Sequence record: MZ475892.1
Strand: one strand, 5' to 3'
DNA: 64,000 nt
Shown: one piece after another, positions 1 through 64,000 of the stretch
How positions within the stretch are numbered: position 1 is the first letter of the stretch
Layout of the letters: the number at the start of each line of letters is the position of its first letter
The notes under the pieces: generated by a model
Database searches by the model: none
What the model was told of the DNA's origin: nothing
Seen by the model: the letters and a program-made list of their open reading frames with translations, nothing else
Translations under genes and position numbers: made by a program

Positions 1-2397
1 GACGACGTCCTCGATGCTATCGAAAAGAAGACGAAAGTTAGTTCCGCTGATGCTGCCCGACATGCTCCTCGTATCTCGACCGGTGTGCTTGCTCTCGACA
101 TGTATCTGGATGGTGGTATCGTGCCTGGCGGCTGGTACACGTTCAGCGGCGGTGAGCAATCATGTAAGTCAACCATGACCATGAGTATCATGGCCTCTCT
201 TATTCGTCTCAAGTACAGCGGCATTAGCGTTGTGTTTGACTACGAAGGTTCTACCGATGCCGACTACGTTGCTGGTCAGCTCAAAACATTCGGCGTTAAA
301 GTCGATCCGAAAACTATCTTCGGTGTGCGTGATGAAGAAGGCGGCTGGATCATCAAGCCTACCATTCGCTACTACGCGCCTGACAACGGTGAGCGCTTCT
401 TCGATTATATGTCGATGCTGCGTCGTCGCCTGCCTGACAAGATCGTTGAGAAAGACGGTTCAGCTTACTACCTCTTCGAGAACACCAAAGAGAACTCGAA
501 GAAGCTGGCAGGCAAGTACGATAAGAAGTGGTTCAGTCGTAACAACCAGTTCAAAGTTCCTGCGCCAGATGGCCACATGCAGGCTGCTGTTATCGTTGAC
601 TCATATCCGGCAATGCTGCCTGATCAGGTCGATGACGACGACGGTTCAAAAGCAATGGCTCTGCAAGCGCGTATGTTCTCCGATGGCATCAAACGTTTCC
701 GTGGCGGTATGCGCCGTAAGATGATGACTATCGTGGGCGTTAACCAGTTGCGCCAGAAGCCTGCTGTAATGTTCGGCAGCCCTGAATATGAGCCGGGCGG
801 GGACGCTCTCAAGTTCTATTGCTTCGCTGATGACACGCGCATTCGTACCGACCACGGTGTGTTGACTGCGCCTAAGATTAAAGCGTTGCTGGACGAAGGC
901 AAAGAAGTTTGCGTTGAATCGTTCGAAGGCTTCCAGAAGATTAACGGCGCGTGGAAAGTTGAAGACGCTCCTTATCCGATCGAAGTCAATGCTGGTGGCC
1001 ATGTGTATATCGGCAGTGCTGAGCATCGCCAGTTCACCTTCATGCATGACACAACCGCAGAAGGTATGCGTGTACTTCGTCCTGAGTGGAACACGCTTAG
1101 CCAGCTGGCGCAGTACCCTTCTGCGGAAGGTCAGTATGCTGCGATTCGTCTTGCGTCCGTCGAAGAACTCAAGCAGAACACGCCTGATCAATTCGATACA
1201 TCAAGCAAGAACATCGAGCTGGTGCTGTCTAACTGTGGTCCTGAGAAGCGTGATATTAATATCCTCTCTCATGACGGCACAACGTACACAATGCCTGCTG
1301 TGCTGATCGACGCCGTTGGTCCTTACGATCACGTTGAAGACTTCGCGCATTACATTCAGGACTTCCTGAACATCGGTATCTATGCGTATGCAGACAACTC
1401 CGGTATCTGGATTCCTGGTCTGGTTGAAGCTGACCTGCACAACGCTGTTGCACGCGATGCAGACTCTGGTTATCAGGGCGTTGACTTCTACGCTACCTCA
1501 CGTCAGATCAGCTACCAGATGATGGCAGTTATCTCTGATGTGTTCCCAGAGCTGACTCGCTTCGTTCTGGACTTCAACGCTAATCACGCGGAAGAGCAGG
1601 AAGAGCAAGTTTATCTGGCTCCTGGCTTTGACATTGCCGAAGCTATGGACGGCATTCTGCACAAAGAGATCAGCGGCTACGACGACCAGTACGATCTGCT
1701 GATGCAACAACTGGCCTATGTCGAAGACTGGTTCAGTGTTGATGACCGTCTGCTGCCTGTACCGTTTACGCTGCGTGCGCTTGACAAGCAAGTTGAGTTC
1801 TGGGATGTTAACGTCGATGAAACTTCCGTCGTTATCACCAACAACTTCGTTAGTCATAACAGTGACGTTCGCGTTCGTCTGGCTTCTCGTGCTGTGCCTG
1901 AAGGTTGGCCGAAACTCAAAGACGCGCCTGGCGTTGTCGGTGAGAAGTCTGTTTCTGTTGAAGGCGGTACTGACCGCTATCGCTTCATTGCAGCCAAGAC
2001 CATCAAGAACAAGATGGGCGGTATCCCTAACCAGCAGACGTGGTTACGCCTGTGGGAAGCTGACGGTAACGGTGAAGCGCGTGGCTTTGACCCAGTGTTC
2101 GATACATGGCACTATGTCAAAACTCTCGGCCTCGTCAACGGTACGCGCAAGTCATTCAAACTGAAAGCGCCGTGCCCTGTAGCATCCGAAGTTAAGATGG
2201 ATTGGGATGACTTCCGTACGCTGATCAACGGTAACAAAGAACAGATTGTTAGCGTGTGCAAAAAGCTGAAAGTCAAACCTGTATCTCTGCGTCTGTGGGC
2301 GTTCAAGTTCGTGCAGTCCCAGAAAGGCAAAGATATGTTGAAAGCGTCGATCAGTAAGTCCGTCAAGAACGTTAACGACGACGAAGACGACGATTAA
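1..2397 (+). CDS. recA: RecA/UvsX-like recombinase, intein-containing, 5'-truncated by the window edge
   Basis: The frame is open from base 1 (DDVLDAIEKK..RISTGVLALD, the RecA ISTGxLxLD motif). Walker A variant GGEQSCKST, Walker B IVDS, then ALQARMFS, VNQLRQK, MFGSPEYEPGGDALKFY|SDVRVRL and KTIKNK. Confidence 0.93.
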   Translation, partial: DDVLDAIEKKTKVSSADAARHAPRISTGVLALDMYLDGGIVPGGWYTFSGGEQSCKSTMTMSIMASLIRLKYSGISVVFDYEGSTDADYVAGQLKTFGVKVDPKTIFGVRDEEGGWIIKPTIRYYAPDNGERFFDYMSMLRRRLPDKIVEKDGSAYYLFENTKENSKKLAGKYDKKWFSRNNQFKVPAPDGHMQAAVIVDSYPAMLPDQVDDDDGSKAMALQARMFSDGIKRFRGGMRRKMMTIVGVNQLRQKPAVMFGSPEYEPGGDALKFYCFADDTRIRTDHGVLTAPKIKALLDEGKEVCVESFEGFQKINGAWKVEDAPYPIEVNAGGHVYIGSAEHRQFTFMHDTTAEGMRVLRPEWNTLSQLAQYPSAEGQYAAIRLASVEELKQNTPDQFDTSSKNIELVLSNCGPEKRDINILSHDGTTYTMPAVLIDAVGPYDHVEDFAHYIQDFLNIGIYAYADNSGIWIPGLVEADLHNAVARDADSGYQGVDFYATSRQISYQMMAVISDVFPELTRFVLDFNANHAEEQEEQVYLAPGFDIAEAMDGILHKEISGYDDQYDLLMQQLAYVEDWFSVDDRLLPVPFTLRALDKQVEFWDVNVDETSVVITNNFVSHNSDVRVRLASRAVPEGWPKLKDAPGVVGEKSVSVEGGTDRYRFIAAKTIKNKMGGIPNQQTWLRLWEADGNGEARGFDPVFDTWHYVKTLGLVNGTRKSFKLKAPCPVASEVKMDWDDFRTLINGNKEQIVSVCKKLKVKPVSLRLWAFKFVQSQKGKDMLKASISKSVKNVNDDEDDD
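820..1860 (+). mobile_element. Intein (347 aa) inserted in the RecA-like gene at KFY|S
   Basis: Starts with Cys (CFADDTRI), has block B-like SAEH and block F/G FWDVNV...NNFVSHN, followed by Ser+1. Removing it restores GGDALKFYSDVRVRL, matching RecA GGNALKFYASVRL. Only a degenerate LAGLIDADG-like WIPGLVEADL is visible. Confidence 0.93.
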
Positions 2398-2404
2398 TTA
2401 ACTC

Positions 2405-2422
2405 GCGGTCCTTCAGGGCCGC
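2405..2422 (+). terminator. GC-rich hairpin after recA, without a U-tract
   Basis: GCGGTCC-TTCA-GGGCCGC. Confidence 0.5.
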
Positions 2423-2441
2423 CCTATATCTGGAGAAAGAA

Positions 2442-2825
2442 ATGCGTACTCTGATTCATACCGCAGACGTAACCAATCTGTCTGTGCTGGAACTGGAAGA
2501 AGGCTCTGTAGCAAAGCCTGTTACTCCAAGTCTGATTTCTGATCTCAAAGAGCTGTTATCTCGTGAAAACCTGAGCCAGAACATTCGCCACGTTGTGTTC
2601 ATCTCTGCTGACCAGGTCGGCGTATTCACCGAAGCTGAGATGATCAACTACTTCGACCCAATCGAGCAGGTGTCTGAAATCAACGCAGGCAATATCGGTA
2701 CTGTGCTGGCTATGCAGGTTATTCGTGTCGATGACAAGACTAATCTGATCGCAGTGGCTGGTGTCACTGATGTGGAAGAAGGCGTTACTATCAACGAGTT
2801 CAACGCATCGCCTGTAAATCTGTAA
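2442..2825 (+). CDS. Hypothetical protein (127 aa)
   Basis: GGAGA RBS, co-directional ORF, no recognised motif. Confidence 0.75.
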   Translation: MRTLIHTADVTNLSVLELEEGSVAKPVTPSLISDLKELLSRENLSQNIRHVVFISADQVGVFTEAEMINYFDPIEQVSEINAGNIGTVLAMQVIRVDDKTNLIAVAGVTDVEEGVTINEFNASPVNL

Positions 2826-2826
2826 A
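2819..2826 (+). promoter_or_regulatory. TCTGTAAA motif (candidate phage-sigma promoter)
   Basis: AATCTGTAAATA at a gene end; the motif recurs 9 times at gene junctions. Confidence 0.55.
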
Positions 2827-2895
2827 TAAAACAAGTGAGGGCAATCGTGTCCTCACTTAACTCACTCTGATAGGGCATTGACCCGGGAGATAAAC

Positions 2896-3618
2896 ATGAC
2901 AATCAAATTTGTCGAAGTACCGAACGTTAGTATGTTCGAGGGTCTGGTGCATGGCGCCAACCGACACGCACAAAACACCAACATCGGTGGCAAGGCTCGT
3001 TACGCATTCTACGTGGATGTGACAGAAGCTGCGGCCGAAGCTGCACTGTATTCAATGTTGCGCAAGAAGGCACACGCAGATGTTAGAGCTGTGGGCTACT
3101 CTGTTTCTCATACTGTGCGCGGTATGACTCAACCCAAAGAGATTCCTGTTTTCTTGTCCGACAACTTGTCGCACATATCATTGGATTCTTTGAAACAAAA
3201 TTTAGGTGAGTTGCTTCGCGCGCTATGCCGTTCGGCAGCCAGCTCTGATAGCAACATCATTCTGTATTACCAGAAGGACATGGCTTTCATCAAAAGCAAA
3301 ATGTTCGATTGGGTTCTTGAAAGCAAACTGAGCAGACCTTCAAAAGTAGACTGCGAACTGTATGTTCGTTCCTCAAATATCGATCTTAACGTCCTACTTA
3401 ATATCGTTAGAGATCACGATTACATTGGTCACTTTGCATCTAACATACCACAAGAGATTACAATAGGCTCTGATGCGAGTGCCATAGATGCGGTCAAGTT
3501 ATACGACACGGCCGACTTACTGGCTGCTCAAGGTCGCAAAGTGCATCTGTGCAATGACATTTATCGCAAAGCGTTGTCTATCTCCTTTGCCGACGGTATT
3601 CCGCGTAATCAACTGTAA
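2896..3618 (+). CDS. Hypothetical protein
   Basis: GGGAGA RBS before ATG 2896; no recognised motif. Confidence 0.7.
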   Translation: MTIKFVEVPNVSMFEGLVHGANRHAQNTNIGGKARYAFYVDVTEAAAEAALYSMLRKKAHADVRAVGYSVSHTVRGMTQPKEIPVFLSDNLSHISLDSLKQNLGELLRALCRSAASSDSNIILYYQKDMAFIKSKMFDWVLESKLSRPSKVDCELYVRSSNIDLNVLLNIVRDHDYIGHFASNIPQEITIGSDASAIDAVKLYDTADLLAAQGRKVHLCNDIYRKALSISFADGIPRNQL

Positions 3619-3661
3619 CCAAACACATTGCTGTGTGTAGTCTTTGGCCAAACTTAGGCTC

Positions 3662-3688
3662 GGGAGTCCAGGACGGGCTCCCATTTTT
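3662..3688 (+). terminator. Intrinsic terminator
   Basis: GGGAGTCC-AGGAC-GGGCTCCC followed by ATTTTT. Confidence 0.65.
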
Positions 3689-3705
3689 ATTTCGGAGACA
3701 GAACA

Positions 3706-4770
3706 ATGACCGACATTAGAAGCAAAACAGCCTACGAATATCTGCACGACACCTATCTTGAAAACAATTTCTTTGTTGGCGTTCCTCGATCTAAACTCAC
3801 GGCAAAGTTTCAAGAGTACCTGAAGACAACTAACGGTAGGCTGCATCGTCATGGTCTTCCTCTCGCTGACTTTATGACGTGGGCCAACATGCGTCCTGAG
3901 ATCAAAAAGGGCGAACAGCAATTTGATGCCGCTATGAGACTGCACAAACTTTCCTTTGATGCAGCCACCGTGTACACACAATTCGTATGGTCGTTTACCA
4001 AAGGTGTGTTCAAGATCGATCAAGAGATATGGAAGCATCTTGCAGAAGGTGAGCCACCCAAGATACTGCCTTCTGATACGCTCAAGCGTTTGCCTAACTG
4101 GTCACAGTGGTTAGATACATCGCTGAGAATGGTGCGCCACGATAGCGCCAGTGACACGCTGTTTGCTTTGACCACTGAAGGCTTCTGGTCAACTTACCTG
4201 TGCTATGATCATCAAAACAGAACGCACATGTTCCTCGTAGCGCCTACCGTTATGCAAATAGGCAAAGAGAGTTTCATCGCAACCACTCTGGTTATGTTTG
4301 ACATAACAAAAGACCATGAGATGGAAGACAACATGGATTGGCAAATCACTGCCACATCAACTGACGGTCAAACTTCCGTGCGCTTTACGAAAGAGCATGA
4401 AATATACGGCAAGATACTTGACGGTTTGGTTAGTGCTTGGATTGATTCTGCTGTCAATGCGTTGTTGTTCGTCGCTTCATCCGTTGATAACGTTTATAAA
4501 GGAGGTGTAAAGGGAATCGTCCCCCGCAAACAAGGTAAGACGTTCAAAGTTCTACCGATACGTGACGTGCGTGTATGGCATGTAGGTTCAGAGTTGCTTA
4601 ACGAGATACGCCAGTATGAATCTGATGTAGCCTCAGAGAGTTCTCAGAATCGTCGTGCTCACATTCGTCGTGGTCATTATCATAACTACTGGTATGGCCC
4701 ACGTGATGGTGAACGTGTACTAAAGGCCAAATGGCTTCCGCCGTGTGTCGTTCGAGGCACCGCAGAGTAA
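3706..4770 (+). CDS. AcrVA2/FinQ-family protein
   Basis: Collinear motifs WSFTKGVFKIDQEI, KRLPNWSQWLD, EGFWSTY, WHVGSELLNEIRQY, RAHIRRGHYHNYWYG and KWLPP match my recollection of the AcrVA2/FinQ family. Confidence 0.75.
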   Translation: MTDIRSKTAYEYLHDTYLENNFFVGVPRSKLTAKFQEYLKTTNGRLHRHGLPLADFMTWANMRPEIKKGEQQFDAAMRLHKLSFDAATVYTQFVWSFTKGVFKIDQEIWKHLAEGEPPKILPSDTLKRLPNWSQWLDTSLRMVRHDSASDTLFALTTEGFWSTYLCYDHQNRTHMFLVAPTVMQIGKESFIATTLVMFDITKDHEMEDNMDWQITATSTDGQTSVRFTKEHEIYGKILDGLVSAWIDSAVNALLFVASSVDNVYKGGVKGIVPRKQGKTFKVLPIRDVRVWHVGSELLNEIRQYESDVASESSQNRRAHIRRGHYHNYWYGPRDGERVLKAKWLPPCVVRGTAE

Positions 4771-4819
4771 TCACAATCAACCGTATCTTCCATAAAGGCG
4801 TTTAGCCTAGGAGAATCTT

Positions 4820-5578
4820 ATGTCAAGAGTACAAACGTTGTTCATCCCTGAAGTTGAACGTTTTGAAGCGTATGTTAAGTCGTTGCTGCACATGGCACGC
4901 ACGCTAGATAACAGCGGTCGTCAATATAACCGCACGAAACATGTAGTCGTCGTCGGCTCAACAACCCGCACAGTCGAAGCCTACGTCAAAACAACAATCG
5001 GCTCTAACACAGTTCCAGATGGCGTTTTCTGCCTCGGACTGAACCAAGCGCCTGACCTTTATAAGAAATATGACTTCGGCTCGGCTCATGTTGTACTGAT
5101 GTTCGATCTGATGTATACGTCGGAGAGTGCAATCCAATCACTCGCCCACAGACTGTTTGATATTATCCTGACACTCAAGCAGCGCCCAGAAGACAGAGAA
5201 CTGAAAAACCTTCCGATACATATCGTCGGCCAGAACTGGAAGGTGTGGGACGCTATGATGGAGTCCGGCGCAGGCAACGCAGCAAACTACGAATGCTATT
5301 CTAAGGGATTGCAGTTTGCGCCCAATCAAACTTTCGAAACAGCCTCATGCATCACGTTTGATCAGCTACTCACGCAGGACCCGAACACTTACGCCAAGCA
5401 CGACATTTCGATTGGCCGAGAGTTCACCGTGATTGATCATGCTACGCTGATTCAAAAACTCCATAACATCAAATGGGTGTTGCAGTCAGGCCAGACACAA
5501 CACAAACTCATCCTCGACCACGCGTTTCAGCGCATTTTGTTCGAGCAATATCTCTGCTATGAGTTTCAGGGTCTTTAA
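4820..5578 (+). CDS. Hypothetical protein (252 aa)
   Basis: AGGAGA RBS; long ORF. Confidence 0.75.
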   Translation: MSRVQTLFIPEVERFEAYVKSLLHMARTLDNSGRQYNRTKHVVVVGSTTRTVEAYVKTTIGSNTVPDGVFCLGLNQAPDLYKKYDFGSAHVVLMFDLMYTSESAIQSLAHRLFDIILTLKQRPEDRELKNLPIHIVGQNWKVWDAMMESGAGNAANYECYSKGLQFAPNQTFETASCITFDQLLTQDPNTYAKHDISIGREFTVIDHATLIQKLHNIKWVLQSGQTQHKLILDHAFQRILFEQYLCYEFQGL

Positions 5579-5652
5579 GAATAATCTTAGTCCGCTAACT
5601 AATTTAAAAACGTTGGCAAGTAGTGCTGACGTCTAGTTATCGGAGACATAAC

Positions 5653-5916
5653 GTGTACGAACGTAGCCTCGTGCGATTGAAGTACCACGCCAGAGCACAC
5701 CTCTGGTATAATAATACAGAACACGCTTGCAGTGAGCGGAAGGCTACTAATGTGCAATGTGAACAGTTCTTGGAAGCAACCAAGAACTGTCGCTCTGTGC
5801 AGGAGTCGCCTAGTGTTGTTTCTTTCTACTCAGGAGCCGAGCTTGTTGGTCAAGCAATATGGCAGCATGATGCAGACAGTGACAGCACACTTCAATTCCG
5901 GCTTCTACTTGCGTAA
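5653..5916 (+). CDS. Hypothetical protein
   Basis: GGAGA RBS before GTG 5653. Confidence 0.5.
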   Translation: MYERSLVRLKYHARAHLWYNNTEHACSERKATNVQCEQFLEATKNCRSVQESPSVVSFYSGAELVGQAIWQHDADSDSTLQFRLLLA

Positions 5917-5980
5917 CATCCTAAAGGGCTTTCAGATACCTCTGGCGGCCCTTTATCATTTCAATACACGGAGAAAGCCA

Positions 5981-6247
5981 ATGTCTGTTCAGATTCAACT
6001 GTCCGAGAAAAACCTCGACGATATTATGCAGCACTCCACCAGCCGCATCAGCCTGTCTGAGTTGAATGCGCGTCTGGCGCAAGATGAAATCATCATGCAG
6101 GACGTTCCACCAGCACGTCCTGCAGGCGCTGGTGTGCCTATCACTGTCGTGCGTGATATTGTTGACCGCTATCTGGAGCTGATTCGCAATCCAGGTCCGA
6201 TTGACGGTCAATGGCAGCCGCAAGAATACGCTATCGTGCAATACTGA
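5981..6247 (+). CDS. Hypothetical protein
   Basis: GGAGA RBS before ATG 5981, followed by a hairpin. Confidence 0.7.
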   Translation: MSVQIQLSEKNLDDIMQHSTSRISLSELNARLAQDEIIMQDVPPARPAGAGVPITVVRDIVDRYLELIRNPGPIDGQWQPQEYAIVQY

Positions 6248-6251
6248 TCTC

Positions 6252-6273
6252 ATGGGTGCCTTAGGGCGCCCAT
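6252..6273 (+). terminator. Hairpin, probable terminator
   Basis: ATGGGTGCC-TTAG-GGCGCCCAT. Confidence 0.55.
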
Positions 6274-6321
6274 ATTCGTTTATATGCTAATTTCTACCTA
6301 CATTCAACTAGGAGAGACAGC

Positions 6322-6981
6322 ATGAAAATATTCGTTTCGCTGTCGGCCCCACAAAAACAAAAAGAACCGCCGATTGTAACTGAATCTGATCAAAAGAATC
6401 CTCGCGTAAACGATAACAGCAAACTCGGTCAAGTGTTTGATGTGTTCGTGCTCCAGCAAATGTCCTATCTCGATATGAAAGAGATTCGTGGCTCTGCTGG
6501 TCCAAAGTACGCGCAGGTTATTGCCGACTGGCTTAACAGCCAACGCAGTATCGACAATAAGTTCCGTGTGTCTAAGCGCAGTAAGATCTCTATTGCTGTC
6601 AAGAACACTCAACAGCTTGCCGCTCGCTATACGGACATTTACCTGTTGAGTCCTGAGAGCAATAAAGAGCGTTCGTGGTTGCTTAAAGGCGAAGGCCCAC
6701 AAGGCAACAACAAGACGATTGAGATTGGTCGTAATCTCTTATTAGACGTCCTATATGCTTCTGCTCTGACGTTGCTTGGTGCACACCTCGTAACAGAAGA
6801 ATGGCCAGGCAACAGCACGTATGATCAAGTGTTGTTTGAAATGGACAAGCGAAGCAAACGTGGTAAAAGGATTGGTAAGCGCTACCCACGCATTGCCAAA
6901 GAAAATGAAAACACACTAATCACGATGATGCAGGACGGGTTGTCTATTGCAGAAATCACCGATTGGGTTCTGAAACAGTAA
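6322..6981 (+). CDS. Hypothetical protein
   Basis: AGGAGAG RBS; 219 aa. Confidence 0.75.
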   Translation: MKIFVSLSAPQKQKEPPIVTESDQKNPRVNDNSKLGQVFDVFVLQQMSYLDMKEIRGSAGPKYAQVIADWLNSQRSIDNKFRVSKRSKISIAVKNTQQLAARYTDIYLLSPESNKERSWLLKGEGPQGNNKTIEIGRNLLLDVLYASALTLLGAHLVTEEWPGNSTYDQVLFEMDKRSKRGKRIGKRYPRIAKENENTLITMMQDGLSIAEITDWVLKQ

Positions 6982-6990
6982 GAGGAATCT

Positions 6991-7803
6991 ATGTCACTCG
7001 TAAAACTTCAAGGCGTCCCGTCCTTGTCCGCGCCTACCAAGGCCCAGAAAGATGCAGCTATATATATGTTTGGCTCTAAAGGCCATTCTATCGTTGCTGT
7101 GTTGGATAAATTCAGTCGTGCCGAAGAAGTGCGTGCACCGCATCTCGATGGTCTATTGAAGCTGATGAAGGAAGGCGAAGATGATGAGATCATCAAATTC
7201 GTTTCATCTGCTGCTGGTAAGAAAGCTCTGGCTAACGCGAAAGCATTCGCCGTTGCAAAGACACTGACAGCAAGCATCAAAGCGCTTAAACTGATTCGCG
7301 TTCCAATGAAGTGGATCGACGGTCACTCGGATGTTGCTGCTGCACGCAACGAAGAAACCAAAGAGATTCGCGCACGCAAGACTGCTGGCAATCGTCCTGA
7401 GAAGCCTATCAAGCTCGATAACCCGCAAGCGCCTGCACCTGTTACTCCTAAGGCCAAGCCTGTTCACATCCCGTCTGGCAAGTCTGCTGATACGCTGGTG
7501 GATGAGATGGGTGATATTCCTGCGCGTAAGATCTCAGGCAAGAGTATGCAACAGCGTGAGGAATATTTGAATGCTCTGGGCTTCGTTATCCAGCGCAATA
7601 TTCCGCGTGCAAAAGTCAACGTCTCGGCTGACAGCGTTATGGTAACTAAAGGCTCCAAGATTTATACCATTGCACTGACGCCACAAGCGTGGACGCTGCA
7701 AGAAGGTGTGACTAAGAAGCCTAAGCGCATCGGCACAACGTTCGACGTTGTTGCTATACTGTCTGCGATTGATCCTTCGTTCGCTTCGGTCCTGATGAAG
7801 TAA
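6991..7803 (+). CDS. Hypothetical basic (K/A/P-rich) protein
   Basis: GAGGA RBS; 270 aa. Confidence 0.75.
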   Translation: MSLVKLQGVPSLSAPTKAQKDAAIYMFGSKGHSIVAVLDKFSRAEEVRAPHLDGLLKLMKEGEDDEIIKFVSSAAGKKALANAKAFAVAKTLTASIKALKLIRVPMKWIDGHSDVAAARNEETKEIRARKTAGNRPEKPIKLDNPQAPAPVTPKAKPVHIPSGKSADTLVDEMGDIPARKISGKSMQQREEYLNALGFVIQRNIPRAKVNVSADSVMVTKGSKIYTIALTPQAWTLQEGVTKKPKRIGTTFDVVAILSAIDPSFASVLMK

Positions 7804-7807
7804 CAAC

Positions 7808-7836
7808 AAAAGGGTGGCCTAAGGGTCGCCCTTTTT
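7808..7836 (+). terminator. Intrinsic terminator, possibly bidirectional
   Basis: AAAAGGGTGGCC-TAAG-GGTCGCCCTTTTT. Confidence 0.8.
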
Positions 7837-8058
7837 CGATCTATTTGCGTGCCAATCGTAAATAACCTTTCCTCTGCGTTGCCTCTTCTACTCCTGCCTC
7901 GACGCCCACACGCTGCATACTCATTCCATTTGTCTCTACTAACTCTGGCTCTAACTCAAAACTTGCCTCAGTTTCCTGCTAACCTGATCGCTAATTCCTA
8001 TCTGCAAGCCAAGTTCTTGCATACGCAAATTTGCTATTAGGTTAAGAGGAATATTCCC

Positions 8059-9897
8059 ATGATTGAAGTAAACTGTTTCGCAGATTTACGCACTACCGCT
8101 CCAGCAAAGGCTGGCGACATGGCGTTACTGAAACGTTACTATGACAAAGACAGTTCGTTTCGTGGGGGCGGCTACTTCATCGGCTTTCCGCAGACAAAAG
8201 ATCTGCCCGCAGATGATGGTGGCATCACGGCAGTAGATGCAAACAAAAGTTTCTTCTGGAAGCGTGTTGTGAATGACCCAGAAGAGATTAACCTGTTCCA
8301 CTTTGGTGGTCGCTGCGACGGTAAGACAGATGACAGTGACGCGTTCCTGCGTAACTTCATGTGGACGTGCAAGTCTTCTGATGGCAACGATACTATCGGT
8401 GTGCGCTTCCCAACAGGCACAACGTTGATCAACCCTATCGATCTTACTCACTTGGGTGAGATACCTGTGTTCGCTATCTATGGTGACACACGTTCTGATA
8501 AGGGCTGGCGTCCTCGTGTCAAGCTGATCAGTAACCAAGGCGAAGCTACTGTATTCAAGTTCAATGCACGCCGCACTATTGTTCGTGGCCTGAACTGGAA
8601 CGGTCAGTGCTATCCTGTGAAGGACGGCAAGAAGGTAGACGTGTCCACGATCGTGGGTGCTGTCATGCCTGAGCAGCGTTCGAACAATCAGATCTTCCTT
8701 GAGAACATCTGTACGATGGGTCAGTACATTGGCATACAGTGCTTCCGTGCTGAGAGCAACGGCGGATCTGCATTGAAGTTCCAAGACACCATCGATACTT
8801 CTATCACAGAGATCTACGGCAGCAAGAGCTATGGTGCTGTGATTGAAGCCAAGTGGTCGAACACAGTGCAGGCAGGTTGGAACCACTCTACTGCTGTGCG
8901 CTTAGAGAACGGTAACTTCCAGTACGGCTACGGCCCTGCTGTGTTAGACATGCCGCGTATGACTCAGGCGTTCATGAAGAACGTCTGGATTGAGCACACG
9001 CGATTCCCAGGTAATATGAACGATGGTCAATGGGTGCTTGAAGGTAACTCGATTGAGAGTTCTGACAACCCACTCAATCTGGCTAACACTCGTTGTGTGA
9101 TCAACGGCTACTACTTCCAAGGCGTTGGTACAATGAACTTGGAACGTGCGTCAAGCCCTGACAACTGGCTGAGTGGCTACGAGCGCGGCAACATTCGTAC
9201 TGAGACGTACGGTATCATCATGACCGATTCCTGCTTCCGCGCAGGATACTACACGGGCTATAAGATTACCAACAATACAGATCAGGACAAATGGTTCTAT
9301 CTGGGCAGCTACTCATTCCCGAAAGTGAATCAAGTGTGGCAGATTGAACTGCTGGGTACTGCACCAAACGTTGTGCCTAACACGAAGCTGCAACAGCCTA
9401 CGCAGATGGACGGCATGGGTCGTCGTGTTATCACAATGCAACGCTGCATCTCACCGCAGAAGAAAGTGTATGCCGATATGCACATGGAAGGAACGGACGC
9501 AATCGCCGATGTTGTGTACCAGCGCCTGTGGGAAGACTACGGCAAGGTGTGGGTTAAGCTGAAAGCCAACAGTGGCGATACTATCTTCAACCTGACCACC
9601 ACTGGTCCAACTCGTTTCGAAGCAGGTGTTTGTACATTGTTCAGCGACGGTCCAATTGAATGCGTGGATCCCGTTCTGACCGAGATGACAACCAGTGTCG
9701 AAAAGAATCAGAAGGACTATGCGCGACCTCAGGCTCGTTTCAGTTTGCACAATGGCCTTGCAGGTGTAGGCGCAAACGAGCAGGGTCTCATCACTATTCA
9801 AACCAAAGACGCTACAGCACCGAAAGATACCACTAAGCCTGCTGGCTATGTGAGTGTCAATATCAACGGTGTTGATCGTCTCTTGCCTTACTACTAA
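8059..9897 (+). CDS. amsF: AmsF-like exopolysaccharide-associated (beta-helix) protein
   Basis: Motifs DDGG.T..WKRV, FGGRCDGKTD, FQDTIDT and WSNTVQAGWNHSTAVRLENGNF resemble Erwinia amylovoran protein AmsF and its phage homologues; no Tat leader. Confidence 0.7.
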   Translation: MIEVNCFADLRTTAPAKAGDMALLKRYYDKDSSFRGGGYFIGFPQTKDLPADDGGITAVDANKSFFWKRVVNDPEEINLFHFGGRCDGKTDDSDAFLRNFMWTCKSSDGNDTIGVRFPTGTTLINPIDLTHLGEIPVFAIYGDTRSDKGWRPRVKLISNQGEATVFKFNARRTIVRGLNWNGQCYPVKDGKKVDVSTIVGAVMPEQRSNNQIFLENICTMGQYIGIQCFRAESNGGSALKFQDTIDTSITEIYGSKSYGAVIEAKWSNTVQAGWNHSTAVRLENGNFQYGYGPAVLDMPRMTQAFMKNVWIEHTRFPGNMNDGQWVLEGNSIESSDNPLNLANTRCVINGYYFQGVGTMNLERASSPDNWLSGYERGNIRTETYGIIMTDSCFRAGYYTGYKITNNTDQDKWFYLGSYSFPKVNQVWQIELLGTAPNVVPNTKLQQPTQMDGMGRRVITMQRCISPQKKVYADMHMEGTDAIADVVYQRLWEDYGKVWVKLKANSGDTIFNLTTTGPTRFEAGVCTLFSDGPIECVDPVLTEMTTSVEKNQKDYARPQARFSLHNGLAGVGANEQGLITIQTKDATAPKDTTKPAGYVSVNINGVDRLLPYY

Positions 9898-9902
9898 CAG
9901 AC

Positions 9903-9921
9903 GAGGGGCGCAATGCCCCTC
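9903..9921 (+). terminator. Hairpin after the amsF-like gene
   Basis: GAGGGGC-GCAAT-GCCCCTC. Confidence 0.5.
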
Positions 9922-9982
9922 AACTAAGTCAAATCTCTGTACTCTCCCTAACTCAAATAAGATACGCCGCACAGCGTACTAA

Positions 9983-10036
9983 GCACTAATAAGGTCAAAA
10001 TGACCATTCTCTGCTATATGCTGCCTATGCTATAAT
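9983..10036 (+). promoter_or_regulatory. Box promoter 1
   Basis: GCACTAATA-AGGTCA-AAAT, 33-nt spacer, TGC-TATAAT. Confidence 0.7.
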
Positions 10037-10082
10037 AGTTGCGAGCGCATTGCTCAATACAATCATGCTGAGGAGCATAACA

Positions 10083-10424
10083 ATGAACGCATCTACTTTC
10101 GATTTCTCTATCATCTGCACCGAGAGCTTCAACATTAACGAGCTGAACAAAATCGCCGTTGAGCTGAACAAGCTGATCACCAACTCGCAGATCAAAATTG
10201 AAGCCGTAGAGATTGATGATGAAGGCGCCGAGTGTATTCTTCTGGCTGTCGGTCTTGATGAAGACGGCGAAGAGACTGGCGACAACGGCTACTCCCTGCA
10301 TCTGGACAACGGCGACTATCAGATCGTATATCTCGGCGTGCCGCATCCTGACTTCGATAAGCACGAACTTGCGACCAGCGACTTTGAGTTGTTCATCAAA
10401 TCAGTGAACGGCCTTGAGTTCTAA
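10083..10424 (+). CDS. Hypothetical acidic protein
   Basis: GAGGAG RBS in a hairpin; first gene after the box promoter. Confidence 0.8.
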   Translation: MNASTFDFSIICTESFNINELNKIAVELNKLITNSQIKIEAVEIDDEGAECILLAVGLDEDGEETGDNGYSLHLDNGDYQIVYLGVPHPDFDKHELATSDFELFIKSVNGLEF

Positions 10425-10444
10425 TCACTAATCTGGAGTCTAGT

Positions 10445-10798
10445 ATGCGCCCTAACGCCGCAGCACATCTCGCCGCATCTCTTGCCTTGTTTGCGAAACG
10501 TAACCGTAGAGCAAAATTCACTATCTCTACAAAATCGATAATTCAAGCGACTGATATGGGGACTGGTGCCTATATACCTGATCTATTCATTATGCAATTA
10601 GACCTAGAGTTGCGTCTACGTGGTTACATCCTGATTAAACAGGAGGAGACAAACTACATGATAATGAAAGCTAGACCCCGCAATCATGGCCTTCGCATTT
10701 CTTCAAATCATATAGATGAATATATGAACCTGCCCCTTGAGGTAGTCGATCTTCAACTCTCTGAGGCGTTGGACACAGAAGACACAGAAGAAGACTAA
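10445..10798 (+). CDS. Hypothetical protein
   Basis: GGAG RBS. Confidence 0.65.
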   Translation: MRPNAAAHLAASLALFAKRNRRAKFTISTKSIIQATDMGTGAYIPDLFIMQLDLELRLRGYILIKQEETNYMIMKARPRNHGLRISSNHIDEYMNLPLEVVDLQLSEALDTEDTEED

Positions 10799-10850
10799 CA
10801 CTAATCTGGCAGAAATCGCCGTTGTGTTTAGACGCTCAACGGCATACTAT
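10798..10850 (+). promoter_or_regulatory. Box promoter 2
   Basis: ACACTAATC-TGGCAG-AAAT, 32-nt spacer, TACTAT. Confidence 0.55.
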
Positions 10851-10899
10851 TATGTCTCTAGCGCAATGACGCGCTACAACAACGAAAGAGAGAAACAAC

Positions 10900-11154
10900 A
10901 TGAGCGAAGACGTTAAAGTAACAATCGATTTAGTAGCTGACTTTGTATCACGCACCGAAGTTGTGTTTGAAGACGGTCAATCATCTAATGACTGGCTCGC
11001 GCCGTATGATCTGCGCCTGAACGTAACTGAGCCTCAAGGGCCGAACGGCTACCCCGAAGTTGAAATCGTCGGCCAGCGCGATAACGTCTTGCGCTTCTTT
11101 GATGAGCAGATGCCTGACAGCGACATTACAGAAGACTCGCTTGAATCTGCCTAA
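10900..11154 (+). CDS. Hypothetical protein
   Basis: 84-aa acidic ORF. Confidence 0.7.
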   Translation: MSEDVKVTIDLVADFVSRTEVVFEDGQSSNDWLAPYDLRLNVTEPQGPNGYPEVEIVGQRDNVLRFFDEQMPDSDITEDSLESA

Positions 11155-11213
11155 GCAACAAACAACACTGTGGCGTTACGGCACCACTTTTCTATTTCTG
11201 ATCTGAGGTCAAT

Positions 11214-11753
11214 ATGAAACAAAAATTCTTATTCTTGCGCATGAGCCGACACGAGCTGAATCAGCATTTGTTTTTACTTCGTGGCATGAGCCGTGAGCGT
11301 CTTGAATCATTTACTGGCATTATCGCCGTTGTCAAAGACGATACGACGATGGCGAACATCGATGATACTGACCTGTATTATTTCAGCGAAGTAACAGCCG
11401 AAGAGACAACATCAGAGACGCAACAAACCTGGTGGAACCTGATTCATTACTACGACAATCAGATTGCTATCGGCTCACTCCCACGTATAGAGCCGCTGCT
11501 GCCTGACGATTTAGTTGAGCGCATCAAAACAACTCGCAGCAATCGCTTCTACTACGAGTTCGATACGCAAATGCCAGAAGTGTTGGCCACTGTTGATCTT
11601 GACCTACACTTCTTGCCGTCTGCCGCTCAGCCTCGTGTGAAGAAGCCTAAAGAAGAACAGCCAGAAGTTAATCCCCTGGCCGCATACACAGTCGAACAAC
11701 TGTGTGCCGAACTGCGTACTCGCCTGAGTGCAAAAATCACTATCGAATTTTAA
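11214..11753 (+). CDS. Hypothetical protein
   Basis: GAGG RBS; 179 aa. Confidence 0.75.
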   Translation: MKQKFLFLRMSRHELNQHLFLLRGMSRERLESFTGIIAVVKDDTTMANIDDTDLYYFSEVTAEETTSETQQTWWNLIHYYDNQIAIGSLPRIEPLLPDDLVERIKTTRSNRFYYEFDTQMPEVLATVDLDLHFLPSAAQPRVKKPKEEQPEVNPLAAYTVEQLCAELRTRLSAKITIEF

Positions 11754-11794
11754 TCAACTAGCACAGGGACGTGCCTCTAACTGAGATCAAAACT

Positions 11795-12400
11795 ATGTTC
11801 ACCAAAGCATTCTTCTTCAAAACTAACTACTCTGTATTGGCCGAAGGTGAGTTCGCGCTGCCTGTTGACTCACTGACCTCTCTCGTCAACTCGCGTATTT
11901 TCATCTGCATCACAGAAGACAACCTGCGCTTCGCACTGACCAACATCACTGTGCAGCCGATTCGCAATGGCTTCTTGCGCGTTGGCTTCGAGCCGAAGAC
12001 TGACGTGAATGCAATCACTACTCCAATCATCACGCCTAAAACGATGTGGAGCGAATATGATTTTGATGCGTGCAGTGTTGAAAACATCCCGTCATTCAAT
12101 ATCAGTACGCATGAAGACAAGAACAACGAACAACTGATTGCACTGTCATATGACCTTCGTATGGCTCTCATGCATTATCGTGAAGGCATGTACTGCGTGA
12201 CCGACATCGTTTTGCGCCTGCATGAGCATGGCATCTTTGTCGTAGATATTGATCAGAATCTCAAGGTTGCTCTCTCGCCTATCGCCGTGCTTAGCGAACG
12301 ACCTACACATGCGGTCAGTCTGAGTAAAGACAACGGTGTGCTGTCTCGCATTGATGACTTCGAACTGCCTGATCTCGCCAAACTGATCGTCCTACTGTAA
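11795..12400 (+). CDS. Hypothetical protein (start uncertain, 11771 or 11795)
   Basis: Long co-directional ORF. Confidence 0.7.
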   Translation: MFTKAFFFKTNYSVLAEGEFALPVDSLTSLVNSRIFICITEDNLRFALTNITVQPIRNGFLRVGFEPKTDVNAITTPIITPKTMWSEYDFDACSVENIPSFNISTHEDKNNEQLIALSYDLRMALMHYREGMYCVTDIVLRLHEHGIFVVDIDQNLKVALSPIAVLSERPTHAVSLSKDNGVLSRIDDFELPDLAKLIVLL

Positions 12401-12452
12401 ACAAACAACTCTAGCCTCGCATCGTGCGGGGCTTTCTGCTTTGGAGAATACC

Positions 12453-12713
12453 ATGTATCAATATGACCGCGATGAATTGAATGATCTGCCGCTTGACGTG
12501 CTGCATAGCGAAGCTGAAAAGCGTGGCTTGCTCGCTGACCTGGACGACGATGATGATTGTCCTGACCGTGCAGTGCTGGTGGGCATGATCATTGATGATC
12601 AGAACGAGCGCAATGCCGAAGACGAAGAGGAAGAGCAGCGCCGTCAGATGCAAGATGACGCTGACGATCACCGTCGCATGTTAGACGAACGCGACGGCTC
12701 AGACGACTGCTAA
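12453..12713 (+). CDS. Small acidic protein with an HeH-like module
   Basis: GGAGA RBS; LNDLPLDVLHSEAEKRGL..DRAVLVGMI. Confidence 0.7.
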   Translation: MYQYDRDELNDLPLDVLHSEAEKRGLLADLDDDDDCPDRAVLVGMIIDDQNERNAEDEEEEQRRQMQDDADDHRRMLDERDGSDDC

Positions 12714-12714
12714 C

Positions 12715-13053
12715 ATGCTATACTCTGGGCAGCAATACGATACACTCAGTCCTGACCAGTTGAATGAGTGTTTCAATCTGATTGAAAGTTGCATGGTGGC
12801 CTCTGGCTGCCGTGGCTTTCAGATAGTGTTATCACCATCTGGTCATGGCGATTGTCGTAGCGTCGTCCACATTCAGCACCCACAGTATGCAGGTCACATT
12901 GAGTTCCCCTCAGTTGACCGTGATACTTTTCGTGTAACACTCGTCGCAACACGCGGTTGCTATGACAGCCGCACAGTGTTCGTACCAAATTCAGATACAG
13001 CCTATTCAGTGATAGGTCTGTATCTCTCAAACTTTATAGGGGCTACAAAATGA
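12715..13053 (+). CDS. Hypothetical protein
   Basis: Abuts its neighbours. Confidence 0.65.
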   Translation: MLYSGQQYDTLSPDQLNECFNLIESCMVASGCRGFQIVLSPSGHGDCRSVVHIQHPQYAGHIEFPSVDRDTFRVTLVATRGCYDSRTVFVPNSDTAYSVIGLYLSNFIGATK

Positions 13054-13394
13054 AACGCCGCGTTATTCGTATCGATCAGTCAGAGTTCAACGGTGAAGCG
13101 CTTGTCTTCCCACCATCATTCAACATCACCGGCATTGACGTTGTGGTGCTTGTGACCGTGAAGCACGAAGATTTCGGTGGCTTGAAGTTTCAAGATACCT
13201 ATCGTGTGAACGAACTACGTGTAAGCGAACATACAAATCCCCTGCGTCAGGAGATTGAGATCGTAGAGTACAGCAAACTGCCGAACGATGAAGCAATCTT
13301 CACACGACTACTCGACGTTGATTATTTCGACGACGACATTGCAGAGCGTGACCTGCGTCTGTACGATGCACCGACCACAATCGTCACTGCGTAA
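13050..13394 (+). CDS. Hypothetical protein
   Basis: ATGA overlap with the upstream gene. Confidence 0.7.
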   Translation: MKRRVIRIDQSEFNGEALVFPPSFNITGIDVVVLVTVKHEDFGGLKFQDTYRVNELRVSEHTNPLRQEIEIVEYSKLPNDEAIFTRLLDVDYFDDDIAERDLRLYDAPTTIVTA

Positions 13395-13402
13395 TAATCT
13401 TT

Positions 13403-13429
13403 AGGGCTGCCATCTTGGTGGCCCTTTTT
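13403..13429 (+). terminator. Intrinsic terminator
   Basis: AGGGCTGCCA-TCT-TGGTGGCCCT followed by TTTT. Confidence 0.8.
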
Positions 13430-13433
13430 GTTT

Positions 13434-13441
13434 TCTGTAAA
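13434..13441 (+). promoter_or_regulatory. TCTGTAAA motif
   Basis: Directly after a terminator and upstream of the next operon. Confidence 0.5.
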
Positions 13442-13477
13442 CTACACGCACAATCCCAACAATGCGAGAACGCACAG

Positions 13478-13852
13478 ATGCCAAAGCGCCGCTTTTATTT
13501 GATGTTCTTTATCAGTCAGGCAGAACTCGACGCCAAGACTTTCTATCAACACAACATGCGCATCCTGACAACGATACGCCGCACACGCTGCATCTTCCTT
13601 GTGGTAAGAGAGACTGGTGAAGTCTATGTGCCAGGCAGCGCCGTGTATCAGTCTGCAATCGAAGAAGATCTAACGCAGATGGTCTTTGACGATCTGCACA
13701 AGGCCACCGAGTCTGTGAATGCGGTTGAGTCCTTTGCTCAAGCCATCGCAGTAAACAAAAACGATAAGACAGTTCGCTACTGCGGCCGCAATCCAGAGGT
13801 GAGTGTCGTCTTCTTTGATCGCATGTTCACGAAAGTGGAGGTTCATATATGA
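13478..13852 (+). CDS. Hypothetical protein (start uncertain)
   Basis: ORF downstream of the terminator. Confidence 0.6.
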   Translation: MPKRRFYLMFFISQAELDAKTFYQHNMRILTTIRRTRCIFLVVRETGEVYVPGSAVYQSAIEEDLTQMVFDDLHKATESVNAVESFAQAIAVNKNDKTVRYCGRNPEVSVVFFDRMFTKVEVHI

Positions 13853-14124
13853 GTTACGATCCGCCTAAGCCAACTACGTCTCTTGGCGCTTCTCTTGCTT
13901 CGCGTTGTGCTCACTCCACCAGAGAGAAAGCGAATAAGACGCGCAAGAAATACCCCGCGACAAAGACTGTGGTTGCTACACTGACCGCACCTATGCACGC
14001 TGCTGTGCAACGTCTCGCTAACAGTCGTGGCCTGTCTATTCAGAAGTGTCTGGTGCGTATGCTTGAAGCCGAGTTGGCGAAAGAGGGTATCACTTACGCT
14101 AAAGAACAGGACGAAGACGAATGA
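13849..14124 (+). CDS. Ribbon-helix-helix-like DNA-binding protein
   Basis: TVVATLTAPMHAAVQRLANSRGLSIQKCLVRMLE follows the RHH pattern. Confidence 0.55.
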   Translation: MSYDPPKPTTSLGASLASRCAHSTREKANKTRKKYPATKTVVATLTAPMHAAVQRLANSRGLSIQKCLVRMLEAELAKEGITYAKEQDEDE

Positions 14125-14756
14125 AACGTTTAGGTACAGTCATGGCGTTAGGTCTAAAAGACAAAGCGCCAAAGAACACTGACCTCGACATTACGCCCGT
14201 TTCGAAAGATTCAGAATGGGGCTCTTTGAGTCCCTTTCACTTGGGGCCGTGTCGAAGCGCAGATGGTATTATGTTCCACAACTTCGAAAACCTCTGGCAG
14301 TATAGCAAGGTCTACGAAGAACATTTGGAGAACACAAACCTCATCCTCGCTGGAGAGATAAACGCTGATTGGTATCAGTGGCATCTTAAAGGTGCAAGAT
14401 CAAAACAGGCGCATCGCTATCCTATGGGAAAAGGCCAGAAGGCTTTATTCTCCAAATGGGGCGACTTGCGCCTTTCGTACATTCCCGCACGTAAACAGAT
14501 CTATGTTCCAGGCTATGCCGAGCTACTTCTGCCTCAAAAGAAATTCAAACAACTCCTCAAGCAATACAAGGCCGGTGCCAACATAATCGTCAGGGACTAC
14601 GACACCTACGATCTGCTGAAAGCATATCCCAATTCTAATCGCATGTGGCTTGATGCTCTCAACAACCCAAACGCCAAGTTCGGTCACAGTTTCGTGATCG
14701 CCCTTGCTCTCATACTGCACGACAGACCTCTATGGTACAATCAATGGGTGATATAA
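14121..14756 (+). CDS. DUF6939-like protein
   Basis: SKDSEWGSLSPF, ENLWQYSKVY, YPMGKG, ARKQIYVPGY, DYD and GHSF motifs (family recalled, not searched). Confidence 0.5.
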   Translation: MKRLGTVMALGLKDKAPKNTDLDITPVSKDSEWGSLSPFHLGPCRSADGIMFHNFENLWQYSKVYEEHLENTNLILAGEINADWYQWHLKGARSKQAHRYPMGKGQKALFSKWGDLRLSYIPARKQIYVPGYAELLLPQKKFKQLLKQYKAGANIIVRDYDTYDLLKAYPNSNRMWLDALNNPNAKFGHSFVIALALILHDRPLWYNQWVI

Positions 14757-15055
14757 TCTACGAATGGGTCCACGACCTTGAAGGTAACGAAAGTCAGAAT
14801 CTGCCTATCTTGCCTCCAGACATTTATGCGTATGTGCGCGATGCCGTCACTGGCGCACGTACTCCAATCAACTTTGAAGGACGCACCGAGTTACAGCGTC
14901 AAGACAAGAAAGTCATAGGCGTTGTCTATTGGTCTAATCGAGCTAATCTGATTTCATGGACGGGCGTCGAGCGCTTTCGTTTTACGCTGTATGTAGTACG
15001 CGCCTCACGTAAGTCAAATGAGCAACAGGAGGAAGCTCAAGTCTGCACTAATTAG
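14744..15055 (+). CDS. Hypothetical protein
   Basis: Overlaps the upstream stop; its 3' end runs into box promoter 3. Confidence 0.5.
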   Translation: MGDIIYEWVHDLEGNESQNLPILPPDIYAYVRDAVTGARTPINFEGRTELQRQDKKVIGVVYWSNRANLISWTGVERFRFTLYVVRASRKSNEQQEEAQVCTN

Positions 15056-15097
15056 GCTGAAATAGCTATCGCGCATAATACGCTCCTGTGCTATACT
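15045..15097 (+). promoter_or_regulatory. Box promoter 3
   Basis: GCACTAATT-AGGCTG-AAAT, 32-nt spacer, TGC-TATACT. Confidence 0.6.
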
Positions 15098-15142
15098 CAT
15101 AGACGAAGCAACACATAATCTATTCACGCTAAGGAGCGTATT

Positions 15143-15574
15143 ATGACTATCAACAAGTTTGACTTTCAAACACTGACTACCCCAGAACAATGGTCTTCCG
15201 CTGCTTGGGGTTTCTATCGTGACTTCGCAGATCGTTTGCGTGATACTATCGGCCGCGATGATCTTTACTTCGACATTGAAGTTGATGGTGGCAGCGATAG
15301 CGACCAAGTTGCCGAAGAGATGGTCGATGATGGTGTGATTCATTTACTCATCTCGTACAAAAACGAAGATGAAGATTTCATTAACGCCAAAGGCGTCTGG
15401 CTGTTCCAAGTCACTTACCCAACAGAAAGTGATATTGACGGTGAGTGGTCTAACCGCTTCGTGGTAGATGTGCAGACTGTTGATATGGAAATCTTAGAGC
15501 TGGTGGACTTTGATAACGGCCACCCACGTTTGCTTGAAGATATTGCAGCGCGTGTTAATCACTGGTTAGTGTAA
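15143..15574 (+). CDS. Hypothetical acidic protein
   Basis: AAGGAG RBS in a hairpin. Confidence 0.8.
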   Translation: MTINKFDFQTLTTPEQWSSAAWGFYRDFADRLRDTIGRDDLYFDIEVDGGSDSDQVAEEMVDDGVIHLLISYKNEDEDFINAKGVWLFQVTYPTESDIDGEWSNRFVVDVQTVDMEILELVDFDNGHPRLLEDIAARVNHWLV

Positions 15575-15639
15575 TTGCTTGCGGGTCTTTTACGAAGGGC
15601 CCGTCGTCAACAACACAAACCTGTTCTGAGGAGAACAAC

Positions 15640-15957
15640 ATGTCATCATCTACTGAATTTCATTTCATCTTTCCAGAGTCAACCACTCTTATCGTTACTG
15701 TGGGTAACGGCATCGTCCCTGAGTATATGGGCATCCCTGCTAATCAAGAAACCCACCTGACGGGTGAGACTGCATTCAACTTTATGCAGAACTCTAACAT
15801 CGTGGGCGTTATGAATCGTTTTGATCAGTCGCTTCTCAATCTGCTTATTGATCGCCATGAGCAGAACGAAGAAGAGGAGAGTGCGCTGCGCCAAGCACAC
15901 ATGCAGAAGCACACGAAGAACTTCGGCGTGTATCTGCTGATTAAACATCACCGCTAA
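15640..15957 (+). CDS. Hypothetical protein
   Basis: GAGGAG RBS in a hairpin. Confidence 0.75.
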   Translation: MSSSTEFHFIFPESTTLIVTVGNGIVPEYMGIPANQETHLTGETAFNFMQNSNIVGVMNRFDQSLLNLLIDRHEQNEEEESALRQAHMQKHTKNFGVYLLIKHHR

Positions 15958-16022
15958 GATTTGTGAAGGGCATTCGTTGCTGAGTGCTCTTTGAAAATCA
16001 ACCCTGTTCTGAGGAGAACAAT

Positions 16023-16433
16023 ATGAAACATCCACAACCTGGCTCTGTATACACCCTGCGTGAAATGCTGACTGAACTGAGTCTGCGCGACACGCCGAAT
16101 CTCGGCTTCACTCCTGTTTCTGTGCGCTATCCAGAAACGAAGGAGATTCGCCAGCAGACGATTCAGGATTCGCATCTGACAGAAGAAGAAATGCTCGCTC
16201 TTCCGGGCTGGGCAGAAACGAAGTGGCGCTACATTCGTGAAACCCACGAGTGGATCCCTGTGTTCGTCGCTGTTGACAATGCAGAGATTGAAGCGCTGTG
16301 TGTTATCGAACCCTACACGGACCGCTACTTCCGTAATGAGGGTATCATGCACGTTTACCCACGCGGCGTTGAGCGCGCACAGCATAAAGCGTATGACCCA
16401 GAAACGCACGGCACACTGGTTAAAGTGGCCTAA
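16023..16433 (+). CDS. Hypothetical protein
   Basis: GAGGAG RBS in a hairpin. Confidence 0.8.
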   Translation: MKHPQPGSVYTLREMLTELSLRDTPNLGFTPVSVRYPETKEIRQQTIQDSHLTEEEMLALPGWAETKWRYIRETHEWIPVFVAVDNAEIEALCVIEPYTDRYFRNEGIMHVYPRGVERAQHKAYDPETHGTLVKVA

Positions 16434-16447
16434 GCACAAACTACCTC

Positions 16448-16469
16448 AAGCGGCTTACGGGCCGCTTTT
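16448..16469 (+). terminator. Intrinsic terminator
   Basis: AGCGGCT-TACG-GGCCGCT followed by TTT. Confidence 0.65.
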
Positions 16470-16490
16470 CTTAAACATCAGGAGTCTATC

Positions 16491-17012
16491 ATGAAAACCA
16501 CCGACGTAGTTCATATCGCTCATCACCTCATGACCCATCTCGCATCGGCTCGTCTCATCAGTGCATTGACTTTCATCGGTCAGGACGCTGTGCGTTTCAA
16601 AGTTGGTTCGCAGACGTTTGACGTTCGTGGGCGTCACCCAAGCTTCATCGTCCATCAAGTTGAGGGTGGCTGCTTGTGTGCAGACGCAGACTCTGCCGAG
16701 ATCGAAGCGCAGTTGAACGGTGACCCAATATCGAGTATGCGTGATCAACTGCCGCATCCTGAGAACGTGCAATCTGCTATCATCGATCACGTCAACTCCA
16801 TGCCGGACAAAGACGTGCAGAACTTTAGCGAGCATCAGGGTGGCCCAGACATGGACACGATGTTTGAGCAGCGTCTGTGGTTGAAGAACTGGTTGATTAG
16901 TCGTTCAATCGTACTCGCCGACATGCTCGACATTGTTGCGTTTCTTGAAGGCACTGAGCGCCGTAACTCACTGGCTATGGCAATTGAACTCAACAAAGGG
17001 AAACGCGCATGA
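16491..17012 (+). CDS. Hypothetical protein
   Basis: AGGAG RBS. Confidence 0.75.
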   Translation: MKTTDVVHIAHHLMTHLASARLISALTFIGQDAVRFKVGSQTFDVRGRHPSFIVHQVEGGCLCADADSAEIEAQLNGDPISSMRDQLPHPENVQSAIIDHVNSMPDKDVQNFSEHQGGPDMDTMFEQRLWLKNWLISRSIVLADMLDIVAFLEGTERRNSLAMAIELNKGKRA

Positions 17013-17509
17013 ACTTTGTACGCAGACTTAAAGCAATCGACCAGTTGCCGTTAATCACTGGTCAGTATTACAATGCGCAGGCCATGGCAGAACAATCAGC
17101 ATTCGGCTCGTGTGCGTTTCACATAACTGATCGTGTGGAGCTCGACGGCATCTCGATGTATATCCGCTTCCGTACTAATCAGCAACGTCTGTGGATGCAT
17201 CCTGTTTTGATACTCGCATCAATCGACATTGAACATCAGGGCTGCGGTATCTTCACTGAGCTTCTCGCAGAAGCCCAACGCGTATGTCGTGAGAACAAGT
17301 GGGTGCTGCAAATTGAGAACGTGCTTGAGCAACGCTTCCGCCGTTTCCTGTTTGATCGTTCGTTCGAAACTATCGGCGTCGATAAAGATTGTGCGCACGG
17401 TAGCATGTTCTGGTTCTTTGATGAGAAGATCAAAGAGAACGCAACGCAGTTCCAAGCGATGGAAGAAAACATCCGAGAACGCGCCGCTGCACAGAAGGCA
17501 ACAACATGA
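17009..17509 (+). CDS. GNAT-family acetyltransferase
   Basis: Acetyl-CoA-binding motif A (ASIDIEHQGCGIFTELL) and downstream ENV..QRFRRFL..RSF. Confidence 0.65.
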   Translation: MNFVRRLKAIDQLPLITGQYYNAQAMAEQSAFGSCAFHITDRVELDGISMYIRFRTNQQRLWMHPVLILASIDIEHQGCGIFTELLAEAQRVCRENKWVLQIENVLEQRFRRFLFDRSFETIGVDKDCAHGSMFWFFDEKIKENATQFQAMEENIRERAAAQKATT

Positions 17510-17973
17510 ACATTCCATGGTACATGATGTTTGTTATCGGCTGTGTGCCTCTTTTCTTCTGCTACGTGACTATGCCGTGGTTTCGTGCTGCTGTCAAAAG
17601 ACGGTTGCTGTTTAAACCTCGTGACTACGATTCGGTGCAGGAGATCTTAGACACAGGCATCCCGCCTGAGATCTCTATCGAATGCTTGCAGGCTAGCTAT
17701 CGCAGCAACATGCCTGCCAAGTACGCACAACACATCGACTTCTATCCGCACAAGGAAGGCATCGTGTGTTGTCGCATGAAGTACGACGAGCAATTCCCAA
17801 TCGCTCGTATATTTAATGGTGTACTCGTCGCAAACATCGGACTGCTTGCTCTTCCTAGCAAAAAGATGCCGCGCATCACCATTAACTATTCCACTTATCA
17901 GGTCACGGACTTTGATAGTGATAATGAGTACCTGCACATTTATCTTCAACATAAGGAAGGCAAGCATGAATAA
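17506..17973 (+). CDS. Hypothetical protein with an N-terminal TM segment
   Basis: Hydrophobic N-terminus. Confidence 0.65.
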   Translation: MNIPWYMMFVIGCVPLFFCYVTMPWFRAAVKRRLLFKPRDYDSVQEILDTGIPPEISIECLQASYRSNMPAKYAQHIDFYPHKEGIVCCRMKYDEQFPIARIFNGVLVANIGLLALPSKKMPRITINYSTYQVTDFDSDNEYLHIYLQHKEGKHE

Positions 17974-19018
17974 CGAATCTGCAATGATCGACGAAGACGT
18001 TCTCGAATGGCTCGAAGACCTGACCCGTCATAAGTTGCTGGACGTGATTGGCTTAATCAACAATCTGATTTTCGTCCATCGTCCTGTTCTCGATCTGCCG
18101 ACACTCGGTACGGACGAAGATGTAGCAGCACTGTCGCACGCTGACCTGACAACGTTGTTCCGTCTGGTTGCACCTGAATGCTCTGTCGATACAAACACGC
18201 TGAGCAATCTACAACTGCTTGGGCTTATGCTCAATCAGAAAGGCGTTGTTGTGTTCTCTCTGCCAAACAACAACAGCCCTATTCTAACTGCCCGTACATT
18301 CAACGTGCCTAATAAGCCGCAGCGCTTGAACCCAGCTTCATCTAAGGGTGAGATTGCTACTGCTGTTAGCGCGTGGCTATTCGGACTGTTCCCGCTTGAG
18401 CTACGTTCTGATCAAAACGACATGCCGCGTGAGAACGGCCTGTACCTTGCCAAAGACGAGCATGAGCAGATTCGTTTCGGGCGTTTGTTCCGTAACGGCG
18501 CAGAAGGTGATGGCTGGACTTTCTGCGAAAGCTATTCTGATGCTACAGCTACTTACTGGCATCACAGCGATTCTCCTGTGGACGACGAACTGCCTATGAG
18601 TTTGCTGCATAGCTGGCTGCAAGTCTCTGCAACCACTTCACCAAACGAAGTGCATAACGAAAACGTCAGTGTGCTGGTAACTGACTCGCAGCGCATCTTT
18701 GCTTTCCTGCGCAGTCTGAGCCAACACGTTAAAGCTGAGCTGGTGGCCAACTTTGATGGCGTGCTTAACTCGACACATACCAGTGTCGAATCTATCGGGC
18801 GTCTGACGCGTGCCGACTGGACAGCCGCTGCCGTAGCAGTAGCAGATGATAAAGACATGAAGGACGGACTTGGCTCATGGGAAGAGCACAGCGCGTGGGA
18901 TTGTTTCGTGGCTACGTTGCAAAGTCTACGCTTCAATTTTGATACACGGGAATTCGACCCGATGTATGACTATGGGAAACACGACAATGAGACCGATATT
19001 GATCGAGGAGACGAATAA
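17966..19018 (+). CDS. Hypothetical protein with an HeH-like module
   Basis: AAGGAAGG RBS; VAALSHADLTTLF...LSNLQLLGLM. Confidence 0.75.
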   Translation: MNNESAMIDEDVLEWLEDLTRHKLLDVIGLINNLIFVHRPVLDLPTLGTDEDVAALSHADLTTLFRLVAPECSVDTNTLSNLQLLGLMLNQKGVVVFSLPNNNSPILTARTFNVPNKPQRLNPASSKGEIATAVSAWLFGLFPLELRSDQNDMPRENGLYLAKDEHEQIRFGRLFRNGAEGDGWTFCESYSDATATYWHHSDSPVDDELPMSLLHSWLQVSATTSPNEVHNENVSVLVTDSQRIFAFLRSLSQHVKAELVANFDGVLNSTHTSVESIGRLTRADWTAAAVAVADDKDMKDGLGSWEEHSAWDCFVATLQSLRFNFDTREFDPMYDYGKHDNETDIDRGDE

Positions 19019-19025
19019 GCTAAGG

Positions 19026-19205
19026 ATGGCCTACGCACTGACTGCAATATTTCTATCTTGGCTTGAGCTGAGCATTGCAGTTCGGTATCTCGACTATACA
19101 CAGATTTTTGATGCGCTGATCATTCTGGTTAGCGGTGTGAATCTGGTGATTGCTTTTATCTCGTCACTTGATGAGGTAGACCATATCTTTTCGTGGGAAG
19201 ATTAA
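19026..19205 (+). CDS. Small membrane protein
   Basis: Two hydrophobic segments. Confidence 0.55.
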   Translation: MAYALTAIFLSWLELSIAVRYLDYTQIFDALIILVSGVNLVIAFISSLDEVDHIFSWED

Positions 19206-19206
19206 A

Positions 19207-19413
19207 ATGAAAGACATTGTGCTACACACAGCCCTTTTATTGACCATGATCGTTGTTAGCTTTTTGACTCTCCACTATATTCGTTTCCTGAGTCTGGGCT
19301 ACTATATGCTGATCACTATGACAGCATTCGTACTGGCAGTCTATGCGTGCAAGAGTCTCGCAACTGCTGTCACTAAAAATCGTTTTAACAAAGTGAGAAT
19401 CAATCGTGGCTAA
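19207..19413 (+). CDS. Small membrane protein
   Basis: Two hydrophobic segments and a basic C-terminus. Confidence 0.6.
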   Translation: MKDIVLHTALLLTMIVVSFLTLHYIRFLSLGYYMLITMTAFVLAVYACKSLATAVTKNRFNKVRINRG

Positions 19414-19951
19414 ATCTTTCGGTGTGTATCTGACGTTCATTCTGCGCCATCGACCGCAAGACATTGGCATTGCAATGGACACCCAAGGCTGGGTATCAGT
19501 TCCAGACTTGCTCGAACGTGCTCAATACAAGAAGCAGCCAATCACGTTAGAGATGTTGCGCGAAGAAGTTGCTACTGACGGTAAGGGCCGCTTCCAGTTC
19601 AACGCTGCCCACTCTCGCATTCGTTGTGTGCAGGGACATTCAGTTGAGCATGTGATTCTTAACCTAAAGCCGTATACGAATCACAATGACCCGCTGTATC
19701 ACGGAACGGCCAGCAAGAACGTTGCGTCTATTCTTGCGCAGGGAATTCTTCGCGGTAAACGTAAACACGTCCACATCGCAACCAACACCGCTACTGCTAA
19801 GCAAGTTGGTCAGCGTCACGGTGAACCTGTTGTGTTTGAGATCGACACGTATGCCATGATCGTTGCTGGCTATAAGTTCGAACAAGCCGAGAACGGTGTG
19901 ATTCTTACCGAGCACGTTCCATCCCGATATCTAAGGTTGGTAGAGTTATGA
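19406..19951 (+). CDS. kptA: RNA 2'-phosphotransferase (Tpt1/KptA family)
   Basis: ILRHRP, GWVSV, KGRF, IRCVQGHS, LYHGT, RKHVHI, RHGEPVVFEID, NGVILTEHVP. Confidence 0.92.
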   Translation: MAKSFGVYLTFILRHRPQDIGIAMDTQGWVSVPDLLERAQYKKQPITLEMLREEVATDGKGRFQFNAAHSRIRCVQGHSVEHVILNLKPYTNHNDPLYHGTASKNVASILAQGILRGKRKHVHIATNTATAKQVGQRHGEPVVFEIDTYAMIVAGYKFEQAENGVILTEHVPSRYLRLVEL

Positions 19952-20355
19952 CTGAACAACGAATGAGTTATTGCGGTTCACGTTACATCCGTACATCTTC
20001 TGGCAGGTGGTATTTGCTTTTCGAACGAGCCGCCTGCTTGTGCATCAATCGTCATGGTACCCAGTACTGGCGAGCAGGTACGCAAGTGTGGAAGGATGTG
20101 TCTCTCTCAACTCGCGCCACTTTGGAGAACGAGTTTATCAGTCGTACCCGCAAAGATTTCAGGGAGTCGAAGTCTGCGTACAACAGATGGGGCAAGGTGA
20201 TTCGTACACTCATTCTAGGTGCAGGCACTAACGAGCATCTCCACGATTTAGCGTCGATTCTTGAGGCGCTGAGACAGACGCATATAGGGCGCAAGCAACA
20301 GCAACTGCGCACTACATTGGATGAAATAGCTATTCAGTCGAGAACTACCCTGTGA
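19948..20355 (+). CDS. Hypothetical protein
   Basis: ATGA overlap; its 3' end encodes box promoter 4. Confidence 0.6.
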   Translation: MTEQRMSYCGSRYIRTSSGRWYLLFERAACLCINRHGTQYWRAGTQVWKDVSLSTRATLENEFISRTRKDFRESKSAYNRWGKVIRTLILGAGTNEHLHDLASILEALRQTHIGRKQQQLRTTLDEIAIQSRTTL

Positions 20356-20361
20356 TATAAT
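20308..20361 (+). promoter_or_regulatory. Box promoter 4
   Basis: GCACTACAT-TGGATG-AAAT, 32-nt spacer, TGA-TATAAT. Confidence 0.7.
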
Positions 20362-20412
20362 AGCAGCGAACGCTAAACAGTCTCGTTTAGCTACTTACAT
20401 GAGGATATGTAT

Positions 20413-20514
20413 ATGATTAACAACTACTGCCCGTTTCGCGCTGTGATGTACCACGCTTCAATCATCCTTCTCGCCATTTGCTCTGGCGTTGTTTTAGCCC
20501 ACGCACATTTCTGA
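20413..20514 (+). CDS. 33-aa peptide MINNYCPFRAVMYHASIILLAICSGVVLAHAHF (below the ORF-track cutoff)
   Basis: GAGGA RBS 7 nt upstream; its stop overlaps the RBS of the radical SAM gene. Confidence 0.55.
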   Translation: MINNYCPFRAVMYHASIILLAICSGVVLAHAHF

Positions 20515-20525
20515 GGAGAATAATC

Positions 20526-21665
20526 ATGATGCGTAACTTCACGGCAATCCTGCCAGTAACCTGTAATGCCGATTGTTCATTCTGCCCTGAGAAAGAAATG
20601 GAGCAGAAAGCTACGAACCGCCAGTGGCTGACTAATCTCATTGCGCAGATTAATGACCATGCCGGTGAGTTCGACCACGTTTCAATCTCTGGTGGTGAAC
20701 CTACGCTCAAGCCAAAGTTCCTGTTTGAAGTGATCGATGCGATTCGCACTCAAACGGATATCGATAAAGTTGGACTCACGTCAAATGGTCGCTTCCTGAA
20801 TAAGCAAGACAGCATCTTCCAGTTCCTTGATCTGAACACAGACGACATGCTGGAAAGCAAGCTGTCCCATCTGAATATCAGCCGTCATTCATTCGACGAT
20901 GCCAAGAACAACGAGATCATGAAAGTGCGTTACACGTACACGCTTGATGACCTCGTGAAGTTTAGACGTCAACTCGGCACAAAGCTGAGCTTCCACATTA
21001 ACTTTGTTATCAACGAGCACAACATCGATAACATTGAGTGGGAGTTTGCACAGGCTAATCGATTCATGATGGAGAACCCGTGGATCGATGTAGTGTTCCG
21101 CGTTGACTACGCAAACGAAAAGCTGAATCGTCGTCTGCGTCGTTACGGCCTGTCTGTGCAAGCGTGGCGTGATGCAACTCGCGGCTCTATTCGTGATGAA
21201 CGCATAGCGCGTGAGAATCTGAAAAAGAAACCCAAACTTGTTCAGTTGTTCGACGGTGTATTCAGTGGTACAACACAGGACAATGACGGTACATTTACCG
21301 ATGCGTGTCCAAGCTGTTTCGTGCATCGCAGCCAGAAGATTCATAACAACCATGCGTGGCTCAAAGCATCCTCGTTCGAACCGAACGTAGACGAAGAGGA
21401 ATACACTGAGTACGTGTTCCACATGGACGGTGAGCTTTACTACGACTGGTCGCGTGCCGAGCCTGTGCCTGACGTAGAGAAGAAACCACGCAAACACAAA
21501 GCCATTCGCATTGTCCAGAAAAAAGCGGAAGAAGATGATATGGATGAAGACATGCCTGCATCTTCTCGTATGGGTTGTCAGTATAGAACTGTCGGATGTT
21601 CTTACGGTGAATCAGAATCTGCTGGTGGCTGTTCATTTAGATCTCCTGGCAGCTGTAGCTTTTAA
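20526..21665 (+). CDS. Radical SAM enzyme with a Cys-repeat C-terminal tail
   Basis: CNADCSFC (CxxxCxxC), ISGGEPTL, TSNG, NISRH; GAGGAG RBS. Confidence 0.88.
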   Translation: MMRNFTAILPVTCNADCSFCPEKEMEQKATNRQWLTNLIAQINDHAGEFDHVSISGGEPTLKPKFLFEVIDAIRTQTDIDKVGLTSNGRFLNKQDSIFQFLDLNTDDMLESKLSHLNISRHSFDDAKNNEIMKVRYTYTLDDLVKFRRQLGTKLSFHINFVINEHNIDNIEWEFAQANRFMMENPWIDVVFRVDYANEKLNRRLRRYGLSVQAWRDATRGSIRDERIARENLKKKPKLVQLFDGVFSGTTQDNDGTFTDACPSCFVHRSQKIHNNHAWLKASSFEPNVDEEEYTEYVFHMDGELYYDWSRAEPVPDVEKKPRKHKAIRIVQKKAEEDDMDEDMPASSRMGCQYRTVGCSYGESESAGGCSFRSPGSCSF

Positions 21666-21678
21666 TTAAGGAAAGATT

Positions 21679-21915
21679 ATGTCAGACCCAAAACCAAAAC
21701 CAGAAGTAACAAAAGCTGATCTCCAACATCTGCTGCACGTAGCAGGTGCGTATGAAGGCAACGACCGCCATCGCTGGTACGCAATGTTCATCGTGCTCAA
21801 ACTGAAACGTCAGATGGACGGTCAGAACCTGCCGCGCTCTTGTGCCAACATTACGCATGAGAGCCAAGACTACGAGATCGAAGAGGCTTGCTACAAGCTG
21901 GGGTATTTATCATGA
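21679..21915 (+). CDS. Hypothetical protein
   Basis: AAGGA RBS. Confidence 0.7.
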   Translation: MSDPKPKPEVTKADLQHLLHVAGAYEGNDRHRWYAMFIVLKLKRQMDGQNLPRSCANITHESQDYEIEEACYKLGYLS

Positions 21916-22277
21916 AAGAGCGCCGTAACTACTACTGGGATAGCCCGTTCTATTACGGGTTGATACTCTGGCGTAAGCGTATGCGCAATGTCGTGCTGTT
22001 TCTGATTGCTATCTTAATCTATCATGGCACGCACGCACCTGTAGTTGAGAACATGTGGATGTGGACAGGCACTATCTTCGGCATTCTCTTTCTCGTCTGC
22101 TATATCAAGATGTGGGAATACGAGCGCATGATTCTCGAAGCTATGGGGCCGCTGAATAATAACTGCGTTATCGGTGCTCTTAACTTTGAGAGTCTTGAGC
22201 GCCGCCATGCTGTTTGGTATCGGAAGAAATTTAAATCCGAACCACCTAAGACTAACACGTATTCGAGGGAAAACTAA
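21912..22277 (+). CDS. Membrane protein
   Basis: Two hydrophobic segments; ATGA overlap. Confidence 0.65.
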   Translation: MKERRNYYWDSPFYYGLILWRKRMRNVVLFLIAILIYHGTHAPVVENMWMWTGTIFGILFLVCYIKMWEYERMILEAMGPLNNNCVIGALNFESLERRHAVWYRKKFKSEPPKTNTYSREN

Positions 22278-22639
22278 TGCCACGTATGTTCACACAGACT
22301 CATCGCAACAAATATAAACTGACCGAAGCTGATGCAGACTATCACGGTGATGCCTGCGAAGCTGTCTACCTTGAAGGTATGGAGTTACTCAAAGAGCTTC
22401 ACTATCTGAAAGGGCTTCTGCATGATCGTCACATTGCAGAAAAGCCGATGCCCATTCCTCCTGAGTCTAAGCGTTGGTCAAAGTGGATGGCTTGCACGAA
22501 AATGTCCCAGCTTGATGTGCGCTCCACTGACCGTCTGCGCAAGCGCTATCGTCGTGTCATGGAAGAACTCAAGATTGCCCGCGTGTCTTATACGTTGCTT
22601 CACACAGCGCGACATGCACCGGCGGTTGAGGTTAAGTAA
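22277..22639 (+). CDS. Hypothetical protein
   Basis: TAATG coupling. Confidence 0.7.
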   Translation: MPRMFTQTHRNKYKLTEADADYHGDACEAVYLEGMELLKELHYLKGLLHDRHIAEKPMPIPPESKRWSKWMACTKMSQLDVRSTDRLRKRYRRVMEELKIARVSYTLLHTARHAPAVEVK

Positions 22640-22920
22640 TGCAGTTTACTTCAAAAGAAGAAATAGACGAAACGTATGCAATGGTTGTTCATGCCATGCT
22701 GGCCGCCCTTGTGCCTGACGATACTCGCACAAAAGACCAACGCGTTCTCGACTACGTGGCGAAGCACTTAGCGCCCAATAACATTTTTGACAGGGATCTG
22801 TTTAGCATTTCATTTGAACATCGGTTCAAGTTTCAAACAACACACAGGATGATGCGCAATGCTAAAGTGAGCGGCGCACCTTTTCTATATCTAAAGCAGG
22901 CTCATAGCCTAAAGAATTGA
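22639..22920 (+). CDS. Hypothetical protein
   Basis: TAATG coupling. Confidence 0.65.
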   Translation: MQFTSKEEIDETYAMVVHAMLAALVPDDTRTKDQRVLDYVAKHLAPNNIFDRDLFSISFEHRFKFQTTHRMMRNAKVSGAPFLYLKQAHSLKN

Positions 22921-22930
22921 GGTTAGTATC

Positions 22931-23194
22931 ATGGCAGTAGGTTTCGCCAAAGATGATGACGTGTCCAATACCGTCGAAACAAACGTGCTGAATGAAATCG
23001 ACCGCGCTCGTTCTGAGTTGCGTGGCGCTGGTAGTTCGCACTGTATCAACCCTGACTGTGGTGCAGAGATTCCACTCATGCGCCGTGTAGCAATGCCGAA
23101 CGCTCGCTACTGCGTTAGCTGTCAAGCTCACCATGATGGTACGCCTGCTGTTGGCTACAATCGTCGTGGCTCCAAAGACTCTCAACTGAGGTAG
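22931..23194 (+). CDS. DksA/TraR C4 zinc-finger protein (YbiI-like)
   Basis: MAVGFAKDDDV, HCINPDCGAEIPLMRRVAMPNARYCVSCQ. Confidence 0.85.
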   Translation: MAVGFAKDDDVSNTVETNVLNEIDRARSELRGAGSSHCINPDCGAEIPLMRRVAMPNARYCVSCQAHHDGTPAVGYNRRGSKDSQLR

Positions 23195-23196
23195 TT

Positions 23197-23328
23197 ATGT
23201 GCGACAACAATGAAGTACCTTGTGTGCGATGCACTAAGCCCACACCTGTTGTTGATTTGGGTGGGCCGTACGGTGATTTGTGTGATGACTGCGTAACGCT
23301 GATGCGTGAAGAACAGGAGGAAGAATGA
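23197..23328 (+). CDS. 43-aa zinc-finger peptide (below the ORF-track cutoff)
   Basis: MCDNNEVPCVRC..GDLCDDCVTLMREEQEEE; GAGGT RBS; ATGA overlap with the next gene. Confidence 0.65.
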   Translation: MCDNNEVPCVRCTKPTPVVDLGGPYGDLCDDCVTLMREEQEEE

Positions 23329-23507
23329 AACTGTCCGAATCTGAGTTAGAGTCTTTGCGCTTTCGTATGCGTCTGCGTGAGCAACCCAAGCCGATGCCTG
23401 ACACGCACAAAATGCCAGACAAGAAGTTTGACAGTCATAAGCTGGACAAGTCCACTGATATGACGCTCGGCGATGTTCGCCACCACTTCCCTCCAAAAGG
23501 AAATTGA
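23325..23507 (+). CDS. Hypothetical protein
   Basis: GGAGG RBS. Confidence 0.65.
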   Translation: MKLSESELESLRFRMRLREQPKPMPDTHKMPDKKFDSHKLDKSTDMTLGDVRHHFPPKGN

Positions 23508-23508
23508 A

Positions 23509-23841
23509 ATGGAAGAGATTCTTGATATTGACAGCAAGATGTATGCTGTTTATGACGGTCACGTTGTTACCAACTATCATCATGAAGGTAGCGGCGTGAT
23601 GTACATCGAAGACAGCTTCTGGCTCAGCTTGAATCTGCGCGACGATCTTTTCCCTGCGCCACCAACTCGTTTGGCGCATTACAAAAACATACACACGCGT
23701 TCTATTGATCGCGTTCGTGTTAGCACCATTCAAGATATACGCGAATCCTTGTATAAGGTTCGTCACTATATTCGTTGGTTCGAGTATATCTCCGAAGATA
23801 AGCTGCAAGGCTTGCAGCACCTGTTCCGCGAACCGGATTAA
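23509..23841 (+). CDS. Hypothetical protein
   Basis: AAGGA RBS. Confidence 0.65.
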   Translation: MEEILDIDSKMYAVYDGHVVTNYHHEGSGVMYIEDSFWLSLNLRDDLFPAPPTRLAHYKNIHTRSIDRVRVSTIQDIRESLYKVRHYIRWFEYISEDKLQGLQHLFREPD

Positions 23842-23898
23842 AGGTAACGCTCATGTGTCTGCTAGTCAATTCCCTCAAGGACGAGGGTACGATGCGTA

Positions 23899-23906
23899 TC
23901 TGTAAA
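23899..23906 (+). promoter_or_regulatory. TCTGTAAA motif
   Basis: Intergenic, 33 nt before ORF 23939. Confidence 0.5.
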
Positions 23907-23938
23907 CGTATACAACAACCCAACTAAAGGTAGCGATC

Positions 23939-24304
23939 ATGATTTCTCGAATCAGTAATCTCCTCTTTGCCGAATCAATGTCCGTTGAGCAGTTAGCGCA
24001 GGCATTGCGTATTGAAAACTTCAACGCGACTGTTCGTGGTGAGTTCAAGTTGGTTGCTGGCACTAACTCCAGTGGCTATATCACTTCTGCACTGTCAAGT
24101 CCTGTCGAAGTGCTGCGCGACCTGAAAGGCGTTCAGACTTTGAAAGATGCAGGCTTCTCTGACCCTGACATTGCACTCGCTCTCGGCATCGACCGTTTGC
24201 GTCTCAAGAAAGTTTATAACGAGGCACGCAAGAGCAAAAAGAAGCCTGTTGAGCCAGCTCCAGTGCAGCGTACCTCTAAAGCAATTTCACTCGACGATCT
24301 GTAA
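23939..24304 (+). CDS. Protein with a C-terminal helix-turn-helix-like segment
   Basis: LKDAGFSDPDIALALGIDRLRLKKV. Confidence 0.55.
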   Translation: MISRISNLLFAESMSVEQLAQALRIENFNATVRGEFKLVAGTNSSGYITSALSSPVEVLRDLKGVQTLKDAGFSDPDIALALGIDRLRLKKVYNEARKSKKKPVEPAPVQRTSKAISLDDL

Positions 24305-24314
24305 GGAAACAATC

Positions 24315-25019
24315 ATGACAAGTAAATTTGAAAAGTCGGATGCATCTACTCGCCGCGCCGAACTGCTGGTACTGATGTGTGAGATCTACACGTCGCTGCG
24401 TGACCAGTCGTTGTCTGAGTCAGAGACAAAAGCCTTTGCGTTGTTCAAAGACATTATGGATTTGGCTGACGTGCGTACCGTCGATGCCGTGTTTTCTGAA
24501 ATCGAACACGAACTGGACCCTAAAGTTGAAGGTCTGCTGAATTATGTCCACAGAACGTTTATGCTGCATGACACTCTGTGCAAAGCTGAGGCAGAAGCCG
24601 CAGCAAAACTCAAAGCTGAGGAGGCGCGTGAGCATGTACGCAAACACACGTACAAGCCTCCTGTGGAAAAGCTCATTAGTAAAGAGCAGATCACCGAACT
24701 GTGTGCAGGCTTGACTGCATACGTTGAGCGCGAAGACGTTCGACCTAAAGTCAACGTCGATCTTATTGATGATATCCTCGAATCATTGGATAAGAACTAC
24801 ACGTTCATCGACACGCTCGATCTGTCCAATCATCTTGAAGGTGAAGATCTGAAAACTGCCGTCAAGCTGATTGAAGACGCAGTGACTGAAAGCCACCAAC
24901 CATTGAAAGAAATCATGGACACTATCTGGTGCCACATGGCTAAACGCGATTTGCCTGCCGTTGACTTCTTTGACCGATACGGCAATGCCGAAGATGAGAA
25001 CTATGCACTTGCACCTTAA
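24315..25019 (+). CDS. Hypothetical protein
   Basis: AAGGA RBS. Confidence 0.75.
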   Translation: MTSKFEKSDASTRRAELLVLMCEIYTSLRDQSLSESETKAFALFKDIMDLADVRTVDAVFSEIEHELDPKVEGLLNYVHRTFMLHDTLCKAEAEAAAKLKAEEAREHVRKHTYKPPVEKLISKEQITELCAGLTAYVEREDVRPKVNVDLIDDILESLDKNYTFIDTLDLSNHLEGEDLKTAVKLIEDAVTESHQPLKEIMDTIWCHMAKRDLPAVDFFDRYGNAEDENYALAP

Positions 25020-25200
25020 ACGTTATTGGCGGGCACTCATTGTGTTGCTCGTCGTTTTCATCATTAGTTGTTTGCTGCCCATTCTTGAAGTGCGCAACCC
25101 AACACTGACTCTTATCGTGGTCGTGATTGTTGCCTGCTACTTCATTGCAGTCTGGGCATACAAACCTGTTAAAGCAATTAAGGAAGAGTTGGATGACTAG
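25003..25200 (+). CDS. Small membrane protein
   Basis: Two hydrophobic segments. Confidence 0.6.
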   Translation: MHLHLKRYWRALIVLLVVFIISCLLPILEVRNPTLTLIVVVIVACYFIAVWAYKPVKAIKEELDD

Positions 25201-25750
25201 TCGTAAGAACGAAGTCAAGTTGACTGACGCTGAGGTAGCCGCAGGCGCACGGCAGATACTTGAGATGCTAGTTAGTATGCGTCTCAGTGCGCATCATCAG
25301 GATGTCGGCTATGAAACGCTGTACACCGATTCTTTGGGTGAGACGCAGGGCGGTTGGTATGTAGCATTCGACAGCTTGAGCCGTACTCGACTCAAAGAAT
25401 CCAAAGCTGTATCGTGGCGCAACGTTGGCATGGTCTCTGGTGATTCACTCGAAGATGTTCTCACAACGCTGCGAACGCTCCGCCGTGATATGTCCAATCG
25501 TGTACATGCGCCCACACCAGAAGAGCGTGAGCGTGTACTCAACTTGCGTGATAGCAACATACGCAACGCACTGACTAAGTTCCACAAGGGTGAGTCGCTG
25601 TCTGACGGTGAACTCAACCTGAGCATTAAGCATTTTCAGTCGTTAGAGAATGCGCTTCGCGTAGATGAGTTGTTGCAACTTGCAGCACCCTACATTACTC
25701 AGAATCTCAACGTGCTCTTAGGATATAAAGAAGCACGCCGCCGCAAATAA
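25193..25750 (+). CDS. Hypothetical protein
   Basis: Overlaps the upstream stop; followed by a terminator. Confidence 0.7.
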   Translation: MTSRKNEVKLTDAEVAAGARQILEMLVSMRLSAHHQDVGYETLYTDSLGETQGGWYVAFDSLSRTRLKESKAVSWRNVGMVSGDSLEDVLTTLRTLRRDMSNRVHAPTPEERERVLNLRDSNIRNALTKFHKGESLSDGELNLSIKHFQSLENALRVDELLQLAAPYITQNLNVLLGYKEARRRK

Positions 25751-25755
25751 CAATC

Positions 25756-25786
25756 GGGAGATCCCTAACAAGGGGTTTCCCTTTTT
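25756..25786 (+). terminator. Intrinsic terminator
   Basis: GGGAGATCCCT-AACA-AGGGGTTTCCC followed by TTTTT. Confidence 0.8.
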
Positions 25787-25806
25787 GCATTTCTGGAGCA
25801 AATTTT

Positions 25807-26787
25807 ATGCGTTTTGGTTTCGCCTGTAAACTGCTTGATGACAACGGTAAGCAACCGTACACGAACAAGAGCCTGAGCTATGCTCATTTCTCCAAGCTGT
25901 CTCAGACAGAGCAGCAAGAAAAGCTGGTGCTTGTCGTCACACACAATCTGACCTCGTTACTTGAGATGATCAGACACGTTGGTCGTCTGCGTGCAGACTT
26001 GCGCATGTTTCGAATCACAAGCGAGCTACTTCCGCTGTTCACGCACCCGATGGTCACACGCATGTATCTCCAAACACACATGACCAAACTGACTGACACG
26101 ATGTTGGCAACGTGTGGTGCAGCGGCTAGACGTCTTGGTGTTCGACTGTCATTCCACCCTGGTCAGTTTACCGTGCTTGCGTCTGACCGACCCGACGTTA
26201 TGCTTAACTCGATTAATGAAATGGAGTATCACGCCTACTGTGCGCAGGCTATGGGCTACGGTCGTAAGTTCCAAGATTTCAAAATCAACATTCATCTGAG
26301 TGGTCGTCGTGGTGCCGCAGGTTTCAGAGACGCCTACTCTCGTCTAAGCGATCATTGCCGCAAGATGATCACGGTAGAGAATGACGAGTACACTTCCTCG
26401 ATCGAGGATTGTCTTGAGCTTGCCGACATTTGTCCTGTTGTTCTCGACATTCACCATCACTGGGTAATGACTAACGAATACATTCAGCCGACCGATGATC
26501 GTGTTCAACGTGTCATTGACTCGTGGCGAGGCGTTCGCCCTGTTGCGCATTACTCTGTGTCACGCCCAGAGTTCATACCGTCTACGGGTCTGCCTGATCA
26601 GAACAAGCTAGAAGCAAAGTCTGCCTCGCTGCGTGCTCATTCTGACTACTACCACAACGACAGCGTAAACGAGTGGGCCCTCAGCTTCGAGCAATTCGAC
26701 CTGATGTGCGAGTCTAAAGCGAAGAATCTAGCACGCACGAAACTAGCCCTTTTTAAGGGCAACTCTGCACAAATATGGTCAAAATAA
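25807..26787 (+). CDS. uvsE: UV DNA damage endonuclease (UvsE/UvdE)
   Basis: RFGFACK, RLSFHPGQFTVL, KINIHLSG, TVENDE, VLDIHHHW, SWRGVRPVAHYS, AHSDY. Confidence 0.92.
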   Translation: MRFGFACKLLDDNGKQPYTNKSLSYAHFSKLSQTEQQEKLVLVVTHNLTSLLEMIRHVGRLRADLRMFRITSELLPLFTHPMVTRMYLQTHMTKLTDTMLATCGAAARRLGVRLSFHPGQFTVLASDRPDVMLNSINEMEYHAYCAQAMGYGRKFQDFKINIHLSGRRGAAGFRDAYSRLSDHCRKMITVENDEYTSSIEDCLELADICPVVLDIHHHWVMTNEYIQPTDDRVQRVIDSWRGVRPVAHYSVSRPEFIPSTGLPDQNKLEAKSASLRAHSDYYHNDSVNEWALSFEQFDLMCESKAKNLARTKLALFKGNSAQIWSK

Positions 26788-26820
26788 GGCTTGTTTTAGA
26801 AGGTGCCCCTATGATACACT
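26767..26820 (+). promoter_or_regulatory. Box promoter 5
   Basis: GCACAAATA-TGGTCA-AAAT, 33-nt spacer, TGA-TACACT; overlaps the uvsE 3' end. Confidence 0.7.
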
Positions 26821-26871
26821 GATTACGAGCACTGTATGCTCGTTTCTACTGATTCAAGAGGATAAGACAAT

Positions 26872-27168
26872 ATGTTCATTACAACTCTAAACGCAAACAC
26901 TGCGAAACCTGCACCGAAGTCTATTAACCACATGAACCTCGACCTTGCACCTTCTGGTCGCATTTCTTGTGTCTGGCCTGGCGCACTCGATGTTCCTGCG
27001 AACATCAAACGTTTCTGCCGTGCTTGTGAAATCATTACCGACCTTGACCCATGTATGCGTCTTCGTTTCAAAGGTCGTCGCTCTGACGTTCTGGCGCTCA
27101 TCACCAAGATCGCTCCTGACAACCCTGACCTCGCAGCGCGAATTGCGGGCACTATCACTGAGGCTTAA
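26872..27168 (+). CDS. Hypothetical protein
   Basis: GAGGA RBS. Confidence 0.7.
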   Translation: MFITTLNANTAKPAPKSINHMNLDLAPSGRISCVWPGALDVPANIKRFCRACEIITDLDPCMRLRFKGRRSDVLALITKIAPDNPDLAARIAGTITEA

Positions 27169-27169
27169 A

Positions 27170-27433
27170 ATGAAAATCCCCTGTCTGAATGCTGTGTATG
27201 GTATTACGAACACCAATACTCCACTCGTGGATAAACGCGGCTTTCGTTGTGTTGAATCGAAATATGTTGACGGAACGGAGGTTAGATTACAACGACAAGC
27301 CCATGACATTCATGAACGTGTGGTAGTGGCCTACGACCAGTATGGTCGTGCAGTGTATGGAACACTGACTCCGCCCGCATCGTTCGAAGTGCGTGACAGC
27401 AAGGAAAGCGACCAATATAACAAGGCGCCCTAG
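27170..27433 (+). CDS. Hypothetical protein
   Basis: GAGG RBS before ATG 27170. Confidence 0.65.
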   Translation: MKIPCLNAVYGITNTNTPLVDKRGFRCVESKYVDGTEVRLQRQAHDIHERVVVAYDQYGRAVYGTLTPPASFEVRDSKESDQYNKAP

Positions 27434-27511
27434 CAAGCTCACAACGAAGCCATAGAATGAATACTAAGAAGTCTAACAATTCATGCGCTGACCTACTCGT
27501 GGGGTGTCAAA

Positions 27512-27889
27512 ATGATCGTAGTATGTAACTCTTCAAAGGAATTTTCTGTTGAACGTTTGAAACACGGGGACGCATTTGTATTCGGCAAGACGCGAATGCT
27601 TCTGCGAGCGGACTATCTGATACTAACAGATAAGCACAATGCTTTTTACGTGGTTCGCAAATCTGATGTTGTTTGGGCTCCCGAATTAACTGGCGCTACG
27701 CACATGATTAAGATCAGGGCGTATGCCCAGATTAAGCCGTTCGAACTCCATGCAGCATGTCCACAGTTCAATGGTCGTGTTTACGGGACAATCGCTTTCC
27801 GTAACCCACACTTTGAACATAGAATGAATACACTTCGTTATAGTGAGACAATCTTTGGAGGTCAACATGGCACGGTATCATGTGTTTAG
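27512..27889 (+). CDS. Hypothetical protein
   Basis: Co-directional ORF. Confidence 0.55.
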   Translation: MIVVCNSSKEFSVERLKHGDAFVFGKTRMLLRADYLILTDKHNAFYVVRKSDVVWAPELTGATHMIKIRAYAQIKPFELHAACPQFNGRVYGTIAFRNPHFEHRMNTLRYSETIFGGQHGTVSCV

Positions 27890-28115
27890 TGCAGAAAGCA
27901 AATACTACGGCGAAGCATACGAGGGAACGCACTTAAAAGCGATTGACCTCGGGTACCCAGTTACCCACGCCGAGTTTAAAAATTTCGAGAGCGCTAAGGA
28001 ATGCGCAGATAAGTTACATGAGGTTTGCGATATGGGCTGGATTGTATACAACGCTTTTTCAGAAGTATCTGTATACGACAGTCGCACTATTGAAGGTGAG
28101 TCTGTAAATAACTAA
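27867..28115 (+). CDS. Hypothetical protein
   Basis: GGAGGT RBS. Confidence 0.7.
   Translation: MARYHVFSAESKYYGEAYEGTHLKAIDLGYPVTHAEFKNFESAKECADKLHEVCDMGWIVYNAFSEVSVYDSRTIEGESVNN
28101..28108 (+). promoter_or_regulatory. TCTGTAAA motif
   Basis: TCTGTAAATA at a gene end. Confidence 0.5.
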
Positions 28116-28186
28116 CAGACGACCTTGCATCTTCCGTGTGATGCTTACGGGCGTCACGCACATTCACTGTGATAATGAGGTTCAAA

Positions 28187-28702
28187 ATGAAATACGCTTC
28201 AATCGTTCTTGCTACTCTGCTTGCCACTTCTTTCGCTGCGTCTGCCGCTAACTATAAAGCACCAGCGCCTGTTAAGGGTATGCAGTCTAGCGGTATGCAC
28301 ATCGATGATCAACTGGACGATAGCTGCCAGACCAAACTGTCTCAAGCCATCGACTTGCGCGACTCTGTTGTTGACTTCACTGTTAGTCGCAATCAGATTG
28401 ATACTGTGGCCGCTTGGCCGCTTGTGTGTTCCCCAACAGTCGAAGCAAAGACTGTTAGTGTTGAGCGTATGGGTTCTGACCTGACGATCACTTACGTTAA
28501 CAACGACGACACCCTGCACCCGCTGACTCTGACCTTGCAGCGTGTTGAATCTGAATCCGAAGATGACGCACCCGCGTATCAGATCGTCCAAGTAGGCGAC
28601 ATGAGCGCAATGGGTTATCAAGAGCAGGCTGACGTTAAAGACTGGCTGCTGGACTGTTACGCTGCTACGTTGCAGACCGGCATTCCACTGAGCATGAACT
28701 AA
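28187..28702 (+). CDS. Exported protein with a Sec signal peptide
   Basis: MKYASIVLATLLATSFAASA, with an AxA cleavage pattern. Confidence 0.75.
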   Translation: MKYASIVLATLLATSFAASAANYKAPAPVKGMQSSGMHIDDQLDDSCQTKLSQAIDLRDSVVDFTVSRNQIDTVAAWPLVCSPTVEAKTVSVERMGSDLTITYVNNDDTLHPLTLTLQRVESESEDDAPAYQIVQVGDMSAMGYQEQADVKDWLLDCYAATLQTGIPLSMN

Positions 28703-28980
28703 TGCAGCACCGTCGTAAAGTAAAGGCCGAGTCAAAGCAACGTTCAATACCCGAAGACTGGCCTGTATTCAAAGACATGTTGCTGACGTTGCGCATCGCT
28801 GTACTCACGGACGAGAAGCCTCACGCTAAACTGCGTGCGCTTGCTCTCCAATGGTATACAGATGGGAAGTATCGTAACCCTGTCTGTGATTCTGTTCTGC
28901 TTAGGTTAACCGCTGAGAAACGACCTAAGCAAACTCTTGATCAATTGATCACTCTCTATAACTTTCTTGAGGAAGAATAA
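28702..28980 (+). CDS. Hypothetical protein
   Basis: TAATG coupling. Confidence 0.65.
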   Translation: MQHRRKVKAESKQRSIPEDWPVFKDMLLTLRIAVLTDEKPHAKLRALALQWYTDGKYRNPVCDSVLLRLTAEKRPKQTLDQLITLYNFLEEE

Positions 28981-28982
28981 AA

Positions 28983-30203
28983 ATGGCTATCATTTCCGCA
29001 GAAGAACAAGCGCGTCTGGATTCACTTGCTGCTATCGTAGCTAAGATGTGGGCACAAGGCGGCCCTGCTGTGCGTGATGCTCTGCGTTACGTTGCTAACC
29101 AAATGCTGAGCGACGAGCACTCATTCCTGTACGAAGAAGTGCCTGGCGTAACGCCTGACATTGAATCTGTCTACCACCATCTGAGCGATTTGCCACTGAC
29201 GGGTATGACCCGCATCGTGCGCAATCCTGACTTGATCAGCTCGCTTGAAGATCTGATGAACAAAAACGAGCGTGAGATCTTCGGCTCTGCCGTGCGTAAC
29301 AGCGCGTACACTATGTTCAAACTTTTACCCCAGAATGACAACGCTGTGTTCTGCCATCCAGGTAAAGGTGCTACCTCTCGCACCCAGCCGCGTCAGGTCG
29401 CTGAAAGACTGCATCGTGGTTTAAGCTACATGTTGTCCGTGCACGGTCTGGACTCGTATATCAAAAAGTCTGACAATCAAATTCGCTCTTACGGACATAC
29501 GCGCTTAGCCTCTCTGGTAATCGCAGTCGCAGTCAAAGGCGAACGCAGTGTTGCTACTCGCATCGTACCTCTGTGGTGTATGGACAAGCACACGGAAGAG
29601 GTGGGCACGATTGAACTTGATCAGGATATCCCGAACGATAAACCTGCTTACTCAACTGAGGTAGAAACTGATATCCAAGTTTGGCCGAAGTTTGAAGCAA
29701 AACAACTTAGAGATATCCTGCTCAAGCATGGGAATTATATCGAGTCTAAGCTGCGCGGCATGGACCGCGAAGAATTAGATGATACCTATGAAGCCTTCGT
29801 TGATGCGTACCTTAACAATACTCACGACGAGGGTGATGAAGACGAAGATGATGAGTGGGACGAAGAAGAGGATGAAGACGAAGAAGATGCCTTCTGTACT
29901 GAAATCCCTTCGCGCCTAGCTCTACCTATCGAACTGCCTATTGTTAATCTCGAACGTCCGAAGTTAGACGTTCGCCCAGGCATGCGTTTGAAGACCAAAA
30001 AGCCTAGACAGTCTCATATTCAGAATATTCTGATTGATCCAGTTTGGCACGCAGTTGACCCACAAGACGAGAACAATATTCATTATTTCAGTGTGTCTAT
30101 TGTTGCCCGTGATACTGTCGGTCATAAGGCTATTTCAGCTTCGCCGCTTGAAGCACTGACTATCTCCAACGTGCTGATGCAGATCGCTGAAACTAACACT
30201 TAA
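28983..30203 (+). CDS. Hypothetical protein with an internal D/E tract
   Basis: 406 aa; DEGDEDEDDEWDEEEDEDEED. Confidence 0.8.
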   Translation: MAIISAEEQARLDSLAAIVAKMWAQGGPAVRDALRYVANQMLSDEHSFLYEEVPGVTPDIESVYHHLSDLPLTGMTRIVRNPDLISSLEDLMNKNEREIFGSAVRNSAYTMFKLLPQNDNAVFCHPGKGATSRTQPRQVAERLHRGLSYMLSVHGLDSYIKKSDNQIRSYGHTRLASLVIAVAVKGERSVATRIVPLWCMDKHTEEVGTIELDQDIPNDKPAYSTEVETDIQVWPKFEAKQLRDILLKHGNYIESKLRGMDREELDDTYEAFVDAYLNNTHDEGDEDEDDEWDEEEDEDEEDAFCTEIPSRLALPIELPIVNLERPKLDVRPGMRLKTKKPRQSHIQNILIDPVWHAVDPQDENNIHYFSVSIVARDTVGHKAISASPLEALTISNVLMQIAETNT

Positions 30204-30248
30204 CTGGACAAAACAGCGCTTCTTAACGAGGCGCTTTTCTGCTATAAT
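30196..30248 (+). promoter_or_regulatory. Box promoter 6
   Basis: ACACTTAAC-TGGACA-AAAC, 32-nt spacer, TGC-TATAAT. Confidence 0.75.
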
Positions 30249-30314
30249 AGCAGCTAGAGCATAAGCTCTCACGTTTGCATCTACTATACGTTAAATACGG
30301 GAACCTCACATATT

Positions 30315-30617
30315 ATGGCACGTAACATTTCACGCAAGAAAGCGCTCGACCTGATGGCAAAAACTTACAACGAAAAACATCCAGAGTATTTGCCGCGCCT
30401 CATGAAAGAGGACATGAATGCGAAAGACCTGTTCGAATTCCGTGAAGATGTTGTAGCTCAAATTCAGGCAGGTTTGAATCCTGCGAAAGTTGTTGATGAT
30501 ATGATCGACAACGCAATACGCGTCACCACGATGCGCCGCCGTATGAGCAATGATTATAATCCGAAACTCTCCGACGTTCTTACCGATGAACTGCGTGAGG
30601 AACTTCGTAAACTCTAA
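30315..30617 (+). CDS. Hypothetical protein
   Basis: First ORF after the box promoter. Confidence 0.75.
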   Translation: MARNISRKKALDLMAKTYNEKHPEYLPRLMKEDMNAKDLFEFREDVVAQIQAGLNPAKVVDDMIDNAIRVTTMRRRMSNDYNPKLSDVLTDELREELRKL

Positions 30618-30626
30618 GGAATAAAA

Positions 30627-31187
30627 ATGAAAAACTACGGTTACTTCTTTATCCTGAATCACATCGCACTCGCCGTAGATAGCGCCAGCAAGGAAGCTGG
30701 CTTTAAAGATTTGGTTGAGCTGGACATGTTCAACCGCGCTTCTGTTTTAGTTGTAGCTGACGCCGAGCCAAGGGGACGTCAGATTGCAAACGATTTGACC
30801 GCCGCACTTTATCCACGAGCGGCTGATTGTGTGCCAACAGTTGAGCAACGCATGATGTTAGTGCAAGCTCTGCATGATGCCGAAATCGAAAAGATTCTTG
30901 GCAACATCCGCTTCTTCGTACCGCACGCTCACACGCGAGAAGATTTGATTTCGCGTTTCGGCTTTTACGTGGAGAACGATCAGCCTGCGCTGTTTATGCC
31001 GTACTACATGCGAAAGCATATTCTTAGTGATACCGCTGTGTTCTGCGAGGGGCGTCTGACTTCATTCAGAGACGCTTGCTCTAACGGAACTGTCACTGAG
31101 AACATCCGCGACTACGGCCTATTGACTGCGCAAGCGTACGGAAAAGACAACGTGCCTGAAATGTATCAGGACCTGCCTTTGTTTTAA
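30627..31187 (+). CDS. Hypothetical protein
   Basis: AAGGA RBS. Confidence 0.75.
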   Translation: MKNYGYFFILNHIALAVDSASKEAGFKDLVELDMFNRASVLVVADAEPRGRQIANDLTAALYPRAADCVPTVEQRMMLVQALHDAEIEKILGNIRFFVPHAHTREDLISRFGFYVENDQPALFMPYYMRKHILSDTAVFCEGRLTSFRDACSNGTVTENIRDYGLLTAQAYGKDNVPEMYQDLPLF

Positions 31188-31198
31188 GGAGACACCTC

Positions 31199-31666
31199 AT
31201 GGGTGTAGTTAACGGTATCAGTTCAACTAAGTTCCCGCGTCGAGGGCGGGACGAAGGTCTGACAGTCATTCTTCGTCGTCGCTGGGGATTGTACCCAGCT
31301 ACTATCGTTCGTCAAGACCATGGCGAACCCAACAACACGATTCATCGCATCGAGGCTAAAGCGCTACCCAAGCGCTTCTTTGATGGCAGTCATGAACTCT
31401 ATGTTGCTGAGTATTATCAAACGAACTTCCCTAAAGACACTCCCATCTGCGCTGCTGGTGAAGTTGAAGGTCTGTTCGTTGAGATTGTATTCGACCATGA
31501 CGTTCGCAACAAATGCGAAGGCATCTGTGTGACTGATCGCGGTATGCAGAAAATCTTTTTGATCACGACAGGTCAACACGAAGGTCGTTACGTCACTGAG
31601 GCCGAGTGTGATTACAAAGTCAAACCTAAACTTGTAAAGGATAATAGAGATGACAGTAACATCTGA
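31199..31666 (+). CDS. Phage protein with two similar beta-rich half-domains
   Basis: AGGAGA RBS; each half begins FP(R/K)..G..EGL.V. Confidence 0.7.
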   Translation: MGVVNGISSTKFPRRGRDEGLTVILRRRWGLYPATIVRQDHGEPNNTIHRIEAKALPKRFFDGSHELYVAEYYQTNFPKDTPICAAGEVEGLFVEIVFDHDVRNKCEGICVTDRGMQKIFLITTGQHEGRYVTEAECDYKVKPKLVKDNRDDSNI

Positions 31667-31955
31667 ACACTCAACAACATCTAGCTGCAAGCGTGCGACT
31701 ACCGGTCTGGGTCGTTTGACTAGCGGTGACCAGTTCTTCCTGTCGCTGGCCATCACTGGTTCTAAGACAGGAGAAGATGCGGGCTTCATTGATTCCGTTC
31801 GTGATCTGCACAAGCACATCGCTGCGTTTGCAGCAAAGCATGAGGTTACGCAAGTGACCGCGTTTCTTGGACATAACGTTATGTCCGACGCCGAGTACAC
31901 GTTAGAGTTCAACGTGTCTCAAGTATTCACACTCAAAAAAGAAAGGACGTATTAA
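31650..31955 (+). CDS. Hypothetical protein
   Basis: Overlapping gene train. Confidence 0.65.
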   Translation: MTVTSEHSTTSSCKRATTGLGRLTSGDQFFLSLAITGSKTGEDAGFIDSVRDLHKHIAAFAAKHEVTQVTAFLGHNVMSDAEYTLEFNVSQVFTLKKERTY

Positions 31956-32500
31956 TGGAATTTCAAATTAAGCCAGACTTGCAGACCTACCCAAATTTCA
32001 TTCTGCCTAAGCGTGGCTCTGCTCAGGCGGCGGGCCTCGATCTGTTCGCGCAGGAAGATATGATCTTCACTGAAACTACTGAGCTGTTTAATCTTGGCTT
32101 CCGCGCTGCTGTACCTGAAGGCTACGTTGCCTTAATCGTACCGCGCTCTGGCTTGGGTGCTAAGTTCAACATGCAACTGTCAAACACGATGGGCGTTATT
32201 GATAGTGACTATCGTGGTGATTGGATGGCAGCGTTCCATCTGGGCGGTAAAGGCACGCAAGCTGATACACTGCCGCCATATGGTCAGTATCAGAAAGAGT
32301 TCTATCATCACGGCAGTGAGTTGTGGGAAAAAGCGAATCAAAACGAAGCGCCTATGCTTCTAGTTCCTAAAGGTGATGCGTTTGCGCAGGTGCTGTTCTT
32401 TGAAGTACCGTTGATGCAAGTGACTCTGGTCGACGAGCTGCCTGAAACAGAGCGTGGTGAGGGTGGCTTCGGTTCTACCACGAAGTCGCAAAGTGCCTGA
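31955..32500 (+). CDS. dut: Trimeric dUTPase with an internal insertion
   Basis: Motifs I AAGLDL, II PRSGLG, III GVIDSDYRG, IV GDAFAQ, V RGEGGFGST. Confidence 0.95.
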   Translation: MEFQIKPDLQTYPNFILPKRGSAQAAGLDLFAQEDMIFTETTELFNLGFRAAVPEGYVALIVPRSGLGAKFNMQLSNTMGVIDSDYRGDWMAAFHLGGKGTQADTLPPYGQYQKEFYHHGSELWEKANQNEAPMLLVPKGDAFAQVLFFEVPLMQVTLVDELPETERGEGGFGSTTKSQSA

Positions 32501-32708
32501 TTACCTTATCTTCATCTTGATCGCCTACTACATTGTAGGCTTCATGCAGTTTATGCGTGAAGTGTTCAGTTCTAAACTGAGTGAGAGCGAACGCTTGGCT
32601 GTCATTAAAGAAGATGAGGACACTCCAACGTCCGTAGTTTGGGCGCAGGCATTTAAGCTGATGTTATACGTTCTGTTCATTCACATACCGATGTGGATAT
32701 TCAGATAA
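32493..32708 (+). CDS. Small membrane protein
   Basis: Two hydrophobic segments; GTG start. Confidence 0.55.
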   Translation: MPDYLIFILIAYYIVGFMQFMREVFSSKLSESERLAVIKEDEDTPTSVVWAQAFKLMLYVLFIHIPMWIFR

Positions 32709-32759
32709 CGTCAATCGTTAGGTCCTTGCGGGGACCTATTTTATCGTAATATAAACACT

Positions 32760-33080
32760 ATGAGCAAAAAGAAACCGCAGTACATTCTGCCTCGTGAGCG
32801 TCCTACGCGCTTGCCAAATCTGCGTGCTTATCTGATGCATCTGGCACGCAACCCAAACAAACATCGTGCCGTCCTTGAGGTGCATTGCAATGCAGCGCTG
32901 GCCCAGTTGCGTAAAGATCGTTTATTTCTTGGCAGACTGTTTGCTCATAAGGTGTATACGAAGTCGAGCAAGGTCGCATACACAATAGTATGGATTGACC
33001 CGTACAACTACGATTGCCTTGTTCTAAATCATATAAAAAGGAGAGTAGAGTTTAAAAACCTTTACGGCCTGATTCTTTGA
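32760..33080 (+). CDS. Hypothetical basic protein
   Basis: ORF after a hairpin at about 32720-32738. Confidence 0.6.
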   Translation: MSKKKPQYILPRERPTRLPNLRAYLMHLARNPNKHRAVLEVHCNAALAQLRKDRLFLGRLFAHKVYTKSSKVAYTIVWIDPYNYDCLVLNHIKRRVEFKNLYGLIL

Positions 33081-33113
33081 TTAGGTCCTAGCGCCTTCAC
33101 ACTAGGAGACAGA

Positions 33114-33794
33114 ATGACTATTCTTATTTCTAACCGCACCGACGAGGTGATTCGCCAACTCAACGTAGCTATCTGGTCAAGCGTTCTATTCGGACTCATT
33201 GTACTTGCATCAATTCTGGTGCAGCCGAATGCAACAGCCAGCGTCTCTACGGGCCCTGATAATGTTATCGATATGTCCTCAACAACTTCACTCGATCCCT
33301 CCAATCGTGTGGCAAGAGAATACAAGGAGATTGCAAAGACGCTAGTTGTGCAAGACGAGCGAAGGCCCTCACGTTCTGTTACGAGAGAGCGCCTCCGACA
33401 ATTGTACTCGCATCTACCGCACCCCAATGATTTAGGCAGGCAGATTGATTTGGCCGCTGCAAAGTATGCAGTGGACGCAAAGCTGATTCTTTCCATTTGC
33501 GTTTCCGAGTCGCATCTTCGTGCTAAAGTCAGAAACAAGTCTGGTGCAACAGGCATCTGCCAAGTCATGGCTAAGATGCATGGGCATTCAGCAAAAGACC
33601 TCCTCGATTATCGTATCAACATTGATGCGGCAACGAAGATAATTGCAGATCTTAATAAACAGTGTCGTGGTCGTACTGCTTGTGTTATTCAAGCGTACAA
33701 CACAGGCTGGGGAGCATATTCGAAGGGTGCCCGTGCACCGCAATACTTGGCTAAAGTTAGATCAGAGATGCGCAAGCACCCATCATCATCCTAA
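33114..33794 (+). CDS. Lytic transglycosylase (SLT domain) with an N-terminal membrane segment
   Basis: AAAKYAVDAKLILSICVSES (catalytic Glu), SGATGICQVM, NIDAA, AYNTG. Confidence 0.85.
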   Translation: MTILISNRTDEVIRQLNVAIWSSVLFGLIVLASILVQPNATASVSTGPDNVIDMSSTTSLDPSNRVAREYKEIAKTLVVQDERRPSRSVTRERLRQLYSHLPHPNDLGRQIDLAAAKYAVDAKLILSICVSESHLRAKVRNKSGATGICQVMAKMHGHSAKDLLDYRINIDAATKIIADLNKQCRGRTACVIQAYNTGWGAYSKGARAPQYLAKVRSEMRKHPSSS

Positions 33795-33807
33795 AGAGGA
33801 CATAATA

Positions 33808-34461
33808 ATGAGCACCGCCAACATCGCAGACTTGTACAAAATGCAGTTCCAGATTCTCAAACCACTTTCGCCTCGCCAAGAGTACGCACTGATTGTGCTA
33901 CATGCTTCCGCGACCGAAGATGACGTTCGTGGTCTGGCCGAAGTTGTTGTTCGTGATTACCCGCACGTTGCGCGTCTGTATGATGCGTTTGCTGCTGCGA
34001 CTGAGTACGGTGATAACTCTGTACCGTTCATCATTCCAGTATCAAATAGTGAGCACGTCACCGAAGAGATTTACGCTATCGTTGATCACTCACTCGTCGT
34101 TGCGCCAAGTCTGCGCCAACTTTTGGAGCAAGCCCTTGAGCGTGTTCAATACATGCCAGAGACTGCTGACGAAAGACGTTTCGTAATTGAACGCGAACCC
34201 CTGACTATGGGCTGGTTCATTGATTGTGTCCTTGACGCGTACAACTGTGGTCAACTGCCTATGGCTATTCGTCCATCGAAAGCGCAACAACAAATGCGTA
34301 ACGAAAACCTGCTGTCGTTCAATCAGCTCCGTGATGCTGATATGTTCAGTGGCGAGATCGACTACACGCAAGCCTTACAGCCAAGTATGCAAGCGCGTCA
34401 CATTGCAGCTAAGCTGATCGCACGTCTGCAAAACAGCAAGCGTGCCGTAACTGTTAACTAA
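33808..34461 (+). CDS. Hypothetical protein
   Basis: GAGGA RBS. Confidence 0.75.
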   Translation: MSTANIADLYKMQFQILKPLSPRQEYALIVLHASATEDDVRGLAEVVVRDYPHVARLYDAFAAATEYGDNSVPFIIPVSNSEHVTEEIYAIVDHSLVVAPSLRQLLEQALERVQYMPETADERRFVIEREPLTMGWFIDCVLDAYNCGQLPMAIRPSKAQQQMRNENLLSFNQLRDADMFSGEIDYTQALQPSMQARHIAAKLIARLQNSKRAVTVN

Positions 34462-34466
34462 CAACT

Positions 34467-34494
34467 CGGGAGACCTTAACTGGTTTCCCGTTTT
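34467..34494 (+). terminator. Intrinsic terminator
   Basis: CGGGAGACC-TTAACT-GGTTTCCCG followed by TTTT. Confidence 0.75.
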
Positions 34495-34525
34495 ACTTTC
34501 TCGCTGAATTTTTAAGGAAATTCCA

Positions 34526-35671
34526 ATGACTAATTCATCTCTGCCTTTCGTTTCTTGGTTCGAACGTGACAACTATTTTGATGACATGCTTGAGCGCCTC
34601 GATCTCAAACGTCTCTGGGGCTATGTTGAAAAGAACAACGTGGTCAACAAGACTAAATACAATCTGCCTAACCTCACTGCCTACCACACTACCGAGCACA
34701 TGAAAGAAGTTGCGTGCATCGCGTCCTCCCTACTGCACCGCGAGTCGAACCACGACTGGCAGATTCGTCTGATGGAATATCCGTTAGTCGTCGCGTGCCT
34801 TTTCCACGATATGAATCACAGTCTGGGTAAATATACTGATGACGTGAACATCAACCATGCGCTCGTTGCGTTTAATGACTATCTTAATAGCAAAGATGAG
34901 AATCAGGGCAACGACAAGCTGCTGTTTGAATATCGCGATCAGATCTGTGCGCTGATTCGTTGCACCCAATTCCCGTTCCATGACTCACGCAAGCCAACTA
35001 ACCTGATGGAGCGCTGCATTCGTGATGCGGATATTCTATACGGCCTGCAGGATGACGCAATGCCTGCTGTTGTGATTGGTCTACTGGATGAAGTGAACGT
35101 TCGTTTGGCTCCAGAAAGCAAATACTCCACCGCACAGTGGGTGGCAGGTCGCATTGAGTTCCTGTTGTCCTGTGAGATGTTCACCGAAACTGCTAACAAA
35201 ATCTTCTGTGATGCTCTCAGCACCAACAGTCCAAACTATCACGGAAATGTGCTGCAATCTTTCCTTGAGATGAAAGTGCGGCTGATCGATGTTCGTGCAG
35301 GTAAGTTACGTGGTGGCGATGTTATCTGGACAGACACAGAGAACGACTCAACCTATCGTCCACGCCAAATCAGAAACATCGGCAACGAAGCGCTGCCAGA
35401 CGTTAACGTGTATTTTACTGACGGTCAGGCTTGCGGCTATCGTAGCGGGGAGACCGTTCAGTTGCTGCCTAATACAGAGATGGTAAAGCTCGAAGACATT
35501 GTAGTTGGCGACATTATTCTTGAGCCTGCACAGGGTGAAGTGAAGCGCGATCTACATCGCATCGTAAACATCGCTAACGCCGGCCTGCACGAGAGCGTGC
35601 TTTATCTCGAAAATGGCGGTGTGTTTACGTCAGCGCCCAAAGGCCGTGTCTGTCGTGTAGTCAGCAAATAA
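34526..35671 (+). CDS. HD-domain phosphohydrolase with two C-terminal KOW/SH3-like repeats
   Basis: YHTTEH, LFHDMNH, IRCT, IRDADIL; C-terminal repeats LRGGDVI..FTDG and IVVGDII..LENG. Confidence 0.8.
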   Translation: MTNSSLPFVSWFERDNYFDDMLERLDLKRLWGYVEKNNVVNKTKYNLPNLTAYHTTEHMKEVACIASSLLHRESNHDWQIRLMEYPLVVACLFHDMNHSLGKYTDDVNINHALVAFNDYLNSKDENQGNDKLLFEYRDQICALIRCTQFPFHDSRKPTNLMERCIRDADILYGLQDDAMPAVVIGLLDEVNVRLAPESKYSTAQWVAGRIEFLLSCEMFTETANKIFCDALSTNSPNYHGNVLQSFLEMKVRLIDVRAGKLRGGDVIWTDTENDSTYRPRQIRNIGNEALPDVNVYFTDGQACGYRSGETVQLLPNTEMVKLEDIVVGDIILEPAQGEVKRDLHRIVNIANAGLHESVLYLENGGVFTSAPKGRVCRVVSK

Positions 35672-35716
35672 CTGGACGAAATAAGGCTACTCTGCTTAGG
35701 CTGCTTATGCTATAAT
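35664..35716 (+). promoter_or_regulatory. Box promoter 7
   Basis: GCAAATAAC-TGGACG-AAAT, 32-nt spacer, TGC-TATAAT. Confidence 0.75.
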
Positions 35717-35758
35717 ATGCGTGAGCAGTCATTTATCATATTCTCAAGGGAGAAACGT

Positions 35759-36433
35759 ATGTACAGATCATTCAATCCAGATATGACAGGCAAGTTTTTC
35801 GTAATCGAACACAGCTTTAAAATTCAAAACATCTTTTGGATGGGCTTCAAAACGATTGATGGCAGAGAAATCATTTTGCCTATTCCTGCACGTGACGCAC
35901 AGAGTGGTTATCGTGTTGGCCGAGAAGCGGCCTTCCCTGTAATTCGCTCCAACATTAATACGAACGCTGACCCAGATTCAGACGTCTTGTTCGAACATAC
36001 GGTAGGCATCTTGCATATGCGAGCACGCCGTTTCGAAACTCAGATCATGACGCGCACTGCCGTCTCTTATACTGGCTTGCTGCCTGACCTCCGTATGGCA
36101 AAAGAGGGCGAGCGCTATGTTACGCCTCTTAATTCGTTTGAAGGTCCTCTTATTCCTGCACTGAGTCGTCGTCTTACTCATTTCTGCGAAGAAACGCCGA
36201 TGCTGCACAGTTCTTTCCTTGAGACGTTCTCTGACGAAGAGTGGTCGAAACTGAAAGCCGCACCTGTATCAATCAATGATTGGCATAGTGTTTCTAACTC
36301 TATTCGTGAGGGTAAGCTAAAGCCTACAGTTAATATCCCAGACTTCTATCTGTCTACCCGTAAAGAAGATACGACAATACCGTCAGACGTTATCGAATAT
36401 TACGCCGAAGCTAACGCACGAGGTGACATATAG
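35759..36433 (+). CDS. Hypothetical protein
   Basis: AAGGGAG RBS in a hairpin before ATG 35759. Confidence 0.75.
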   Translation: MYRSFNPDMTGKFFVIEHSFKIQNIFWMGFKTIDGREIILPIPARDAQSGYRVGREAAFPVIRSNINTNADPDSDVLFEHTVGILHMRARRFETQIMTRTAVSYTGLLPDLRMAKEGERYVTPLNSFEGPLIPALSRRLTHFCEETPMLHSSFLETFSDEEWSKLKAAPVSINDWHSVSNSIREGKLKPTVNIPDFYLSTRKEDTTIPSDVIEYYAEANARGDI

Positions 36434-36666
36434 TGAGCAACGTCATACATCAAACGTCCGAGACTGTCTTCTACGTTCTTGGTGCTGTAACCCTTCTTGC
36501 TCACCTTGTGGGCTTCGTTAAGAATTGGCTCAAGATTCATGAGATGCGCCAGAAGCGCCGCGATAAACTCGCAAAAGCTAAAACTCCGCACGAAAAGATG
36601 CAACGCCGTCTGGGTAAAGCTCGGCGCGATGCTCTGCTTTATAAACCTCGCAAAGTAAGGAATTGA
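36433..36666 (+). CDS. Small membrane-anchored basic protein
   Basis: One TM segment and a K/R-rich tail. Confidence 0.6.
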   Translation: MSNVIHQTSETVFYVLGAVTLLAHLVGFVKNWLKIHEMRQKRRDKLAKAKTPHEKMQRRLGKARRDALLYKPRKVRN

Positions 36667-36668
36667 TT

Positions 36669-36971
36669 ATGTCTTCTGATTTACGCCGCAAGCTCATGGC
36701 TGTGCTTGACAAGATGTTTGAGCACAAGTCTGAAAACAATCTCGCAGACGACACGGCCTACTCCGTACCTCGTTCTGAGTTCTCTATGATTGCACCTGAG
36801 AGTGCTGCTGAGAAATGCGCGGTCATTACAGAGATTCTGCGTGATGGCCACATCATCAATCTGTACGGTCCGTATGCGGTTACTGTTAGTCGTGACAGTG
36901 AAGGCCAACAGGTGTTTGTGTTCGTCCGCGTCCCAGACTATCAAGACATTGTTGCTGTGGAGAAACTGTGA
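36669..36971 (+). CDS. Hypothetical protein
   Basis: AAGG RBS. Confidence 0.7.
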   Translation: MSSDLRRKLMAVLDKMFEHKSENNLADDTAYSVPRSEFSMIAPESAAEKCAVITEILRDGHIINLYGPYAVTVSRDSEGQQVFVFVRVPDYQDIVAVEKL

Positions 36972-37519
36972 TGGAACAGATCGACATGTTCTACCAAGAT
37001 CAGCCTCAGCAAACAACAACGCGTGCTGAATACTATAACCCGCACATCTCAGAAGAAGATCGTCTTCGCCAGTGGCGCTATGTGCAAGCTGCATTCGGTG
37101 GCGGGCCTGCAGGTAGTCCTATTCGTGTTGAGAAGATGCCGAAAGACATTACCAACATTCATGAGTTCATCATTGTGCCTAACGAGAAACAGCGTAAGGA
37201 AATGAATGAACTCATGGGAGATCCCCAAGACCCGTCCGACCAGAAGTATCTGACGATGCTGTACACGTACACGACAAAAGTCGGTATGATGGTACGCTCG
37301 TTCCAAGAGCTGGCTGAACGTGGTGGCCCTATGGGTTGTCTCAACGTGTTCACTACAACGAACATCTATGAGTCTCGCCTGCTTGTGTTCTGGAATAAGA
37401 ACCCTCTCGAAGATCAAGAGGAGTACACACAGTGGCTTGACCACATTCGCGGAAACTTCAACAAGAAGTCCCGACGCTTCTATGAGATTTCCTCAGAGCG
37501 TGAACTTTACTCAGCATAA
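36971..37519 (+). CDS. Hypothetical protein
   Basis: TGATG coupling. Confidence 0.75.
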   Translation: MEQIDMFYQDQPQQTTTRAEYYNPHISEEDRLRQWRYVQAAFGGGPAGSPIRVEKMPKDITNIHEFIIVPNEKQRKEMNELMGDPQDPSDQKYLTMLYTYTTKVGMMVRSFQELAERGGPMGCLNVFTTTNIYESRLLVFWNKNPLEDQEEYTQWLDHIRGNFNKKSRRFYEISSERELYSA

Positions 37520-37556
37520 TTCATTTTGGCCTTGCGGGGCCAATTAGGAGAACATC

Positions 37557-38948
37557 ATGATTTTCGATCTGCGCAAAAGTTTGGCCATGGTTCGTACCGT
37601 AATCGATGACCAAGTAATCTATAACTTCTACAACATGATTGGCCGCGATATGCAACTGCCCGGTACTACTCTCAAAGAGATTATCGACGTGCAGCGTAAG
37701 GGCGAACTGTGCACCAACATCATGTGGGGTACTCAGAAGATGGAGTATCGCACACTCAGATTCGATGAGCGTGGTGATCTTCTCTTAGACGTGACCGTTG
37801 GTCCGCATTGCTACGCACGGCTCTCTTACGATCAGATTGAACACTATGGGCGCAAAGAGTTTAAGGCTATTAACTGCATCGAGATCGATAGCTACCTCGC
37901 CCGTGACATTAGAGCGCATCTTCGCGCAGTGGGCCAAACTGAGCCTAAGCTCGAATGGTATGACAACGTGTCGGATGATGAACTGAAGGACGCTCTACTT
38001 TCAGTTGGTCACATGGGACCTCTGGCTTATGAAGGTAAATCTCGTAACCAGTTAGAGGACATGTTTGAGAAATTCCAGCGTAAGCACGATGCAGAATACA
38101 AGTACACGCACGCGCATATTGGCTTAGACCCAGACGAAAAGCTGCCTGCTGATTTGTATGAAGATGAGGCACGCTCAATCACTCGTCGTTCTTTTGCTCC
38201 TCAGAAGACTGTCGATATGATGATCACTGAGATCTCAAACGTGATGCGCATGTTCGATATCTGGGATTCAGCGCCGACATCCGAGACGCATGAGTGGTCA
38301 ATGCAGGAGGCGTACATGGCCTTCTATAACAGCTTAGTGATTGATAGCGATGGCAGCCGTCTGCGTGAACTGAAAGATAATCCACAGTTCGCTATCAACT
38401 TCATCTACGGCATGGCGGCAGACCTGAATTGGATTCACATCAACGAGATGACCGAAGACTATCGTGGCTCGGTTGTGAATCGCATCCTGCAGGAGATTGC
38501 TGTTGAGATCAGCACCTCTGATGATTACTGCACGACGGAGCACGGCATCGCTCTTATTAAGAAAGAAGAAGAGACAGAAGAAGAGGAGGAGGATGCTTCT
38601 GAGCCCGTCTCCATCGAAAAGAAAAAGAAGAAAGGCTTCCCGGATATTCGCTCAGTAGAAGAGGTGAACTATGACGCACTGCATATCATCGAGATTACAT
38701 ACAAACTGCCCAAGCAGCCTAAGCTGCGCACTAAGCTAGACGTACTGCAATCTCGTGAGTGCTATCTTGAGCACTTCTTCGGTTGTTTGAAAGAAAATGA
38801 TTGGCATAGATTAGACAATATCACTAATCTTGACCTGCGCCGTATTGTTGGTGCTGTTACTAAATCTAATGGTGGTAGATTCAGCCACAACGCCCTGTTA
38901 AACATAATTAAACGTGCAGCTAAGAAACTGGCTGCCACTGAGTTCTAA
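37557..38948 (+). CDS. Hypothetical protein with an HeH-like module and an E tract
   Basis: AGGAGA RBS; YDNVSDDELKDALL..KSRNQLEDMF. Confidence 0.8.
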   Translation: MIFDLRKSLAMVRTVIDDQVIYNFYNMIGRDMQLPGTTLKEIIDVQRKGELCTNIMWGTQKMEYRTLRFDERGDLLLDVTVGPHCYARLSYDQIEHYGRKEFKAINCIEIDSYLARDIRAHLRAVGQTEPKLEWYDNVSDDELKDALLSVGHMGPLAYEGKSRNQLEDMFEKFQRKHDAEYKYTHAHIGLDPDEKLPADLYEDEARSITRRSFAPQKTVDMMITEISNVMRMFDIWDSAPTSETHEWSMQEAYMAFYNSLVIDSDGSRLRELKDNPQFAINFIYGMAADLNWIHINEMTEDYRGSVVNRILQEIAVEISTSDDYCTTEHGIALIKKEEETEEEEEDASEPVSIEKKKKKGFPDIRSVEEVNYDALHIIEITYKLPKQPKLRTKLDVLQSRECYLEHFFGCLKENDWHRLDNITNLDLRRIVGAVTKSNGGRFSHNALLNIIKRAAKKLAATEF

Positions 38949-38981
38949 CCGCTATTATACCTAACATTGTAGGGAACCAAA

Positions 38982-39404
38982 ATGAATTTCAATCCAAACA
39001 TCATTGTTGTTGATCGTGTTGTTGTCATGGCCACCAAAGAGACCACAGACAAGTGGGCTGTTGCTGCAAAGCAAGATCGTGACAACGCACAGTTCGGTAT
39101 GGCTTTATTGCACGCGGAGCTTCAACGCAAAATCAGTAGCACGCTGCGTAACGCCAACCCTGAATCGATGTTCCGTCCAGAGATATTCTGGGCGGACTAC
39201 GGCCCGCTCTCCGTTAGCGGCTTCATGTATATTGAGAGCAGTGCGGACGAAGAAGTGTTGAATCAGGCAGATGACCGCGATTACCTGTGCCATCTTGAAG
39301 CGATCAAAAACATCGCCGCATCTATGGGACACACCGTTGTTATTCAGCGTGTGAAAGCCCAGTTCCCTATTGTTGATACTCGCGTACCTGTTGCTTATGC
39401 CTAA
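38982..39404 (+). CDS. Hypothetical protein
   Basis: AGGGA RBS. Confidence 0.7.
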   Translation: MNFNPNIIVVDRVVVMATKETTDKWAVAAKQDRDNAQFGMALLHAELQRKISSTLRNANPESMFRPEIFWADYGPLSVSGFMYIESSADEEVLNQADDRDYLCHLEAIKNIAASMGHTVVIQRVKAQFPIVDTRVPVAYA

Positions 39405-39414
39405 GAGGTGACCT

Positions 39415-39711
39415 ATGTCTGAACAAACTCAATTGCCTGGCCAAGTCGTTATCGTTTGTGTTATGCAGGAATCTGATTCTTTCATGGGTCAGAAGTTTGA
39501 TGGCTATGTGTACTTGCTTAATCCAGAACACAAAGAGATGTTTGAACGTCACCTGCAGGCGCACAAAAGTCGTGAGAACTATTCACACATTATCAGCCAC
39601 GCTAATCACTATATAACTAGCACGGGCTTCGATGCGCTTCATGCTGCTATACGCAAAGATGCAAACAGACCCTGGCTGTGGTCAGATACTGATTACACGA
39701 TAACTGCATAA
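39415..39711 (+). CDS. Hypothetical protein
   Basis: GAGGT RBS. Confidence 0.7.
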   Translation: MSEQTQLPGQVVIVCVMQESDSFMGQKFDGYVYLLNPEHKEMFERHLQAHKSRENYSHIISHANHYITSTGFDALHAAIRKDANRPWLWSDTDYTITA

Positions 39712-39758
39712 ATCTGGACAAAATAGAGGTAGCTAGAAAAAGCTGCCCCTGATATACT
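39706..39758 (+). promoter_or_regulatory. Box promoter 8
   Basis: GCATAAATC-TGGACA-AAAT, 32-nt spacer, TGA-TATACT. Confidence 0.8.
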
Positions 39759-39786
39759 AAAAGCGTAGCTTGTGCTGCGCTTTTTT
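39759..39786 (+). terminator. Terminator overlapping the start site of box promoter 8
   Basis: AAAAGCGTAGC-TTGT-GCTGCGCTTTTTT. Confidence 0.65.
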
Positions 39787-39811
39787 ACTTTCTGTCTGAG
39801 GAGACAACAAA

Positions 39812-40267
39812 ATGAAACCAATCAAAGCAACTGAGGCTGATAAAGCGCTTCAAAACGAATGTATGGACGCTGTTGCTCAGTGTATTATCCTGAACACACC
39901 CGACTGGCGCGATGTAGCGATTGCAGGTTTGCGCCTGTATCTGGTTGCAGCAAAGATGAGCGGCGCGGAAATCCCGTGTATGCAATTCGAACATAACGGC
40001 AAGCCGTGCCGTTTGTCGTTCAAGATGAACCTTGTTGATGAAGGCGAAGAGTTCACTCCGAACGAAGTGAACCAAGCGCACCAGCAAGAAATGATCGAAT
40101 GCATTCTTGCTAAGACCGAAGCGCTCGGCGGTTACAGTTACTTTGATTTGTTCGTTTGCTCAGGCCGCCTATTTATGATTGGCTTCGACGGTATGGCCGA
40201 CACCGTTCCTGCTCTGATGTTCCGCTCAGACAAAAAGAACTACCGCGTTAACTTGATCAACGGATAA
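39812..40267 (+). CDS. Hypothetical protein
   Basis: GAGGAG RBS in a hairpin. Confidence 0.8.
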   Translation: MKPIKATEADKALQNECMDAVAQCIILNTPDWRDVAIAGLRLYLVAAKMSGAEIPCMQFEHNGKPCRLSFKMNLVDEGEEFTPNEVNQAHQQEMIECILAKTEALGGYSYFDLFVCSGRLFMIGFDGMADTVPALMFRSDKKNYRVNLING

Positions 40268-40270
40268 GCT

Positions 40271-40453
40271 GTGAAGACCACCAACGACCTGATTAAAGAA
40301 TTAAAGCAACATCGTGTTATCATCATTGAAGAACACGACAAGCATATTCTGCCTGACCTGACATTCGCCCTGAGTTGCTTATGCATCGATCATACTAAGC
40401 GTGTGGTCGAAACAAAGCGTAGTGCTCAGGCAACCAAAATCAAACTCGCATGA
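40271..40453 (+). CDS. Hypothetical protein
   Basis: GTG start, 60 aa. Confidence 0.55.
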   Translation: MKTTNDLIKELKQHRVIIIEEHDKHILPDLTFALSCLCIDHTKRVVETKRSAQATKIKLA

Positions 40454-40460
40454 GGTTACT

Positions 40461-40898
40461 ATGAAATTTGATCAAGCACCAACGAAAGCACAACTCGTGC
40501 TGCTGGCCCTCGCTCTCGAATCCGTTCTCCTCTCTATGGAGAAAACGTTTATCAACCGTAATCTGCTGGAGCAGTTACTTGCGAAGTACGGCATCTCGTT
40601 TAACGATCTGAAAGAGTTGCGAGAGTACGGCGAAAAGCATTCCGCCATCGGTACCAGCGTTGCTCAAGTTATGGAGATAGCTGCCTTGCATGTGGCTCAT
40701 CTGAAAACAGAACCTGTGCCTGAATACAGTCAAGACGACCTTGATCTAATTCGCGTAGAATACGAGCCAATCGATACGTCTGTCCTACGCCAGGGCGCTG
40801 TGAATGATGGGGTTATCACAGTGCAGCAAGCAGCCACTTTTGAGCGCGATCAGATACTGACTGCTATTCTTGAGTACCGACTGCGCTCAGAAGCATAA
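40461..40898 (+). CDS. Hypothetical protein
   Basis: GAGGT RBS. Confidence 0.75.
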   Translation: MKFDQAPTKAQLVLLALALESVLLSMEKTFINRNLLEQLLAKYGISFNDLKELREYGEKHSAIGTSVAQVMEIAALHVAHLKTEPVPEYSQDDLDLIRVEYEPIDTSVLRQGAVNDGVITVQQAATFERDQILTAILEYRLRSEA

Positions 40899-40945
40899 AT
40901 CTGGACAAAATCGTGGTTGTAGCAAAAACCGTCCTATGTTATAAT
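40893..40945 (+). promoter_or_regulatory. Box promoter 9
   Basis: GCATAAATC-TGGACA-AAAT, 32-nt spacer, TGT-TATAAT; TTGTAG at the -35 position. Confidence 0.8.
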
Positions 40946-40951
40946 AGAGAT

Positions 40952-41071
40952 GTAGCGTAGACGTGAGGTATGCGCTATAAATTGAATGACGCGTTTTTGC
41001 TTGACTGTAAGGTAGCGGTATCTTACAGTCCTTTTTCAAGTGGCTTCGAAGTTTGAGGCTTCTTGCGAAAG
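40952..41071 (+). ncRNA. Candidate structured RNA / leader, copy 1
   Basis: GACTGTAAG-N10-CTTACAGTC-CTTTTT, plus a 5' GTGA-loop hairpin and a downstream hairpin. Confidence 0.45.
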
Positions 41072-41154
41072 GTCAAATGTACCTTTGAGCGTTTTCGGAT
41101 TTACGCGGTTTTCACCGACTGCGCTCTCACTTTAAACCGCAAAGGAAATACATC

Positions 41155-41976
41155 ATGCCAGAAGCACGCAAACCTCGCCCAGCTGATCGTTTCGCTAAAG
41201 CCCGTGCAGAGAAAAACTCACCGGAGCGTCAAGATGCGGCAGCCCAGCGCACGTATAAAGACACTCCGCCTAAATCTGTTCAGGTGAAACTTGATGCTGT
41301 GGCAGCTTCTAAGAAGAAAGTTTCTCGCGGCCCCAAGGCCTCTCGTCCACGTCAGTCGCCTGCTGTTGACGCAGCACCAAAGCCTCGCATTCGTGATGAG
41401 GAACGTGTGTACAATCTCGTACACATGATTCTCTCTGCGTGGAAAGCCGATGCAGAAAACGCGGCAGCAAGTGTGGGAATCATTAAAGTGTCTCGTCGTA
41501 AGATTGAGGGTGCGTTACGCGATCTCAAGAATACGCGCTTCACTAAAATCCCAGGCTTAATCAATGACGTGCTTGTCTACAATGAACTGGTAGCTGAGTT
41601 CGGACAGTGGGTGTACGTCGAGCACGACAGTCCTGATTGGATTTTTGTGCGCCTGCCTGAAAACAGCACGCCTGTGATTCGCGCTGACATTAGCTATGCC
41701 AAGACGGGTGAAACTTCCACGTCTGTTTCGACTTCTAGTGAAGTTCTGCTGAAAGATCTTAGCGAAGACGAAGAAGATGAGATCCCCGAGAATGTCGAGT
41801 ACGACGATGCGGACGAGACTGACGAAGACGAAGAGGAGCCGTATGACTACAGCGCTTGGTCTCTGCGTGACCTGCAGGAGTATGCGAAGCGCTATGACTT
41901 CTTGCAGCCCGACACTGAGGGGTTCGATGATCGCGAGAAGTTGATAGCAGCCATCGAGCTGGGGGAACAGCACTAA
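41155..41976 (+). CDS. Basic-tail / acidic-tract protein with a C-terminal HeH-like module
   Basis: R/K/A/P-rich N-terminus, D/E tract, YSAWSLRDLQEYAK..DREKLIAAI. Confidence 0.8.
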   Translation: MPEARKPRPADRFAKARAEKNSPERQDAAAQRTYKDTPPKSVQVKLDAVAASKKKVSRGPKASRPRQSPAVDAAPKPRIRDEERVYNLVHMILSAWKADAENAAASVGIIKVSRRKIEGALRDLKNTRFTKIPGLINDVLVYNELVAEFGQWVYVEHDSPDWIFVRLPENSTPVIRADISYAKTGETSTSVSTSSEVLLKDLSEDEEDEIPENVEYDDADETDEDEEEPYDYSAWSLRDLQEYAKRYDFLQPDTEGFDDREKLIAAIELGEQH

Positions 41977-42030
41977 GCACAAATATGGACAAAATAGTGG
42001 TAGCATCTAAAGCATGACCTGTGCTACACT
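41977..42030 (+). promoter_or_regulatory. Box promoter 10
   Basis: GCACAAATA-TGGACA-AAAT, 33-nt spacer, TGC-TACACT. Confidence 0.75.
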
Positions 42031-42036
42031 ATAGAT

Positions 42037-42120
42037 CGAATGCCTTGTAGTTTTTTGACTGTGAGTTACTTTCCGGCTCACAGTCCTTTTTAAAGTGCTC
42101 TCCCAAGAACGCTTTAAAAA
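42037..42120 (+). ncRNA. Candidate structured RNA, copy 2
   Basis: GACTGTGAG-N11-CTCACAGTC-CTTTTT, covarying with copy 1, then an 11-bp hairpin; no RBS-led ORF; lies between two promoters. Confidence 0.5.
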
Positions 42121-42149
42121 GCACAGACTGCCTGCGCTTTTGATAGACA

Positions 42150-42202
42150 GCATAAATCTGGACAAAATCATGGTTGTATCAGAATGCTGCCTGTCATACA
42201 CT
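42150..42202 (+). promoter_or_regulatory. Box promoter 11
   Basis: GCATAAATC-TGGACA-AAAT, 32-nt spacer, TACACT; TTGTAT at the -35 position. Confidence 0.75.
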
Positions 42203-42263
42203 TTAATGAGTCGAGCAATAGTGCTCGCAACAAACTAAATCCCAATACTGAGGAGTATTACAC

Positions 42264-43856
42264 ATGGCACGTTTCGAAACTAACACTAACCTGGTTGGCA
42301 AAACTATCGTCCTGCTGAACGGCACCAAAGCGAAGATTGAAGACGCTATCGTTTCTGGCTACAAAGTGAAAGGCCAGACCAAGCGCATCGCAACCCGTGA
42401 CGTTATCAAAGAGGGTGCGCACTTTAAAGAAATCGAGCGCACGCCGCTGAGCCAGCTGGAAGATACTGGTGAAGGTTATGTGAAGTTGAAAGAAGCCAAA
42501 GCTGCTTCTAAGAAAGCGCCTGCGAAAGACGCTAAAGCTACTGGCAAAAAAGCTGCGGCAAAAGACAAGCCTGCTAAGACCAGCAAAAAAGCTGCCGCTA
42601 AAGATAAGCCAGCGAAAGAGCAAGAGCCGAAAGTTCGCCGTAAGTCTGCGAAAGAGCAGGGCAACGATTATCAGGAACTCGCGCAGGCTATCATCAAAGG
42701 CGGTCGCCGTGCAGCGCCAGTTGAAATTGACAGCGTAGACGAAGCGCTGACCGATGCAATCGCTAAGCGTCTGACCGCTGTTGTCGAATCGTCTGAGATT
42801 GCGAAACTCGCCGCTGATAACAAAACGCCGATCGCTAACGCACTGACCGTAACTTACGGTGCTGAGTTTGCGACTGATGCAAACGTTGTGCAGATTACGC
42901 TGAACCTGCAATACGCTAAGCCGACTGCTGTTGAGTCTGCCGCTCCTACTCTGGAGAATGCCGAAGCAATCGCAATGCGTGCTGCTAAAATGGCCGCGCC
43001 GAAAGTGAGCGCTAAACTCAAGAAGGCAGTGCGTGAAGCATTCGATATTGAAACAGACCTTGAGCTGGGTACTGTGATTATGTCAGGCGATGATCAATTC
43101 GCTTACTACGGCGAAAGCGCGAAGCACGCTGGCAAAGCGCTGCTGTATGTTGTCGAAACTGACAAGTTCAAATCTGTCTTGGCCTCTACTCTGACCGACT
43201 ACGAACTGCCTGCTGATGAAGAAGCTGAGGCAGAAGAAGAGGAGGAAGAAGAAGAAGAGGAGGAAGAAGAACCCGCTGATGACTTCGACGACGAAGAGGA
43301 AGAAGATGCGGACGATGCAGATGATGCCGACGATGCTGATGGCGACGACGACGAATTCCAGTACGTTGCTGTAGGCGATGAACACTTTGCTCTGGTCAAC
43401 AAAAAGATCACAGCCAAGTATCACGATGCACTGGCTGAGCAATTCGGCGTTAGCACCGAAGCGCTGGTCCCAGGCTTAGTGTTGACCAACGGCGAGATCA
43501 CTTTCGCTTATCTGGGCAACGATAGCAAAGGCGGCCTGCTCGTTATCGACCTCGACGACGATGCGGACGAAGACGACAACGTTCTGGTCTACCCGAAAGC
43601 CGACGTTAAATCTCTGACCGACTTCTCTCCTGTGCTGGGTGATGCAGATGAAGAAGACGCAGACGATGCAGAAGAGACCGACGAAGAAGACGAAGATCAG
43701 GACGACGACTTCGAATTTGACGATGCGCCGACTGCCGACCTCGAAGATCTGTCCGACGATGAGCTGCGTGACCGCGCTGTTGAGATGGGCCTGACCACTG
43801 TACGCAAAGCTGACAAAATGAACGCCAAGCAACTGCGTGCGCTGCTGTCTGAATAA
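42264..43856 (+). CDS. Polyampholyte multidomain protein (K/A tract, two D/E tracts, repeated beta modules, C-terminal HeH-like module)
   Basis: 530 aa; GAGGAG RBS in a hairpin; low-complexity tracts are directly visible. Confidence 0.88.
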   Translation: MARFETNTNLVGKTIVLLNGTKAKIEDAIVSGYKVKGQTKRIATRDVIKEGAHFKEIERTPLSQLEDTGEGYVKLKEAKAASKKAPAKDAKATGKKAAAKDKPAKTSKKAAAKDKPAKEQEPKVRRKSAKEQGNDYQELAQAIIKGGRRAAPVEIDSVDEALTDAIAKRLTAVVESSEIAKLAADNKTPIANALTVTYGAEFATDANVVQITLNLQYAKPTAVESAAPTLENAEAIAMRAAKMAAPKVSAKLKKAVREAFDIETDLELGTVIMSGDDQFAYYGESAKHAGKALLYVVETDKFKSVLASTLTDYELPADEEAEAEEEEEEEEEEEEEPADDFDDEEEEDADDADDADDADGDDDEFQYVAVGDEHFALVNKKITAKYHDALAEQFGVSTEALVPGLVLTNGEITFAYLGNDSKGGLLVIDLDDDADEDDNVLVYPKADVKSLTDFSPVLGDADEEDADDAEETDEEDEDQDDDFEFDDAPTADLEDLSDDELRDRAVEMGLTTVRKADKMNAKQLRALLSE

Positions 43857-43878
43857 GTAACCTGTAGTTCTGAATACA

Positions 43879-43898
43879 TGCGGCTCGAAAGGGCCGCA
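43879..43898 (+). terminator. GC-rich hairpin without a U-tract
   Basis: TGCGGCTC-GAAA-GGGCCGCA. Confidence 0.5.
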
Positions 43899-43931
43899 CA
43901 CTGACAACAAAGTTGATTGAGGAATCACATT

Positions 43932-45218
43932 ATGTCAAACGCAAACAAAATTCTGCTTAACGCTCGTGTACGCCGCTTAGACGGTACTGTTACTTACATC
44001 AACAAAGTGAATGCTAACGGTTATAGCACCGATGCGAAAGGCCCGCAGATTCCTGTCAAGCGCATTGTGTTTGCAGGCAAGATGCTGAAAGAGATTGAAC
44101 AGCCCTTTGAGAAAGGCGAGCACGTCATTGTGCAGGGCGTTGCAGTGAAGCTGAACAAGCGCCAGCAACGTGAGCTTGCTGATGGCACTCTCGATGAGAA
44201 AGCGCTGCGTCCTGAGTTCGGTAAGCTGGCAGTGATTGACCCTGATACAGGCAAAGCAACTGACGGCAAGAAAGTGAAGCCAACCAAGTCTGATGCTAAA
44301 GCCCCGAAAGCTGGCGCGAAAGCAAGTCTGAAAGCAACGCGTGAGCACAACAAAGAGCCGAAGCGCAGTCGCAAACAGCACAAAGCTGAAACGAACGATC
44401 TCAAAGACAGTCTGGACATTATCGACGAACGCAAATCACCGAAAGCGTCTCTGATTGAACGTCTGGATGCAGCAATCGCCGAAGCGAAAACGAAAGCACG
44501 CCGTAAGCTGTTAGCCGAAACGTTCGACATGGACTGGGCTGATATTAAAAAGCATGGCGGTGCAGGTATCGTTAAGCAGCACGGCCGCAAGAACGCCCAG
44601 AAGTTTATTGATCGTCAGACAGTGCAGGTCGATAGCACAACGTTCATCAAACAAATGCCAGCGCCGCTCAAGCGTCTTATTCAGGACACTGAGTTGCGTC
44701 TCAATCAAAAGCAGATTGAGCAAGTGCTTGGTGCGCTGGGGCTTGATACGCAATTCTACGCAGTCGCCGTGCAGGAGCTGCTGGGCAAACTCAAACTGTC
44801 CATAGGCGGTCGCGTGATCGAAGGCGAAGTTGTTCGAAAGGAGAACACGCCGAAGCCAAAAAGGTTCGTACACGCTGAGGCGCTATATGCAGACAAGAAA
44901 GAAGCGAAACGCCGCGTAAGCAAAATGAAATATGCGCTGCTGATTCCGCCTACGAAAGGTCTGCCTGCGTTACGCATCCATCAGGCAGAGGCAAAGCAGT
45001 CACTCGCCGTTCTGCTGCACCTGAAGCCTGGGAACATCAAGCGTGGTCTGCTTGCGTATGACAACAAAGGCCGTGAGTATATGTATGTCGCTTGCGATAT
45101 GACGGGCCCTGTGTTCATCGATAAAGATAGCAACGAACTGGCGTTCACGTATGCCAATCTGATCGATAACTTCAAACTCAAAGCGCAGCCTGTGTCTGAA
45201 CTGGACGTGGCCGTATGA
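43932..45218 (+). CDS. Basic protein sharing N- and C-terminal modules with the 42264 protein
   Basis: GAGGA RBS in a hairpin; N-terminal L(D/N)GT..I.....GY.......I....I...G...KEIE shared with 42264. Confidence 0.82.
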   Translation: MSNANKILLNARVRRLDGTVTYINKVNANGYSTDAKGPQIPVKRIVFAGKMLKEIEQPFEKGEHVIVQGVAVKLNKRQQRELADGTLDEKALRPEFGKLAVIDPDTGKATDGKKVKPTKSDAKAPKAGAKASLKATREHNKEPKRSRKQHKAETNDLKDSLDIIDERKSPKASLIERLDAAIAEAKTKARRKLLAETFDMDWADIKKHGGAGIVKQHGRKNAQKFIDRQTVQVDSTTFIKQMPAPLKRLIQDTELRLNQKQIEQVLGALGLDTQFYAVAVQELLGKLKLSIGGRVIEGEVVRKENTPKPKRFVHAEALYADKKEAKRRVSKMKYALLIPPTKGLPALRIHQAEAKQSLAVLLHLKPGNIKRGLLAYDNKGREYMYVACDMTGPVFIDKDSNELAFTYANLIDNFKLKAQPVSELDVAV

Positions 45219-45601
45219 GAACTGAAATCATCGTAGCGGGAGTTCTCTCTCAACTTTACACGCGGCTGATTACGGCCGCTATAATGAAAGCGCATGTGTA
45301 TTACTCAGACCTTGCGCCGGTGGTATTCGGTGTGCAGCTTACCAAAGTCGGTAAGTCGCAGTATCAAGCGCTGTGGGATTTAGTAGCGCTGACGATGCAG
45401 ATGGACCACGCACACGGCCGACCGCCTGTTGCTGCTCTGTATGTGTCTCGCGCTAATGCATCAAAACGACCGCCGCAAGCATTCTTCGCTGAATACGAGC
45501 GGCTAACTGGTAAGCGACTCAATGACGACGACTGGGAAGAGTTAGTCGATGAAGTATGGGCAGCTTACTCTCCACCAGAAATCTGTCAGGAGCCGACATG
45601 A
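45215..45601 (+). CDS. Hypothetical protein, possibly winged-helix-like
   Basis: GRPPVAALYVSR...PPQAFF resembles a GRPxLSALVV..PG.GFF domain family. Confidence 0.55.
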   Translation: MRTEIIVAGVLSQLYTRLITAAIMKAHVYYSDLAPVVFGVQLTKVGKSQYQALWDLVALTMQMDHAHGRPPVAALYVSRANASKRPPQAFFAEYERLTGKRLNDDDWEELVDEVWAAYSPPEICQEPT

Positions 45602-46056
45602 AGAAGTTGAAAGCCGTAAAGGTTAAAATTAGCCGCGGTGGTTATAAGCCTTCTTCTAAGGAAGAGGCAAAGAAGCTGGTGGCAGAGTTTCTGCTCGGCA
45701 CCATCGGCATTAGCCCAACGCAAGTCAGTCAACAACTGCTGTTGAATATCACGAACTACAACTATTTGACCTCTGTTGCGTATTCTGGACGTTCTACAGA
45801 TTACAGCCAGGCGGCAGCGCACAAAACTGTAAAAGAACTAAATGAATTTTGTCGAAAGCATAAAATTCAACTGGGCTTGCTAATTATGCCCCACACGTCG
45901 GCGTCTGAATATGATGGTGACGTAATTGTTGCAATCCCGTGGGAGCATGTTAAGAACAATCCGCAAATCCAGTCTGCCGTTAATTCTCTGTTTGAATCGG
46001 TTGAAGCAGACGGCTACCCACAGTATGTGACTGATGCTAAAACAGTAGAGGGATAA
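45598..46056 (+). CDS. Hypothetical protein
   Basis: AGGAG RBS; ATGA overlap. Confidence 0.7.
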   Translation: MKKLKAVKVKISRGGYKPSSKEEAKKLVAEFLLGTIGISPTQVSQQLLLNITNYNYLTSVAYSGRSTDYSQAAAHKTVKELNEFCRKHKIQLGLLIMPHTSASEYDGDVIVAIPWEHVKNNPQIQSAVNSLFESVEADGYPQYVTDAKTVEG

Positions 46057-46057
46057 G

Positions 46058-47338
46058 ATGTTCTACGACTATGTATTCAACTTCGACGAGCGCCAGACGC
46101 TACTGTCGTTAGCGGAATCCAAGTATCTTCTTAAACGGGACATTCCCGAGTATCTTAAAAAGTCCAAACACGCAATTGAGATTCGTCACACTGTGACCAA
46201 TCGTGGACGCGAGCGCCGCTCAGGAACAATAACAACTCCTATCGTGCCGCGTATTCACACCCGTGATGTTATGCGCTTGCTTGATGATATTCGTGACAAC
46301 GCGACTTACAGCTCCTGCCAAAGTCTCGCTGAACTGTTTGAATTGGGCTTGGGCGTTCCGCGCCAGAAAGATATTGCTACTTACCTTCATGCTTATTCGC
46401 GTGAGCACGATAAGAAAGGTATCGGTATCAAGTATATCCGCAAGCTGGTGGTTGATTATCATCGTAAGCACCGTCGTAGTATGGCGGGCAGTCGCTGGTT
46501 AATGCCTGCTGCTTACACGGCCAATCTGCTGAACATGCAGAACTTCATTCATCTGAAAGAAGACGGCTACAAGGGTAAAGTCAAAACGCCAGACGGCATC
46601 CCTGTAGTCTTGATTTACCAGAGCACTGAATACGCGACTGGCGAGTTTACTCTGTGTGACGCATTCATGATTAGTCCGATGGGATATCCAATGCCGTTCG
46701 CACAGATTGCGCTGCGTCCCGAGTTCAAGGCTGTGCCTAAAACGTTTTGCTCCCAAGCTCTGCGTGGCAAAGGCATGTACTCAATGGTTCTCGGTATGAT
46801 TTACTGGGAGAAAGGTGATTCAGTCGAATTGACACGCGAAGTCATGGAGATTGATGACAACCAGTATCTCACGTTGCTCGATGATGAACGTTATGCTGAC
46901 CGCCGCTCTGATGAATATTCAGCGATGCTGGTCAAGCGTGAAGAGTTCCGTCGCAATCGTGACAAGTGGCAGTCAGTGATTGATAAGTACGGCCAGACAG
47001 TTCGAACCCTCAAGCCTGAGATTAGCGCTCGTCTTGATCGTGCTCGTCAGTTCTTCTACGACCGCTCCGAGTTCCTGAAAGAGTTCGAGTCTCAGGAGAA
47101 GCGTGAGAACACCCGCGCATCAAAACGTTTTGCTGTAGCGTCTGCGATGTTTGCTGCGATTGACTGTGGGACAATTGCTGATCGTCAGACCTACCTTGCA
47201 GTGAGCACAAAGATTGATAAAGTGCATGACATTCTCGGTAAGTGGGGATTCAACACTGTAAAATCTGTTAATGCTAGTTTGAAGAAGTCTCTTTTAACCT
47301 ATGACGAATCAGGCGTATCTCGCGTCTGGTCACTATAA
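46058..47338 (+). CDS. Hypothetical protein (426 aa)
   Basis: Long ORF. Confidence 0.8.
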   Translation: MFYDYVFNFDERQTLLSLAESKYLLKRDIPEYLKKSKHAIEIRHTVTNRGRERRSGTITTPIVPRIHTRDVMRLLDDIRDNATYSSCQSLAELFELGLGVPRQKDIATYLHAYSREHDKKGIGIKYIRKLVVDYHRKHRRSMAGSRWLMPAAYTANLLNMQNFIHLKEDGYKGKVKTPDGIPVVLIYQSTEYATGEFTLCDAFMISPMGYPMPFAQIALRPEFKAVPKTFCSQALRGKGMYSMVLGMIYWEKGDSVELTREVMEIDDNQYLTLLDDERYADRRSDEYSAMLVKREEFRRNRDKWQSVIDKYGQTVRTLKPEISARLDRARQFFYDRSEFLKEFESQEKRENTRASKRFAVASAMFAAIDCGTIADRQTYLAVSTKIDKVHDILGKWGFNTVKSVNASLKKSLLTYDESGVSRVWSL

Positions 47339-47359
47339 CCCTTATCTGAGGAGATAAAC

Positions 47360-50300
47360 ATGTCCGAGAACAATCAAAGCGGAGCTACTCGCTTCGGCAC
47401 AGAAGTGCAGGCCGGCATCGCAGAAGCGCAACGCCGTGCTAACTCTGCTGAGAGTGGCAAGCTGAACAAATGCACGATCATCGTGCTGACTTCGATTGAC
47501 GCCAACCAGCGTTACTCTTATCTGTCCGCAGACGAACAACTGCGCGAAGAACTGGTGCGTGGTAAAGTAATCAATCGTCTGCCTGACCTGTTAGAGCGTG
47601 CTGGTGGTAATACCGCTGCTGACAATAACAGCGCGTTCCACATCCTGCACCCAAACAACGGCGTGCCTACCTCGATCGATGCTCGTATCAAAGTGGGCGA
47701 AGGCAATGCGGTCATTCTGTCATATACTGTAAACAAAGCAGTGACAGAGATGCACGGTAGCTTATCGCTTGCTCTGTTTGCATCTGGCGCCGAAGACTTA
47801 AATGATCTGGCCGCTGATTTCGGTATTCACGCAATTGCGATTGTTGAAGAATCGAAAGCCGCTGAGTTCATCAAAGGACTTGAAGCTCAGGTGGAAGCGT
47901 TGAATATTGTAAATCTCACTAGCATTGATGATTCTAACGATTCGTTAGACCTGCCAGTGATTGACTTCGCTGCATTAGCGGGCAATCCTACAACAGTGCT
48001 TACGGGTGCTGTGCGTACCTTCATCATGCAATCAATCAGCGGCGAAGTCTTCGCTGCAATCCCTAATAACGGAGAACTGAACGTGAAAAACGATAACGTG
48101 GCTCAGCCTGCTGACCTGGAAGAAGACTTCGACAACAATGATGAGATTGTTGATCAGAACGGCGGTGAAGGCGAAGTTACTGGCGAAGAGCTGCTGGGCT
48201 ACAAAGCAGAAAATCTTTCGCTCGACCAAATGCGTAGTGCGCTTGAAGCGATCAACTACGACCTGTCTGAAATGACGGAAGAAGCAATCCGTGAAGCGTT
48301 CGAAACTGAACAGAACCTTTACCTGGGTGGCGGCGATGACGAATCTTCCGAAGAAGAGGAAGATGAAGACGCCGCTGATGTTGACAGCGACGAAGAAGAA
48401 GAGGAAGAAGACGAGGAGTTCGATGCTCCTGCGTATCTGGCTCAAGCGCTCGCTGCTGAAAACTTTAGCCGTAGCGATCTGAAACTGCTGGTCAAGTCGC
48501 AAGACCTGAAAGTGATGAAGAACGACACTCCTGAAACTCTGGTGCAGAAGCTGCTGGACCTGGTGCAGGACGCATCGTCTGATGAAGTGTTCGAACTGAT
48601 CACTGTGTTCGTTGAACTGCTGGACGAGCACGGCGTTGAGTGTGACGCGCTGCGTGCTACCATCGCTGAGGACGAAAGCGATGAAGACGAAGAAGAGGAC
48701 GGCGAAGACGAAGACGCCGATGAAGATGGCGACGACGAAGAAGAGGAAGATGAAGAGGAGTCTGATGAAGACGAATCTGAAACCGAATCTGATGACGAAA
48801 CCGAAACTCTGTCTGTGGCTGACGTTACCGATCCTCTCGATTACTTCCGCTTCAACGGTGGTGACCTGACTGCCGAGCAGCGTATTGCTGCTGTCGAATC
48901 GATGGGTACAAGCACTGTTGGTCTGAACATTGTTCAGGTCATGAAAGCGTTCAACGAAATCCGCTCACAGTCTAACCTGATCGATATTGCCGCTGATGAA
49001 GCCGACTCTGCGCTGTACGATATGCTGACTGCGCTGCCGTACTCAACGCTGCTGAGCTTCGCTCAAGAGATTGAGCTGGACATTGATGGCGATGAGTCTG
49101 CCGAAGATCTCGTCACTCTGCTGATGGACGAATCTACTGCCGACAGCGATACGCTGAAAGCGTTGGCGTATGTGTTCGAAACCTACGGCGGCCTGGGTGT
49201 TGAAGCAGATGATATCCTGCTGATGGACTGGCATGAAGCGCTGGCGCTGGTTATTCCTGTGTATGCATCGTCAGACGAAGTTGAGTCCGATGCAGAAGAC
49301 GAAGACGAAGACGTTATCGCTGATGAAGATTCGTCTAACGCTAACCTGAAGTTCCTGAAATCTGTTGACGTCAACAACCCTGTCGGCCCGATGCTCGAAG
49401 TTGATATGGACCGCACTCTGGTTATCAACTACACCTTCACTGACGGTAACACCTACCGCGATGTGCAAGATGAGCTGGCTGATATCGGTGGCGTTAACTA
49501 CCGCTTCCCGTTCAATCTGGGCAAAGCTGGTAAAGCAAACAAGAGCAGCGCACCTGGTAGCCTGATTGCTCCTGCTGAACATCTGATCGCAATGTTAGAC
49601 CGCGCCGGTACTACTCGCTTCTTAGCTGACCCGAACACCTTCGATGTTGGTGTGTGGGCAGAATCTCTGGAGCGTATGCTGAACGCAGAAATCGCTAACA
49701 ACCTGTATGCTGGTCGCATTGAAGACGGCGCTGACCCGCAGCAAGCTGGCATCGTAGTCGGTGACTTCATCGATGAAGACGAGCAAGCAGAAGTTGCTGA
49801 CCTAGGTCTGCTGGATGAAGATGAGCTGGAAGCGTACACTGGTGATCATCTGCCGATTGCAAGCCTGTACAATGCGCAAGCCCGCGTACGTCCAGTCAAC
49901 GTCGATAGCTCTTACGTTGCACTGAGCACCGTAGTGCTGAACGTTGCAGTCCCTGGCTTCTGGTGTGACTCTGATGTTGGTCGTCTGGTGCAAGCGTGTG
50001 TTAATCGCGTAATCAGCCTGGCAGAAAGCGTTGAAGGCATCAAAGTGTATGCAGGCTTCACTCTGGAATCTGCTGCGCTGCTGAACAACGGTCGCCTGTA
50101 CGAAGTTGTTGGTGCGCTGCGTGAGATGGACGGTGTGCAGTCTTACTCTGCCGCTGACGCTGCTAACTTCTCAGAAGCGGAAGATATTATCGAAGTGGCG
50201 TCTTCTATCGATGATCGTGACCTGCCGTTCACTGTACTGGCAAGCGGCCTGTCTGGCGCAACGTTTGAAAACGGCGGTGACCTGACCGTGCTGGTTCCGT

Positions 50301-50365
50301 GCTCTGTCTTCGACGAAGAGGAAGATGAGTCCGAAGAGGACGAGTCAGAAGAAGACGAAGAGTAA
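47360..50365 (+). CDS. 1001-aa highly acidic protein with several HeH-like repeats
   Basis: GAGGAG RBS in a hairpin; several D/E tracts; ENLSLDQMRSAL, ENFSRSDLKLLV, ALPYSTLLSFA modules. Confidence 0.88.
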   Translation: MSENNQSGATRFGTEVQAGIAEAQRRANSAESGKLNKCTIIVLTSIDANQRYSYLSADEQLREELVRGKVINRLPDLLERAGGNTAADNNSAFHILHPNNGVPTSIDARIKVGEGNAVILSYTVNKAVTEMHGSLSLALFASGAEDLNDLAADFGIHAIAIVEESKAAEFIKGLEAQVEALNIVNLTSIDDSNDSLDLPVIDFAALAGNPTTVLTGAVRTFIMQSISGEVFAAIPNNGELNVKNDNVAQPADLEEDFDNNDEIVDQNGGEGEVTGEELLGYKAENLSLDQMRSALEAINYDLSEMTEEAIREAFETEQNLYLGGGDDESSEEEEDEDAADVDSDEEEEEEDEEFDAPAYLAQALAAENFSRSDLKLLVKSQDLKVMKNDTPETLVQKLLDLVQDASSDEVFELITVFVELLDEHGVECDALRATIAEDESDEDEEEDGEDEDADEDGDDEEEEDEEESDEDESETESDDETETLSVADVTDPLDYFRFNGGDLTAEQRIAAVESMGTSTVGLNIVQVMKAFNEIRSQSNLIDIAADEADSALYDMLTALPYSTLLSFAQEIELDIDGDESAEDLVTLLMDESTADSDTLKALAYVFETYGGLGVEADDILLMDWHEALALVIPVYASSDEVESDAEDEDEDVIADEDSSNANLKFLKSVDVNNPVGPMLEVDMDRTLVINYTFTDGNTYRDVQDELADIGGVNYRFPFNLGKAGKANKSSAPGSLIAPAEHLIAMLDRAGTTRFLADPNTFDVGVWAESLERMLNAEIANNLYAGRIEDGADPQQAGIVVGDFIDEDEQAEVADLGLLDEDELEAYTGDHLPIASLYNAQARVRPVNVDSSYVALSTVVLNVAVPGFWCDSDVGRLVQACVNRVISLAESVEGIKVYAGFTLESAALLNNGRLYEVVGALREMDGVQSYSAADAANFSEAEDIIEVASSIDDRDLPFTVLASGLSGATFENGGDLTVLVPCSVFDEEEDESEEDESEEDEE

Positions 50366-50371
50366 TTGACA

Positions 50372-50391
50372 TGCGGTCCTTCGGGGCCGCA
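50372..50391 (+). terminator. C(UUCG)G hairpin without a U-tract
   Basis: TGCGGTCC-TTCG-GGGCCGCA. Confidence 0.55.
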
Positions 50392-50416
50392 ATCTTTCTC
50401 AACAGGAACTGTCTAA

Positions 50417-51238
50417 ATGTCAGAACAAGTTGACCACTCAGCTAACATCATTAAGATGGTTAGTGACCGTGATGCAAAGATTAGCGAGCTGTCCGTTACG
50501 GCAAACGAGCTGCAAGGTCAGGTGAATGACTATGCTGCCGAACTTGCCGCATCTGCTGTTCGTGAGACTGCGTTGCGTTTGAAGCTACGTTCTCAAGAGC
50601 GCCAGACGAATACCGATTTCGTTCGTCTGAAAAATCGCACGAAAGAGCTGGTGGATATTTCAAACACTCAGATGGCCGAAAGCAACGAGCTTAAAGCACG
50701 CGTTGAAGAAATGAACGCTAAGCTGGCGCAAGTTGACCCGATGCCGTTCGTGCTGCATCTGGTTGCTGTGCAAGCTGCATCTGTGTTCTCGTACATGGTG
50801 CAGTCGTTTGCTCATGCTCATGTTAACCAGCGTACCAACGATACCACACGCACACTCAGTGCTCTGATGGTAGGCGAAACAGCGCGGCGTTATCAGTCTT
50901 TCGAAAAGACCATCGCTCGTTACTGCAACTCGATTGGCGCTGAACGTCCGAAAGCAAATGATGTGCGTAACGCTTTCCCTGACTTCATGCGTAATGAAGC
51001 TGATTTATTCTGTAAAGACCCGAAGTACAGTCACGATTGCATGGCCTTAGCTGCTATGCTTAATCTGCCTCGTACATCGTGGATGTATCGAAAGTCTCTG
51101 GATGCCGTAAACCACTTCGCGTGGATTGCAGCTTTCGAAGGCAGTCCTCAAGAGTTTGAGTCAGAATCAGATTACAACGAATTATACGTTAACTCGCTTA
51201 TCGATATTGCAAGCGCGTTAATCGGGCAAAACTTTTAA
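50417..51238 (+). CDS. Protein with an N-terminal coiled coil
   Basis: Heptad-rich first 100 aa. Confidence 0.8.
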   Translation: MSEQVDHSANIIKMVSDRDAKISELSVTANELQGQVNDYAAELAASAVRETALRLKLRSQERQTNTDFVRLKNRTKELVDISNTQMAESNELKARVEEMNAKLAQVDPMPFVLHLVAVQAASVFSYMVQSFAHAHVNQRTNDTTRTLSALMVGETARRYQSFEKTIARYCNSIGAERPKANDVRNAFPDFMRNEADLFCKDPKYSHDCMALAAMLNLPRTSWMYRKSLDAVNHFAWIAAFEGSPQEFESESDYNELYVNSLIDIASALIGQNF

Positions 51239-51271
51239 TCTGTAAAACTTCCCTGTGATTTATTCTGTAAA
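51239..51271 (+). promoter_or_regulatory. Tandem TCTGTAAA motifs
   Basis: Copies at 51239 and 51264 upstream of ORF 51334. Confidence 0.6.
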
Positions 51272-51333
51272 CACTAATTGAAGTTCGCAACGGGCAAAAG
51301 CCCAAATCGAAAAATTAACGGAGTTCCACTACA

Positions 51334-51903
51334 ATGGCAAAAGCTACTAAGTCAACTAACCTGGTTCCTACCCTGGTTTCTCGCATCGCTAAAAAGTCTG
51401 GCTCTATCGGTACTTCGAAAGCAAAAGCAACTGACCTGCCGCATGACATTCTGATCGAATCTCAGCACGTTGTCGAAATCATCGGTTATATCACTGACCG
51501 TTCTGCGAACCACGTTACTCTGCGTCACAAAAAAGGCCACGGTTCTTCTTCTCAGATCGTTTCAACCTTCGGCCCGGGTCAACTGCTGACCGTTCTGGGT
51601 GAAGCTGGTTCACACGGTTCTGTGCGTGCGCTGATTACTGCTCCGGTCTGCGAACTGAAAGGCTTCACCATTAAGTATGACGGCGATACCATCATCGCTA
51701 CTTCTATCGAAACTGGCGAAGTGATTCACGTTAACACCCAGCTGGCCGGTCACACCGTTCGCGCTACTGTGAACGAAACTGCCGCCGCTAAGAAATACGG
51801 CACGCCTGCTCCAGGCAAAGGCAAGAAAGATGCTAAGCCTGCTAAAGCAGACAAAGCAGCGAAAGGCGGTAAGAAAAAGAAAGGTAGCGACGAAGACTTT
51901 TAA
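51334..51903 (+). CDS. Beta-rich protein with a K/A-rich C-terminal tail ending DEDF
   Basis: GGAG RBS; strongly biased codons. Confidence 0.82.
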   Translation: MAKATKSTNLVPTLVSRIAKKSGSIGTSKAKATDLPHDILIESQHVVEIIGYITDRSANHVTLRHKKGHGSSSQIVSTFGPGQLLTVLGEAGSHGSVRALITAPVCELKGFTIKYDGDTIIATSIETGEVIHVNTQLAGHTVRATVNETAAAKKYGTPAPGKGKKDAKPAKADKAAKGGKKKKGSDEDF

Positions 51904-51918
51904 TCGCTGATCTGAAAA

Positions 51919-51984
51919 TCTGTAAAAACTGATTATGCAGAGCAACAAAAATAAAGTTGCTCTGCCGTTAAACGAATCTGTAAA
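51919..51984 (+). promoter_or_regulatory. Tandem TCTGTAAA motifs
   Basis: Copies at 51919 and 51977 upstream of ORF 52033. Confidence 0.6.
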
Positions 51985-52032
51985 CATTAATTGAAGCAAG
52001 TCGCTTCTCATCCCATACAGGAAATAAAAACC

Positions 52033-52833
52033 ATGGCTAAATCTGCTAAAGTAACCGTAACCGTCGCACAGAAAGTTCTGGCTCAGATGCTGGGTGTTGT
52101 TGTAGCGAACGCAAGCGAGAAAGAACTCGTTGCGATTCTGTCTGACCTGGGCCTGACTGTTGCTGCGAAAGGTAAAGGTGCTAAAGCTGAGAAAGCTGCG
52201 AAGGGCGGCAAGAAAGCTAAAGCCGCTACCGTTGCTCAGATCGTTAAGGCCGTTGAAGAAGAGGAAGCTATCTCCCTCGACGGCGTGAGTGAAGATGACC
52301 TGCGTGCAGCGGTCGTCAAAGCTAAGCTGGCTAAGGCCAACAAAGCTAAAGCGCTGGACGAAGAGGAGTTGACTGAACTCCTGACCGACGCAATGGGTGC
52401 CGAGTCTGATGAAGACGAGGAAGAGGACGAAGAAGAAGAGGACGAAGACGAGGACGAAGACGACTCGGACGACGAAGACGAAGATGAAGACGACGAGGAC
52501 TCAGATGATGAAGATGAGGACGAAGACGACGAAGATTCGGACGACGAAGACGAGGACGAAGATGATGAGGAGGAAGACGAAGACGAGGATGAAGATGAGG
52601 ACGAAGATGAAGATCTCGACCTTGACGGCCTCGACGAAGACGAACTCCGCGCCCTCGTGATCGACAACAAGCTGGCCACTAAGGCCAAAGCTAAAAAGAT
52701 GGACGAAGACGAACTTCGTGAACTGTGTGAATCCCACTTCGGCGGCGACGATGAAGACGAAGACGAAGATGAGGACGAAGACGATGAAGACTTCGACGAT
52801 GAAGACGAAGACGAAGACGACGACGACGAATAA
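52033..52833 (+). CDS. Polyampholyte protein: basic N-terminus, two HeH-like modules, about 70-aa D/E tract and a D/E tail
   Basis: AGGA RBS before ATG 52033; the DSDDEDEDEDDE unit repeats three times. Confidence 0.85.
   Translation: MAKSAKVTVTVAQKVLAQMLGVVVANASEKELVAILSDLGLTVAAKGKGAKAEKAAKGGKKAKAATVAQIVKAVEEEEAISLDGVSEDDLRAAVVKAKLAKANKAKALDEEELTELLTDAMGAESDEDEEEDEEEEDEDEDEDDSDDEDEDEDDEDSDDEDEDEDDEDSDDEDEDEDDEEEDEDEDEDEDEDEDLDLDGLDEDELRALVIDNKLATKAKAKKMDEDELRELCESHFGGDDEDEDEDEDEDDEDFDDEDEDEDDDDE
52400..52615 (+). repeat. Coding low-complexity GAY/GAR repeat (D/E tract)
   Basis: Near-pure Asp/Glu codons with a 36-nt period. Confidence 0.9.
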
Positions 52834-52890
52834 GTCCTGATCTGCCGCTGCCCTGCAAGACTAATGAGTGTCTGCGCAGGGCAAGAAATA

Positions 52891-52979
52891 TTCGAAAAAT
52901 AGTTCGAATTATTTCGCAAAAAGTTTGAAAAATTCCTGTCGTTGTTTATTGCACATAGTAATATTCGACTACAGGAATT
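52891..52979. other. AT-rich segment with phased TTCGAA-like repeats and an inverted repeat
   Basis: TTCGAA 52891, TTCGAA 52903, TTCGCA 52913, TTTGAA 52924; AATTCCTGT...ACAGGAATT. Confidence 0.55.
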
Positions 52980-53046
52980 AAACCTGAAAAATTTTACTTT
53001 TATCCAACGCGACGAGTCGCACAAAATAAATTCACGGAGTTATGCC

Positions 53047-53568
53047 ATGACTAAGAAAATCATTTCCGGCCTGAACAAAAACCTGAAAGCTATCGCTAAA
53101 TCAGAAGCTGCCCTGGCCAAAACTGTTGCTGCTACCAACAAAGAGATCGAAAACCTGGGTTCACAGCGTGCTGGTATCGAAGCGCAGATCGCTGAACTGT
53201 CTGGCGTTGCTGCTCCTGACAAAGCTGATAAAAAAGCTAAAGGCGCGAAAGCTGAAAAAGCGGCCAAGCCTGCTAAAGCTGAAAAAGCAGCTAAAGCCGG
53301 TAAGAAAGAAAAAGCTGCTAAAGCTGAAAAGCCAGCCAAAGCTGATAAAAAAGCTAAAGGCGCCAAAGCAGAAAAAGCAGAAAAAGCTACTAAGCCTGCT
53401 AAAGCTGAAAAAGCTGGCAAGAAAGAAAAAGCTGCTACCAAGCCTGCTAAAGCTGATAAAAAAGCTAAAGGCGCCAAGGCGGACAAAGCTGCTAAAGGCG
53501 GTAAAGCTGACAAAGCCGGTAAGAAAAAGAAAGCGCAGTCTGATGACTTCGAATTCGAAATGGAATAA
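53047..53568 (+). CDS. Histone H1/Hc2/AlgP-like K/A-rich protein with an N-terminal coiled coil
   Basis: KADKKAKGAKA(E/D)K three times, KPAKAEKA repeats, acidic end SDDFEFEME; GGAG RBS. Confidence 0.82.
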   Translation: MTKKIISGLNKNLKAIAKSEAALAKTVAATNKEIENLGSQRAGIEAQIAELSGVAAPDKADKKAKGAKAEKAAKPAKAEKAAKAGKKEKAAKAEKPAKADKKAKGAKAEKAEKATKPAKAEKAGKKEKAATKPAKADKKAKGAKADKAAKGGKADKAGKKKKAQSDDFEFEME

Positions 53569-53600
53569 GCAAGCGGTCGCATAGCGCGATAACTTGATCG

Positions 53601-53632
53601 AGAGGGCAGCGCTGACGGGCGTTTGCCCTCTT
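53601..53632 (+). terminator. Long hairpin, probable terminator
   Basis: AGAGGGCAGCGCT-GACG-GGCGTTTGCCCTCT. Confidence 0.6.
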
Positions 53633-53666
53633 GTCGTATCTAACTCATTTTCGAGGCTCTTTAAAA

Positions 53667-54152
53667 ATGTCCAAACAAGAAGTATTCAACCGTCTTGATG
53701 ACCTTCATGCAAAAGAGCGTGAGCGTATCAAACAAGCCAAGCAAGGCCCCTCCTATTTCGAACTGACGAACCTGCGTATTGAAGCAGCCGCTCGTCTCGC
53801 TCGTGCCCTACAAACTCTCAAAGCCGCAAACGTTGTTGGTAACGTTGAAGGTGTCTCTCTGCAGGAAGATGCGCTTGAAGTCGCTCAAGCCTACTGGTCT
53901 GCTATCTTAGAAGGCTTAACCCCTGTAGTAGTTGAAGGCTCGCCTATGCGCAAGCTGCTTGATGGTATGCCTGCATGTATCGAAGCGTTCCGTGTTATCG
54001 TAATGGAAAGCGCTATGCGTGAACATCTAGTCGTTCAATGCAATGCGATTGCAGATGACATTAAGGGTTTCCCTCAACTGACTGGGCATGTTCTGCCTAC
54101 TGTTCAACACACCTGCGAAGAGGGATGCAACTGTGGCTCAATCACTGAGTGA
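53667..54152 (+). CDS. Hypothetical protein
   Basis: GAGG RBS before ATG 53667. Confidence 0.75.
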   Translation: MSKQEVFNRLDDLHAKERERIKQAKQGPSYFELTNLRIEAAARLARALQTLKAANVVGNVEGVSLQEDALEVAQAYWSAILEGLTPVVVEGSPMRKLLDGMPACIEAFRVIVMESAMREHLVVQCNAIADDIKGFPQLTGHVLPTVQHTCEEGCNCGSITE

Positions 54153-54903
54153 GAAGATTAACCGTTACTTCAATCTGATGGAGGACATCCGTGCTGAGAT
54201 GTTCCGCGTGATTGATGTATCTGACCGTTACTTCGGTATCGTTAGTTTCAACACTAACATGCAGGCACTGCAAACCACACTGGTGAGCAAATCCACCCTG
54301 ATGGAAGTTAAGCTGCTTGAAGGTATCACTGGTGCGGAGCTGATTGCGTTTGGCAATATGGTTCACACTGTAGAGCAATGGGTTGCTGGTGGCATGAAAG
54401 GCGCTTTCCCTATCGAGCAGACCAAAGACGTGTATGCCAAATATCGCGCTGCTACCTCAGATGAACCACAGGCACAAAGTGAACCTAAGCCTGCTAATAC
54501 CCCGCAGCCTGATGCTGATGAGTTAGACAGCCAGGAACTGGACAATATCAAAGTTCAACTTCTGTCCTTCGATGACTCTGAACTGATCGACCATGCCGCT
54601 CAGTTTAAACTTGGGACGCGTACACGCCTGCGCAGAATGGGCCGAGATGATTTGTTGGACATGTTGTTTGATCATCATGGTATCTACGCAGAAAACGACC
54701 AGCGCCGCAATGAAAGTGTTGCAGACTGGTTAGAGCGTATACCTCTTGATGATGCTCTACGCGAAGTCGACCGCATAGATGATAGCAGTGTACTCGATCA
54801 CGTTGCGGACGCTATGAGCGTTATGTCGGGTGTCAATGACGCTGTGACGCGAGCGCGTATTAAGCAGGCTCTGAAAGAGCTACACACTAAGCCCGCGCAG
54901 TAA
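54088..54903 (+). CDS. Hypothetical protein with an HeH-like module (start uncertain, possibly 54178)
   Basis: LLSFDDSELIDHAAQFKLGTRTRLRRMGRDDLLDML. Confidence 0.75.
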   Translation: MFCLLFNTPAKRDATVAQSLSEKINRYFNLMEDIRAEMFRVIDVSDRYFGIVSFNTNMQALQTTLVSKSTLMEVKLLEGITGAELIAFGNMVHTVEQWVAGGMKGAFPIEQTKDVYAKYRAATSDEPQAQSEPKPANTPQPDADELDSQELDNIKVQLLSFDDSELIDHAAQFKLGTRTRLRRMGRDDLLDMLFDHHGIYAENDQRRNESVADWLERIPLDDALREVDRIDDSSVLDHVADAMSVMSGVNDAVTRARIKQALKELHTKPAQ

Positions 54904-54917
54904 GTCAAATTTGTCTC

Positions 54918-54972
54918 TACACTAAGCTGGACAGATCGTGGGTAGCGTCTGACGCTCTGCCTATGTTATAAT
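54918..54972 (+). promoter_or_regulatory. Box promoter 12
   Basis: TACACTAAGC-TGGACA-GAT, 33-nt spacer, TGT-TATAAT. Confidence 0.75.
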
Positions 54973-55043
54973 ACATATAGGACAAGTAGTGTCTGAATAT
55001 GCTAATATCGAGTGGTCAACGCTACTCATTAGGAGAAACGAAA

Positions 55044-57068
55044 ATGGCGAAAACGCCTAAAGCCGCAAAAGTCAAAAAGGGTGACGGCTCCCAAGATGGC
55101 TTCACTATCGCAGAAGGGTTGGACGGCATAAGGCTAAACCCTGGCATGTACATGGGTCAACAGGGTGCGGACATGGCGTATCGCGCTGTGAAAGAACCTG
55201 TGGACAATGACTACGATGAATACATCGCTGGTCGTAACAAGTTGATCGAAGTGGTCATTGATTACGATAGCGACCTGAACATTGTAGCTGACCAAGCAGG
55301 CGGCATTCCTACCGACTTCAAGAAACTAAAAGACGGTACGAAAGAAACGATCATGACCGCAGCGTTTAGCCGTGTTCATGCGGGTGGTAAATTCAACGAT
55401 CAGGCATATAAGACCTCAGCTGGTACACACGGTGTGGGTGTAGCCGCACTGAACGCAATCTCCAGTCAGTTGCGTGTATGGTCAATGTACAAAGGCAGTT
55501 GCGCTTATCAGATGTGGCAGTGTGGCGAAGTCAAGTCTGGCAAAGACCCTAAGAAAGTCAAGACCATCGACAAAGACGTTATGAGCCTGCTGCGCGATAA
55601 GAAGCACAGCAAGTACGGTACTGTGGTAGCGTGGACGCTTGACCAGACTGTTGTGTCTGCTGATGCGCAGCGTGGTAAGAAGCTGCCTAAGAACTACCGC
55701 CATGCTGCTCCTAATCCAGCTCAGCTTGGTGAGTGGCTGCGTAACATGTCGATGCTCAACCCGGGCCTTGAGATTCGCCTGACGTTGATCAAGAAGGGCA
55801 AGCGCAAAGAGTTCACGTTCATCAACAAGAAAGACCTGAACTATGTTGTGAAGACTATGTGTGAAGAACGCGAGCTGGGTACTGTCGGCAAGCCGTTCAT
55901 CTTCAAGTCTGACAATATCACGGCTGCGCTCGTCTGGACAGATCATGCAGACACCGACAACTTCCTCAGTTTCGTTAACACCAGCCCAACAGTTGACGGC
56001 GGGTGGCATGTAGTAGGTTTCCGTGATGCTCTGTTTGATGCAATCAAGCCGTTCATGAAAGAACCGAAAGGTAAGGGCAAGAAAAAGCAGGGCTTCAAAC
56101 AAGAAGACTTGTTGATTGGCCTGACCGGTATGTTCGACTGGCGTATGCACGGTGCTCAATACACCTCGCAGGTAAAAGACAAGCTGGCCAGCCGCGTCGA
56201 GAAAGACGTGTACGAAATGCTGAAAGATGCTTTCGTGAAATACTTCAAGGACAATAAGAAGGTCGCTACGACAATCATCAAGCGTGCCGAAGCGATGAAC
56301 AAGGGACGTGAAGAACTCAGCGCCGTCGTTAAGTCTATGGCTGATACGAAGAAGAAGCTGAAAGGTAACGCACTGCCTGCCGACCTCGTTGTCGCAAACA
56401 AGTGTAAGCCGCATGAGCGTGAGCTTGTCGTGGTGGAAGGGGATTCTGCTGGTGGTACTGCAAAAGATGCGCGTAACCCTGACTATCAGGAAGTTATGAA
56501 AGCTGGTGGTAAGCCGCTGAACGGTCTGAAAGCAAGTCTGGCTGACGTGCTAAAGCACAAAGAAGTGCAGGGCATGCTGGTGAGTATCGGTGCTGACCTG
56601 AAGTCGCTTGACCCGAAAGCAGAAGCACCAAAGTTAAGCACAAAGAATCTGCGTATCGGCAACATCCTGTTCCTTGCTGATGCTGACCCAGATGGCTTCC
56701 ACATCAACGTGCTGTTCCTAGGTGTTATCTATCGCTTGCTGCCTGACTTGATGAAAGAAGGTCGTGTGTGGATTGTTGACGCACCGCTGTATAACGTTAT
56801 TCATCAGGGCAAACACTACGGTGGTATGACGTTTGAAGAATGCCGTGCTAAAGCGCCGTCTGCTGTAAAAGACAAAGACATTGTACGCGCTAAAGGTTGG
56901 GGTGAAGTTGAACCTGACGTGCTTGAAGCAATCGCGTTCAATCCGAAAACTCGTCGTCTCATTCGTGTTAACCCGTTTGAGAACGTTGAGCAGGAACGTT
57001 TCTTTAGAGGTGTAGTTGCAGAAGATGCCGTGCACCGTCGTCGCTTACTCGGTCTGGAGGCAGCATAA
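55044..57068 (+). CDS. gyrB: Type IIA topoisomerase B subunit (GyrB/ParE-like)
   Basis: IRLNPGMYMG, EPVDNDYDE, HAGGKF, GTHGVG, EGDSAGG, DADPDGFHI, KGWGE. Confidence 0.95.
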   Translation: MAKTPKAAKVKKGDGSQDGFTIAEGLDGIRLNPGMYMGQQGADMAYRAVKEPVDNDYDEYIAGRNKLIEVVIDYDSDLNIVADQAGGIPTDFKKLKDGTKETIMTAAFSRVHAGGKFNDQAYKTSAGTHGVGVAALNAISSQLRVWSMYKGSCAYQMWQCGEVKSGKDPKKVKTIDKDVMSLLRDKKHSKYGTVVAWTLDQTVVSADAQRGKKLPKNYRHAAPNPAQLGEWLRNMSMLNPGLEIRLTLIKKGKRKEFTFINKKDLNYVVKTMCEERELGTVGKPFIFKSDNITAALVWTDHADTDNFLSFVNTSPTVDGGWHVVGFRDALFDAIKPFMKEPKGKGKKKQGFKQEDLLIGLTGMFDWRMHGAQYTSQVKDKLASRVEKDVYEMLKDAFVKYFKDNKKVATTIIKRAEAMNKGREELSAVVKSMADTKKKLKGNALPADLVVANKCKPHERELVVVEGDSAGGTAKDARNPDYQEVMKAGGKPLNGLKASLADVLKHKEVQGMLVSIGADLKSLDPKAEAPKLSTKNLRIGNILFLADADPDGFHINVLFLGVIYRLLPDLMKEGRVWIVDAPLYNVIHQGKHYGGMTFEECRAKAPSAVKDKDIVRAKGWGEVEPDVLEAIAFNPKTRRLIRVNPFENVEQERFFRGVVAEDAVHRRRLLGLEAA

Positions 57069-57322
57069 TGGTTAAAAGTGAAAACCTATCCATCGGAACG
57101 CAAGTTCGTTTTCTCGATATGCCTGTCTTTCAGCACCCGCCAATGACCGAAGAACAACGCAAGCAGTATGAAGCGTTAATGGCAAAAGGTCGTGAGTTGT
57201 CGAAAAACGTTACCGTATCTGCATTCAGTGTAGTTGACGGTAAGCCTGCTGAGCGTGTGCAGGTGCAGATGAGTCGCACAACTCTCGATAAGATTAATGC
57301 GATGCACTCAGGAGATCAGTAA
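57068..57322 (+). CDS. Small hypothetical protein
   Basis: TAATG coupling to gyrB. Confidence 0.65.
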   Translation: MVKSENLSIGTQVRFLDMPVFQHPPMTEEQRKQYEALMAKGRELSKNVTVSAFSVVDGKPAERVQVQMSRTTLDKINAMHSGDQ

Positions 57323-57561
57323 TGCTCAAGGGTAAGAAAGTAAATAAAGCACCGTCGCGTGCTTCACGAATCTTTCCTGTGGTCGCAGGCACAGAACACT
57401 GGCCTATCCCATTGTTCGATATGCCTGACATTCACATCAATATGAGCGATGAGCAGAAAGCTCGTCTTGATTCTGCTATGGCTAACGTCAAGCAACACAT
57501 TAAAGATAGCCCGTACAACGGGAAGCGATTCTTTACTGTTCCTGGAGATGCGCATGAATAA
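57322..57561 (+). CDS. Small hypothetical protein, apparent paralogue of the preceding ORF
   Basis: TAATG coupling; shared DMP...M(T/S)(E/D)EQ...AMA. Confidence 0.65.
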   Translation: MLKGKKVNKAPSRASRIFPVVAGTEHWPIPLFDMPDIHINMSDEQKARLDSAMANVKQHIKDSPYNGKRFFTVPGDAHE

Positions 57562-57793
57562 GTTCCAGCGTCACATTAGATCTCTGCCTGAATCTGGTGC
57601 CAGCTTTCAGCAAGCAGCACCGCTCGGCCGTACTGTCGTAACACATTCAGCGGGTATCACACGCGGTGTAACTCGCATGGCTTATCCTCAGTTGCAGCAA
57701 ATCCCGCGCAACTTATCGGGCCTGAATGATGTGAACGTTCGTCGCATCGATATTAACTTGGGTGAAAACGTTTTCATCCAGACGCATTCGTAA
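57554..57793 (+). CDS. Small hypothetical protein
   Basis: GGAG RBS. Confidence 0.6.
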   Translation: MNKFQRHIRSLPESGASFQQAAPLGRTVVTHSAGITRGVTRMAYPQLQQIPRNLSGLNDVNVRRIDINLGENVFIQTHS

Positions 57794-57802
57794 GAGGCTG
57801 GC

Positions 57803-59464
57803 ATGCCAATCAAACCTAAGAAAGTCAAAGCGGCCAAAGCAGTTAAGCCTGCTAAAGCGACCGCTGTAGCGAAGCCGCTTAAAGTCAAAGTGAAATCGAA
57901 AGCCGTTTCTGTCGATGACATTAAGACAAAGAAAAAGTCGAAAGAAGTTGCCACAGTGCAGACAGGCGCATCGCTCTATCCGATGATTGGTCAAGACGAA
58001 TCGAACATTCGTGATCAGGGTCTCGCAGATTACACACGCCACGCGCTAGGTGTGTACGGTTCTTACGTTGTTGAAGACCGAGCTATCGCTGACTATCGTG
58101 ATGGCCTCAAGCCTGTGCACCGTGCGCTGCTGTGGTCGTTGTCTGATCTTAACTTGCGTCCTGGCGGAGCGTTCAAGAAGTCTGCGCGTACTGTTGGTGA
58201 CACGATTGGTAAGTATCACCCACACGGCGATGCTGCCTGCTACGGCGCAATGGTAACGATTGCAAACACAGTGCCACCAGCTGTTGCTGGTTCTGGTAAC
58301 TGGGGTAGCCCTGTTGACCCCGCTGCTGCGATGCGTTATACCGAAGCGAAGATGAGTAAGTTCACGGGCACGTTCTTGCTCGACTCTGATTACTTAGAAG
58401 TTGTGCCGCGTGTGCCTAACTTCTCAAACGATCTTGAGCTGCCACTTTACTTGCCTGCGCTGCTGCCTTACATGTTGTTCAATGGCTCTGTGCCTGCACC
58501 AGCGTACGGCGTCAAGTGTGGTAACCCGTCATTCAGCTTCACGTCCGTATCTAAAGTCGTGTGTGAGATGCTGAGTGGCAAAGAGTACACAGCGAAGACG
58601 CTTGCGAAGACGCTTGAGATTCGCCATGAGTTCGGTTGTATCGACGTTAGCTCTGACGAAGATATGTATCAGCTCATCTCAACAGGCCGCGGCAAAGTCA
58701 CATACGAACCGCTGATTAAGATCGATGAGAAGTCGAAGACCATCACGATTCAAACGTATGTGCCTGCCGGTATGTCCAACACTGCGGGTATCACGAAGAA
58801 GCTGGAGAAGATTTCTGAGTGGCCAGGCATTAGCTCCGCAGCAAACGCCAGTGGTAAGAAGAACAAGAACGCAGGTCCTTACGGTGCAGCGTTTGAGTTC
58901 CGCGTACGTGGCAGCGAAGACCAGTTGTATGAACTCGCCTCACGCATTCAGAAGGAAGTGACTGCGGGCGTCAACTACAATCTGGGCGTTACGATTCGTC
59001 GCGCTGATAAGCCGAACACCTTCAAGTATCTGAACTATCTGGATTACTTCAAGGCGTGGGTAGCGTATCGTATCAAACTCGAAACAGCCATGCTGAACAA
59101 CAAGCTGGCCAAAGCAGAGAAAGCCTTGCACTTGCAGCAAGTATATCTGTGGGCTGTTGACAACATGAAGCAACTGCTGGCTGCCTTGCCTAAAGTGTTA
59201 GTAGCAGAAGACCCAGACAAAGCGCTGGCCAAAGCGTGCAAGATTCCAGTTGAAGATGCGAAGATCATCCTCGACCGTCAAGTGCGTAAACTGGCTAAGC
59301 TGGAACGTGGTGGTCTGGTCGCTAAGATCAAAGACATTAAGGAAGAGATTGCTGGTTATAAGGCAGGCTTGAAAGCGCCAGGCAAATATGCAGCACAGAG
59401 CACGGCTGCTAAAGTCAAAGCGTACATCAAATCACCTGATGATAAGCTGCCCGTAAGTCTTTGA
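57803..59464 (+). CDS. gyrA: Type IIA topoisomerase A subunit (GyrA/ParC-like) lacking the C-terminal pinwheel
   Basis: RAIADYRDGLKPVHR, KSARTVGD, KYHPHGD, GNWGS, AAMRYTE (catalytic Tyr). Confidence 0.95.
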   Translation: MPIKPKKVKAAKAVKPAKATAVAKPLKVKVKSKAVSVDDIKTKKKSKEVATVQTGASLYPMIGQDESNIRDQGLADYTRHALGVYGSYVVEDRAIADYRDGLKPVHRALLWSLSDLNLRPGGAFKKSARTVGDTIGKYHPHGDAACYGAMVTIANTVPPAVAGSGNWGSPVDPAAAMRYTEAKMSKFTGTFLLDSDYLEVVPRVPNFSNDLELPLYLPALLPYMLFNGSVPAPAYGVKCGNPSFSFTSVSKVVCEMLSGKEYTAKTLAKTLEIRHEFGCIDVSSDEDMYQLISTGRGKVTYEPLIKIDEKSKTITIQTYVPAGMSNTAGITKKLEKISEWPGISSAANASGKKNKNAGPYGAAFEFRVRGSEDQLYELASRIQKEVTAGVNYNLGVTIRRADKPNTFKYLNYLDYFKAWVAYRIKLETAMLNNKLAKAEKALHLQQVYLWAVDNMKQLLAALPKVLVAEDPDKALAKACKIPVEDAKIILDRQVRKLAKLERGGLVAKIKDIKEEIAGYKAGLKAPGKYAAQSTAAKVKAYIKSPDDKLPVSL

Positions 59465-59467
59465 AAA

Positions 59468-59475
59468 TCTGTAAA
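59468..59475 (+). promoter_or_regulatory. TCTGTAAA motif
   Basis: AAAATCTGTAAATA right after the gyrA stop. Confidence 0.55.
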
Positions 59476-59493
59476 TAGACTATGATAAACTCT

Positions 59494-59545
59494 GCACTAA
59501 GTTGGACAGAAGCCGCTTGAGATTATTCTTAGTCTATGATATACT
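59494..59545 (+). promoter_or_regulatory. Box promoter 13
   Basis: GCACTAAGT-TGGACA-GAA, 31-nt spacer, TGA-TATACT; TTGAGA at the -35 position. Confidence 0.7.
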
Positions 59546-59683
59546 GGTACTGTTGATTGCAGACATTCTGACGAGGGTTTTCTGCAATCATGCCAGAAAA
59601 AGGAGGGTAGCGTATATAAGCAAAAGACGTAGCATAAGTTGGGATGAAAATTCGAGCCGAAAAGGCCGGACGCTGTTTCAAGA

Positions 59684-59712
59684 TTGACCTCTGAAACGGC
59701 AAATATTATAAT
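59684..59712 (+). promoter_or_regulatory. Canonical sigma70 promoter
   Basis: TTGACC-17 nt-TATAAT. Confidence 0.8.
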
Positions 59713-59818
59713 CGACCTACAGAATACTAATATGTAGTTGCAGCACATTAGTTTCGACGTGTCGCTAGGGCCAAGAGTACGGTCCTCAACTCTTTTATGA
59801 GAAGTTTGGAATCCGCAA

Positions 59819-61093
59819 ATGAAAAATCAGGTACACAACCTCAAAGCTGGTTTGAACGTAGTTGTCACCTCACTGACGGAACTGCGTTCTGGAAAAAACA
59901 TGAAGCGCCAGCATGTTGTTGAAGTATTAGGTCAGCCGTCTACCGTTTTGACTGACCTCACAAAGGCATTGAAAAGTAATACCTTCAAGTCATATCCTGA
60001 TGTACTCCAGTTGCGCGACTCAGTTCGTGCGACAAGCACTACCTGTCTTAACCTGTTAGAGCAAGTGGTATCTCGCCGTATCAAGCCACGCGATCTGATG
60101 GAAAAACTTGGTGAAGTTGTGAAGTCGTTTGAAGCCGACGTTAAGCTGGCTGATTCGACCCTCGGGTATCTGCCTGAATCTCGTAAGACTCTCTCGCTCG
60201 ATGACGTTGAGCGCGATGCTGATGGTAAGCTGAATCTCAAATCCTTGAATGCGGTCAGTGAAAAGATCTATGAGCAAGAGACGAACGATAAGGCGATACG
60301 CAGAGAGCAACGCGAAGACGCAGCGACAGTAAAGACCAGTCGTGTGCTCCAGCGTCTCAAAGATTCGTATGCTCACAAAGTCCCAAGAACGTTCAATAAA
60401 GCCATTCAAATAATCCAATTGCCTGTGATGGCACGATTCGGTACGCTCGCTATGAGTCCTGAGTCGCTGTCTAAGATGGGATTCAAAATTCAAACTGCTG
60501 GTCTGCACTCCACCCCGAGTTCTGACTTAGGTATTGTCTTTGAAAACCAGTTGCTGCTTTTCTTCCGTATGTCTGACGCTAAAGGCGTTGCAGAAGAAGC
60601 TGCAAAGAAACACAAGGACCTCGATGGAACTCTCGTAGAACGCAAACGCCTCCAGAAAGAAAGAAACGCAGAACGCCGCGACATTAAAAAGCTCACTCAG
60701 CTTTTGGCGGAAAACAAGTCACTCGTAGCCAAGCGCAAAATCCGTGAGCAGATTGCGGAAGCACAGGGCAACGTTGACGACATTACTGCGACTCTTGACG
60801 ACATGGACCAAAAGGTGCGCTCATCGAACTCCAAAGAGCGTGTGTATCGCCAGATGAAAACATCAAGCGATCATGCGATGCTGGATTACCTTAACCCTAT
60901 CGTCGATATGCTCAACGAGAAAAGCAGTTCAACTCTCGGTCTGTTTACTACCATGCCGTTACGCGGTGTCATGAAAGACGCTGACGTGCATTGCGCATGG
61001 CTCATGGAACAATCAGCTATTCGACTTCTGTTGCGCCACTGTGGCGGTGACGTGAAGTTGCAGAACTGGTTCTTGCCGTGGACTAATGGCTAA
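59819..61093 (+). CDS. Hypothetical protein with coiled-coil segments
   Basis: 424 aa; heptad-rich region around LQKERNAERRDIKKL. Confidence 0.8.
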   Translation: MKNQVHNLKAGLNVVVTSLTELRSGKNMKRQHVVEVLGQPSTVLTDLTKALKSNTFKSYPDVLQLRDSVRATSTTCLNLLEQVVSRRIKPRDLMEKLGEVVKSFEADVKLADSTLGYLPESRKTLSLDDVERDADGKLNLKSLNAVSEKIYEQETNDKAIRREQREDAATVKTSRVLQRLKDSYAHKVPRTFNKAIQIIQLPVMARFGTLAMSPESLSKMGFKIQTAGLHSTPSSDLGIVFENQLLLFFRMSDAKGVAEEAAKKHKDLDGTLVERKRLQKERNAERRDIKKLTQLLAENKSLVAKRKIREQIAEAQGNVDDITATLDDMDQKVRSSNSKERVYRQMKTSSDHAMLDYLNPIVDMLNEKSSSTLGLFTTMPLRGVMKDADVHCAWLMEQSAIRLLLRHCGGDVKLQNWFLPWTNG

Positions 61094-61625
61094 CGAAAAT
61101 CGTTTACCAGCGGAAACAAAAGGTGCGTTAACACGGTGTATCATCTGCGGTCAGTTTAGCCGCGCGATTCACTACCACCATACTGTTCCCCGCTCACTGG
61201 GAGGCGAGCACTCGCTCCAAATCCCAATAGACGGTAACTGCCACACAACGCTCCATGCGAAAGCAGAAGCTGTGGTAGCGCGTTTGGCCGGTAACCGTAA
61301 ACAACCAATTGGTCAGTTCTGGGACGACCCAGATGCTGAGCAACGAGCTGAAATGTGGCTAACGATTCTGGTAGATGCAATGCTTAATCCTCCAGTGCAG
61401 CCCGGACAGAAAGAAGTCCTGTTGCCGATGATTAAGGTTGATTTAGAAACCAGACATGCGTTAGAATTGTTGAAGCGTGACACACCAGGCATAACAAACA
61501 TGGGCCAAGTGTTGCGCTACTGTATTGAGACAACGTTAAAGGTTAAGGGGTTAAAAAATGGCAAATCAGAAAATCCGCACTCTGGACATCAAAGCACTCG
61601 TAAAAAGCGAGATGACCTGTGGTGA
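61086..61625 (+). CDS. HNH-family protein with a possible C-terminal ribbon-helix-helix
   Basis: CIIC..HHTVPRSLGG..DGNCHTTLH; MIKVDLETRHALELLK..NMGQVLRYCIE. Confidence 0.7.
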   Translation: MANENRLPAETKGALTRCIICGQFSRAIHYHHTVPRSLGGEHSLQIPIDGNCHTTLHAKAEAVVARLAGNRKQPIGQFWDDPDAEQRAEMWLTILVDAMLNPPVQPGQKEVLLPMIKVDLETRHALELLKRDTPGITNMGQVLRYCIETTLKVKGLKNGKSENPHSGHQSTRKKRDDLW

Positions 61626-62421
61626 TTGCAGAGGGTTGACGCGGGATGCGTTATTACCTACAGCGGAAAAACCGTGTGCTACTCAAGGGCAGTTGCCAGA
61701 TGCTAAGATCTGCAAGCACTATCGCCCTGACAGCGCATCACTGACTACCTTAATGTCTGAGAATGGCGATTCATTGATCGCTATGTTCAACACAGTAAAA
61801 GACTTTAGCACCAAAGACTTGCACGTTGTTGCTGGTCTGTTGTTACGTGAAGCGAAGACGCGTAGCTACGGTGTGCGCATAGGTCAAGCTGTGTTCGTGC
61901 GCTATCAAGGCCGCGAGACGCGCAACTATCTCAACAACTTTATGGCAGCGCGTGTGCTTGACGTTGACGACGAAACGATTCGCCTTATTTCCGAGAAGGG
62001 TGACATTGTTCTGACTTACGCCAACACAGGGTTCTCTGGACCGTCTGTCTATTCTAAACAGCAATTCACCAAACTGCGCAAGGAGATGAAAGCCAGTGGT
62101 AAGTTGATCGATCCTGAACGTCAGATCAAGACTACGAAACGCATGTTACCTATGGAAGACAATGTTAGCTTCTCCGCACCGAGTTCGCTCGATGGCTTCT
62201 CAATCCCGATGATGGATGAAGTTGTCAAAGGCCGTGGTGCTAAGCGTAAGGGCAAGAAGACCAACACGCTGGTGGACATTGTGAGCATGATCGATAACGG
62301 TTATGACATGGGTGCAGAGCAAGACGAGTCTGGTGTTATGTCGCTGGGCAGTAACAGCTACAAGAACAAAGGCAAGCGCATTCAGAAAGGCGCTGTCGAA
62401 CTGTCTGACCTCGAAGGTTAA
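61558..62421 (+). CDS. Hypothetical protein with a Cys-rich N-terminus
   Basis: CGDC...C...C possible Zn site. Confidence 0.75.
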   Translation: MANQKIRTLDIKALVKSEMTCGDCRGLTRDALLPTAEKPCATQGQLPDAKICKHYRPDSASLTTLMSENGDSLIAMFNTVKDFSTKDLHVVAGLLLREAKTRSYGVRIGQAVFVRYQGRETRNYLNNFMAARVLDVDDETIRLISEKGDIVLTYANTGFSGPSVYSKQQFTKLRKEMKASGKLIDPERQIKTTKRMLPMEDNVSFSAPSSLDGFSIPMMDEVVKGRGAKRKGKKTNTLVDIVSMIDNGYDMGAEQDESGVMSLGSNSYKNKGKRIQKGAVELSDLEG

Positions 62422-62463
62422 TCTGAACAACTCTTACCATAATATACGATTAGGATCTCGGAA

Positions 62464-63603
62464 ATGATCACAGAAGAAATCACTCTTAATGCTTACCTCT
62501 CACAGCGTCTGAACCTCGAAGAAGATTCAGAGCAATTCCGCCGAGTATACGCAGCCACGATCAAATATATTGGCAGCGGTTATAAGTCTATCGCAGGTTA
62601 TCATCGTGACCTGCAATCCGAAGTAGATTTTAAGCAATTTGAGTTCACAGCGCCAGACTTGCGTATTGATATTTCTTCCATATGTCGTTTTACTCTCAAG
62701 CTGCGTTTCTTCGTGCTGGCTGTATGCTTGCACAAGGACCCAAAAGAGATTGTTCAAAAGTATGCAGCGTATGGTCTCTCCAAGCGTGAGGCCGTGCTTG
62801 CATGGAATACATTGTTGAAAGAAGTCGCAGCCCGCACACAGATTCGTCGTATGGCCAAACAGAAGTCCAAGACTAAGGGCGGCCTTGATGTTACGATGGT
62901 TAGTAGTCGTGAGCTTCGTCTTCGCCTTGACCAGACAGCCAGCCTGTTTGCAGAATTGCATCGCAGTGCGAAGCGTCTGGTCAGAAAGAATCTTATGTGG
63001 GTGAGCAAGAGCGAGAACATCCCTCTGCCAGATCTGACCTGTGACATTATGTGCAAGGTGCTGTTGTCGTATTATCAGTCGCTGCCTAATCGTTTCTCAG
63101 AAGCCCACCAGCTCAACTACCTGCGTGCGTCTCTGAACAACCGCATCAACAACATGAACAACTACTACAGTGCAGACTGCCGCAAGCGTATGCACAAAGT
63201 GGGCGAAGACAAGTATGAGATTCTTGTTATGTCTGACAATCAGATGTGGCATAATCCGGAAGATGATTCGTCTGCCTCGTACGAGGACCTGTTGGCTTCT
63301 GATGCGCGTGTTCATACCGAAGAGATGGAAAACAATCTGACTATTAATCGCCTTCTTGAGGAAGCTGAAGGCACTAAGCGCCACAAGCTGTACAGTACGG
63401 TGTTAGGCCGAGACTGTGCCGAGTTCACTGAGTATCTCCGCGACAACGGTATGCTCAAACAGACAATGACGTGTGCGACTCAATGGTTCATGGCCAAGCC
63501 CTACAAGTTCATTCGTAAGCATCTTGCGCAATGGCTTGAAGTGGCAGTTGAGACGGTTAACGCCGGTCTGGTAACATTACGTGGTTCTTTGCAGGCAGCA
63601 TGA
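62464..63603 (+). CDS. Divergent sigma70-family RNA polymerase sigma factor
   Basis: Region-2-like DLTCDIMCKVLL..NYLRASLNNRINNM, linker SDN..EDD..SYEDLL, region-4 HTH LAQWLEVAVETVNAGLVTLR. Confidence 0.65.
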   Translation: MITEEITLNAYLSQRLNLEEDSEQFRRVYAATIKYIGSGYKSIAGYHRDLQSEVDFKQFEFTAPDLRIDISSICRFTLKLRFFVLAVCLHKDPKEIVQKYAAYGLSKREAVLAWNTLLKEVAARTQIRRMAKQKSKTKGGLDVTMVSSRELRLRLDQTASLFAELHRSAKRLVRKNLMWVSKSENIPLPDLTCDIMCKVLLSYYQSLPNRFSEAHQLNYLRASLNNRINNMNNYYSADCRKRMHKVGEDKYEILVMSDNQMWHNPEDDSSASYEDLLASDARVHTEEMENNLTINRLLEEAEGTKRHKLYSTVLGRDCAEFTEYLRDNGMLKQTMTCATQWFMAKPYKFIRKHLAQWLEVAVETVNAGLVTLRGSLQAA

Positions 63604-63992
63604 GAGGTCACCAATTAGATATGCAGCAGTCAATCATCAACACTGATTTGGAGCGCTCAGCTTTCGCTCTGTTCAGCCGTTCTCAGTTAGCTGAGGACTA
63701 TAAGCGTACCGTATTGTATCTCGTGTATAAGACTGTAAATCGTAATGGCATGATGCAGGTTAATCGCCTCATCTATGAACTCGGTCAGAAGTATGAACTC
63801 AACCGCGAAGATGTTAAGTCAGCTATCGGTGCACTCAAAGCTCCGTTCGCGTTTAACGCGCTGTCTGTGTTCGTGCCTCGTGCCGACGTTAAAACAAATC
63901 GAGTGTGTCGTACTAGCTCTAACCCTGCGATTGATAATTGGTTAGCAGAAGTAGAGCACAATTTCCCACACATCAGTCGTATGTTGCAGTAG
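63600..63992 (+). CDS. Hypothetical protein, possibly winged helix
   Basis: ATGA overlap with the sigma-like gene; VNRLIYELGQKYELNREDVKSAIGAL. Confidence 0.65.
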   Translation: MRGHQLDMQQSIINTDLERSAFALFSRSQLAEDYKRTVLYLVYKTVNRNGMMQVNRLIYELGQKYELNREDVKSAIGALKAPFAFNALSVFVPRADVKTNRVCRTSSNPAIDNWLAEVEHNFPHISRMLQ

Positions 63993-64000
63993 GGGCGCAG

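Follow-up and report, generated by a model that had tools for sequence, protein, structure and literature searches.

A small conserved hairpin, a putative translation signal, at the ribosome-binding sites of about a dozen genes in a group of Erwinia jumbo phages

Hairpins at Shine-Dalgarno sites and their promoters

The window analysed here (MZ475892.1) comprises the final 64 kb of the Erwinia jumbo phage pEa_SNUABM_34 (pEa34), whose genome measures 264 kb. The initial annotation described ten Shine-Dalgarno (SD) sites in this stretch as being held in hairpins with a RAGG tetraloop. All ten are found, each upstream of an annotated CDS start with 8–10 nt from the end of the loop to the ATG, and their reading as genuine SD sites is supported. 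The count itself was one short, as TTCTT-GAGG-AAGAA at 28964..28977, before the gene at 28983, had been overlooked. By consensus, a 5-bp stem (4–7 bp) closes a 4-nt GAGG or AAGG loop; the six-base SD RAGGAG takes in this loop and continues for two bases into the 3' arm, and the ATG follows 2–5 nt after the stem. This long SD is present at 8/11 sites. Typical members have stems of 5–6 bp and, as recurring tetraloops, only GAGG and AAGG, nearly always the former and fixed in size at 4 nt. The inner pairs C-G/U-A are uniform while the outer stem is variable, and pyrimidine-rich 5' arms face purine-rich 3' arms. All hairpins and promoters given below lie on the + strand.

In five cases the hairpin belongs to the gene immediately downstream of a box promoter, as the initial annotation had proposed and the present analysis confirms. 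The box promoter is an element of ~52 nt with the consensus CAnnAAnnTGGAnnAAATA...CCTnTGnTATAnT and an extended -10, found in eight genome copies, all on the + strand; it probably represents an early, host-sigma70 class, a timing that we infer. The five are ATGCT-GAGG-AGCAT at 10065..10078 (dG37 -4.1; promoter 9985..10036; gene at 10083, 113 aa, pI 4.1), ACGCT-AAGG-AGCGT at 15126..15139 (promoter 15046..15097; gene at 15143), TTCTC-AAGG-GAGAA at 35741..35754 (promoter 35665..35716; gene at 35759), TGTCT-GAGG-AGACA at 39793..39806 (promoter 39707..39758; gene at 39812) and AATACT-GAGG-AGTATT at 42244..42259 (promoter 42151..42202; gene at 42264, encoding an acidic protein of 530 aa). The promoter at 30197..30248, before the gene at 30315, has no SD hairpin, nor does that at 40894..40945, before the gene at 41155; in relatives, a gene in this position carries AACAG-GAGG-CTGTT. 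The last copy, at 20310..20361, stands before the genes at 20413 and 20526. SD hairpins are thus enriched at first cistrons after a box promoter (5/8 versus 6/64, Fisher p = 0.0015).

The gene at 20526 (radical SAM) has the weakest member, the 4-bp TTCT-GAGG-AGAA at 20509..20520 (dG37 -0.9). This hairpin is not conserved, the orthologs are longer at the N-terminus, and its membership of the class is doubtful. A possible hexaloop variant, TACAT-GAGGAT-ATGTA at 20396..20411, precedes the 33-aa ORF at 20413, which comes first downstream of the box promoter at 20356; a second one, GAATTT-TTAAGG-AAATTC at 34506..34523, lies before the gene at 34526. The remaining hairpins are TGTTCT-GAGG-AGAACA, present both at 15622..15637 (gene at 15640) and at 16005..16020 (gene at 16023), TGATT-GAGG-AATCA at 43914..43927 (gene at 43932, 428 aa, pI 9.9) and TTATCT-GAGG-AGATAA at 47342..47357 (gene at 47360, 1001 aa, pI 4.1).

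Several leaders contain a second structure further upstream. The 42264 mRNA is predicted to begin with a hairpin (42210..42228) that covaries across relatives and is followed by a G-poor single-stranded leader and then by the SD hairpin. The same module architecture occurs inside an operon, where a stable GC-rich hairpin with a GAAA loop (43879..43898) and a G-poor leader lie upstream of the 43914 SD hairpin. Stable intergenic hairpins at 15581..15604 and 15965..15992 likewise precede the leader and SD hairpin of the genes at 15640 and 16023. Directly 3' of the -10 of the 39812 promoter, a hairpin with a T-run (39759..39784), which covaries in Yoloswag, looks like a terminator; the transcript would begin with it.

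Within the window, RAGG occurs 394 times on the + strand and 256 times on the - strand, and 11 of these sites have a perfect Watson-Crick stem of at least 4 bp. All 11 are SD-positioned on the + strand before an annotated ATG, and no such hairpin exists in the window outside SD positions or on the - strand. Stem lengths of the 52 SD-positioned RAGG sites are bimodal, with 41 sites at 0–3 bp, one at 4 bp and ten at 5–6 bp. When the 5' arms were permuted among these 52 sites, which keeps the composition, the 11 observed stems of at least 4 bp compared with a mean of 0.65 and a maximum of 6 in 20,000 permutations, and the ten of at least 5 bp with a mean of 0.37 and a maximum of 4. Among non-cognate combinations of 5' and 3' arms, 5 bp are reached only between 15622 and 16005, whose hairpins are identical. 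Considering RBS hairpins of any kind, 16 are observed versus 7.5 expected; 10/16 belong to the class, and after its removal the others are at background, which marks the class as discrete. Across the whole genome, the hairpin is found at 13/247 SD-positioned RAGG sites (5.3%) versus 8/2677 other RAGG sites (0.30%). The class clusters at 210–248 kb of the 264 kb genome, and the 28 further SD-positioned RAGGAG sites of pEa34 outside this region have no hairpin.

Conservation and covariation among related phages

The class recurs in three related genera, represented by Alexandra, Y3 and Yoloswag, and is at background in PaBG, T4 and an E. coli sequence of 220 kb. The earlier claim that the outer pairs differ in sequence yet always pair holds by arm permutation, arm swapping and ortholog comparison. 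Over 48 orthologous sites, 81.6% of cells are paired versus 53.9% after shuffling, a value reached in 0/500 shuffles, and the covariation score is 0.658 versus 0.189 shuffled and 0.08–0.17 in slid controls. Nearly all pairs are Watson-Crick, with 3 G.U pairs in ~209 paired cells. No overall paralogy was found among the products of the 11 hairpin genes; since the stems differ between genes as well, the pairing itself is the conserved feature.

Compensatory changes are seen at individual sites. The stem at 15622 (TGTTCT/AGAACA) is replaced by TAAGCT/AGCTTA in Alexandra and Y3 and by TAGCT/AGCTA in Yoloswag, and that at 16005 by ATGCT/AGCAT in Y3 and TAAGCT/AGCTTA in AD1 and SNU30, while it is broken in Alexandra. 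At 39793, Y3 has AGTCT/AGACT with the outer pair flipped, and Yoloswag has CTGTCT/AGACGG with one G.U pair. The 28964 site reads CCTT-GAGG-AAGG in AD1 and SNU30, and the 15126 site keeps the same stem with a GAGG loop in Alexandra and Y3. The 43914 hairpin is kept in Alexandra, Y3, AD1 and SNU30 and is absent in Yoloswag, whereas the 35741 hairpin is specific to pEa34, being absent from its orthologs. In other cases both arms are invariant though the proteins are 43–60% identical and the leaders 39–55% identical; the cores ATACT/AGTAT at 42244 and TATCT/AGATA at 47342 are each invariant in 15 loci. Even an ortholog of 42264 with 35% identity has TATTTCT-TTGG-AGAAATA in the same register. Taken together, the comparisons point to a real, lineage-specific feature of this Erwinia jumbo phage group, in which the RBS of about a dozen genes would be folded into a small conserved hairpin, a putative translation signal.

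Predicted folding and a possible cis-acting function

Folding predictions on hairpins of 14–16 nt are indicative only, and give a dG37 between -0.9 and -5.1 kcal/mol; for the 5–6 bp stems it is ~-4 kcal/mol at 37 °C and ~-5 to -6 kcal/mol at 28 °C. At 9/11 sites, the hairpin is part of the MFE fold in context. With a context of -60..+40 at 28 °C, the predicted probability of the RAGG core being unpaired is 0.77 for the native sequence but 0.38 once the 5' arm is shuffled, and 39 other RAGG-SD genes give 0.39; the two SD bases paired by the hairpin are unpaired with a probability of 0.07 versus 0.29 with the 5' arm shuffled.

Because the core is predicted to be more unpaired than with a shuffled 5' arm and the stems are weak, we tentatively favour an RNA module acting in cis, in which a weak hairpin that can be melted leaves the SD core accessible. 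The hairpin would act in cis on its own mRNA: quick local folding would leave the RAGG core unpaired at the tip, so that the purine-rich SD would not be trapped by pairing with the 5' UTR or the coding region; the 10–20 nt of G-poor single-stranded leader between the stable upstream hairpin and the SD hairpin would serve as a 30S standby site; and the weak stem (dG37 ~-1 to -5 kcal/mol) would melt upon anti-SD pairing. The outcome would be dependable de novo initiation at cistrons unable to use translational coupling, being either first after an extended -10 phage promoter or placed after stable intergenic hairpins. We infer that the hairpin forms in vivo and raises or stabilises initiation in an early gene class. 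RBS hairpins weaker than ~-6 kcal/mol were reportedly found by de Smit and van Duin to lower initiation scarcely at all. Strong unpaired SDs dock the mRNA onto the 30S subunit, with S1 melting structure (PMC3858243), and single-stranded standby regions compensate for RBS structure (PMC5934652, PMC7708055). The standby sites of MS2 coat and tisB similarly place a single-stranded region, flanked by a 5' structure, ahead of a structured RBS (PMC5934652, PMC7708055), but there the RBS structure is strongly inhibitory, whereas here it is weak and the SD core is unpaired.

Several observations weigh against exposure of the SD as the function. A generic benefit should not stop at one lineage, yet PaBG, T4 and E. 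coli are at background, and the 28 RAGGAG SDs elsewhere in pEa34 have no hairpin; two SD bases are paired; and the loop varies less in size and sequence than exposure alone would require. Furthermore, complete pairing of a 4-nt loop with the anti-SD requires the stem to open, and the hairpin could therefore be neutral or negative on balance.

Alternative explanations

The main rival, which is possible but somewhat unlikely, is an operator for a lineage-specific trans-acting factor, in which a phage RNA-binding protein or endonuclease would recognise the SD tetraloop hairpin and either switch the promoter-defined gene class off or on, or cut in GGAG as T4 RegB does on early mRNAs. The initial annotation had suggested a phage regulator or nuclease, or else an SD-display element; the structured SD element is real, while the regulator or nuclease half lacks direct support, and sequence analysis cannot separate the two. 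The restriction by lineage and genome region rather than by SD strength, the tie to a single promoter class, the nearly constant GAGG loop of fixed size and the arms that stay invariant in diverged leaders and proteins would all suit an operator, although the loop is the SD, which already accounts for its conservation. Small RBS hairpins with a defined loop and a covariable stem are also the operators of T4 gp43 and of the coat proteins of the RNA phages MS2, Q-beta and PP7 (at the replicase RBS), but each of these is found once per genome and its protein partner has been identified, as opposed to 11–13 copies with no known binder. Iron-responsive elements share one hairpin design over many mRNAs, in which the loop stays constant while the stems vary and covary; the analogy is one of logic only, as the constant loop here is the SD, with 16S rRNA as its known partner.

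Like the hairpins, T4 RegB sites are GGAG-type SDs of a temporal gene class, intergenic and followed by an A-rich spacer. The hairpin geometry, with GG unpaired and the last G constrained, comes near the S1-independent RegB substrate if the closing U-A pair frays (PMC3014915). However, T4 RegB sites are unstructured and structure shields them from cleavage (PMC3014915), and the hairpin sites agree with the 3' consensus GGAGRAYARAA no more closely than non-hairpin GGAG SDs do (~7.8 versus 7.3 of 11). In addition, no match to the Pfam families RegB, RegA, CsrA, S1, S21, ParE/RelE, RNase III or CSD was found in pEa34, Alexandra, Y3 and Yoloswag. The product of the gene at 39812 was considered as a candidate, but its confident model (pLDDT 89.8) has no PDB fold match and it is therefore not RegB/RelE-like.

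It is improbable that the hairpin is an attenuator or thermosensor that dampens initiation where the SD is very strong or renders it sensitive to temperature, so that the output of the gene class would be tuned to the host's 15–30 °C range. The two paired SD bases, the frequent long SD and the greater stability of 5–6 bp stems at 28 °C than at 37 °C are consistent with it, but the SD core lies in the loop, whereas fourU and ROSE thermometers pair it, the strong RAGGAG SDs in other parts of the genome show no such attenuation, and stabilities spanning -0.9 to -5.1 kcal/mol leave no common set point. Initiation-region structures in T4 are inhibitory in genes e, soc, 49 and I-TevI and correct the spacing in genes 25 and 38 (PMC3014915). 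They too are phage mRNA hairpins that set translation efficiency and are conserved among related phages (PMC3014915), but they are one-gene devices rather than a multi-gene family; in pEa34 the SD core occupies the loop instead of being sequestered, the SD–ATG spacing is already normal, and the hairpin, lying downstream of the promoter, is part of every transcript.

Sites for the host global regulator RsmA (CsrA), which binds GGA in hairpin loops overlapping SDs and is present in Erwinia and Dickeya, are a very improbable explanation. Every site does have a short hairpin in which A(N)GGA overlaps the SD and the GG is displayed, but, as noted in the initial annotation, the loop does not fit the CsrA consensus: the GGA is shifted by one base, with GG in the loop and the A in the closing pair, whereas the optimal CsrA ligand from SELEX has an RGGA tetraloop with A-U as the closing pair. 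A CsrA dimer usually spans two sites, but 10/11 leaders have a single GGA within -60..+30. The hairpin class is lineage-specific while CsrA is widespread, and it is missing from T4, E. coli and PaBG, though the hosts also have CsrA/Rsm; an Rfam scan of the window gave no Csr/Rsm-type RNA.

Finally, a DNA-level palindrome or a functionless by-product, either of a pyrimidine tract meeting a purine-rich SD or of a duplicated cassette, can hardly account for the class: the nearly exclusive Watson-Crick pairing, the arm composition and the identity of the 15622 and 16005 hairpins would fit, but the products are not paralogous overall, the arms vary from site to site and so offer no common DNA-binding site, the position is fixed to the ATG on the coding strand alone, and the orthologous changes are compensatory, with the composition-keeping permutation yielding far fewer stems than observed.

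A class of structured Shine-Dalgarno sites

The window matches positions 200307-264306 of the record MZ475892.1 exactly; its source, pEa_SNUABM_34 (pEa34), is an Erwinia amylovora jumbo phage with a genome of 264,306 bp. The window carries 96 annotated genes, all on the + strand and each named 'hypothetical protein'. Genome-wide tests were possible because the complete MZ475892.1 record was reassembled from its annotated pieces; they were run with the deposited gene starts or with none. An exhaustive scan of the window for RAGG, the Shine-Dalgarno (SD) core, closed by a perfect stem of at least 4 bp returned 11 hairpins from 394 RAGG on the + strand and 0 from 256 on the - strand. Ten of these had been listed in the initial annotation, with correct coordinates and each directly 5' of an annotated ATG, and the scan added an eleventh, TTCTT-GAGG-AAGAA (28964, + strand). 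The distance from loop end to ATG is 8-10 nt in all 11. Both strands of the 64 kb window gave no Rfam match at gathering score, and no description of such an element was found in the literature searched.

Stem lengths at the 52 SD-positioned RAGG of the window are bimodal, with 41 sites at 0-3 bp, a single site at 4 bp and ten at 5-6 bp. The initial annotation had proposed a count against shuffled SD flanks. When the 5' arms are swapped among the 52 sites, which preserves position-specific composition, 0.65 sites with stems of at least 4 bp are expected (maximum 6 in 20,000 permutations), compared to the 11 observed. Pairing between non-cognate arms reaches 5 bp only for two sites with identical hairpins. 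A general excess of hairpins at ribosome-binding sites (RBS) is ruled out, as the excess is confined to the GAGG/AAGG tetraloop class: 16 RBS hairpins are observed overall versus 7.5 expected, the class accounts for 10 of the 16, and the remainder is at background. GAGG and AAGG tetraloops are also the only recurrent loops among start-codon hairpins with GG in the loop, the other GG-containing loops beside start codons being singletons, likewise in the control genomes.

Over the whole pEa34 genome, 13 of 247 SD-positioned RAGG (5.3%) lie in hairpins versus 8 of 2677 other RAGG (0.30%), and the 210-248 kb region holds 11 of the 13. Two SD-positioned hairpins on the minus strand, TCTTTT-AAGG-AAAAGA and AAGT-AAGG-ACTT (record positions 148466 and 147637), fall outside the window, and counterparts were not found in the relatives; a chance expectation of about one 4-bp hairpin fits the latter, the 6-bp AT-rich former being less expected. 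Scanned as whole genomes, the related phages Alexandra (9/264), Y3 (11/238) and Yoloswag (8/210), which represent three genera, show the same pattern in the same genome region. A general property of SD sequences is ruled out by the counts in the distantly related phage PaBG (1/286), T4 (1/162, the sole match falling inside segD) and 220 kb of E. coli (1/122), which are at the 0.2-0.5% background. Furthermore, RAGGAG occurs at SD position 37 times in the pEa34 genome and in hairpins only 8 times, within 210-248 kb; the hairpins are not a product of SD strength, since 28 other SD-positioned RAGGAG sites, all outside that region, lack one.

Conservation and covariation of the stems

A tblastn search located the orthologous starts in Alexandra, Y3, Yoloswag, AD1 and SNUABM_30 (SNU30), and 18 IMG/VR loci were added. 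A related-locus search with a single protein retrieved only a near-identical genome, and an alignment-based scan succeeded. Four stems are near-invariant across genera, namely ATACT/AGTAT before g42264 (genes are named by their window start coordinate), TGATT/AATCA before g43932, which is absent in Yoloswag, TATCT/AGATA before g47360 and ACGCT/AGCGT before g15143, whereas the encoded proteins share 28-60% identity and the leader immediately upstream just 39-55%. Other stems have changed on both arms while continuing to pair: TGTTCT/AGAACA, TAAGCT/AGCTTA and TAGCT/AGCTA at g15640, where the SNU30 stem carries an intermediate C.A mismatch; TGTCT/AGACA, AGTCT/AGACT and CTGTCT/AGACGG at g39812; TGTTCT/AGAACA, ATGCT/AGCAT and TAAGCT/AGCTTA at g16023; and TTCTT/AAGAA versus CCTT/AAGG at g28983. 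Losses occur as well, the g16023 stem being broken in Alexandra and the g35759 hairpin missing in the relatives, and the relatives have hairpins that pEa34 does not (AACAG-GAGG-CTGTT, TGCC-AAGG-GGCA and CGTCT-GAGG-AGACG). In a metagenomic g42264 ortholog, 35% identical, the hairpin is 7 bp long (TATTTCT-TTGG-AGAAATA) and its register is unchanged: the third and fourth loop bases are GG, and AG is paired.

Over 48 orthologous sites, comprising the 11 pEa34 sites ascertained for pairing and 37 ortholog rows that were not, 81.6% of cells are paired versus 53.9% when shuffled, a value reached by 0 of 500 shuffles, and the covariation score is 0.658 versus 0.189; sliding the partner column lowers it to 0.08-0.17. 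The consensus has a 5-bp stem, and G.U pairs are rare (3 cells). Pairing maintained by compensatory changes is above both the shuffled and the slid controls, as is asked generically of a conserved cis-regulatory RNA structure. Taken together, the stems covary and are conserved across three genera, and the hairpin set is a genuine RNA motif with strong statistical backing. It belongs to the known category of structured translation initiation regions, of which it is a variant.

Promoters, leaders and the possible role of the hairpin

A promoter motif of ~52 nt, the box promoter, has eight copies in the genome, all on the + strand (9985-10036, 15046-15097, 20310-20361, 30197-30248, 35665-35716, 39707-39758, 40894-40945 and 42151-42202), with -10 hexamers within window 10031-42197. 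In its consensus, CAnnAAnnTGGAnnAAATA...CCTnTGnTATAnT, the upstream part is a TCTGGACAAAAT-like box and CCTnTGnTATAnT is the extended -10. TGn precedes the -10 in 7 of the 8 copies, as in promoters of the extended -10 type, which the host sigma70 can use without a -35 element. A scan for canonical sigma70 -35/-10 promoters missed them and showed no promoter cluster. The box promoters are limited to this part of the genome, and the same class occupies the same region in Alexandra, Y3 and Yoloswag. Five of the first cistrons behind them bear a canonical hairpin, in agreement with the five sites assigned there by the initial annotation, one has a hexaloop variant and two have none; hairpins are enriched at first cistrons (5/8 versus 6/64 other genes, Fisher p = 0.0015).

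Stable hairpins also lie upstream of the SD hairpins. Those at 42210-42228 and 39759-39784 (+ strand), which covary in orthologs (L100-L115), sit at the predicted 5' end of box-promoter transcripts, and RNAalifold on the g42264 5' UTR recovered the SD hairpin together with the second, covarying hairpin at the 5' end, whose loop reads AATAGT/AATAAC. The operon-internal members 15640, 16023 and 43932 are preceded by stable GC-rich intergenic hairpins. The leader between upstream hairpin and SD hairpin is 10-20 nt long, G-poor and single-stranded. As this order recurs at promoter-proximal and operon-internal members, a stable hairpin, a G-poor leader, the SD hairpin and the ATG form a repeated module. 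The hairpin before g39812 has the look of an intrinsic terminator, T-run included, immediately 3' of the -10; it could end upstream transcripts and also cap the new mRNA. Elsewhere, the box promoter whose -10 is at 40940 has a strong terminator-like hairpin (41003-41030, with a T-run) ~60 nt further on, well upstream of gene 41155; this unit (40946-41035) may encode a short non-coding RNA or act as an attenuator.

The SD hairpins are weak, with predicted stabilities of -0.9 to -5.1 kcal/mol at 37 C. When positions -60..+40 are folded at 28 C, RAGG has an unpaired probability of 0.77, compared to 0.38 once the 5' arm is shuffled; the value for 39 other RAGG-SD genes is 0.39. The two SD bases 3' of RAGG become paired (0.07 versus 0.29). 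The reading that we tentatively prefer is a cis-acting module in which the hairpin would hold the SD core exposed and insulated, the adjacent single-stranded leader would act as a standby site, and the whole would allow uncoupled cistrons, in a gene class that may be early, to initiate de novo. Studies of S1 and strong SD sequences (PMC3858243) and of standby sites (PMC5934652, PMC7708055) agree with such a display. The sequencing runs found for these phages were of DNA only, and what is said here on where transcripts start, on timing, on folding in vivo and on any cleavage is inferred.

The main rival, possible though rather unlikely, is an SD hairpin that acts as an operator and is recognised by a factor specific to the lineage. 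Confinement to one lineage and genome region, the uniform loop, the tie to one promoter class and a geometry resembling the S1-independent RegB substrate (PMC3014915) argue for it. GGAG is present at 8 of 11 sites (GGAA at 28964 and 43914, GGGAG at 35741), in an intergenic SD as in T4 RegB targets. The RegB 3' context GGAGRAYARAA matches at 4-10 of 11 positions (mean ~7.8) versus 7.3 at 24 non-hairpin GGAG SDs. However, T4 RegB sites are unstructured and structure protects against cleavage (PMC3014915), whereas the pEa34 sites are predicted hairpins. Moreover, no phage-encoded RegB, RegA, CsrA, S1, S21, ParE/RelE, RNase III or CSD homolog was found as a reader: the RegB endonuclease (PF10715) had no match in the pEa34 record at E <= 10, and ParE/RelE-like proteins and CsrA had none in the four phages searched. 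The RegB-sized candidate nuclease g39812 (151 aa, 39812-40267) has a confident AlphaFold model (pLDDT 89.8, pTM 0.86) of two helix-helix-strand-strand units, for which Foldseek found no PDB match (best E = 0.45). The more specific version, a post-transcriptional regulon in which some phage repressor or RegB-unrelated, structure-specific endonuclease reads the GAGG-tetraloop SD hairpin and shuts off or spares one promoter-defined, probably early and mostly very acidic class, is doubtful. Where the initial annotation offered a regulator or nuclease beside SD display, display is tentatively preferred, and for the factor no homolog of the regulators and nucleases listed above was found.

Attenuation or thermosensing by the weak SD hairpin is improbable. 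In fourU and ROSE thermometers the stem takes up the SD bases, generally pairing them with U-rich partners, but here the core is predicted to be unpaired and only the next two bases are paired. Nor do other structured T4 sites correspond: in the split RBS of genes 25 and 38 a hairpin shortens an over-long SD-AUG spacer, while here the SD is in the loop and the spacing is 8-10 nt without folding; in the e/soc/49/I-TevI type a 5' strand found only in upstream-started transcripts sequesters the SD and/or AUG, while here the promoter -10 is upstream of the 5' arm, the stem does not include the AUG and no more than two SD bases pair.

The host RsmA is known from the literature, and the SELEX optimum of CsrA/RsmA, RUACARGGAUGU, presents an RGGA tetraloop closed by A-U. 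That RsmA binds the SD hairpins is highly improbable, as the register is wrong and there is a single GGA per leader: CsrA/RsmA sites place GGA wholly in the loop, whereas here the loop is RAGG and GGA runs into the 3' arm, its A opening that arm and pairing with U, which bears out the misfit to the CsrA consensus remarked on in the initial annotation; leaders regulated by CsrA/RsmA usually carry two or more GGA, and 10 of 11 leaders here have one within -60..+30. An accidental or DNA-level palindrome can hardly be credited for stems that covary in this way.

RBS structure is generally described gene by gene and chiefly as inhibitory, whereas here one compact design, an SD core in a tetraloop on a gene-specific stem, linked to one promoter type, is common to an entire class of genes in a group of phages of 260 kb. 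If cis-acting, the 5' hairpin, standby leader and SD hairpin would be a natural, portable 'insulated RBS' module, testable and reusable; if a factor reads them, they would make up a new phage system for the timing of translation, with a role like that of T4 RegB or RegA. In both cases the element groups a set of mainly very acidic proteins into a single co-regulated class, possibly an early one, in phages under development against fire blight.

Products of the hairpin genes

No similarity was found by blastp among the 11 hairpin-gene products, which argues against paralogous genes with a copied UTR; a distant N-terminal domain of ~56 aa is common to g42264 and g43932 only (27% identity, pairwise E = 9e-5). 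The products (encoded within window 10083-50365) are acidic in 10 of 11 cases, and most are strongly so (pI 4.1-5.9), with g10083, g15143, g42264, g47360 and g28983 extremely so at pI 4.1-4.8. The very acidic g42264 (42264-43856) has a lysine-rich stretch, long poly-Glu/Asp tracts and a SAP/Rho_N-like C-terminal end, and its neighbour g43932 (43932-45218) is the basic member. The acidity is reminiscent of early host-takeover or DNA-mimic proteins.

Searches of the hairpin genes against PHROGs, Pfam, PDB sequences and the ESM Atlas gave nothing useful beyond radical SAM for g20526. This protein (379 aa) aligns from residue 2 into the interior of a 531-aa Alexandra ortholog, and a 33-aa ORF sits upstream, both within 20413-21665; g20526 may be split or N-terminally truncated in pEa34. 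In the syntenic region of Alexandra (209000-258999), the RNA 2'-phosphotransferase gp275 stands beside uncharacterised genes, a hint that this gene block may serve RNA repair.

What the first reader, a model, noticed from the sequence alone, without database searches (positions are those of the whole stretch)
12453..54666. A 36-residue HeH-like module reused in at least seven genes
Seen: ungapped alignment with conserved hydrophobic positions 1/4/9/13/18/27/32/36: LEDLSDDELRDRAVEMGLTTVRKADKMNAKQLRALL (43740), LDGVSEDDLRAAVVKAKLAKANKAKALDEEELTELL (52276), LDGLDEDELRALVIDNKLATKAKAKKMDEDELRELC (52621), LLSFDDSELIDHAAQFKLGTRTRLRRMGRDDLLDML (54559), YDNVSDDELKDALLSVGHMGPLAYEGKSRNQLEDMF (37959), YSAWSLRDLQEYAKRYDFLQPDTEGFDDREKLIAAI (41848) and VAALSHADLTTLFRLVAPECSVDTNTLSNLQLLGLM (18122). 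Looser copies occur in ORFs 12453 and 47360. Known: this helix-extended-helix pattern is that of SAP/LEM/Rho-N domains, which bind nucleic acid or a shared partner protein (LEM binds BAF). Inference: a common docking tag that recruits unrelated phage proteins to one scaffold or to phage DNA.
Basis: partly seen in the sequence, partly recalled or inferred. Interest (0 to 1): 0.8.

Follow-up and report, generated by a model that had tools for sequence, protein, structure and literature searches.

The report
Reused small helical module, jumbo phage
A roughly 40-residue three-helix module, a distant look-alike of the SAP/Rho-N "helix-extended-helix" domains, is reused on acidic flexible linkers in four (not seven) proteins of an Erwinia jumbo phage and, in other phages, on DNA recombination and replication proteins, so it is probably a tethered targeting tag whose ligand is still unknown.

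Summary
The window is the last 64 kb of Erwinia jumbo phage pEa_SNUABM_34. These are the C-terminus of the 530-aa protein (43740), two copies in a 45% D/E protein (52276, 52621) and one in the 271-aa protein (54559). Copy 41848 is a separate, sub-threshold Ish1/SAP-like candidate. Copies 37959, 18122 and the ORF 12453/47360 "copies" are at chance level, as is the eight-position hydrophobic pattern itself.

AlphaFold predicts a confident three-helix unit (pLDDT 85-90) between disordered poly-D/E linkers. Foldseek finds no significant PDB match. Its named viral matches are mostly "Rho termination factor N-terminal domain" and "HeH/LEM" proteins. No Pfam HeH-type model reaches its threshold.

Among 1.84 billion proteins only 19 carry the module, in up to five copies. 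Carriers include a protein encoded next to replication genes, small acidic proteins beside UvsX-like recombinases, and those recombinases' own C-termini.

Best reading: a divergent Rho_N/SAP-like tethered binding module for DNA-metabolism proteins. Its ligand is untested.

The parts
42264..43856 (+). Gene g42264 (530 aa, phrog_33433). It has a small N-terminal domain, a K/A/P-rich basic tract, two repeated small domains each followed by a poly-D/E tract, and a C-terminal module.
   Evidence: Orthologues in all relatives align to the last residue.
43740..43847 (+). Family copy 1, the C-terminal module of g42264, two residues before the stop.
   Evidence: Weak Pfam SAP hit at E 0.002 (18.1 bits against a cut-off of 23.9) and LEM at 0.054.
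51991..52833 (+). Gene g51991 (phrog_30618; probable true start is the ATG at 52033). It is 45% D+E with pI 4.05. It has an N-terminal helical plus K-rich region, then two modules separated and followed by poly-D/E.
   Evidence: AlphaFold model.
52276..52383 (+). Family copy 2, the first module of g51991.
   Evidence: Predicted helices 87-96, 102-106 and 110-120 at pLDDT 86-91.
52621..52746 (+). Family copy 3, the second module of g51991.
   Evidence: The isolated-module model has pLDDT 85 and helices 10-19, 25-30 and 33-44.
52411..52613 (+). Poly-D/E linker between the two modules. It is encoded by imperfect GAAGAC-type tandem repeats, varies in length among orthologues and is predicted disordered.
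54088..54903 (+). Gene g54088 (271 aa). A conserved N-terminal domain of about 130 aa is followed by a C-terminal tail whose number of small helical modules varies from 0 to 2 among orthologues.
54559..54684 (+). Family copy 4 (probable). This is the module of g54088 with the same x-H-x-G extension as copy 3.
54763..54882 (+). Second, different C-terminal helical segment of g54088. It is conserved in the Alexandra, SNUABM_22, _17 and _1 orthologues. Its pattern is HeH-like only by eye.
   Evidence: No Pfam support.
37557..38948 (+). Gene g37557 (463 aa).
38634..38783 (+). Family copy 5, degenerate. It is orthologous to a canonical copy in the Alexandra homologue and keeps the C-x-x-E-H-F-F-G tail.
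   Evidence: Profile-profile E 3.9e-6 and 9e-4. Not detected from the window sequence alone. Translation.
37959..38066 (+). Only the first 13-16 residues resemble the module. Unresolved.
41848..41955 (+). C-terminal module of g41155, after an acidic linker. It is a separate Ish1/SAP-like HeH candidate, conserved in the Yoloswag and JA29 orthologues, replaced by a more family-like module in Alexandra, and absent in pEa_SNUABM_5.
   Evidence: Profile-profile E 0.022, in register.
40761..40868 (+). New weak candidate at the C-terminus of ORF 40401-40898. Not significant.
   Evidence: PSSM 15.7 bits. HMM E 0.3. hhalign E 0.08-0.16.
18122..18229 (+). Not supported.

Best explanation
Shown. A homologous module of 36-44 residues occurs five times in four genes of this phage: g42264, g51991 (twice), g54088, and a decayed copy in g37557. 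It is predicted to fold on its own into a 10-residue helix, a loop with a short lysine-rich helix (T-x-x-K-A-K-K) and a 12-residue helix. It sits between disordered poly-D/E tracts.

Inferred, fold. The module is a divergent member of the helix-extended-helix class and is closest to the Rho_N-like small domains common in phage proteins.

Inferred, function. It acts as a tethered, low-affinity binding unit on a flexible acidic leash. It brings the protein it is attached to onto nucleic acid, or onto one shared partner in the phage replication and recombination machinery. Several copies would add avidity. The acidic linkers would act as spacers and perhaps as autoinhibitory DNA mimics, as in the acidic tails of SSB, gp32 and RecA. 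I favour nucleic acid as the ligand over a protein, but only slightly.
For: Family reality.

Conservation.
- The module columns are gap-free and 83-89% conserved in g51991 orthologues, while the linker varies in length.
- The copies are old: third-codon-position identity is 0.28-0.44.
- Both g51991 copies and the g42264 copy are present in Alexandra, Yoloswag, JA29 and pEa_SNUABM_5.

Fold.
- AlphaFold gives pLDDT 84-91 for both modules in the full protein and 85 for the isolated module, and the linkers score about 50.
- Foldseek against viral models lists seven 'Rho termination factor N-terminal domain' proteins and one 'HeH/LEM domain' protein among the named matches. TM-scores are 0.65-0.75 (normalised to the query) with 45-47 aligned columns.
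- The best TM-score against the PDB (0.68, rmsd 1.7 over 41 columns) is to 1zbh_A, 3'hExo. From my own knowledge this protein contains a SAP domain.
- The only Pfam leads are SAP, LEM, Rho_N and Ish1.

Modularity.
- The g54088 family carries 0-2 modules, the g51991 family 2-3 and the g42264 family 1-3.
- In g41155 the module type is swapped or lost between orthologues.

Functional context elsewhere.
- A protein with four to five copies is encoded right after PDDEXK_1 and AAA_24 genes and near DNA polymerase A.
- Two-copy small acidic proteins lie directly upstream of RecA_N/UvsX-like genes in two unrelated contigs.
- Those recombinases carry a copy at their own C-termini (hhalign probability 93%, E 3.5e-7).
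- One three-copy protein has a weak SSB-family N-domain hit.
- In the window, all copies lie within 17 kb upstream of the topoisomerase II genes.

From established knowledge. SAP domains are DNA-targeting add-ons of eukaryotic repair proteins (Ku70, RAD18, PIAS). Acidic C-terminal tails of SSB, T4 gp32, T7 gp2.5 and RecA are interaction or autoregulatory elements.
Against: No statistically significant link to any HeH family was found.
- All Pfam scores are below the curated cut-offs.
- A profile search of PDB sequences finds no SAP, LEM or Rho chain.
- E. coli Rho's N-terminus gives hhalign E 0.62.
- Foldseek against the PDB gives E >= 2.3.

The middle segment is predicted as a short helix, so a plain three-helix bundle or an HTH-like reading is not excluded. 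One marginal hit (P0022) is to HTH_38 repeats of a GIY-YIG protein.

The modules carry net charge -1 to -4 and sit in proteins of pI 4-5. That argues against strong non-specific DNA binding and fits a protein ligand equally well.

The window's own RecA-like protein has no copy. The neighbouring genes have no known function. No binding, localisation or expression data exist.

Confidence: 0.55

Rival explanations
1. Protein-docking tag (LEM-like logic). The module binds one common phage or host protein, or binds itself. Candidates are the recombinase, the SSB, the topoisomerase or the neighbouring K/A-rich basic protein. Tagged proteins would then co-assemble, and DNA would not be the ligand.
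For: The modules and their carrier proteins have net negative charge. The HeH fold can be a protein binder, as LEM binds BAF (own knowledge). The same tag sits on a recombinase, on its upstream neighbour and on a protein encoded beside replication genes, which is what a shared hub would look like. A K/A-rich repeat protein is encoded immediately downstream of g51991.
Against: No partner was identified. The conserved lysine-rich short helix (K23, A24 nearly invariant) looks more like a phosphate-contacting element. No co-variation or co-occurrence test was possible.
Confidence: 0.25
2. The acidic tracts are the functional part (a DNA mimic, a chaperone for basic proteins, or a polyampholyte scaffold). 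The helical modules are only structured 'islands' or stickers with no specific ligand of their own.
For: g51991 is 45% D+E. All carriers have long poly-D/E tracts. Basic K/A-rich tracts occur in the same proteins and next door.
Against: The modules are more conserved than the linkers, are gap-free, and keep specific residues across phages with only 60-75% nucleotide identity and in unrelated metagenomic phages. That is not expected of a passive spacer.
Confidence: 0.12
3. The similarity is a chance or compositional artefact: amphipathic helices in D/E/K/L-rich sequence.
For: The hydrophobic pattern alone occurs at the shuffled rate, and 18122, 41848 and 37959 are at or near chance against the family profile. 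A broadened profile also hits an unrelated Nudix ADP-ribose pyrophosphatase segment at E 4.5e-5 in the PDB sequence set, which shows that short biased profiles can mislead.
Against: For the core copies it fails. Orthologous copies score 47-70 bits. Only 19 of 1.84 billion representative proteins reach E <= 1e-3, and nearly all share the module-plus-acidic-linker design. AlphaFold gives confident, identical topologies for separate copies.
Confidence: 0.03

Closest known systems
Rho_N-like small domains of phage proteins (Pfam PF07498, 'Rho termination factor N-terminal domain-containing protein')
   Same: Size is about 40 residues. The design is helix, loop with a basic residue cluster, helix. 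They occur as add-ons in many otherwise unrelated phage proteins. They are the commonest named Foldseek matches to the module model. P0010, a two-module protein, gives a weak Rho_N hit at E 0.047.
   Different: No window copy scores against PF07498 at all. E. coli Rho's own N-terminus is not detectably similar (E 0.62). The module here comes in arrays of up to five copies separated by poly-D/E tracts, which is not a described feature of Rho_N proteins.
SAP domain (PF02037), the DNA-targeting module of Ku70, RAD18, PIAS and SAF-A
   Same: A 35-residue L...L...(G)K...L pattern. It is a tethered accessory module on DNA repair and recombination proteins. The g42264 copy scores SAP at E 0.002. The best PDB TM-score is to a chain that, from my own knowledge, contains a SAP domain (1zbh_A).
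   Different: The score of 18.1 bits is below the 23.9-bit cut-off. The 'extended' segment is predicted as a short helix. The module is net acidic. No DNA binding has been shown.
LEM / HeH / Ish1 domains (PF03020, PF12949, PF10281)
   Same: From my own knowledge, these belong to the same fold class. The g41155 C-terminal module hits Ish1 at E 5.5e-4, and its Yoloswag orthologue hits Ish1 at 0.07 and SAP at 0.18. LEM shows that this fold can dock onto a protein (BAF).
   Different: All hits are sub-threshold. BAF and a nuclear envelope do not exist in this host. This phage belongs to the Lu11/PaBG/Y3/Alexandra clade (PMC7412058), which I do not know to build a phage nucleus; that was not checked here.
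Acidic C-terminal tails of SSB, T4 gp32, T7 gp2.5 and RecA
   Same: A disordered acidic C-terminal extension on ssDNA-binding and recombinase proteins, used for partner recruitment and autoregulation. In metagenomic phages the module-plus-acid tail sits on RecA_N proteins and on a protein encoded beside replication genes.
   Different: Those tails have no folded module. Here a folded three-helix unit is embedded in the tail and repeated.

Membership tests
Pfam SAP (PF02037) | Sequence score at or above the curated gathering cut-off (23.9 bits) | tested here: not met
   The best window copy (43740 piece) scores 18.1 bits, E 0.002. One of 16 family copies hits at E 0.0062. The others do not hit.
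Pfam SAP (PF02037) | Two helices joined by an extended, non-helical linker (helix-extended-helix) | tested here: inconclusive
   AlphaFold predicts helix 10-19, a five-residue loop, a short helix 25-30, then helix 33-44. Foldseek against the PDB has no significant match, and the best TM-score (0.68) is to 1zbh_A.
Pfam SAP (PF02037) | Binds DNA | not testable with these tools
   Needs EMSA or NMR titration.
Pfam Rho_N (PF07498) | Sequence score at or above the cut-off (24.9 bits) | tested here: not met
   No window copy hits. The metagenomic protein P0010 scores 14.1 bits, E 0.047.
Pfam Rho_N (PF07498) | Detectable similarity to the N-terminal helical subdomain of Rho itself | tested here: not met
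   hhalign of the family profile against E. coli Rho residues 1-60 gives E 0.62.
Pfam Rho_N (PF07498) | Same fold as Rho_N-annotated proteins | tested here: inconclusive
   Foldseek against BFVD lists seven Rho_N-annotated viral proteins with TM-score 0.65-0.75 and probability 0.5-0.98, but E 0.4-3.3.
Pfam LEM (PF03020) | Sequence score at or above the cut-off (24 bits) | tested here: not met
   13.5 bits, E 0.054, for the 43740 piece. Two of 16 copies hit at E >= 0.062.
Pfam Ish1 (PF10281), for the 41848 module only | Sequence score at or above the cut-off (26.6 bits) | tested here: not met
   20.7 bits, E 5.5e-4, on the 52-aa piece, and 16.8 bits on the whole protein. The Yoloswag orthologue gives E 0.07.
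The phage module family itself (C-terminal parts of phrog_33433 and phrog_30618) | Significant profile match in register, outside the training set | tested here: met
   Met for 43740, 52276, 52621 and 54559. Met through the orthologue alignment for 38634-38783. Not met for 37959, 41848, 18122, ORF 12453 and ORF 47360.
Tri-helical helix-turn-helix DNA-binding domains | Structural or profile match to HTH families | tested here: not met
   No HTH Pfam family hits any copy. The PDB Foldseek list has only three weak HTH-containing chains at E 8.8-9.4. The one marginal library hit to an HTH_38-repeat protein covers only module positions 3-26.

The most novel reading that the evidence does not exclude
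The module is a dedicated address tag of a phage replication and recombination hub. All proteins that carry it (recombinase, SSB-like proteins, small hyper-acidic multi-module proteins, and in this jumbo phage g42264, g51991, g54088 and g37557) are gathered through it onto one partner or onto replicating phage DNA. The multi-module, poly-acidic proteins would act as multivalent scaffolds of a replication factory in a jumbo phage that builds no proteinaceous nucleus. This would be a folded-domain counterpart of the SSB C-terminal-tail interaction system.
Probability: 0.15. Interest if true: 0.7.

Novelty: new variant of a known kind. Interest (0 to 1): 0.4.

Why it matters
Small HeH/Rho_N-like domains are annotated on thousands of phage proteins, yet almost nothing is known about what they do there. 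This family gives a clean, testable case. The unit is 46 residues and confidently foldable. It is reused on flexible acidic leashes within one phage. In other phages it is fused to proteins whose function is known, such as RecA/UvsX-like recombinases. If the ligand is found, it would annotate a block of "hypothetical" jumbo-phage genes next to the topoisomerase genes. It would also show how phages address proteins to their replication machinery. The result is also a caution: three of the seven hand-aligned copies were pattern matches at the chance level.

Tried and rejected
Dead ends in database searches.
- Pfam, PHROG and NCBIfam scans of whole proteins and of the neighbouring genes gave no functional hit.
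- A profile of the narrow family against PDB sequences gave nothing.
- Foldseek of the whole g51991 model returned only noise, because most of the chain is disordered.
- phmmer of P0008 and P0011 against PDB sequences gave nothing useful.
- Pfam scans of extra candidate pieces (the second g54088 segment, the g37557 degenerate copy, the ORF 40401 tail, the g51991 N-terminus) gave no HeH-type hit.

The Nudix hit. The broadened profile (A5) hit residues 119-149 of Nudix ADP-ribose pyrophosphatases (8zr8, 8wv3, 9jax) at E 4.5e-5 to 1e-3. I reject this as homology for three reasons.
- The same chains are absent from the Foldseek list for the module model.
- The score (about 25 bits) would not be significant in the large library.
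- From my own knowledge, that segment is part of the Nudix sandwich. I did not check this here.

Scans for more copies.
- The other 200 kb of the phage genome holds no further copies; the best E is 0.64, in an off-frame ORF.
- tblastn of the module against 50,697 phage genomes found it only in the same 57 Erwinia, Dickeya and Yersinia jumbo phages.

Literature. Searches for SAP, HeH or Rho_N modules in jumbo phages, and for virion proteomics of this clade, gave nothing usable.

Full report
Origin. The window matches the last 64 kb of Erwinia phage pEa_SNUABM_34 at 100% identity (MZ475892.1, 264,306 bp; window position x corresponds to about record position 200,306 + x). The phage belongs to the clade of Alexandra, Y3, Yoloswag, pEa_SNUABM_5, the Dickeya JA/AD1 phages and Yersinia fHe-Yen9-02. 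A published analysis groups that clade with Lu11, PaBG and NCTB (PMC7412058). Nearly all genes in the record are annotated "hypothetical protein". The window also encodes a RecA-like protein (1-2397), a radical-SAM protein (20478-21665) and topoisomerase II subunits (54999-59464).

Observation. They lie in six ORFs:
- 17816-19018
- 37557-38948
- 41155-41976
- 42264-43856
- 51991-52833 (two copies)
- 54088-54903

The stated criterion was hydrophobic residues at positions 1/4/9/13/18/27/32/36. This criterion has no discriminating power. The real proteome holds 21 windows with 8/8 against 17.7 in shuffled proteins, and 207 against 192 at >=7/8. Only four of the seven copies are 8/8, and these are the four supported below.

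Which copies are one family. Inside the window, 52276 and 52621 match at E 4e-9. Leave-one-gene-out HMMs link 43740 with the g51991 copies (E 8e-5 and 0.008). I added the syntenic regions of Alexandra, Yoloswag, JA29 and pEa_SNUABM_5. An iterated HMM then converged on 17 copies with E 1e-13 to 1e-19:
- the C-terminus of every g42264 orthologue
- two copies in every g51991 orthologue
- one in the Alexandra homologue of g37557
- the g54088 copy

The consensus is L-x-x-L-D-E-D-E-L-R-x-x-V-V-x-x-K-L-x-T-x-K-K-A-K-K-M-D-E-D-E-L-R-E-L-L. Intermediate sequences make the homology of the g42264 and g51991 types plain; for example, the Yoloswag g42264 copy is 58% identical to 52621.

The 54559 copy. Because it had been in the first training set, I tested it separately.
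- An ungapped PSSM built without it gives 15.1 bits, above all 97,275 shuffled positions.
- The local HMM without it fails (E 57).
- Profile-profile comparison against orthologue alignments of all 89 window genes gives E 1.6e-5, in register. The noise floor is E 0.026 or worse.
- The single window sequence gives E 6e-4 over 43 columns.
- A broader profile with 16 metagenomic copies gives HMM E 4e-4.
- The pEa_SNUABM_17 orthologue has a more canonical copy at the same place (E 0.0017).
- The copy shares the x-H-x-G extension of the second g51991 copy.

I accept 54559 as a probable member.

The weaker copies.
- g37557 family. It scores E 3.9e-6 and 9e-4, but at residues about 360-409 (nt 38634-38783). 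There the Alexandra homologue has a canonical copy and the window has a decayed one with an insertion and the C-x-x-E-H-F-F-G tail.
- 37959. It aligns only over its first 13-16 residues (E 0.03-0.4) and scores 10.6 PSSM bits, with 0.23 expected by chance. It stays unresolved.
- 41848. Against the narrow family profile it scores -11 bits, which is chance level. It is nevertheless a conserved C-terminal unit behind an acidic linker, with the motif W-(S/T)-L-x-x-L-Q-x-(F/Y)-A in Yoloswag and JA29. It hits Pfam Ish1 at E 5.5e-4, which is sub-threshold. It is also the best non-family, full-length, in-register hit of the broad profile, at E 0.022, which is not significant after 89 tests. In Alexandra a more family-like module sits in its place, and in pEa_SNUABM_5 nothing does.
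- 18122. It scores -14 bits, and the profile-profile alignment is out of register.
- ORFs 12453 and 47360. No support.
- A new weak candidate lies at 40761-40868 (15.7 PSSM bits, other tests not significant).

The other 200 kb of the phage genome holds no further copy.

Structure. AlphaFold2 on g51991 with 11 orthologues gives pLDDT 84-91 for both modules and about 50 for the poly-D/E tracts. Each module is a 10-residue helix, a loop, a 5-6-residue helix and an 11-12-residue helix. The isolated 46-residue unit gives pLDDT 85 with the same topology.
- Foldseek against the PDB has no match below E 2.3. The best TM-score (0.68, rmsd 1.7, 41 columns) is 1zbh_A, 3'hExo. From my own knowledge this protein has a SAP domain, but the tool does not show which region aligned.
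- Foldseek against viral models returns the family itself first. The named matches are then dominated by "Rho termination factor N-terminal domain" proteins (ranks 10, 17, 19, 21, 24, 42, 50) and one "HeH/LEM domain" protein (rank 34). Their TM-scores are 0.65-0.75 and E-values 0.4-3.3.
- Pfam gives only sub-threshold SAP, LEM, Rho_N and Ish1 leads.
- E. coli Rho's own N-terminus is not detectably similar.

The HeH/Rho_N-like assignment is therefore the best available reading. It rests on consistent but individually non-significant signals.

Distribution and architecture. An exhaustive profile search of 1.84 billion representative proteins finds only 19 with E <= 1e-3. Apart from two marginal hits (P0022, a GIY-YIG protein with HTH_38 repeats, and P0023), they share one design: one to five modules separated by acidic linkers, behind varied N-terminal domains. 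Copy number differs among orthologues:
- g51991 family, 2-3
- g42264 family, 1-3
- g54088 family, 0-2

In the window the copies are ancient. Third-codon-position identity is 0.28-0.44, so this is protein-level conservation and not recent DNA duplication.

Functional context. The window neighbours have no known function. The metagenomic carriers are more informative.
- P0011 (four to five copies) is encoded directly after PDDEXK_1 and AAA_24 genes and close to DNA polymerase A.
- P0016 and P0019 are small acidic two-copy proteins with the same layout as g51991. P0016 matches phrog_30618 at E 3e-9. Both lie directly upstream of RecA_N/UvsX-like genes in two unrelated contigs.
- Those recombinases carry a copy at their own C-termini, followed by an acidic tail (HMM E 0.006 and 0.03; hhalign probability 93%, E 3.5e-7).
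- P0008 (three copies) has a weak SSB-family N-terminal hit and a YfbR-like neighbour.

The module is thus repeatedly fused to, or encoded beside, DNA replication and recombination proteins.

Mechanism. I commit to a tethered binding module on an acidic flexible leash that targets its carrier to nucleic acid or to one shared partner of the replication and recombination machinery. Arrays would give avidity. Three steps are shown:
- the family and its conservation
- the predicted autonomous fold and the disordered linkers
- the variation in copy number and the fusion partners

Three steps are inferred:
- the HeH/Rho_N fold class
- binding itself
- the identity of the ligand

The lysine-rich conserved centre (K23, A24) and the SAP analogy favour nucleic acid. 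The net negative charge of the modules (-1 to -4) and of the carriers (pI 4-5) favours a protein ligand or autoinhibition. I cannot separate these two with the tools at hand.

Verdict. The finding is a real but over-extended observation. Novelty is modest: an uncatalogued, divergent variant of a known class of small phage add-on domains, with an unusual array-on-acidic-linker design.

Noticed in passing
window 52942-53568: The gene immediately downstream of the hyper-acidic g51991 encodes a K/A-rich protein built of imperfect tandem repeats (63-nt unit, A-K-A-E-K-A-A-K-P type), reminiscent of histone H1 tails. A strongly basic and a strongly acidic protein are therefore encoded side by side.
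   Followed up: partly
window 51991-52033 and 17816-17966: Two start codons look too far upstream. Orthologues of g51991 begin at the ATG at 52033 (M-A-K...). The first 50 residues of ORF 17816 have no counterpart in the Alexandra orthologue, whose start aligns with the Met at about 17966.
   Followed up: partly
window 43218-43351, 43641-43690, 48671-48795, 50317-50358, 52411-52613, 52747-52829: Poly-D/E tracts in several genes of this cluster are encoded by imperfect GAA/GAC-type tandem repeats. Their length differs among orthologues, which suggests slippage-driven linker length variation.
   Followed up: partly
window 42264-42730 versus L003 32614-33612: The N-terminal 150 residues or so of g42264 resemble the N-terminus of the JA29 orthologue of the next gene (window 43917-45218) at E 4e-5. 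The two adjacent genes may therefore be old paralogues.
   Followed up: no
L017 8757-10334 and L018 1575-3251 (metagenomic phage contigs): RecA_N/UvsX-like recombinases carry the module at their C-termini followed by an acidic tail. The gene just upstream (one HNH gene apart in L018) encodes a small two-module acidic protein, and an MmcB-like gene lies a few genes downstream in both contigs.
   Followed up: yes
PDB chains 8zr8_A, 8wv3_A, 9jax_E (residues 119-149): The broadened module profile matches a segment of Nudix ADP-ribose pyrophosphatases without gaps at E 4.5e-5 to 1e-3. Foldseek sees no structural match, so this is probably a convergent D/E/L/K pattern. It is a warning about short biased profiles.
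   Followed up: partly
PDB 8c5z_A, 8aa9, 8aaj_A, 8c5y_A: The archaeal RPA 'AROD-OB-1' chains appear, at non-significant levels, in both the Foldseek list (E 2.7-7.4) and the sequence-profile list (E 0.9) for the module. This is an acidic helical domain attached to a single-strand-binding protein. It may be coincidence.
   Followed up: no
window 47360-50365: The 1001-aa protein (phrog_36461) has a weak Pfam LAIKA-domain hit at residues 759-784 (E 0.006) and its own poly-D/E tracts. No module copy was found in it.
   Followed up: no
L003 26857-27702 (Dickeya phage JA29): A paralogue of g41155 with a long C-terminal extension that contains further segments with an HeH-like pattern by eye.
   Followed up: no
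P0023 (285 aa, metagenomic): A protein with four repeats of a related roughly 33-residue unit, each preceded by C-G-P-K-x-G-x-x-R-W-T-K. It is a marginal hit (E 8.7e-4), and its origin and function are unknown.
   Followed up: no

Follow-up and report, generated by a model that had tools for sequence, protein, structure and literature searches.

The segment from 41155 to 54903 of the window raises the question of what a run of very strongly charged proteins does in front of the topoisomerase genes of a jumbo phage. The window is the whole stretch of DNA that was analysed, the last 64 kb of the Erwinia jumbo phage pEa_SNUABM_34 (MZ475892.1). The segment consists of 13 genes, numbered #0 to #12 here, all on the + strand and immediately 5′ of topoisomerase II (Table 1). 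The MZ475892.1 annotation gives "hypothetical protein" throughout. Every open reading frame listed for the cluster in an earlier note is present at its position in Table 1 and on the + strand, and the location directly upstream of a topoisomerase operon, also claimed there, agrees with the topoisomerase II genes that follow at 55044 and 57803.

Table 1. Genes and predicted signals of the cluster and its flanks (window positions).
Feature	Position	Strand	Remarks
Motif-A promoter, sigma-70-like (TGGACAAAA ... TTGTAGC, 17 nt, TATAAT)	40902–40945	+	5′ of #0
Hairpin and T-run	41003–41037	+	after #0 promoter
#0, 273 aa	41155–41976	+	basic N-terminus; acidic C-terminus with terminal helix-loop-helix
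Two tandem motif-A promoters (41986, 42159)	41986–42202	+	5′ of #1
Hairpin and T-run	42057–42090	+	between the two motif-A promoters of #1
#1, 530 aa, net −63	42264–43856	+	K/A tract 78–105, D/E tracts, C-terminal helix-loop-helix
#2, 428 aa, net +29	43932–45218	+	orthologs +22 to +31
#3, 128 aa	45215–45601	+	near-neutral, conserved
#4, 152 aa	45598–46056	+	near-neutral, conserved
#5, 426 aa, net +14	46058–47338	+	without low-complexity sequence
#6, 1001 aa, pI 4.05, net −185	47360–50365	+	acidic tail at C-terminus
Intrinsic-terminator-like hairpin, 8 pairs (6 G-C), T-rich tail	50372–50391	+	ends #1–#6 transcription unit
#7, 273 aa	50417–51238	+	N-terminal coiled-coil-like region
Motif B (TCTGTAAA), two copies (51239, 51264)	51239–51283	+	5′ of #8; second runs on as CACTAATTGAAG
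#8, 189 aa, net +11	51334–51903	+	core trio; beta-domain, Lys tail
Motif B, two copies (51919, 51977)	51919–51996	+	5′ of #9; second runs on as CATTAATTGAAG
#9, 266 aa, net −99, 47% D/E	52033–52833	+	core trio
#10, 173 aa, net +26	53047–53568	+	core trio; coiled-coil K/A-repeat protein
#11, 161 aa	53667–54152	+	
#12, 256 aa, net −15	54133–54903	+	one helix-loop-helix motif
Motif-A promoter	54928–54972	+	5′ of topoisomerase II large subunit gene
Topoisomerase II large subunit gene	55044–57068	+	downstream neighbour
Second topoisomerase II gene	57803–59464	+	

Net charges in the cluster reach −185 (1001 aa), −63 and −99 (47% D/E) on the acidic side and +29, +26 (K/A/P repeats) and +11 on the basic side. 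The largest absolute net charge among the window's other 79 annotated proteins is 29, and the net charge per residue of #9 lies 5.5 sd off the mean of these 79. The earlier note had described the 1001 aa protein as acidic and the 530 aa and 266 aa proteins as polyampholytes. Summed over all its proteins the cluster charge is strongly negative, thus the charges alone, taken without expression levels, do not point to a simple pairing.

The product of #0 is basic at the N-terminus and acidic at the C-terminus, as had been described. Conservation in the clade covers its N-terminal ~185 aa; in relatives the acidic C-terminal part varies or is split. #1 carries the K/A tract and the D/E tracts previously claimed for it, and shows net charges of −56 to −70 in five syntenic phages. 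#2 is a partial paralog of #1, with an N-terminal domain of ~175 aa common to both (hhalign 93.9%). A search for family matches gave none for #3 and #4, nor for #11 and #12. #5 has only 23 relatives among 1.84 billion representative proteins, and no match in Pfam or the PDB.

The AlphaFold model of #6 displays alpha/beta domains at the N-terminal (35–235) and C-terminal (660–983) sides, with helical modules between them at 272–324, 353–441, and 483–640. The cores are modelled with confidence and the D/E linkers that join the folded domains have a pLDDT <50. A Foldseek comparison of this model with the PDB gave nothing below E 0.08. #7 is poorly conserved (11–24% identity); its N-terminus matches coiled-coil families only weakly.

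The cluster proteins show no match to any Pfam, NCBIfam, PDB or named PHROG family, and no DNA-binding domain is recognised in any of them in Pfam and NCBIfam scans. The Pfam models SAP, HeH, Rho_N, Ish1, and LEM yield no match at threshold, and none at all in #1, #6, #9, and #12. The sole HeH-type match is Ish1 in #0, which at 16.8 bits (E 0.009) is below the cut-off of 26.6. A profile built from eight repeated helix-loop-helix motifs of ~35 aa retrieves no Rho, SAP or LEM protein from the PDB sequences; its best matches are EF-hand light chains, with E about 0.1. An HeH-type shape is compatible with the #6 AlphaFold model, as the model has a helix-loop-helix at the motif sites. On these profile and Pfam results an HeH, SAP, LEM or Rho_N identity is not supported, nor are the "HeH-tethered" scaffolds proposed in the earlier note.

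Genes #8 to #10 form the core trio. #8 has a basic disordered N-terminus and a Lys/Ala/Pro/Gly tail with an SDEDF end. AlphaFold predicts a novel beta core at 37–146 (pLDDT about 90) flanked by Lys-rich arms with pLDDT <50, and the fold has no significant PDB neighbour. As neither #6 nor #8 has such a neighbour, the functional reading rests on composition and context. #9 has a helical N-terminal part with a K/A tract and a stretch of 96 residues of which at least 80% are D/E; it also contains two helix-loop-helix motifs and an acidic tail.

#10 begins with ~54 conserved, coiled-coil-like residues, followed by a repeat region of 109 residues consisting of K/A/E/P/G. K makes up 39% of positions 55–163, A 35% and P+G 12%; the mean spacing is one P or G per 8.4 residues, and 13% of the residues in the repeats are acidic. 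The conserved C-terminal tip is acidic-aromatic (DDFEFEME). By composition only, #10 resembles the Lys/Ala/Pro-rich disordered C-terminal tails of H1/H5. The globular winged-helix Linker_histone domain is not found (hmmscan against Pfam, E up to 1; NCBIfam also none), and with neither this domain nor a family match, membership in the H1 family is not supported. The description "H1-like" thus holds for the composition of #10 only.

A 12-gene block is syntenic in five phages (pEa_SNUABM_34, Y3, Yoloswag, Dickeya JA11, and a Yersinia phage) and is kept in one metagenomic relative as well; in a second the block is readable in part only. The order #8, poly-D/E protein, K/A protein is found in 20/20 IMG/VR loci, and the trio has the same order in the Pseudomonas phages PaBG and Lu11. 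Across seven phages of Erwinia, Dickeya, Yersinia, and Pseudomonas the net charge is +14.1 (sd 1.9) for #8, −95.3 (sd 4.2) for #9, and +27.6 (sd 2.1) for #10. Lengths and sequences of the trio drift while net charges stay almost constant; among the seven, #9 drops from about 265 to 150 aa at near-constant charge. Family-wide conservation, a check suggested in the earlier note, extends to the charge pattern in every relative examined, and the pattern is therefore not due to chance. As judged from these comparisons, it is charge rather than sequence that is under selection in the module.

There is hardly any probability left for the view that the tracts are functionless slippage products of neutral low-complexity expansion. 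In the DNA the tracts consist of short, imperfect repeats, and their lengths vary slightly among close strains, with aligned spans differing by 12 to 54 nt. However, the repeat units match only 62–89% in all arrays except one, thus the tracts are not recent expansions. The view is also contradicted by the conservation data: net charges vary by no more than about ±5 even between phages that are very far apart in evolution, and the C-terminal tip of #10 is kept in 27/27 phages and loci inspected.

The dedicated promoter motifs that had been noticed are present and fall into two classes, A and B. All 10 copies of motif B in the window are on the + strand, with 0 on the − strand. In Y3 it is found 5′ of the genes for DNA polymerase A, SSB, primase, recombination endonuclease, and Dam methylase. 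The Lu11 record labels the same motif "putative middle/late promoter", in two copies before the poly-D/E gene and also before SSB. Y3 capsid and sheath genes have no motif B and are preceded by a different motif, TAATTT. The core trio carries motif B and is without the motif that precedes capsid and tail genes.

Codon usage in #8–#10 is shifted toward GCT, AAA, GAA, and GAC, the codons used in highly expressed genes of enterobacteria. The bias is strongest in #10 (53047), with GCT at 67% vs 31% in the background, AAA at 80% vs 49%, and GAA at 94% vs 56%, in agreement with the earlier observation of biased GCT and AAA codons. This usage points to high expression of the core trio.

One alternative is that the module acts against the host: poly-D/E tracts would mimic DNA and titrate host nucleoid proteins, restriction nucleases or other defence nucleases, and the Lys-rich proteins would target the host nucleoid, not phage DNA. 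Acidic DNA mimics such as T7 Ocr, T4 Arn, and SPO1 Gp46 are a known phage strategy and, like the acidic cluster proteins, are strongly acidic phage proteins, which act through electrostatic resemblance to DNA. The promoters in front of genes #1–#6 are of the sigma-70-like type of the host, pointing to early expression, and the phage group is not among the chimallin-encoding phages (PMC10299810). Against this, the cluster proteins have no match in Pfam, NCBIfam or PHROGs to Ocr, ArdA or similar anti-restriction or DNA-mimic families. The known mimics are small folded proteins of patterned charge aimed at host proteins, whereas the cluster displays homopolymer-like D/E tracts of 40–100 residues, in proteins of up to 1001 aa and several domains, always beside polycations. 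#8 and #9 stand behind the replication-class promoter, and in phages of hosts as distant as Pseudomonas and Erwinia #9 and #10 are strictly adjacent and constant in charge, which favours a phage-internal partnership over host-specific targets. A decoy function is therefore considered unlikely.

A second alternative places the proteins in the virion, the Lys-rich ones packaged and condensing the genome, the acidic ones resembling prohead core or scaffold or being ejected, as in T4. Jumbo-phage heads hold many extra proteins, and T4 pairs basic internal proteins (IPI-III) with acidic core proteins (gp22, gp67, gp68), likewise an acidic and basic phage set made in large amounts; the codon bias, which implies high expression, would suit such a role. 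A TAATTG element follows motif B 5′ of #8 and #9 and is similar to the structural-gene motif, so that late expression of these two genes is possible. However, T4 has its prohead-core genes within the head-gene module and behind late promoters, whereas the cluster lies among replication and topology genes and carries the polymerase/SSB/primase promoter motif, which is absent 5′ of capsid and sheath genes, and #1–#6 use sigma-70-like promoters. The Y3 head and tail block (protease, capsid, sheath) is on the opposite strand at about 45 to 160 kb, with the cluster outside it; neither a head-module location nor a structural-gene type of promoter was found in the Y3 map and the motif scan, although the TAATTG element makes this somewhat less certain. 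A protein with net −185 would also be electrostatically unfavourable in a DNA-filled head.

No cluster gene number is among the 14 bands of the PaBG virion proteome (PMC7412058). This was a low-sensitivity gel and MALDI survey of a kind that easily misses charged low-complexity proteins, and Lys-rich and D/E-rich proteins yield poor tryptic peptides, thus packaging in the virion still has some, though a low, probability. A literature search found no virion proteome for Erwinia or Dickeya members, and no expression, localisation or proteomic data for any member of the cluster group.

In PaBG and Lu11 the neighbours of the trio are topoisomerase II, 5′-3′ exonuclease or pol I, SSB, UvsX/RecA recombinase, and, a few genes downstream, a phage sigma factor. 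The sigma factor gene would suit a third alternative, in which the Lys/Ala-rich tails would have RNA as their target, in transcripts or ribosomes, and phage gene expression, not DNA, would be what the module organises. For disordered tails rich in Lys, RNA is as good a ligand as DNA, and some members are annotated as tRNA synthetase or ribosome-assembly factor. These labels are wrong, since they were given purely on composition; moreover, Pfam and NCBIfam scans find no RNA-binding domain and the neighbour genes are mostly those of DNA enzymes. This alternative is very improbable.

Location, promoter class, codon usage, and adjacent, conserved opposite charges together fit a putative intracellular, DNA-linked polycation/polyanion system. 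The favoured reading, with a probability of roughly 0.4, is that the module is a lineage-wide, non-virion one in the Lu11/PaBG/Y3/Alexandra jumbo phages, with a DNA-coating role inside the cell and an acidic partner. The prerequisites of a polyelectrolyte pair are all seen: the charges are opposite and conserved, disorder is predicted, and the genes are adjacent and of one promoter class. From sequence and context we infer DNA binding, an acidic-basic partnership and any DNA-organising role of the module proteins. The earlier interpretation of the cluster as a phage chromatin or condensate system stands in part, being supported by the location among replication genes, promoter class, codon usage, and conserved charges, and is not supported for HeH tethering and H1 family membership.

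Under the DNA-coating reading, the module proteins would be abundant, oppositely charged, largely disordered and made in the replication phase. #8 (about +14) would consist of a small, novel beta-domain and disordered arms that are basic, #9 (about −95) of a short head of helices bearing about 100 residues of D/E, and #10 (about +28) of a coiled-coil head, probably dimeric, a Lys/Ala/Pro/Gly tail and the conserved acidic-aromatic end peptide. The Lys-rich arms of #10 and #8 may bind nucleic acid non-specifically, and the two proteins would coat the phage DNA under replication or make it more compact. Polyanionic partners would be #9 together with the D/E linkers in #1 and #6; they would compete with DNA for the polycations and keep them soluble and exchangeable, like acidic histone chaperones. 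Specific contacts may be supplied by the folded domains of #1, #2, #5, and #6.

A further step, which is speculative and unlikely, is that the polyanions (#9, #1, #6), the polycations (#10, #8, #2), and replicating DNA form a charge-driven compartment without a shell. It would concentrate replication and topology enzymes and keep host nucleases out, and client enzymes would be recruited by docking to the conserved D-F-[DE]-F end peptide of #10. Such a compartment would be a non-chimallin answer to the problem solved by the phage nucleus, likewise a jumbo-phage way to organise or protect replicating DNA. Chimallin differs in being a folded, self-assembling shell protein; no tubulin or chimallin-like family is found among the window proteins scanned, as had been stated for chimallin and PhuZ. 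The phage group of pEa_SNUABM_34 lies outside the Chimalliviridae as defined in PMC10299810, where Alexandra is an outside comparison phage.

A nucleoid protein of the T4 DsbA/GapR type is reported for subgroup 2.2 jumbo phages (PMC7824862). It is a small coiled-coil DNA-binding protein of the same broad jumbo-phage subgroup and is tied to DNA topology, but the family has no long K/A tail and neither #10 nor any other cluster protein gives a Pfam match to it. The eukaryotic system of H1 tail and prothymosin-alpha or other acidic chaperones shares with the cluster a Lys/Ala/Pro disordered polycation beside a D/E polyanion of comparable or larger charge, and may share the logic of a polycation on DNA with a polyanion as competitor or chaperone. 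In contrast to H1, #10 has no winged-helix domain and displays a coiled-coil head, acidic residues within the repeats and an acidic-aromatic end peptide; the cluster proteins are phage-encoded and unrelated in sequence, and their acidic-basic interaction is putative. AlgP, chlamydial Hc1/Hc2, and the C-terminal tail of the phasin PhaF are bacterial Lys/Ala/Pro-repeat "H1-like" nucleoid proteins. They have similar repetitive K/A/P tails, and PhaF also has a helical oligomerising head before the tail, but no Pfam (E up to 1) or NCBIfam (E up to 0.1) model matches #10. We know of none that is paired with an adjacent poly-D/E gene.

To our knowledge, the chimallin phage nucleus is the only understood jumbo-phage mode of DNA organisation and protection. 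The module is a lineage-wide candidate for DNA organisation in chimallin-less jumbo phages. Conserved between phages of Pseudomonas and Erwinia, it shares its regulation with replication genes, is apparently abundant and consists of extreme polyelectrolytes. If its acidic and basic partners cooperate on DNA, it would be the first phage counterpart of linker-histone/acidic-chaperone logic and a tractable bacterial-virus model of charge-driven disordered complexes. Even if the proteins are packaged or act as host decoys, the near-constant charges and the end peptide would represent clean selection on bulk physical properties.

All open reading frames that the earlier note had listed in the cluster are found on the + strand with the properties claimed for them. 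The 13 genes are numbered here 0 to 12, and three of them, gene 8 (beta core with a Lys tail), gene 9 (poly-D/E) and gene 10 (coiled-coil with K/A repeats), form a core trio. The record MZ475892.1 annotates every gene as "hypothetical protein", and the 64-kb window shows no tRNA genes or Rfam families. Among the 79 other annotated proteins of the window the absolute net charge has a maximum of 29, and the charge density of the gene 9 product lies 5.5 standard deviations off the mean of these 79. The D/E and K/A tracts are coded by imperfect repeats, with 62-89% matches in all arrays but one; thus the tracts are not fresh slippage products. The strong codon bias claimed for the cluster is also seen. 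Gene 10 displays GCT 67%, AAA 80% and GAA 94%, where the remainder of the window has 31%, 49% and 56%, and gene 8 has GAA 100% and GAC 78%. Preference for GCT, AAA, GAA and GAC is a mark of highly expressed enterobacterial genes.

Genes and sequence features of the cluster and its surroundings, with computed net charges of the cluster proteins
Feature	Position (nt)	Net charge	Range in orthologs	Remarks
Gene 0	41155	-14		motif A upstream
Gene 1	42264	-63	-56 to -70	two copies of motif A upstream
Gene 2	43932	+29	+22 to +31	
Gene 3		-3		
Gene 4		+3		
Gene 5	46058	+14		
Gene 6	47360	-185	-174 to -201	1001 aa
Gene 7		-6		
Gene 8	51334	+11	+11 to +16	two copies of motif B upstream
Gene 9	52033	-99	-89 to -100	two copies of motif B upstream
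Gene 10	53047	+26	+26 to +30	
Gene 11		-6		
Gene 12	54133	-15		
Topoisomerase II large-subunit gene				motif A upstream
Gene at 59819	59819			motif A upstream
Further motif B (TCTGTAAA) copies	2819, 13434, 23899, 28101, 59468			+ strand, ahead of uncharacterised genes
Sigma-70-like promoters	39715-39790, 40902-41037, 41986-42090			each followed by a strong hairpin and U-run within about 5-90 nt
Hairpins	41003, 42057			sequence in common
Terminator-like hairpin	50372-50391			3' of gene 6
Gene 8 C-terminal SDEDF	51886-51900			SDE[DN]F or similar in about half of orthologs, plain Lys-rich tail in the others
Gene 10 C-terminal D-F-[DE]-F	53539-53565			acidic-aromatic peptide
Radical-SAM protein	20526-21665			E 3e-11; upstream of cluster, amid small hypothetical genes
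UvdE-type UV endonuclease	25807-26787			E 1e-46; upstream of cluster, amid small hypothetical genes
406-aa protein	28983-30203			weak sub-threshold NOA36 match, residues 197-302 (19.1 bits vs cut-off 32.6)
Small protein 3' of topoisomerase genes	61086-61622			weak HNH endonuclease match, E 0.002
Lu11 gp158	6736-7848 of Lu11 locus	-68		370 aa, pI 4.05; within homologous cluster; labelled "putative polyphosphate kinase"

By megablast, 41155-54903 matches Erwinia phage pEa_SNUABM_34 (MZ475892.1, 264,306 bp) at 100% identity, and the window forms the final 64 kb of that record. The phage belongs to the "hairy" jumbo myovirus group, which includes Alexandra, Y3, Yoloswag and the Dickeya AD1/JA phages; the Pseudomonas phages PaBG and Lu11 are remoter members (PMC7412058; PMC6143709). 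The chimallin phages were defined in a study that used Alexandra for comparison from outside (PMC10299810). A tblastn search with gene 6 gave 57 phage records, every one from an Erwinia, Dickeya or Yersinia phage. Among 5.8 billion proteins gene 6 forms 42 clusters; those with a named source are exclusively from Erwinia or Dickeya phages, and six further ones lie on contigs of 219-268 kb. Gene 8 (29 clusters) and gene 5 (19 clusters) are likewise confined to this phage group wherever large protein databases name a source. A profile built on gene 5 retrieved 23 representatives from 1.84 billion proteins, and its remote relatives carry no Pfam domain, bar one Sel1/caspase protein whose match spans only ~50 residues and is probably spurious.

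The topoisomerase II genes lie directly 3' of gene 12, as the earlier note had claimed. The block of genes 1 to 12 keeps its synteny and its position directly upstream of topoisomerase II in phages Y3, Yoloswag and JA11 and in Yersinia phage fHe-Yen9-02. Block synteny is also kept in one metagenomic relative; a second, more divergent one is readable in part only. Gene 0 was rejected as a member of the conserved core, its conservation being confined to the N-terminal half with an acidic C-terminus that is variable or split. With identities down to 24-76% among the syntenic phages, net charges are nearly fixed (table). Over seven phages the core trio averages +14.1 (sd 1.9), -95.3 (sd 4.2) and +27.6 (sd 2.1), and an IMG/VR scan with the gene 8 profile gave 20 loci, all of which keep the trio genes and their order.

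A weak tblastn match of gene 8 led to counterparts in PaBG and Lu11 (profile E-values 2e-20 and 5e-13). Directly after the gene 8 homolog these phages carry a protein of 150 and 159 aa, respectively, with 67% D/E and a net charge of -93 and -99. The third gene of the trio codes for a coiled-coil protein with K/A/P repeats (202 and 177 aa, net +31 and +25). The C-terminal domain of gene 6 did not reach PaBG by tblastn. A BFVD search with the gene 6 model gave three matches in all: the JA29 ortholog, a PaBG protein of 356 aa and a further entry. The structural match (E 4e-5) is equal in size to the 356-aa PaBG protein situated immediately upstream of the gene 8 homolog, and thus gene 6 may be present in PaBG/Lu11 in a version without the long acidic linkers. 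The kinase label of Lu11 gp158 may be compositional. It is unlikely that the cluster proteins are packaged as internal virion proteins; none of the 14 gel bands of the PaBG virion proteome, the single one available, comes from the cluster, which is a weak argument against packaging. Proteins rich in Lys or in D/E tend to be missed when trypsin is the protease.

None of the 13 cluster proteins matches a Pfam or NCBIfam family, and in PHROGs the matches are to unnamed phage families only. Weak matches to SMC, Lebercilin and sigma factors were rejected as coiled-coil or compositional. Sequence searches of the PDB with gene 5, gene 8, the gene 5 profile and a helix-loop-helix profile found nothing. 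In the AlphaFold model of gene 6, alpha/beta domains at 35-235 and 660-983 are predicted with confidence, along with three helical modules, and the D/E linkers that join these parts have a pLDDT below 50. For gene 8 a confident beta core (37-146) is predicted with disordered basic arms on both sides. The confident cores of both models have no significant neighbour in the PDB, and a tandem SH3/Agenet-like assignment for gene 8 (E 0.03, TM below 0.3) was not accepted. A domain of about 175 residues at the N-terminus is common to genes 1 and 2; other hhalign links among the acidic proteins were judged compositional rather than paralogous.

The gene 10 product consists of a conserved helical head of ~54 residues and a 109-residue tail with 39% K, 35% A, 13% D+E and, on average, one P or G per 8.4 residues. 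The description of this protein as H1-like holds for composition and not beyond it. Its acidic-aromatic C-terminal peptide is kept in each of the 27 phages and loci examined (DDFEFEME here, DDFEDFDDLD in PaBG, KDFDDFE in Lu11) and looks like a docking peptide for some partner. The HeH label of the earlier note finds no support. The sole Ish1 match, in gene 0, is sub-threshold. When eight helix-loop-helix motifs were combined in a profile, it retrieved EF-hand proteins (E about 0.1), and proteins of the Rho, SAP and LEM types were absent from its matches. Two helices joined by a loop of about 9 residues, as modelled, are a shape that agrees with HeH and is not diagnostic of it.

A motif scan of the window bears out promoter motifs at the cluster and separates two classes. 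Motif A consists of TGGACARAA, a TTGTAGC-like element, 17 nt and a TATAAT-like element, and resembles a host sigma-70 promoter that carries an upstream element. A terminator-like hairpin follows gene 6, which suggests that genes 1 to 6 are one unit behind sigma-70-like promoters. The hairpins close to three such promoters suggest that the genes at 39812, 41155 and 42264 are preceded by promoter-proximal terminators or very short transcripts. Motif B is TCTGTAAA, mostly followed by TA, with 10 sites on the + strand of the window and none on the - strand. Its placement is kept before gene 8 in 5/5 syntenic phages and before gene 9 in 4/5.

About 228 kb of the 261-kb Y3 genome were covered, and there motif B has 30 sites, all co-oriented with the genes; on our reading about 22 of these are a few tens of nt upstream of a gene start. 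The annotated genes that follow motif B are those for DNA polymerase A, SSB, primase, a recombination endonuclease, Dam methylase and asparagine synthase. Structural genes of Y3, those for capsid and sheath among them, are without motif B and instead display a TAATTT-type element about 30-60 nt ahead of the start codon, which is a candidate for the late promoter of the group. Independently, the label "putative middle/late promoter" is given in the Lu11 record to sites of the CTGTAAATA type, two of them ahead of the poly-D/E gene and one ahead of SSB. The sequence TAATTGAAG directly follows the gene 8 and gene 9 promoters and resembles the structural-gene element; thus, tentatively, expression of these two genes may continue into the late phase.

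The observations on composition, conservation, context, promoter class, codon bias and predicted disorder fit an abundant intracellular polyelectrolyte system of the replication phase more closely than they fit random low complexity or a component of the virion. What we infer is DNA binding, a partnership of acidic with basic proteins, and any higher-order body. The Lys-rich arms of genes 10 and 8 would coat or compact replicating phage DNA, with gene 9 and the D/E linkers of genes 1 and 6 as their polyanionic partner or chaperone; the probability of this reading is put at roughly 0.4. A role of the cluster proteins as anti-host DNA-mimic decoys is improbable, and one linked to RNA or translation is very unlikely.

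The condensate or shell-less compartment proposed in the earlier note is quite doubtful. In the literature searched, no paper describes the cluster proteins, or a system of histone-like or condensate type in this phage group, and no virion proteome, transcriptome or imaging turned up for the members from Erwinia, Dickeya or Yersinia. The terms histone-like and condensate are both absent from a 2026 review of jumbo-phage biology, and in a 2021 comparative survey the one nucleoid protein given for the subgroup is of the DsbA/GapR type (PMC7824862). The combination of a polycationic DNA coater and a polyanionic partner is so far known from eukaryotic chromatin. It is proposed here that the coating of replicating phage DNA by genes 10 and 8, with their acidic partners, would be a system of the same kind formed from unrelated phage proteins.
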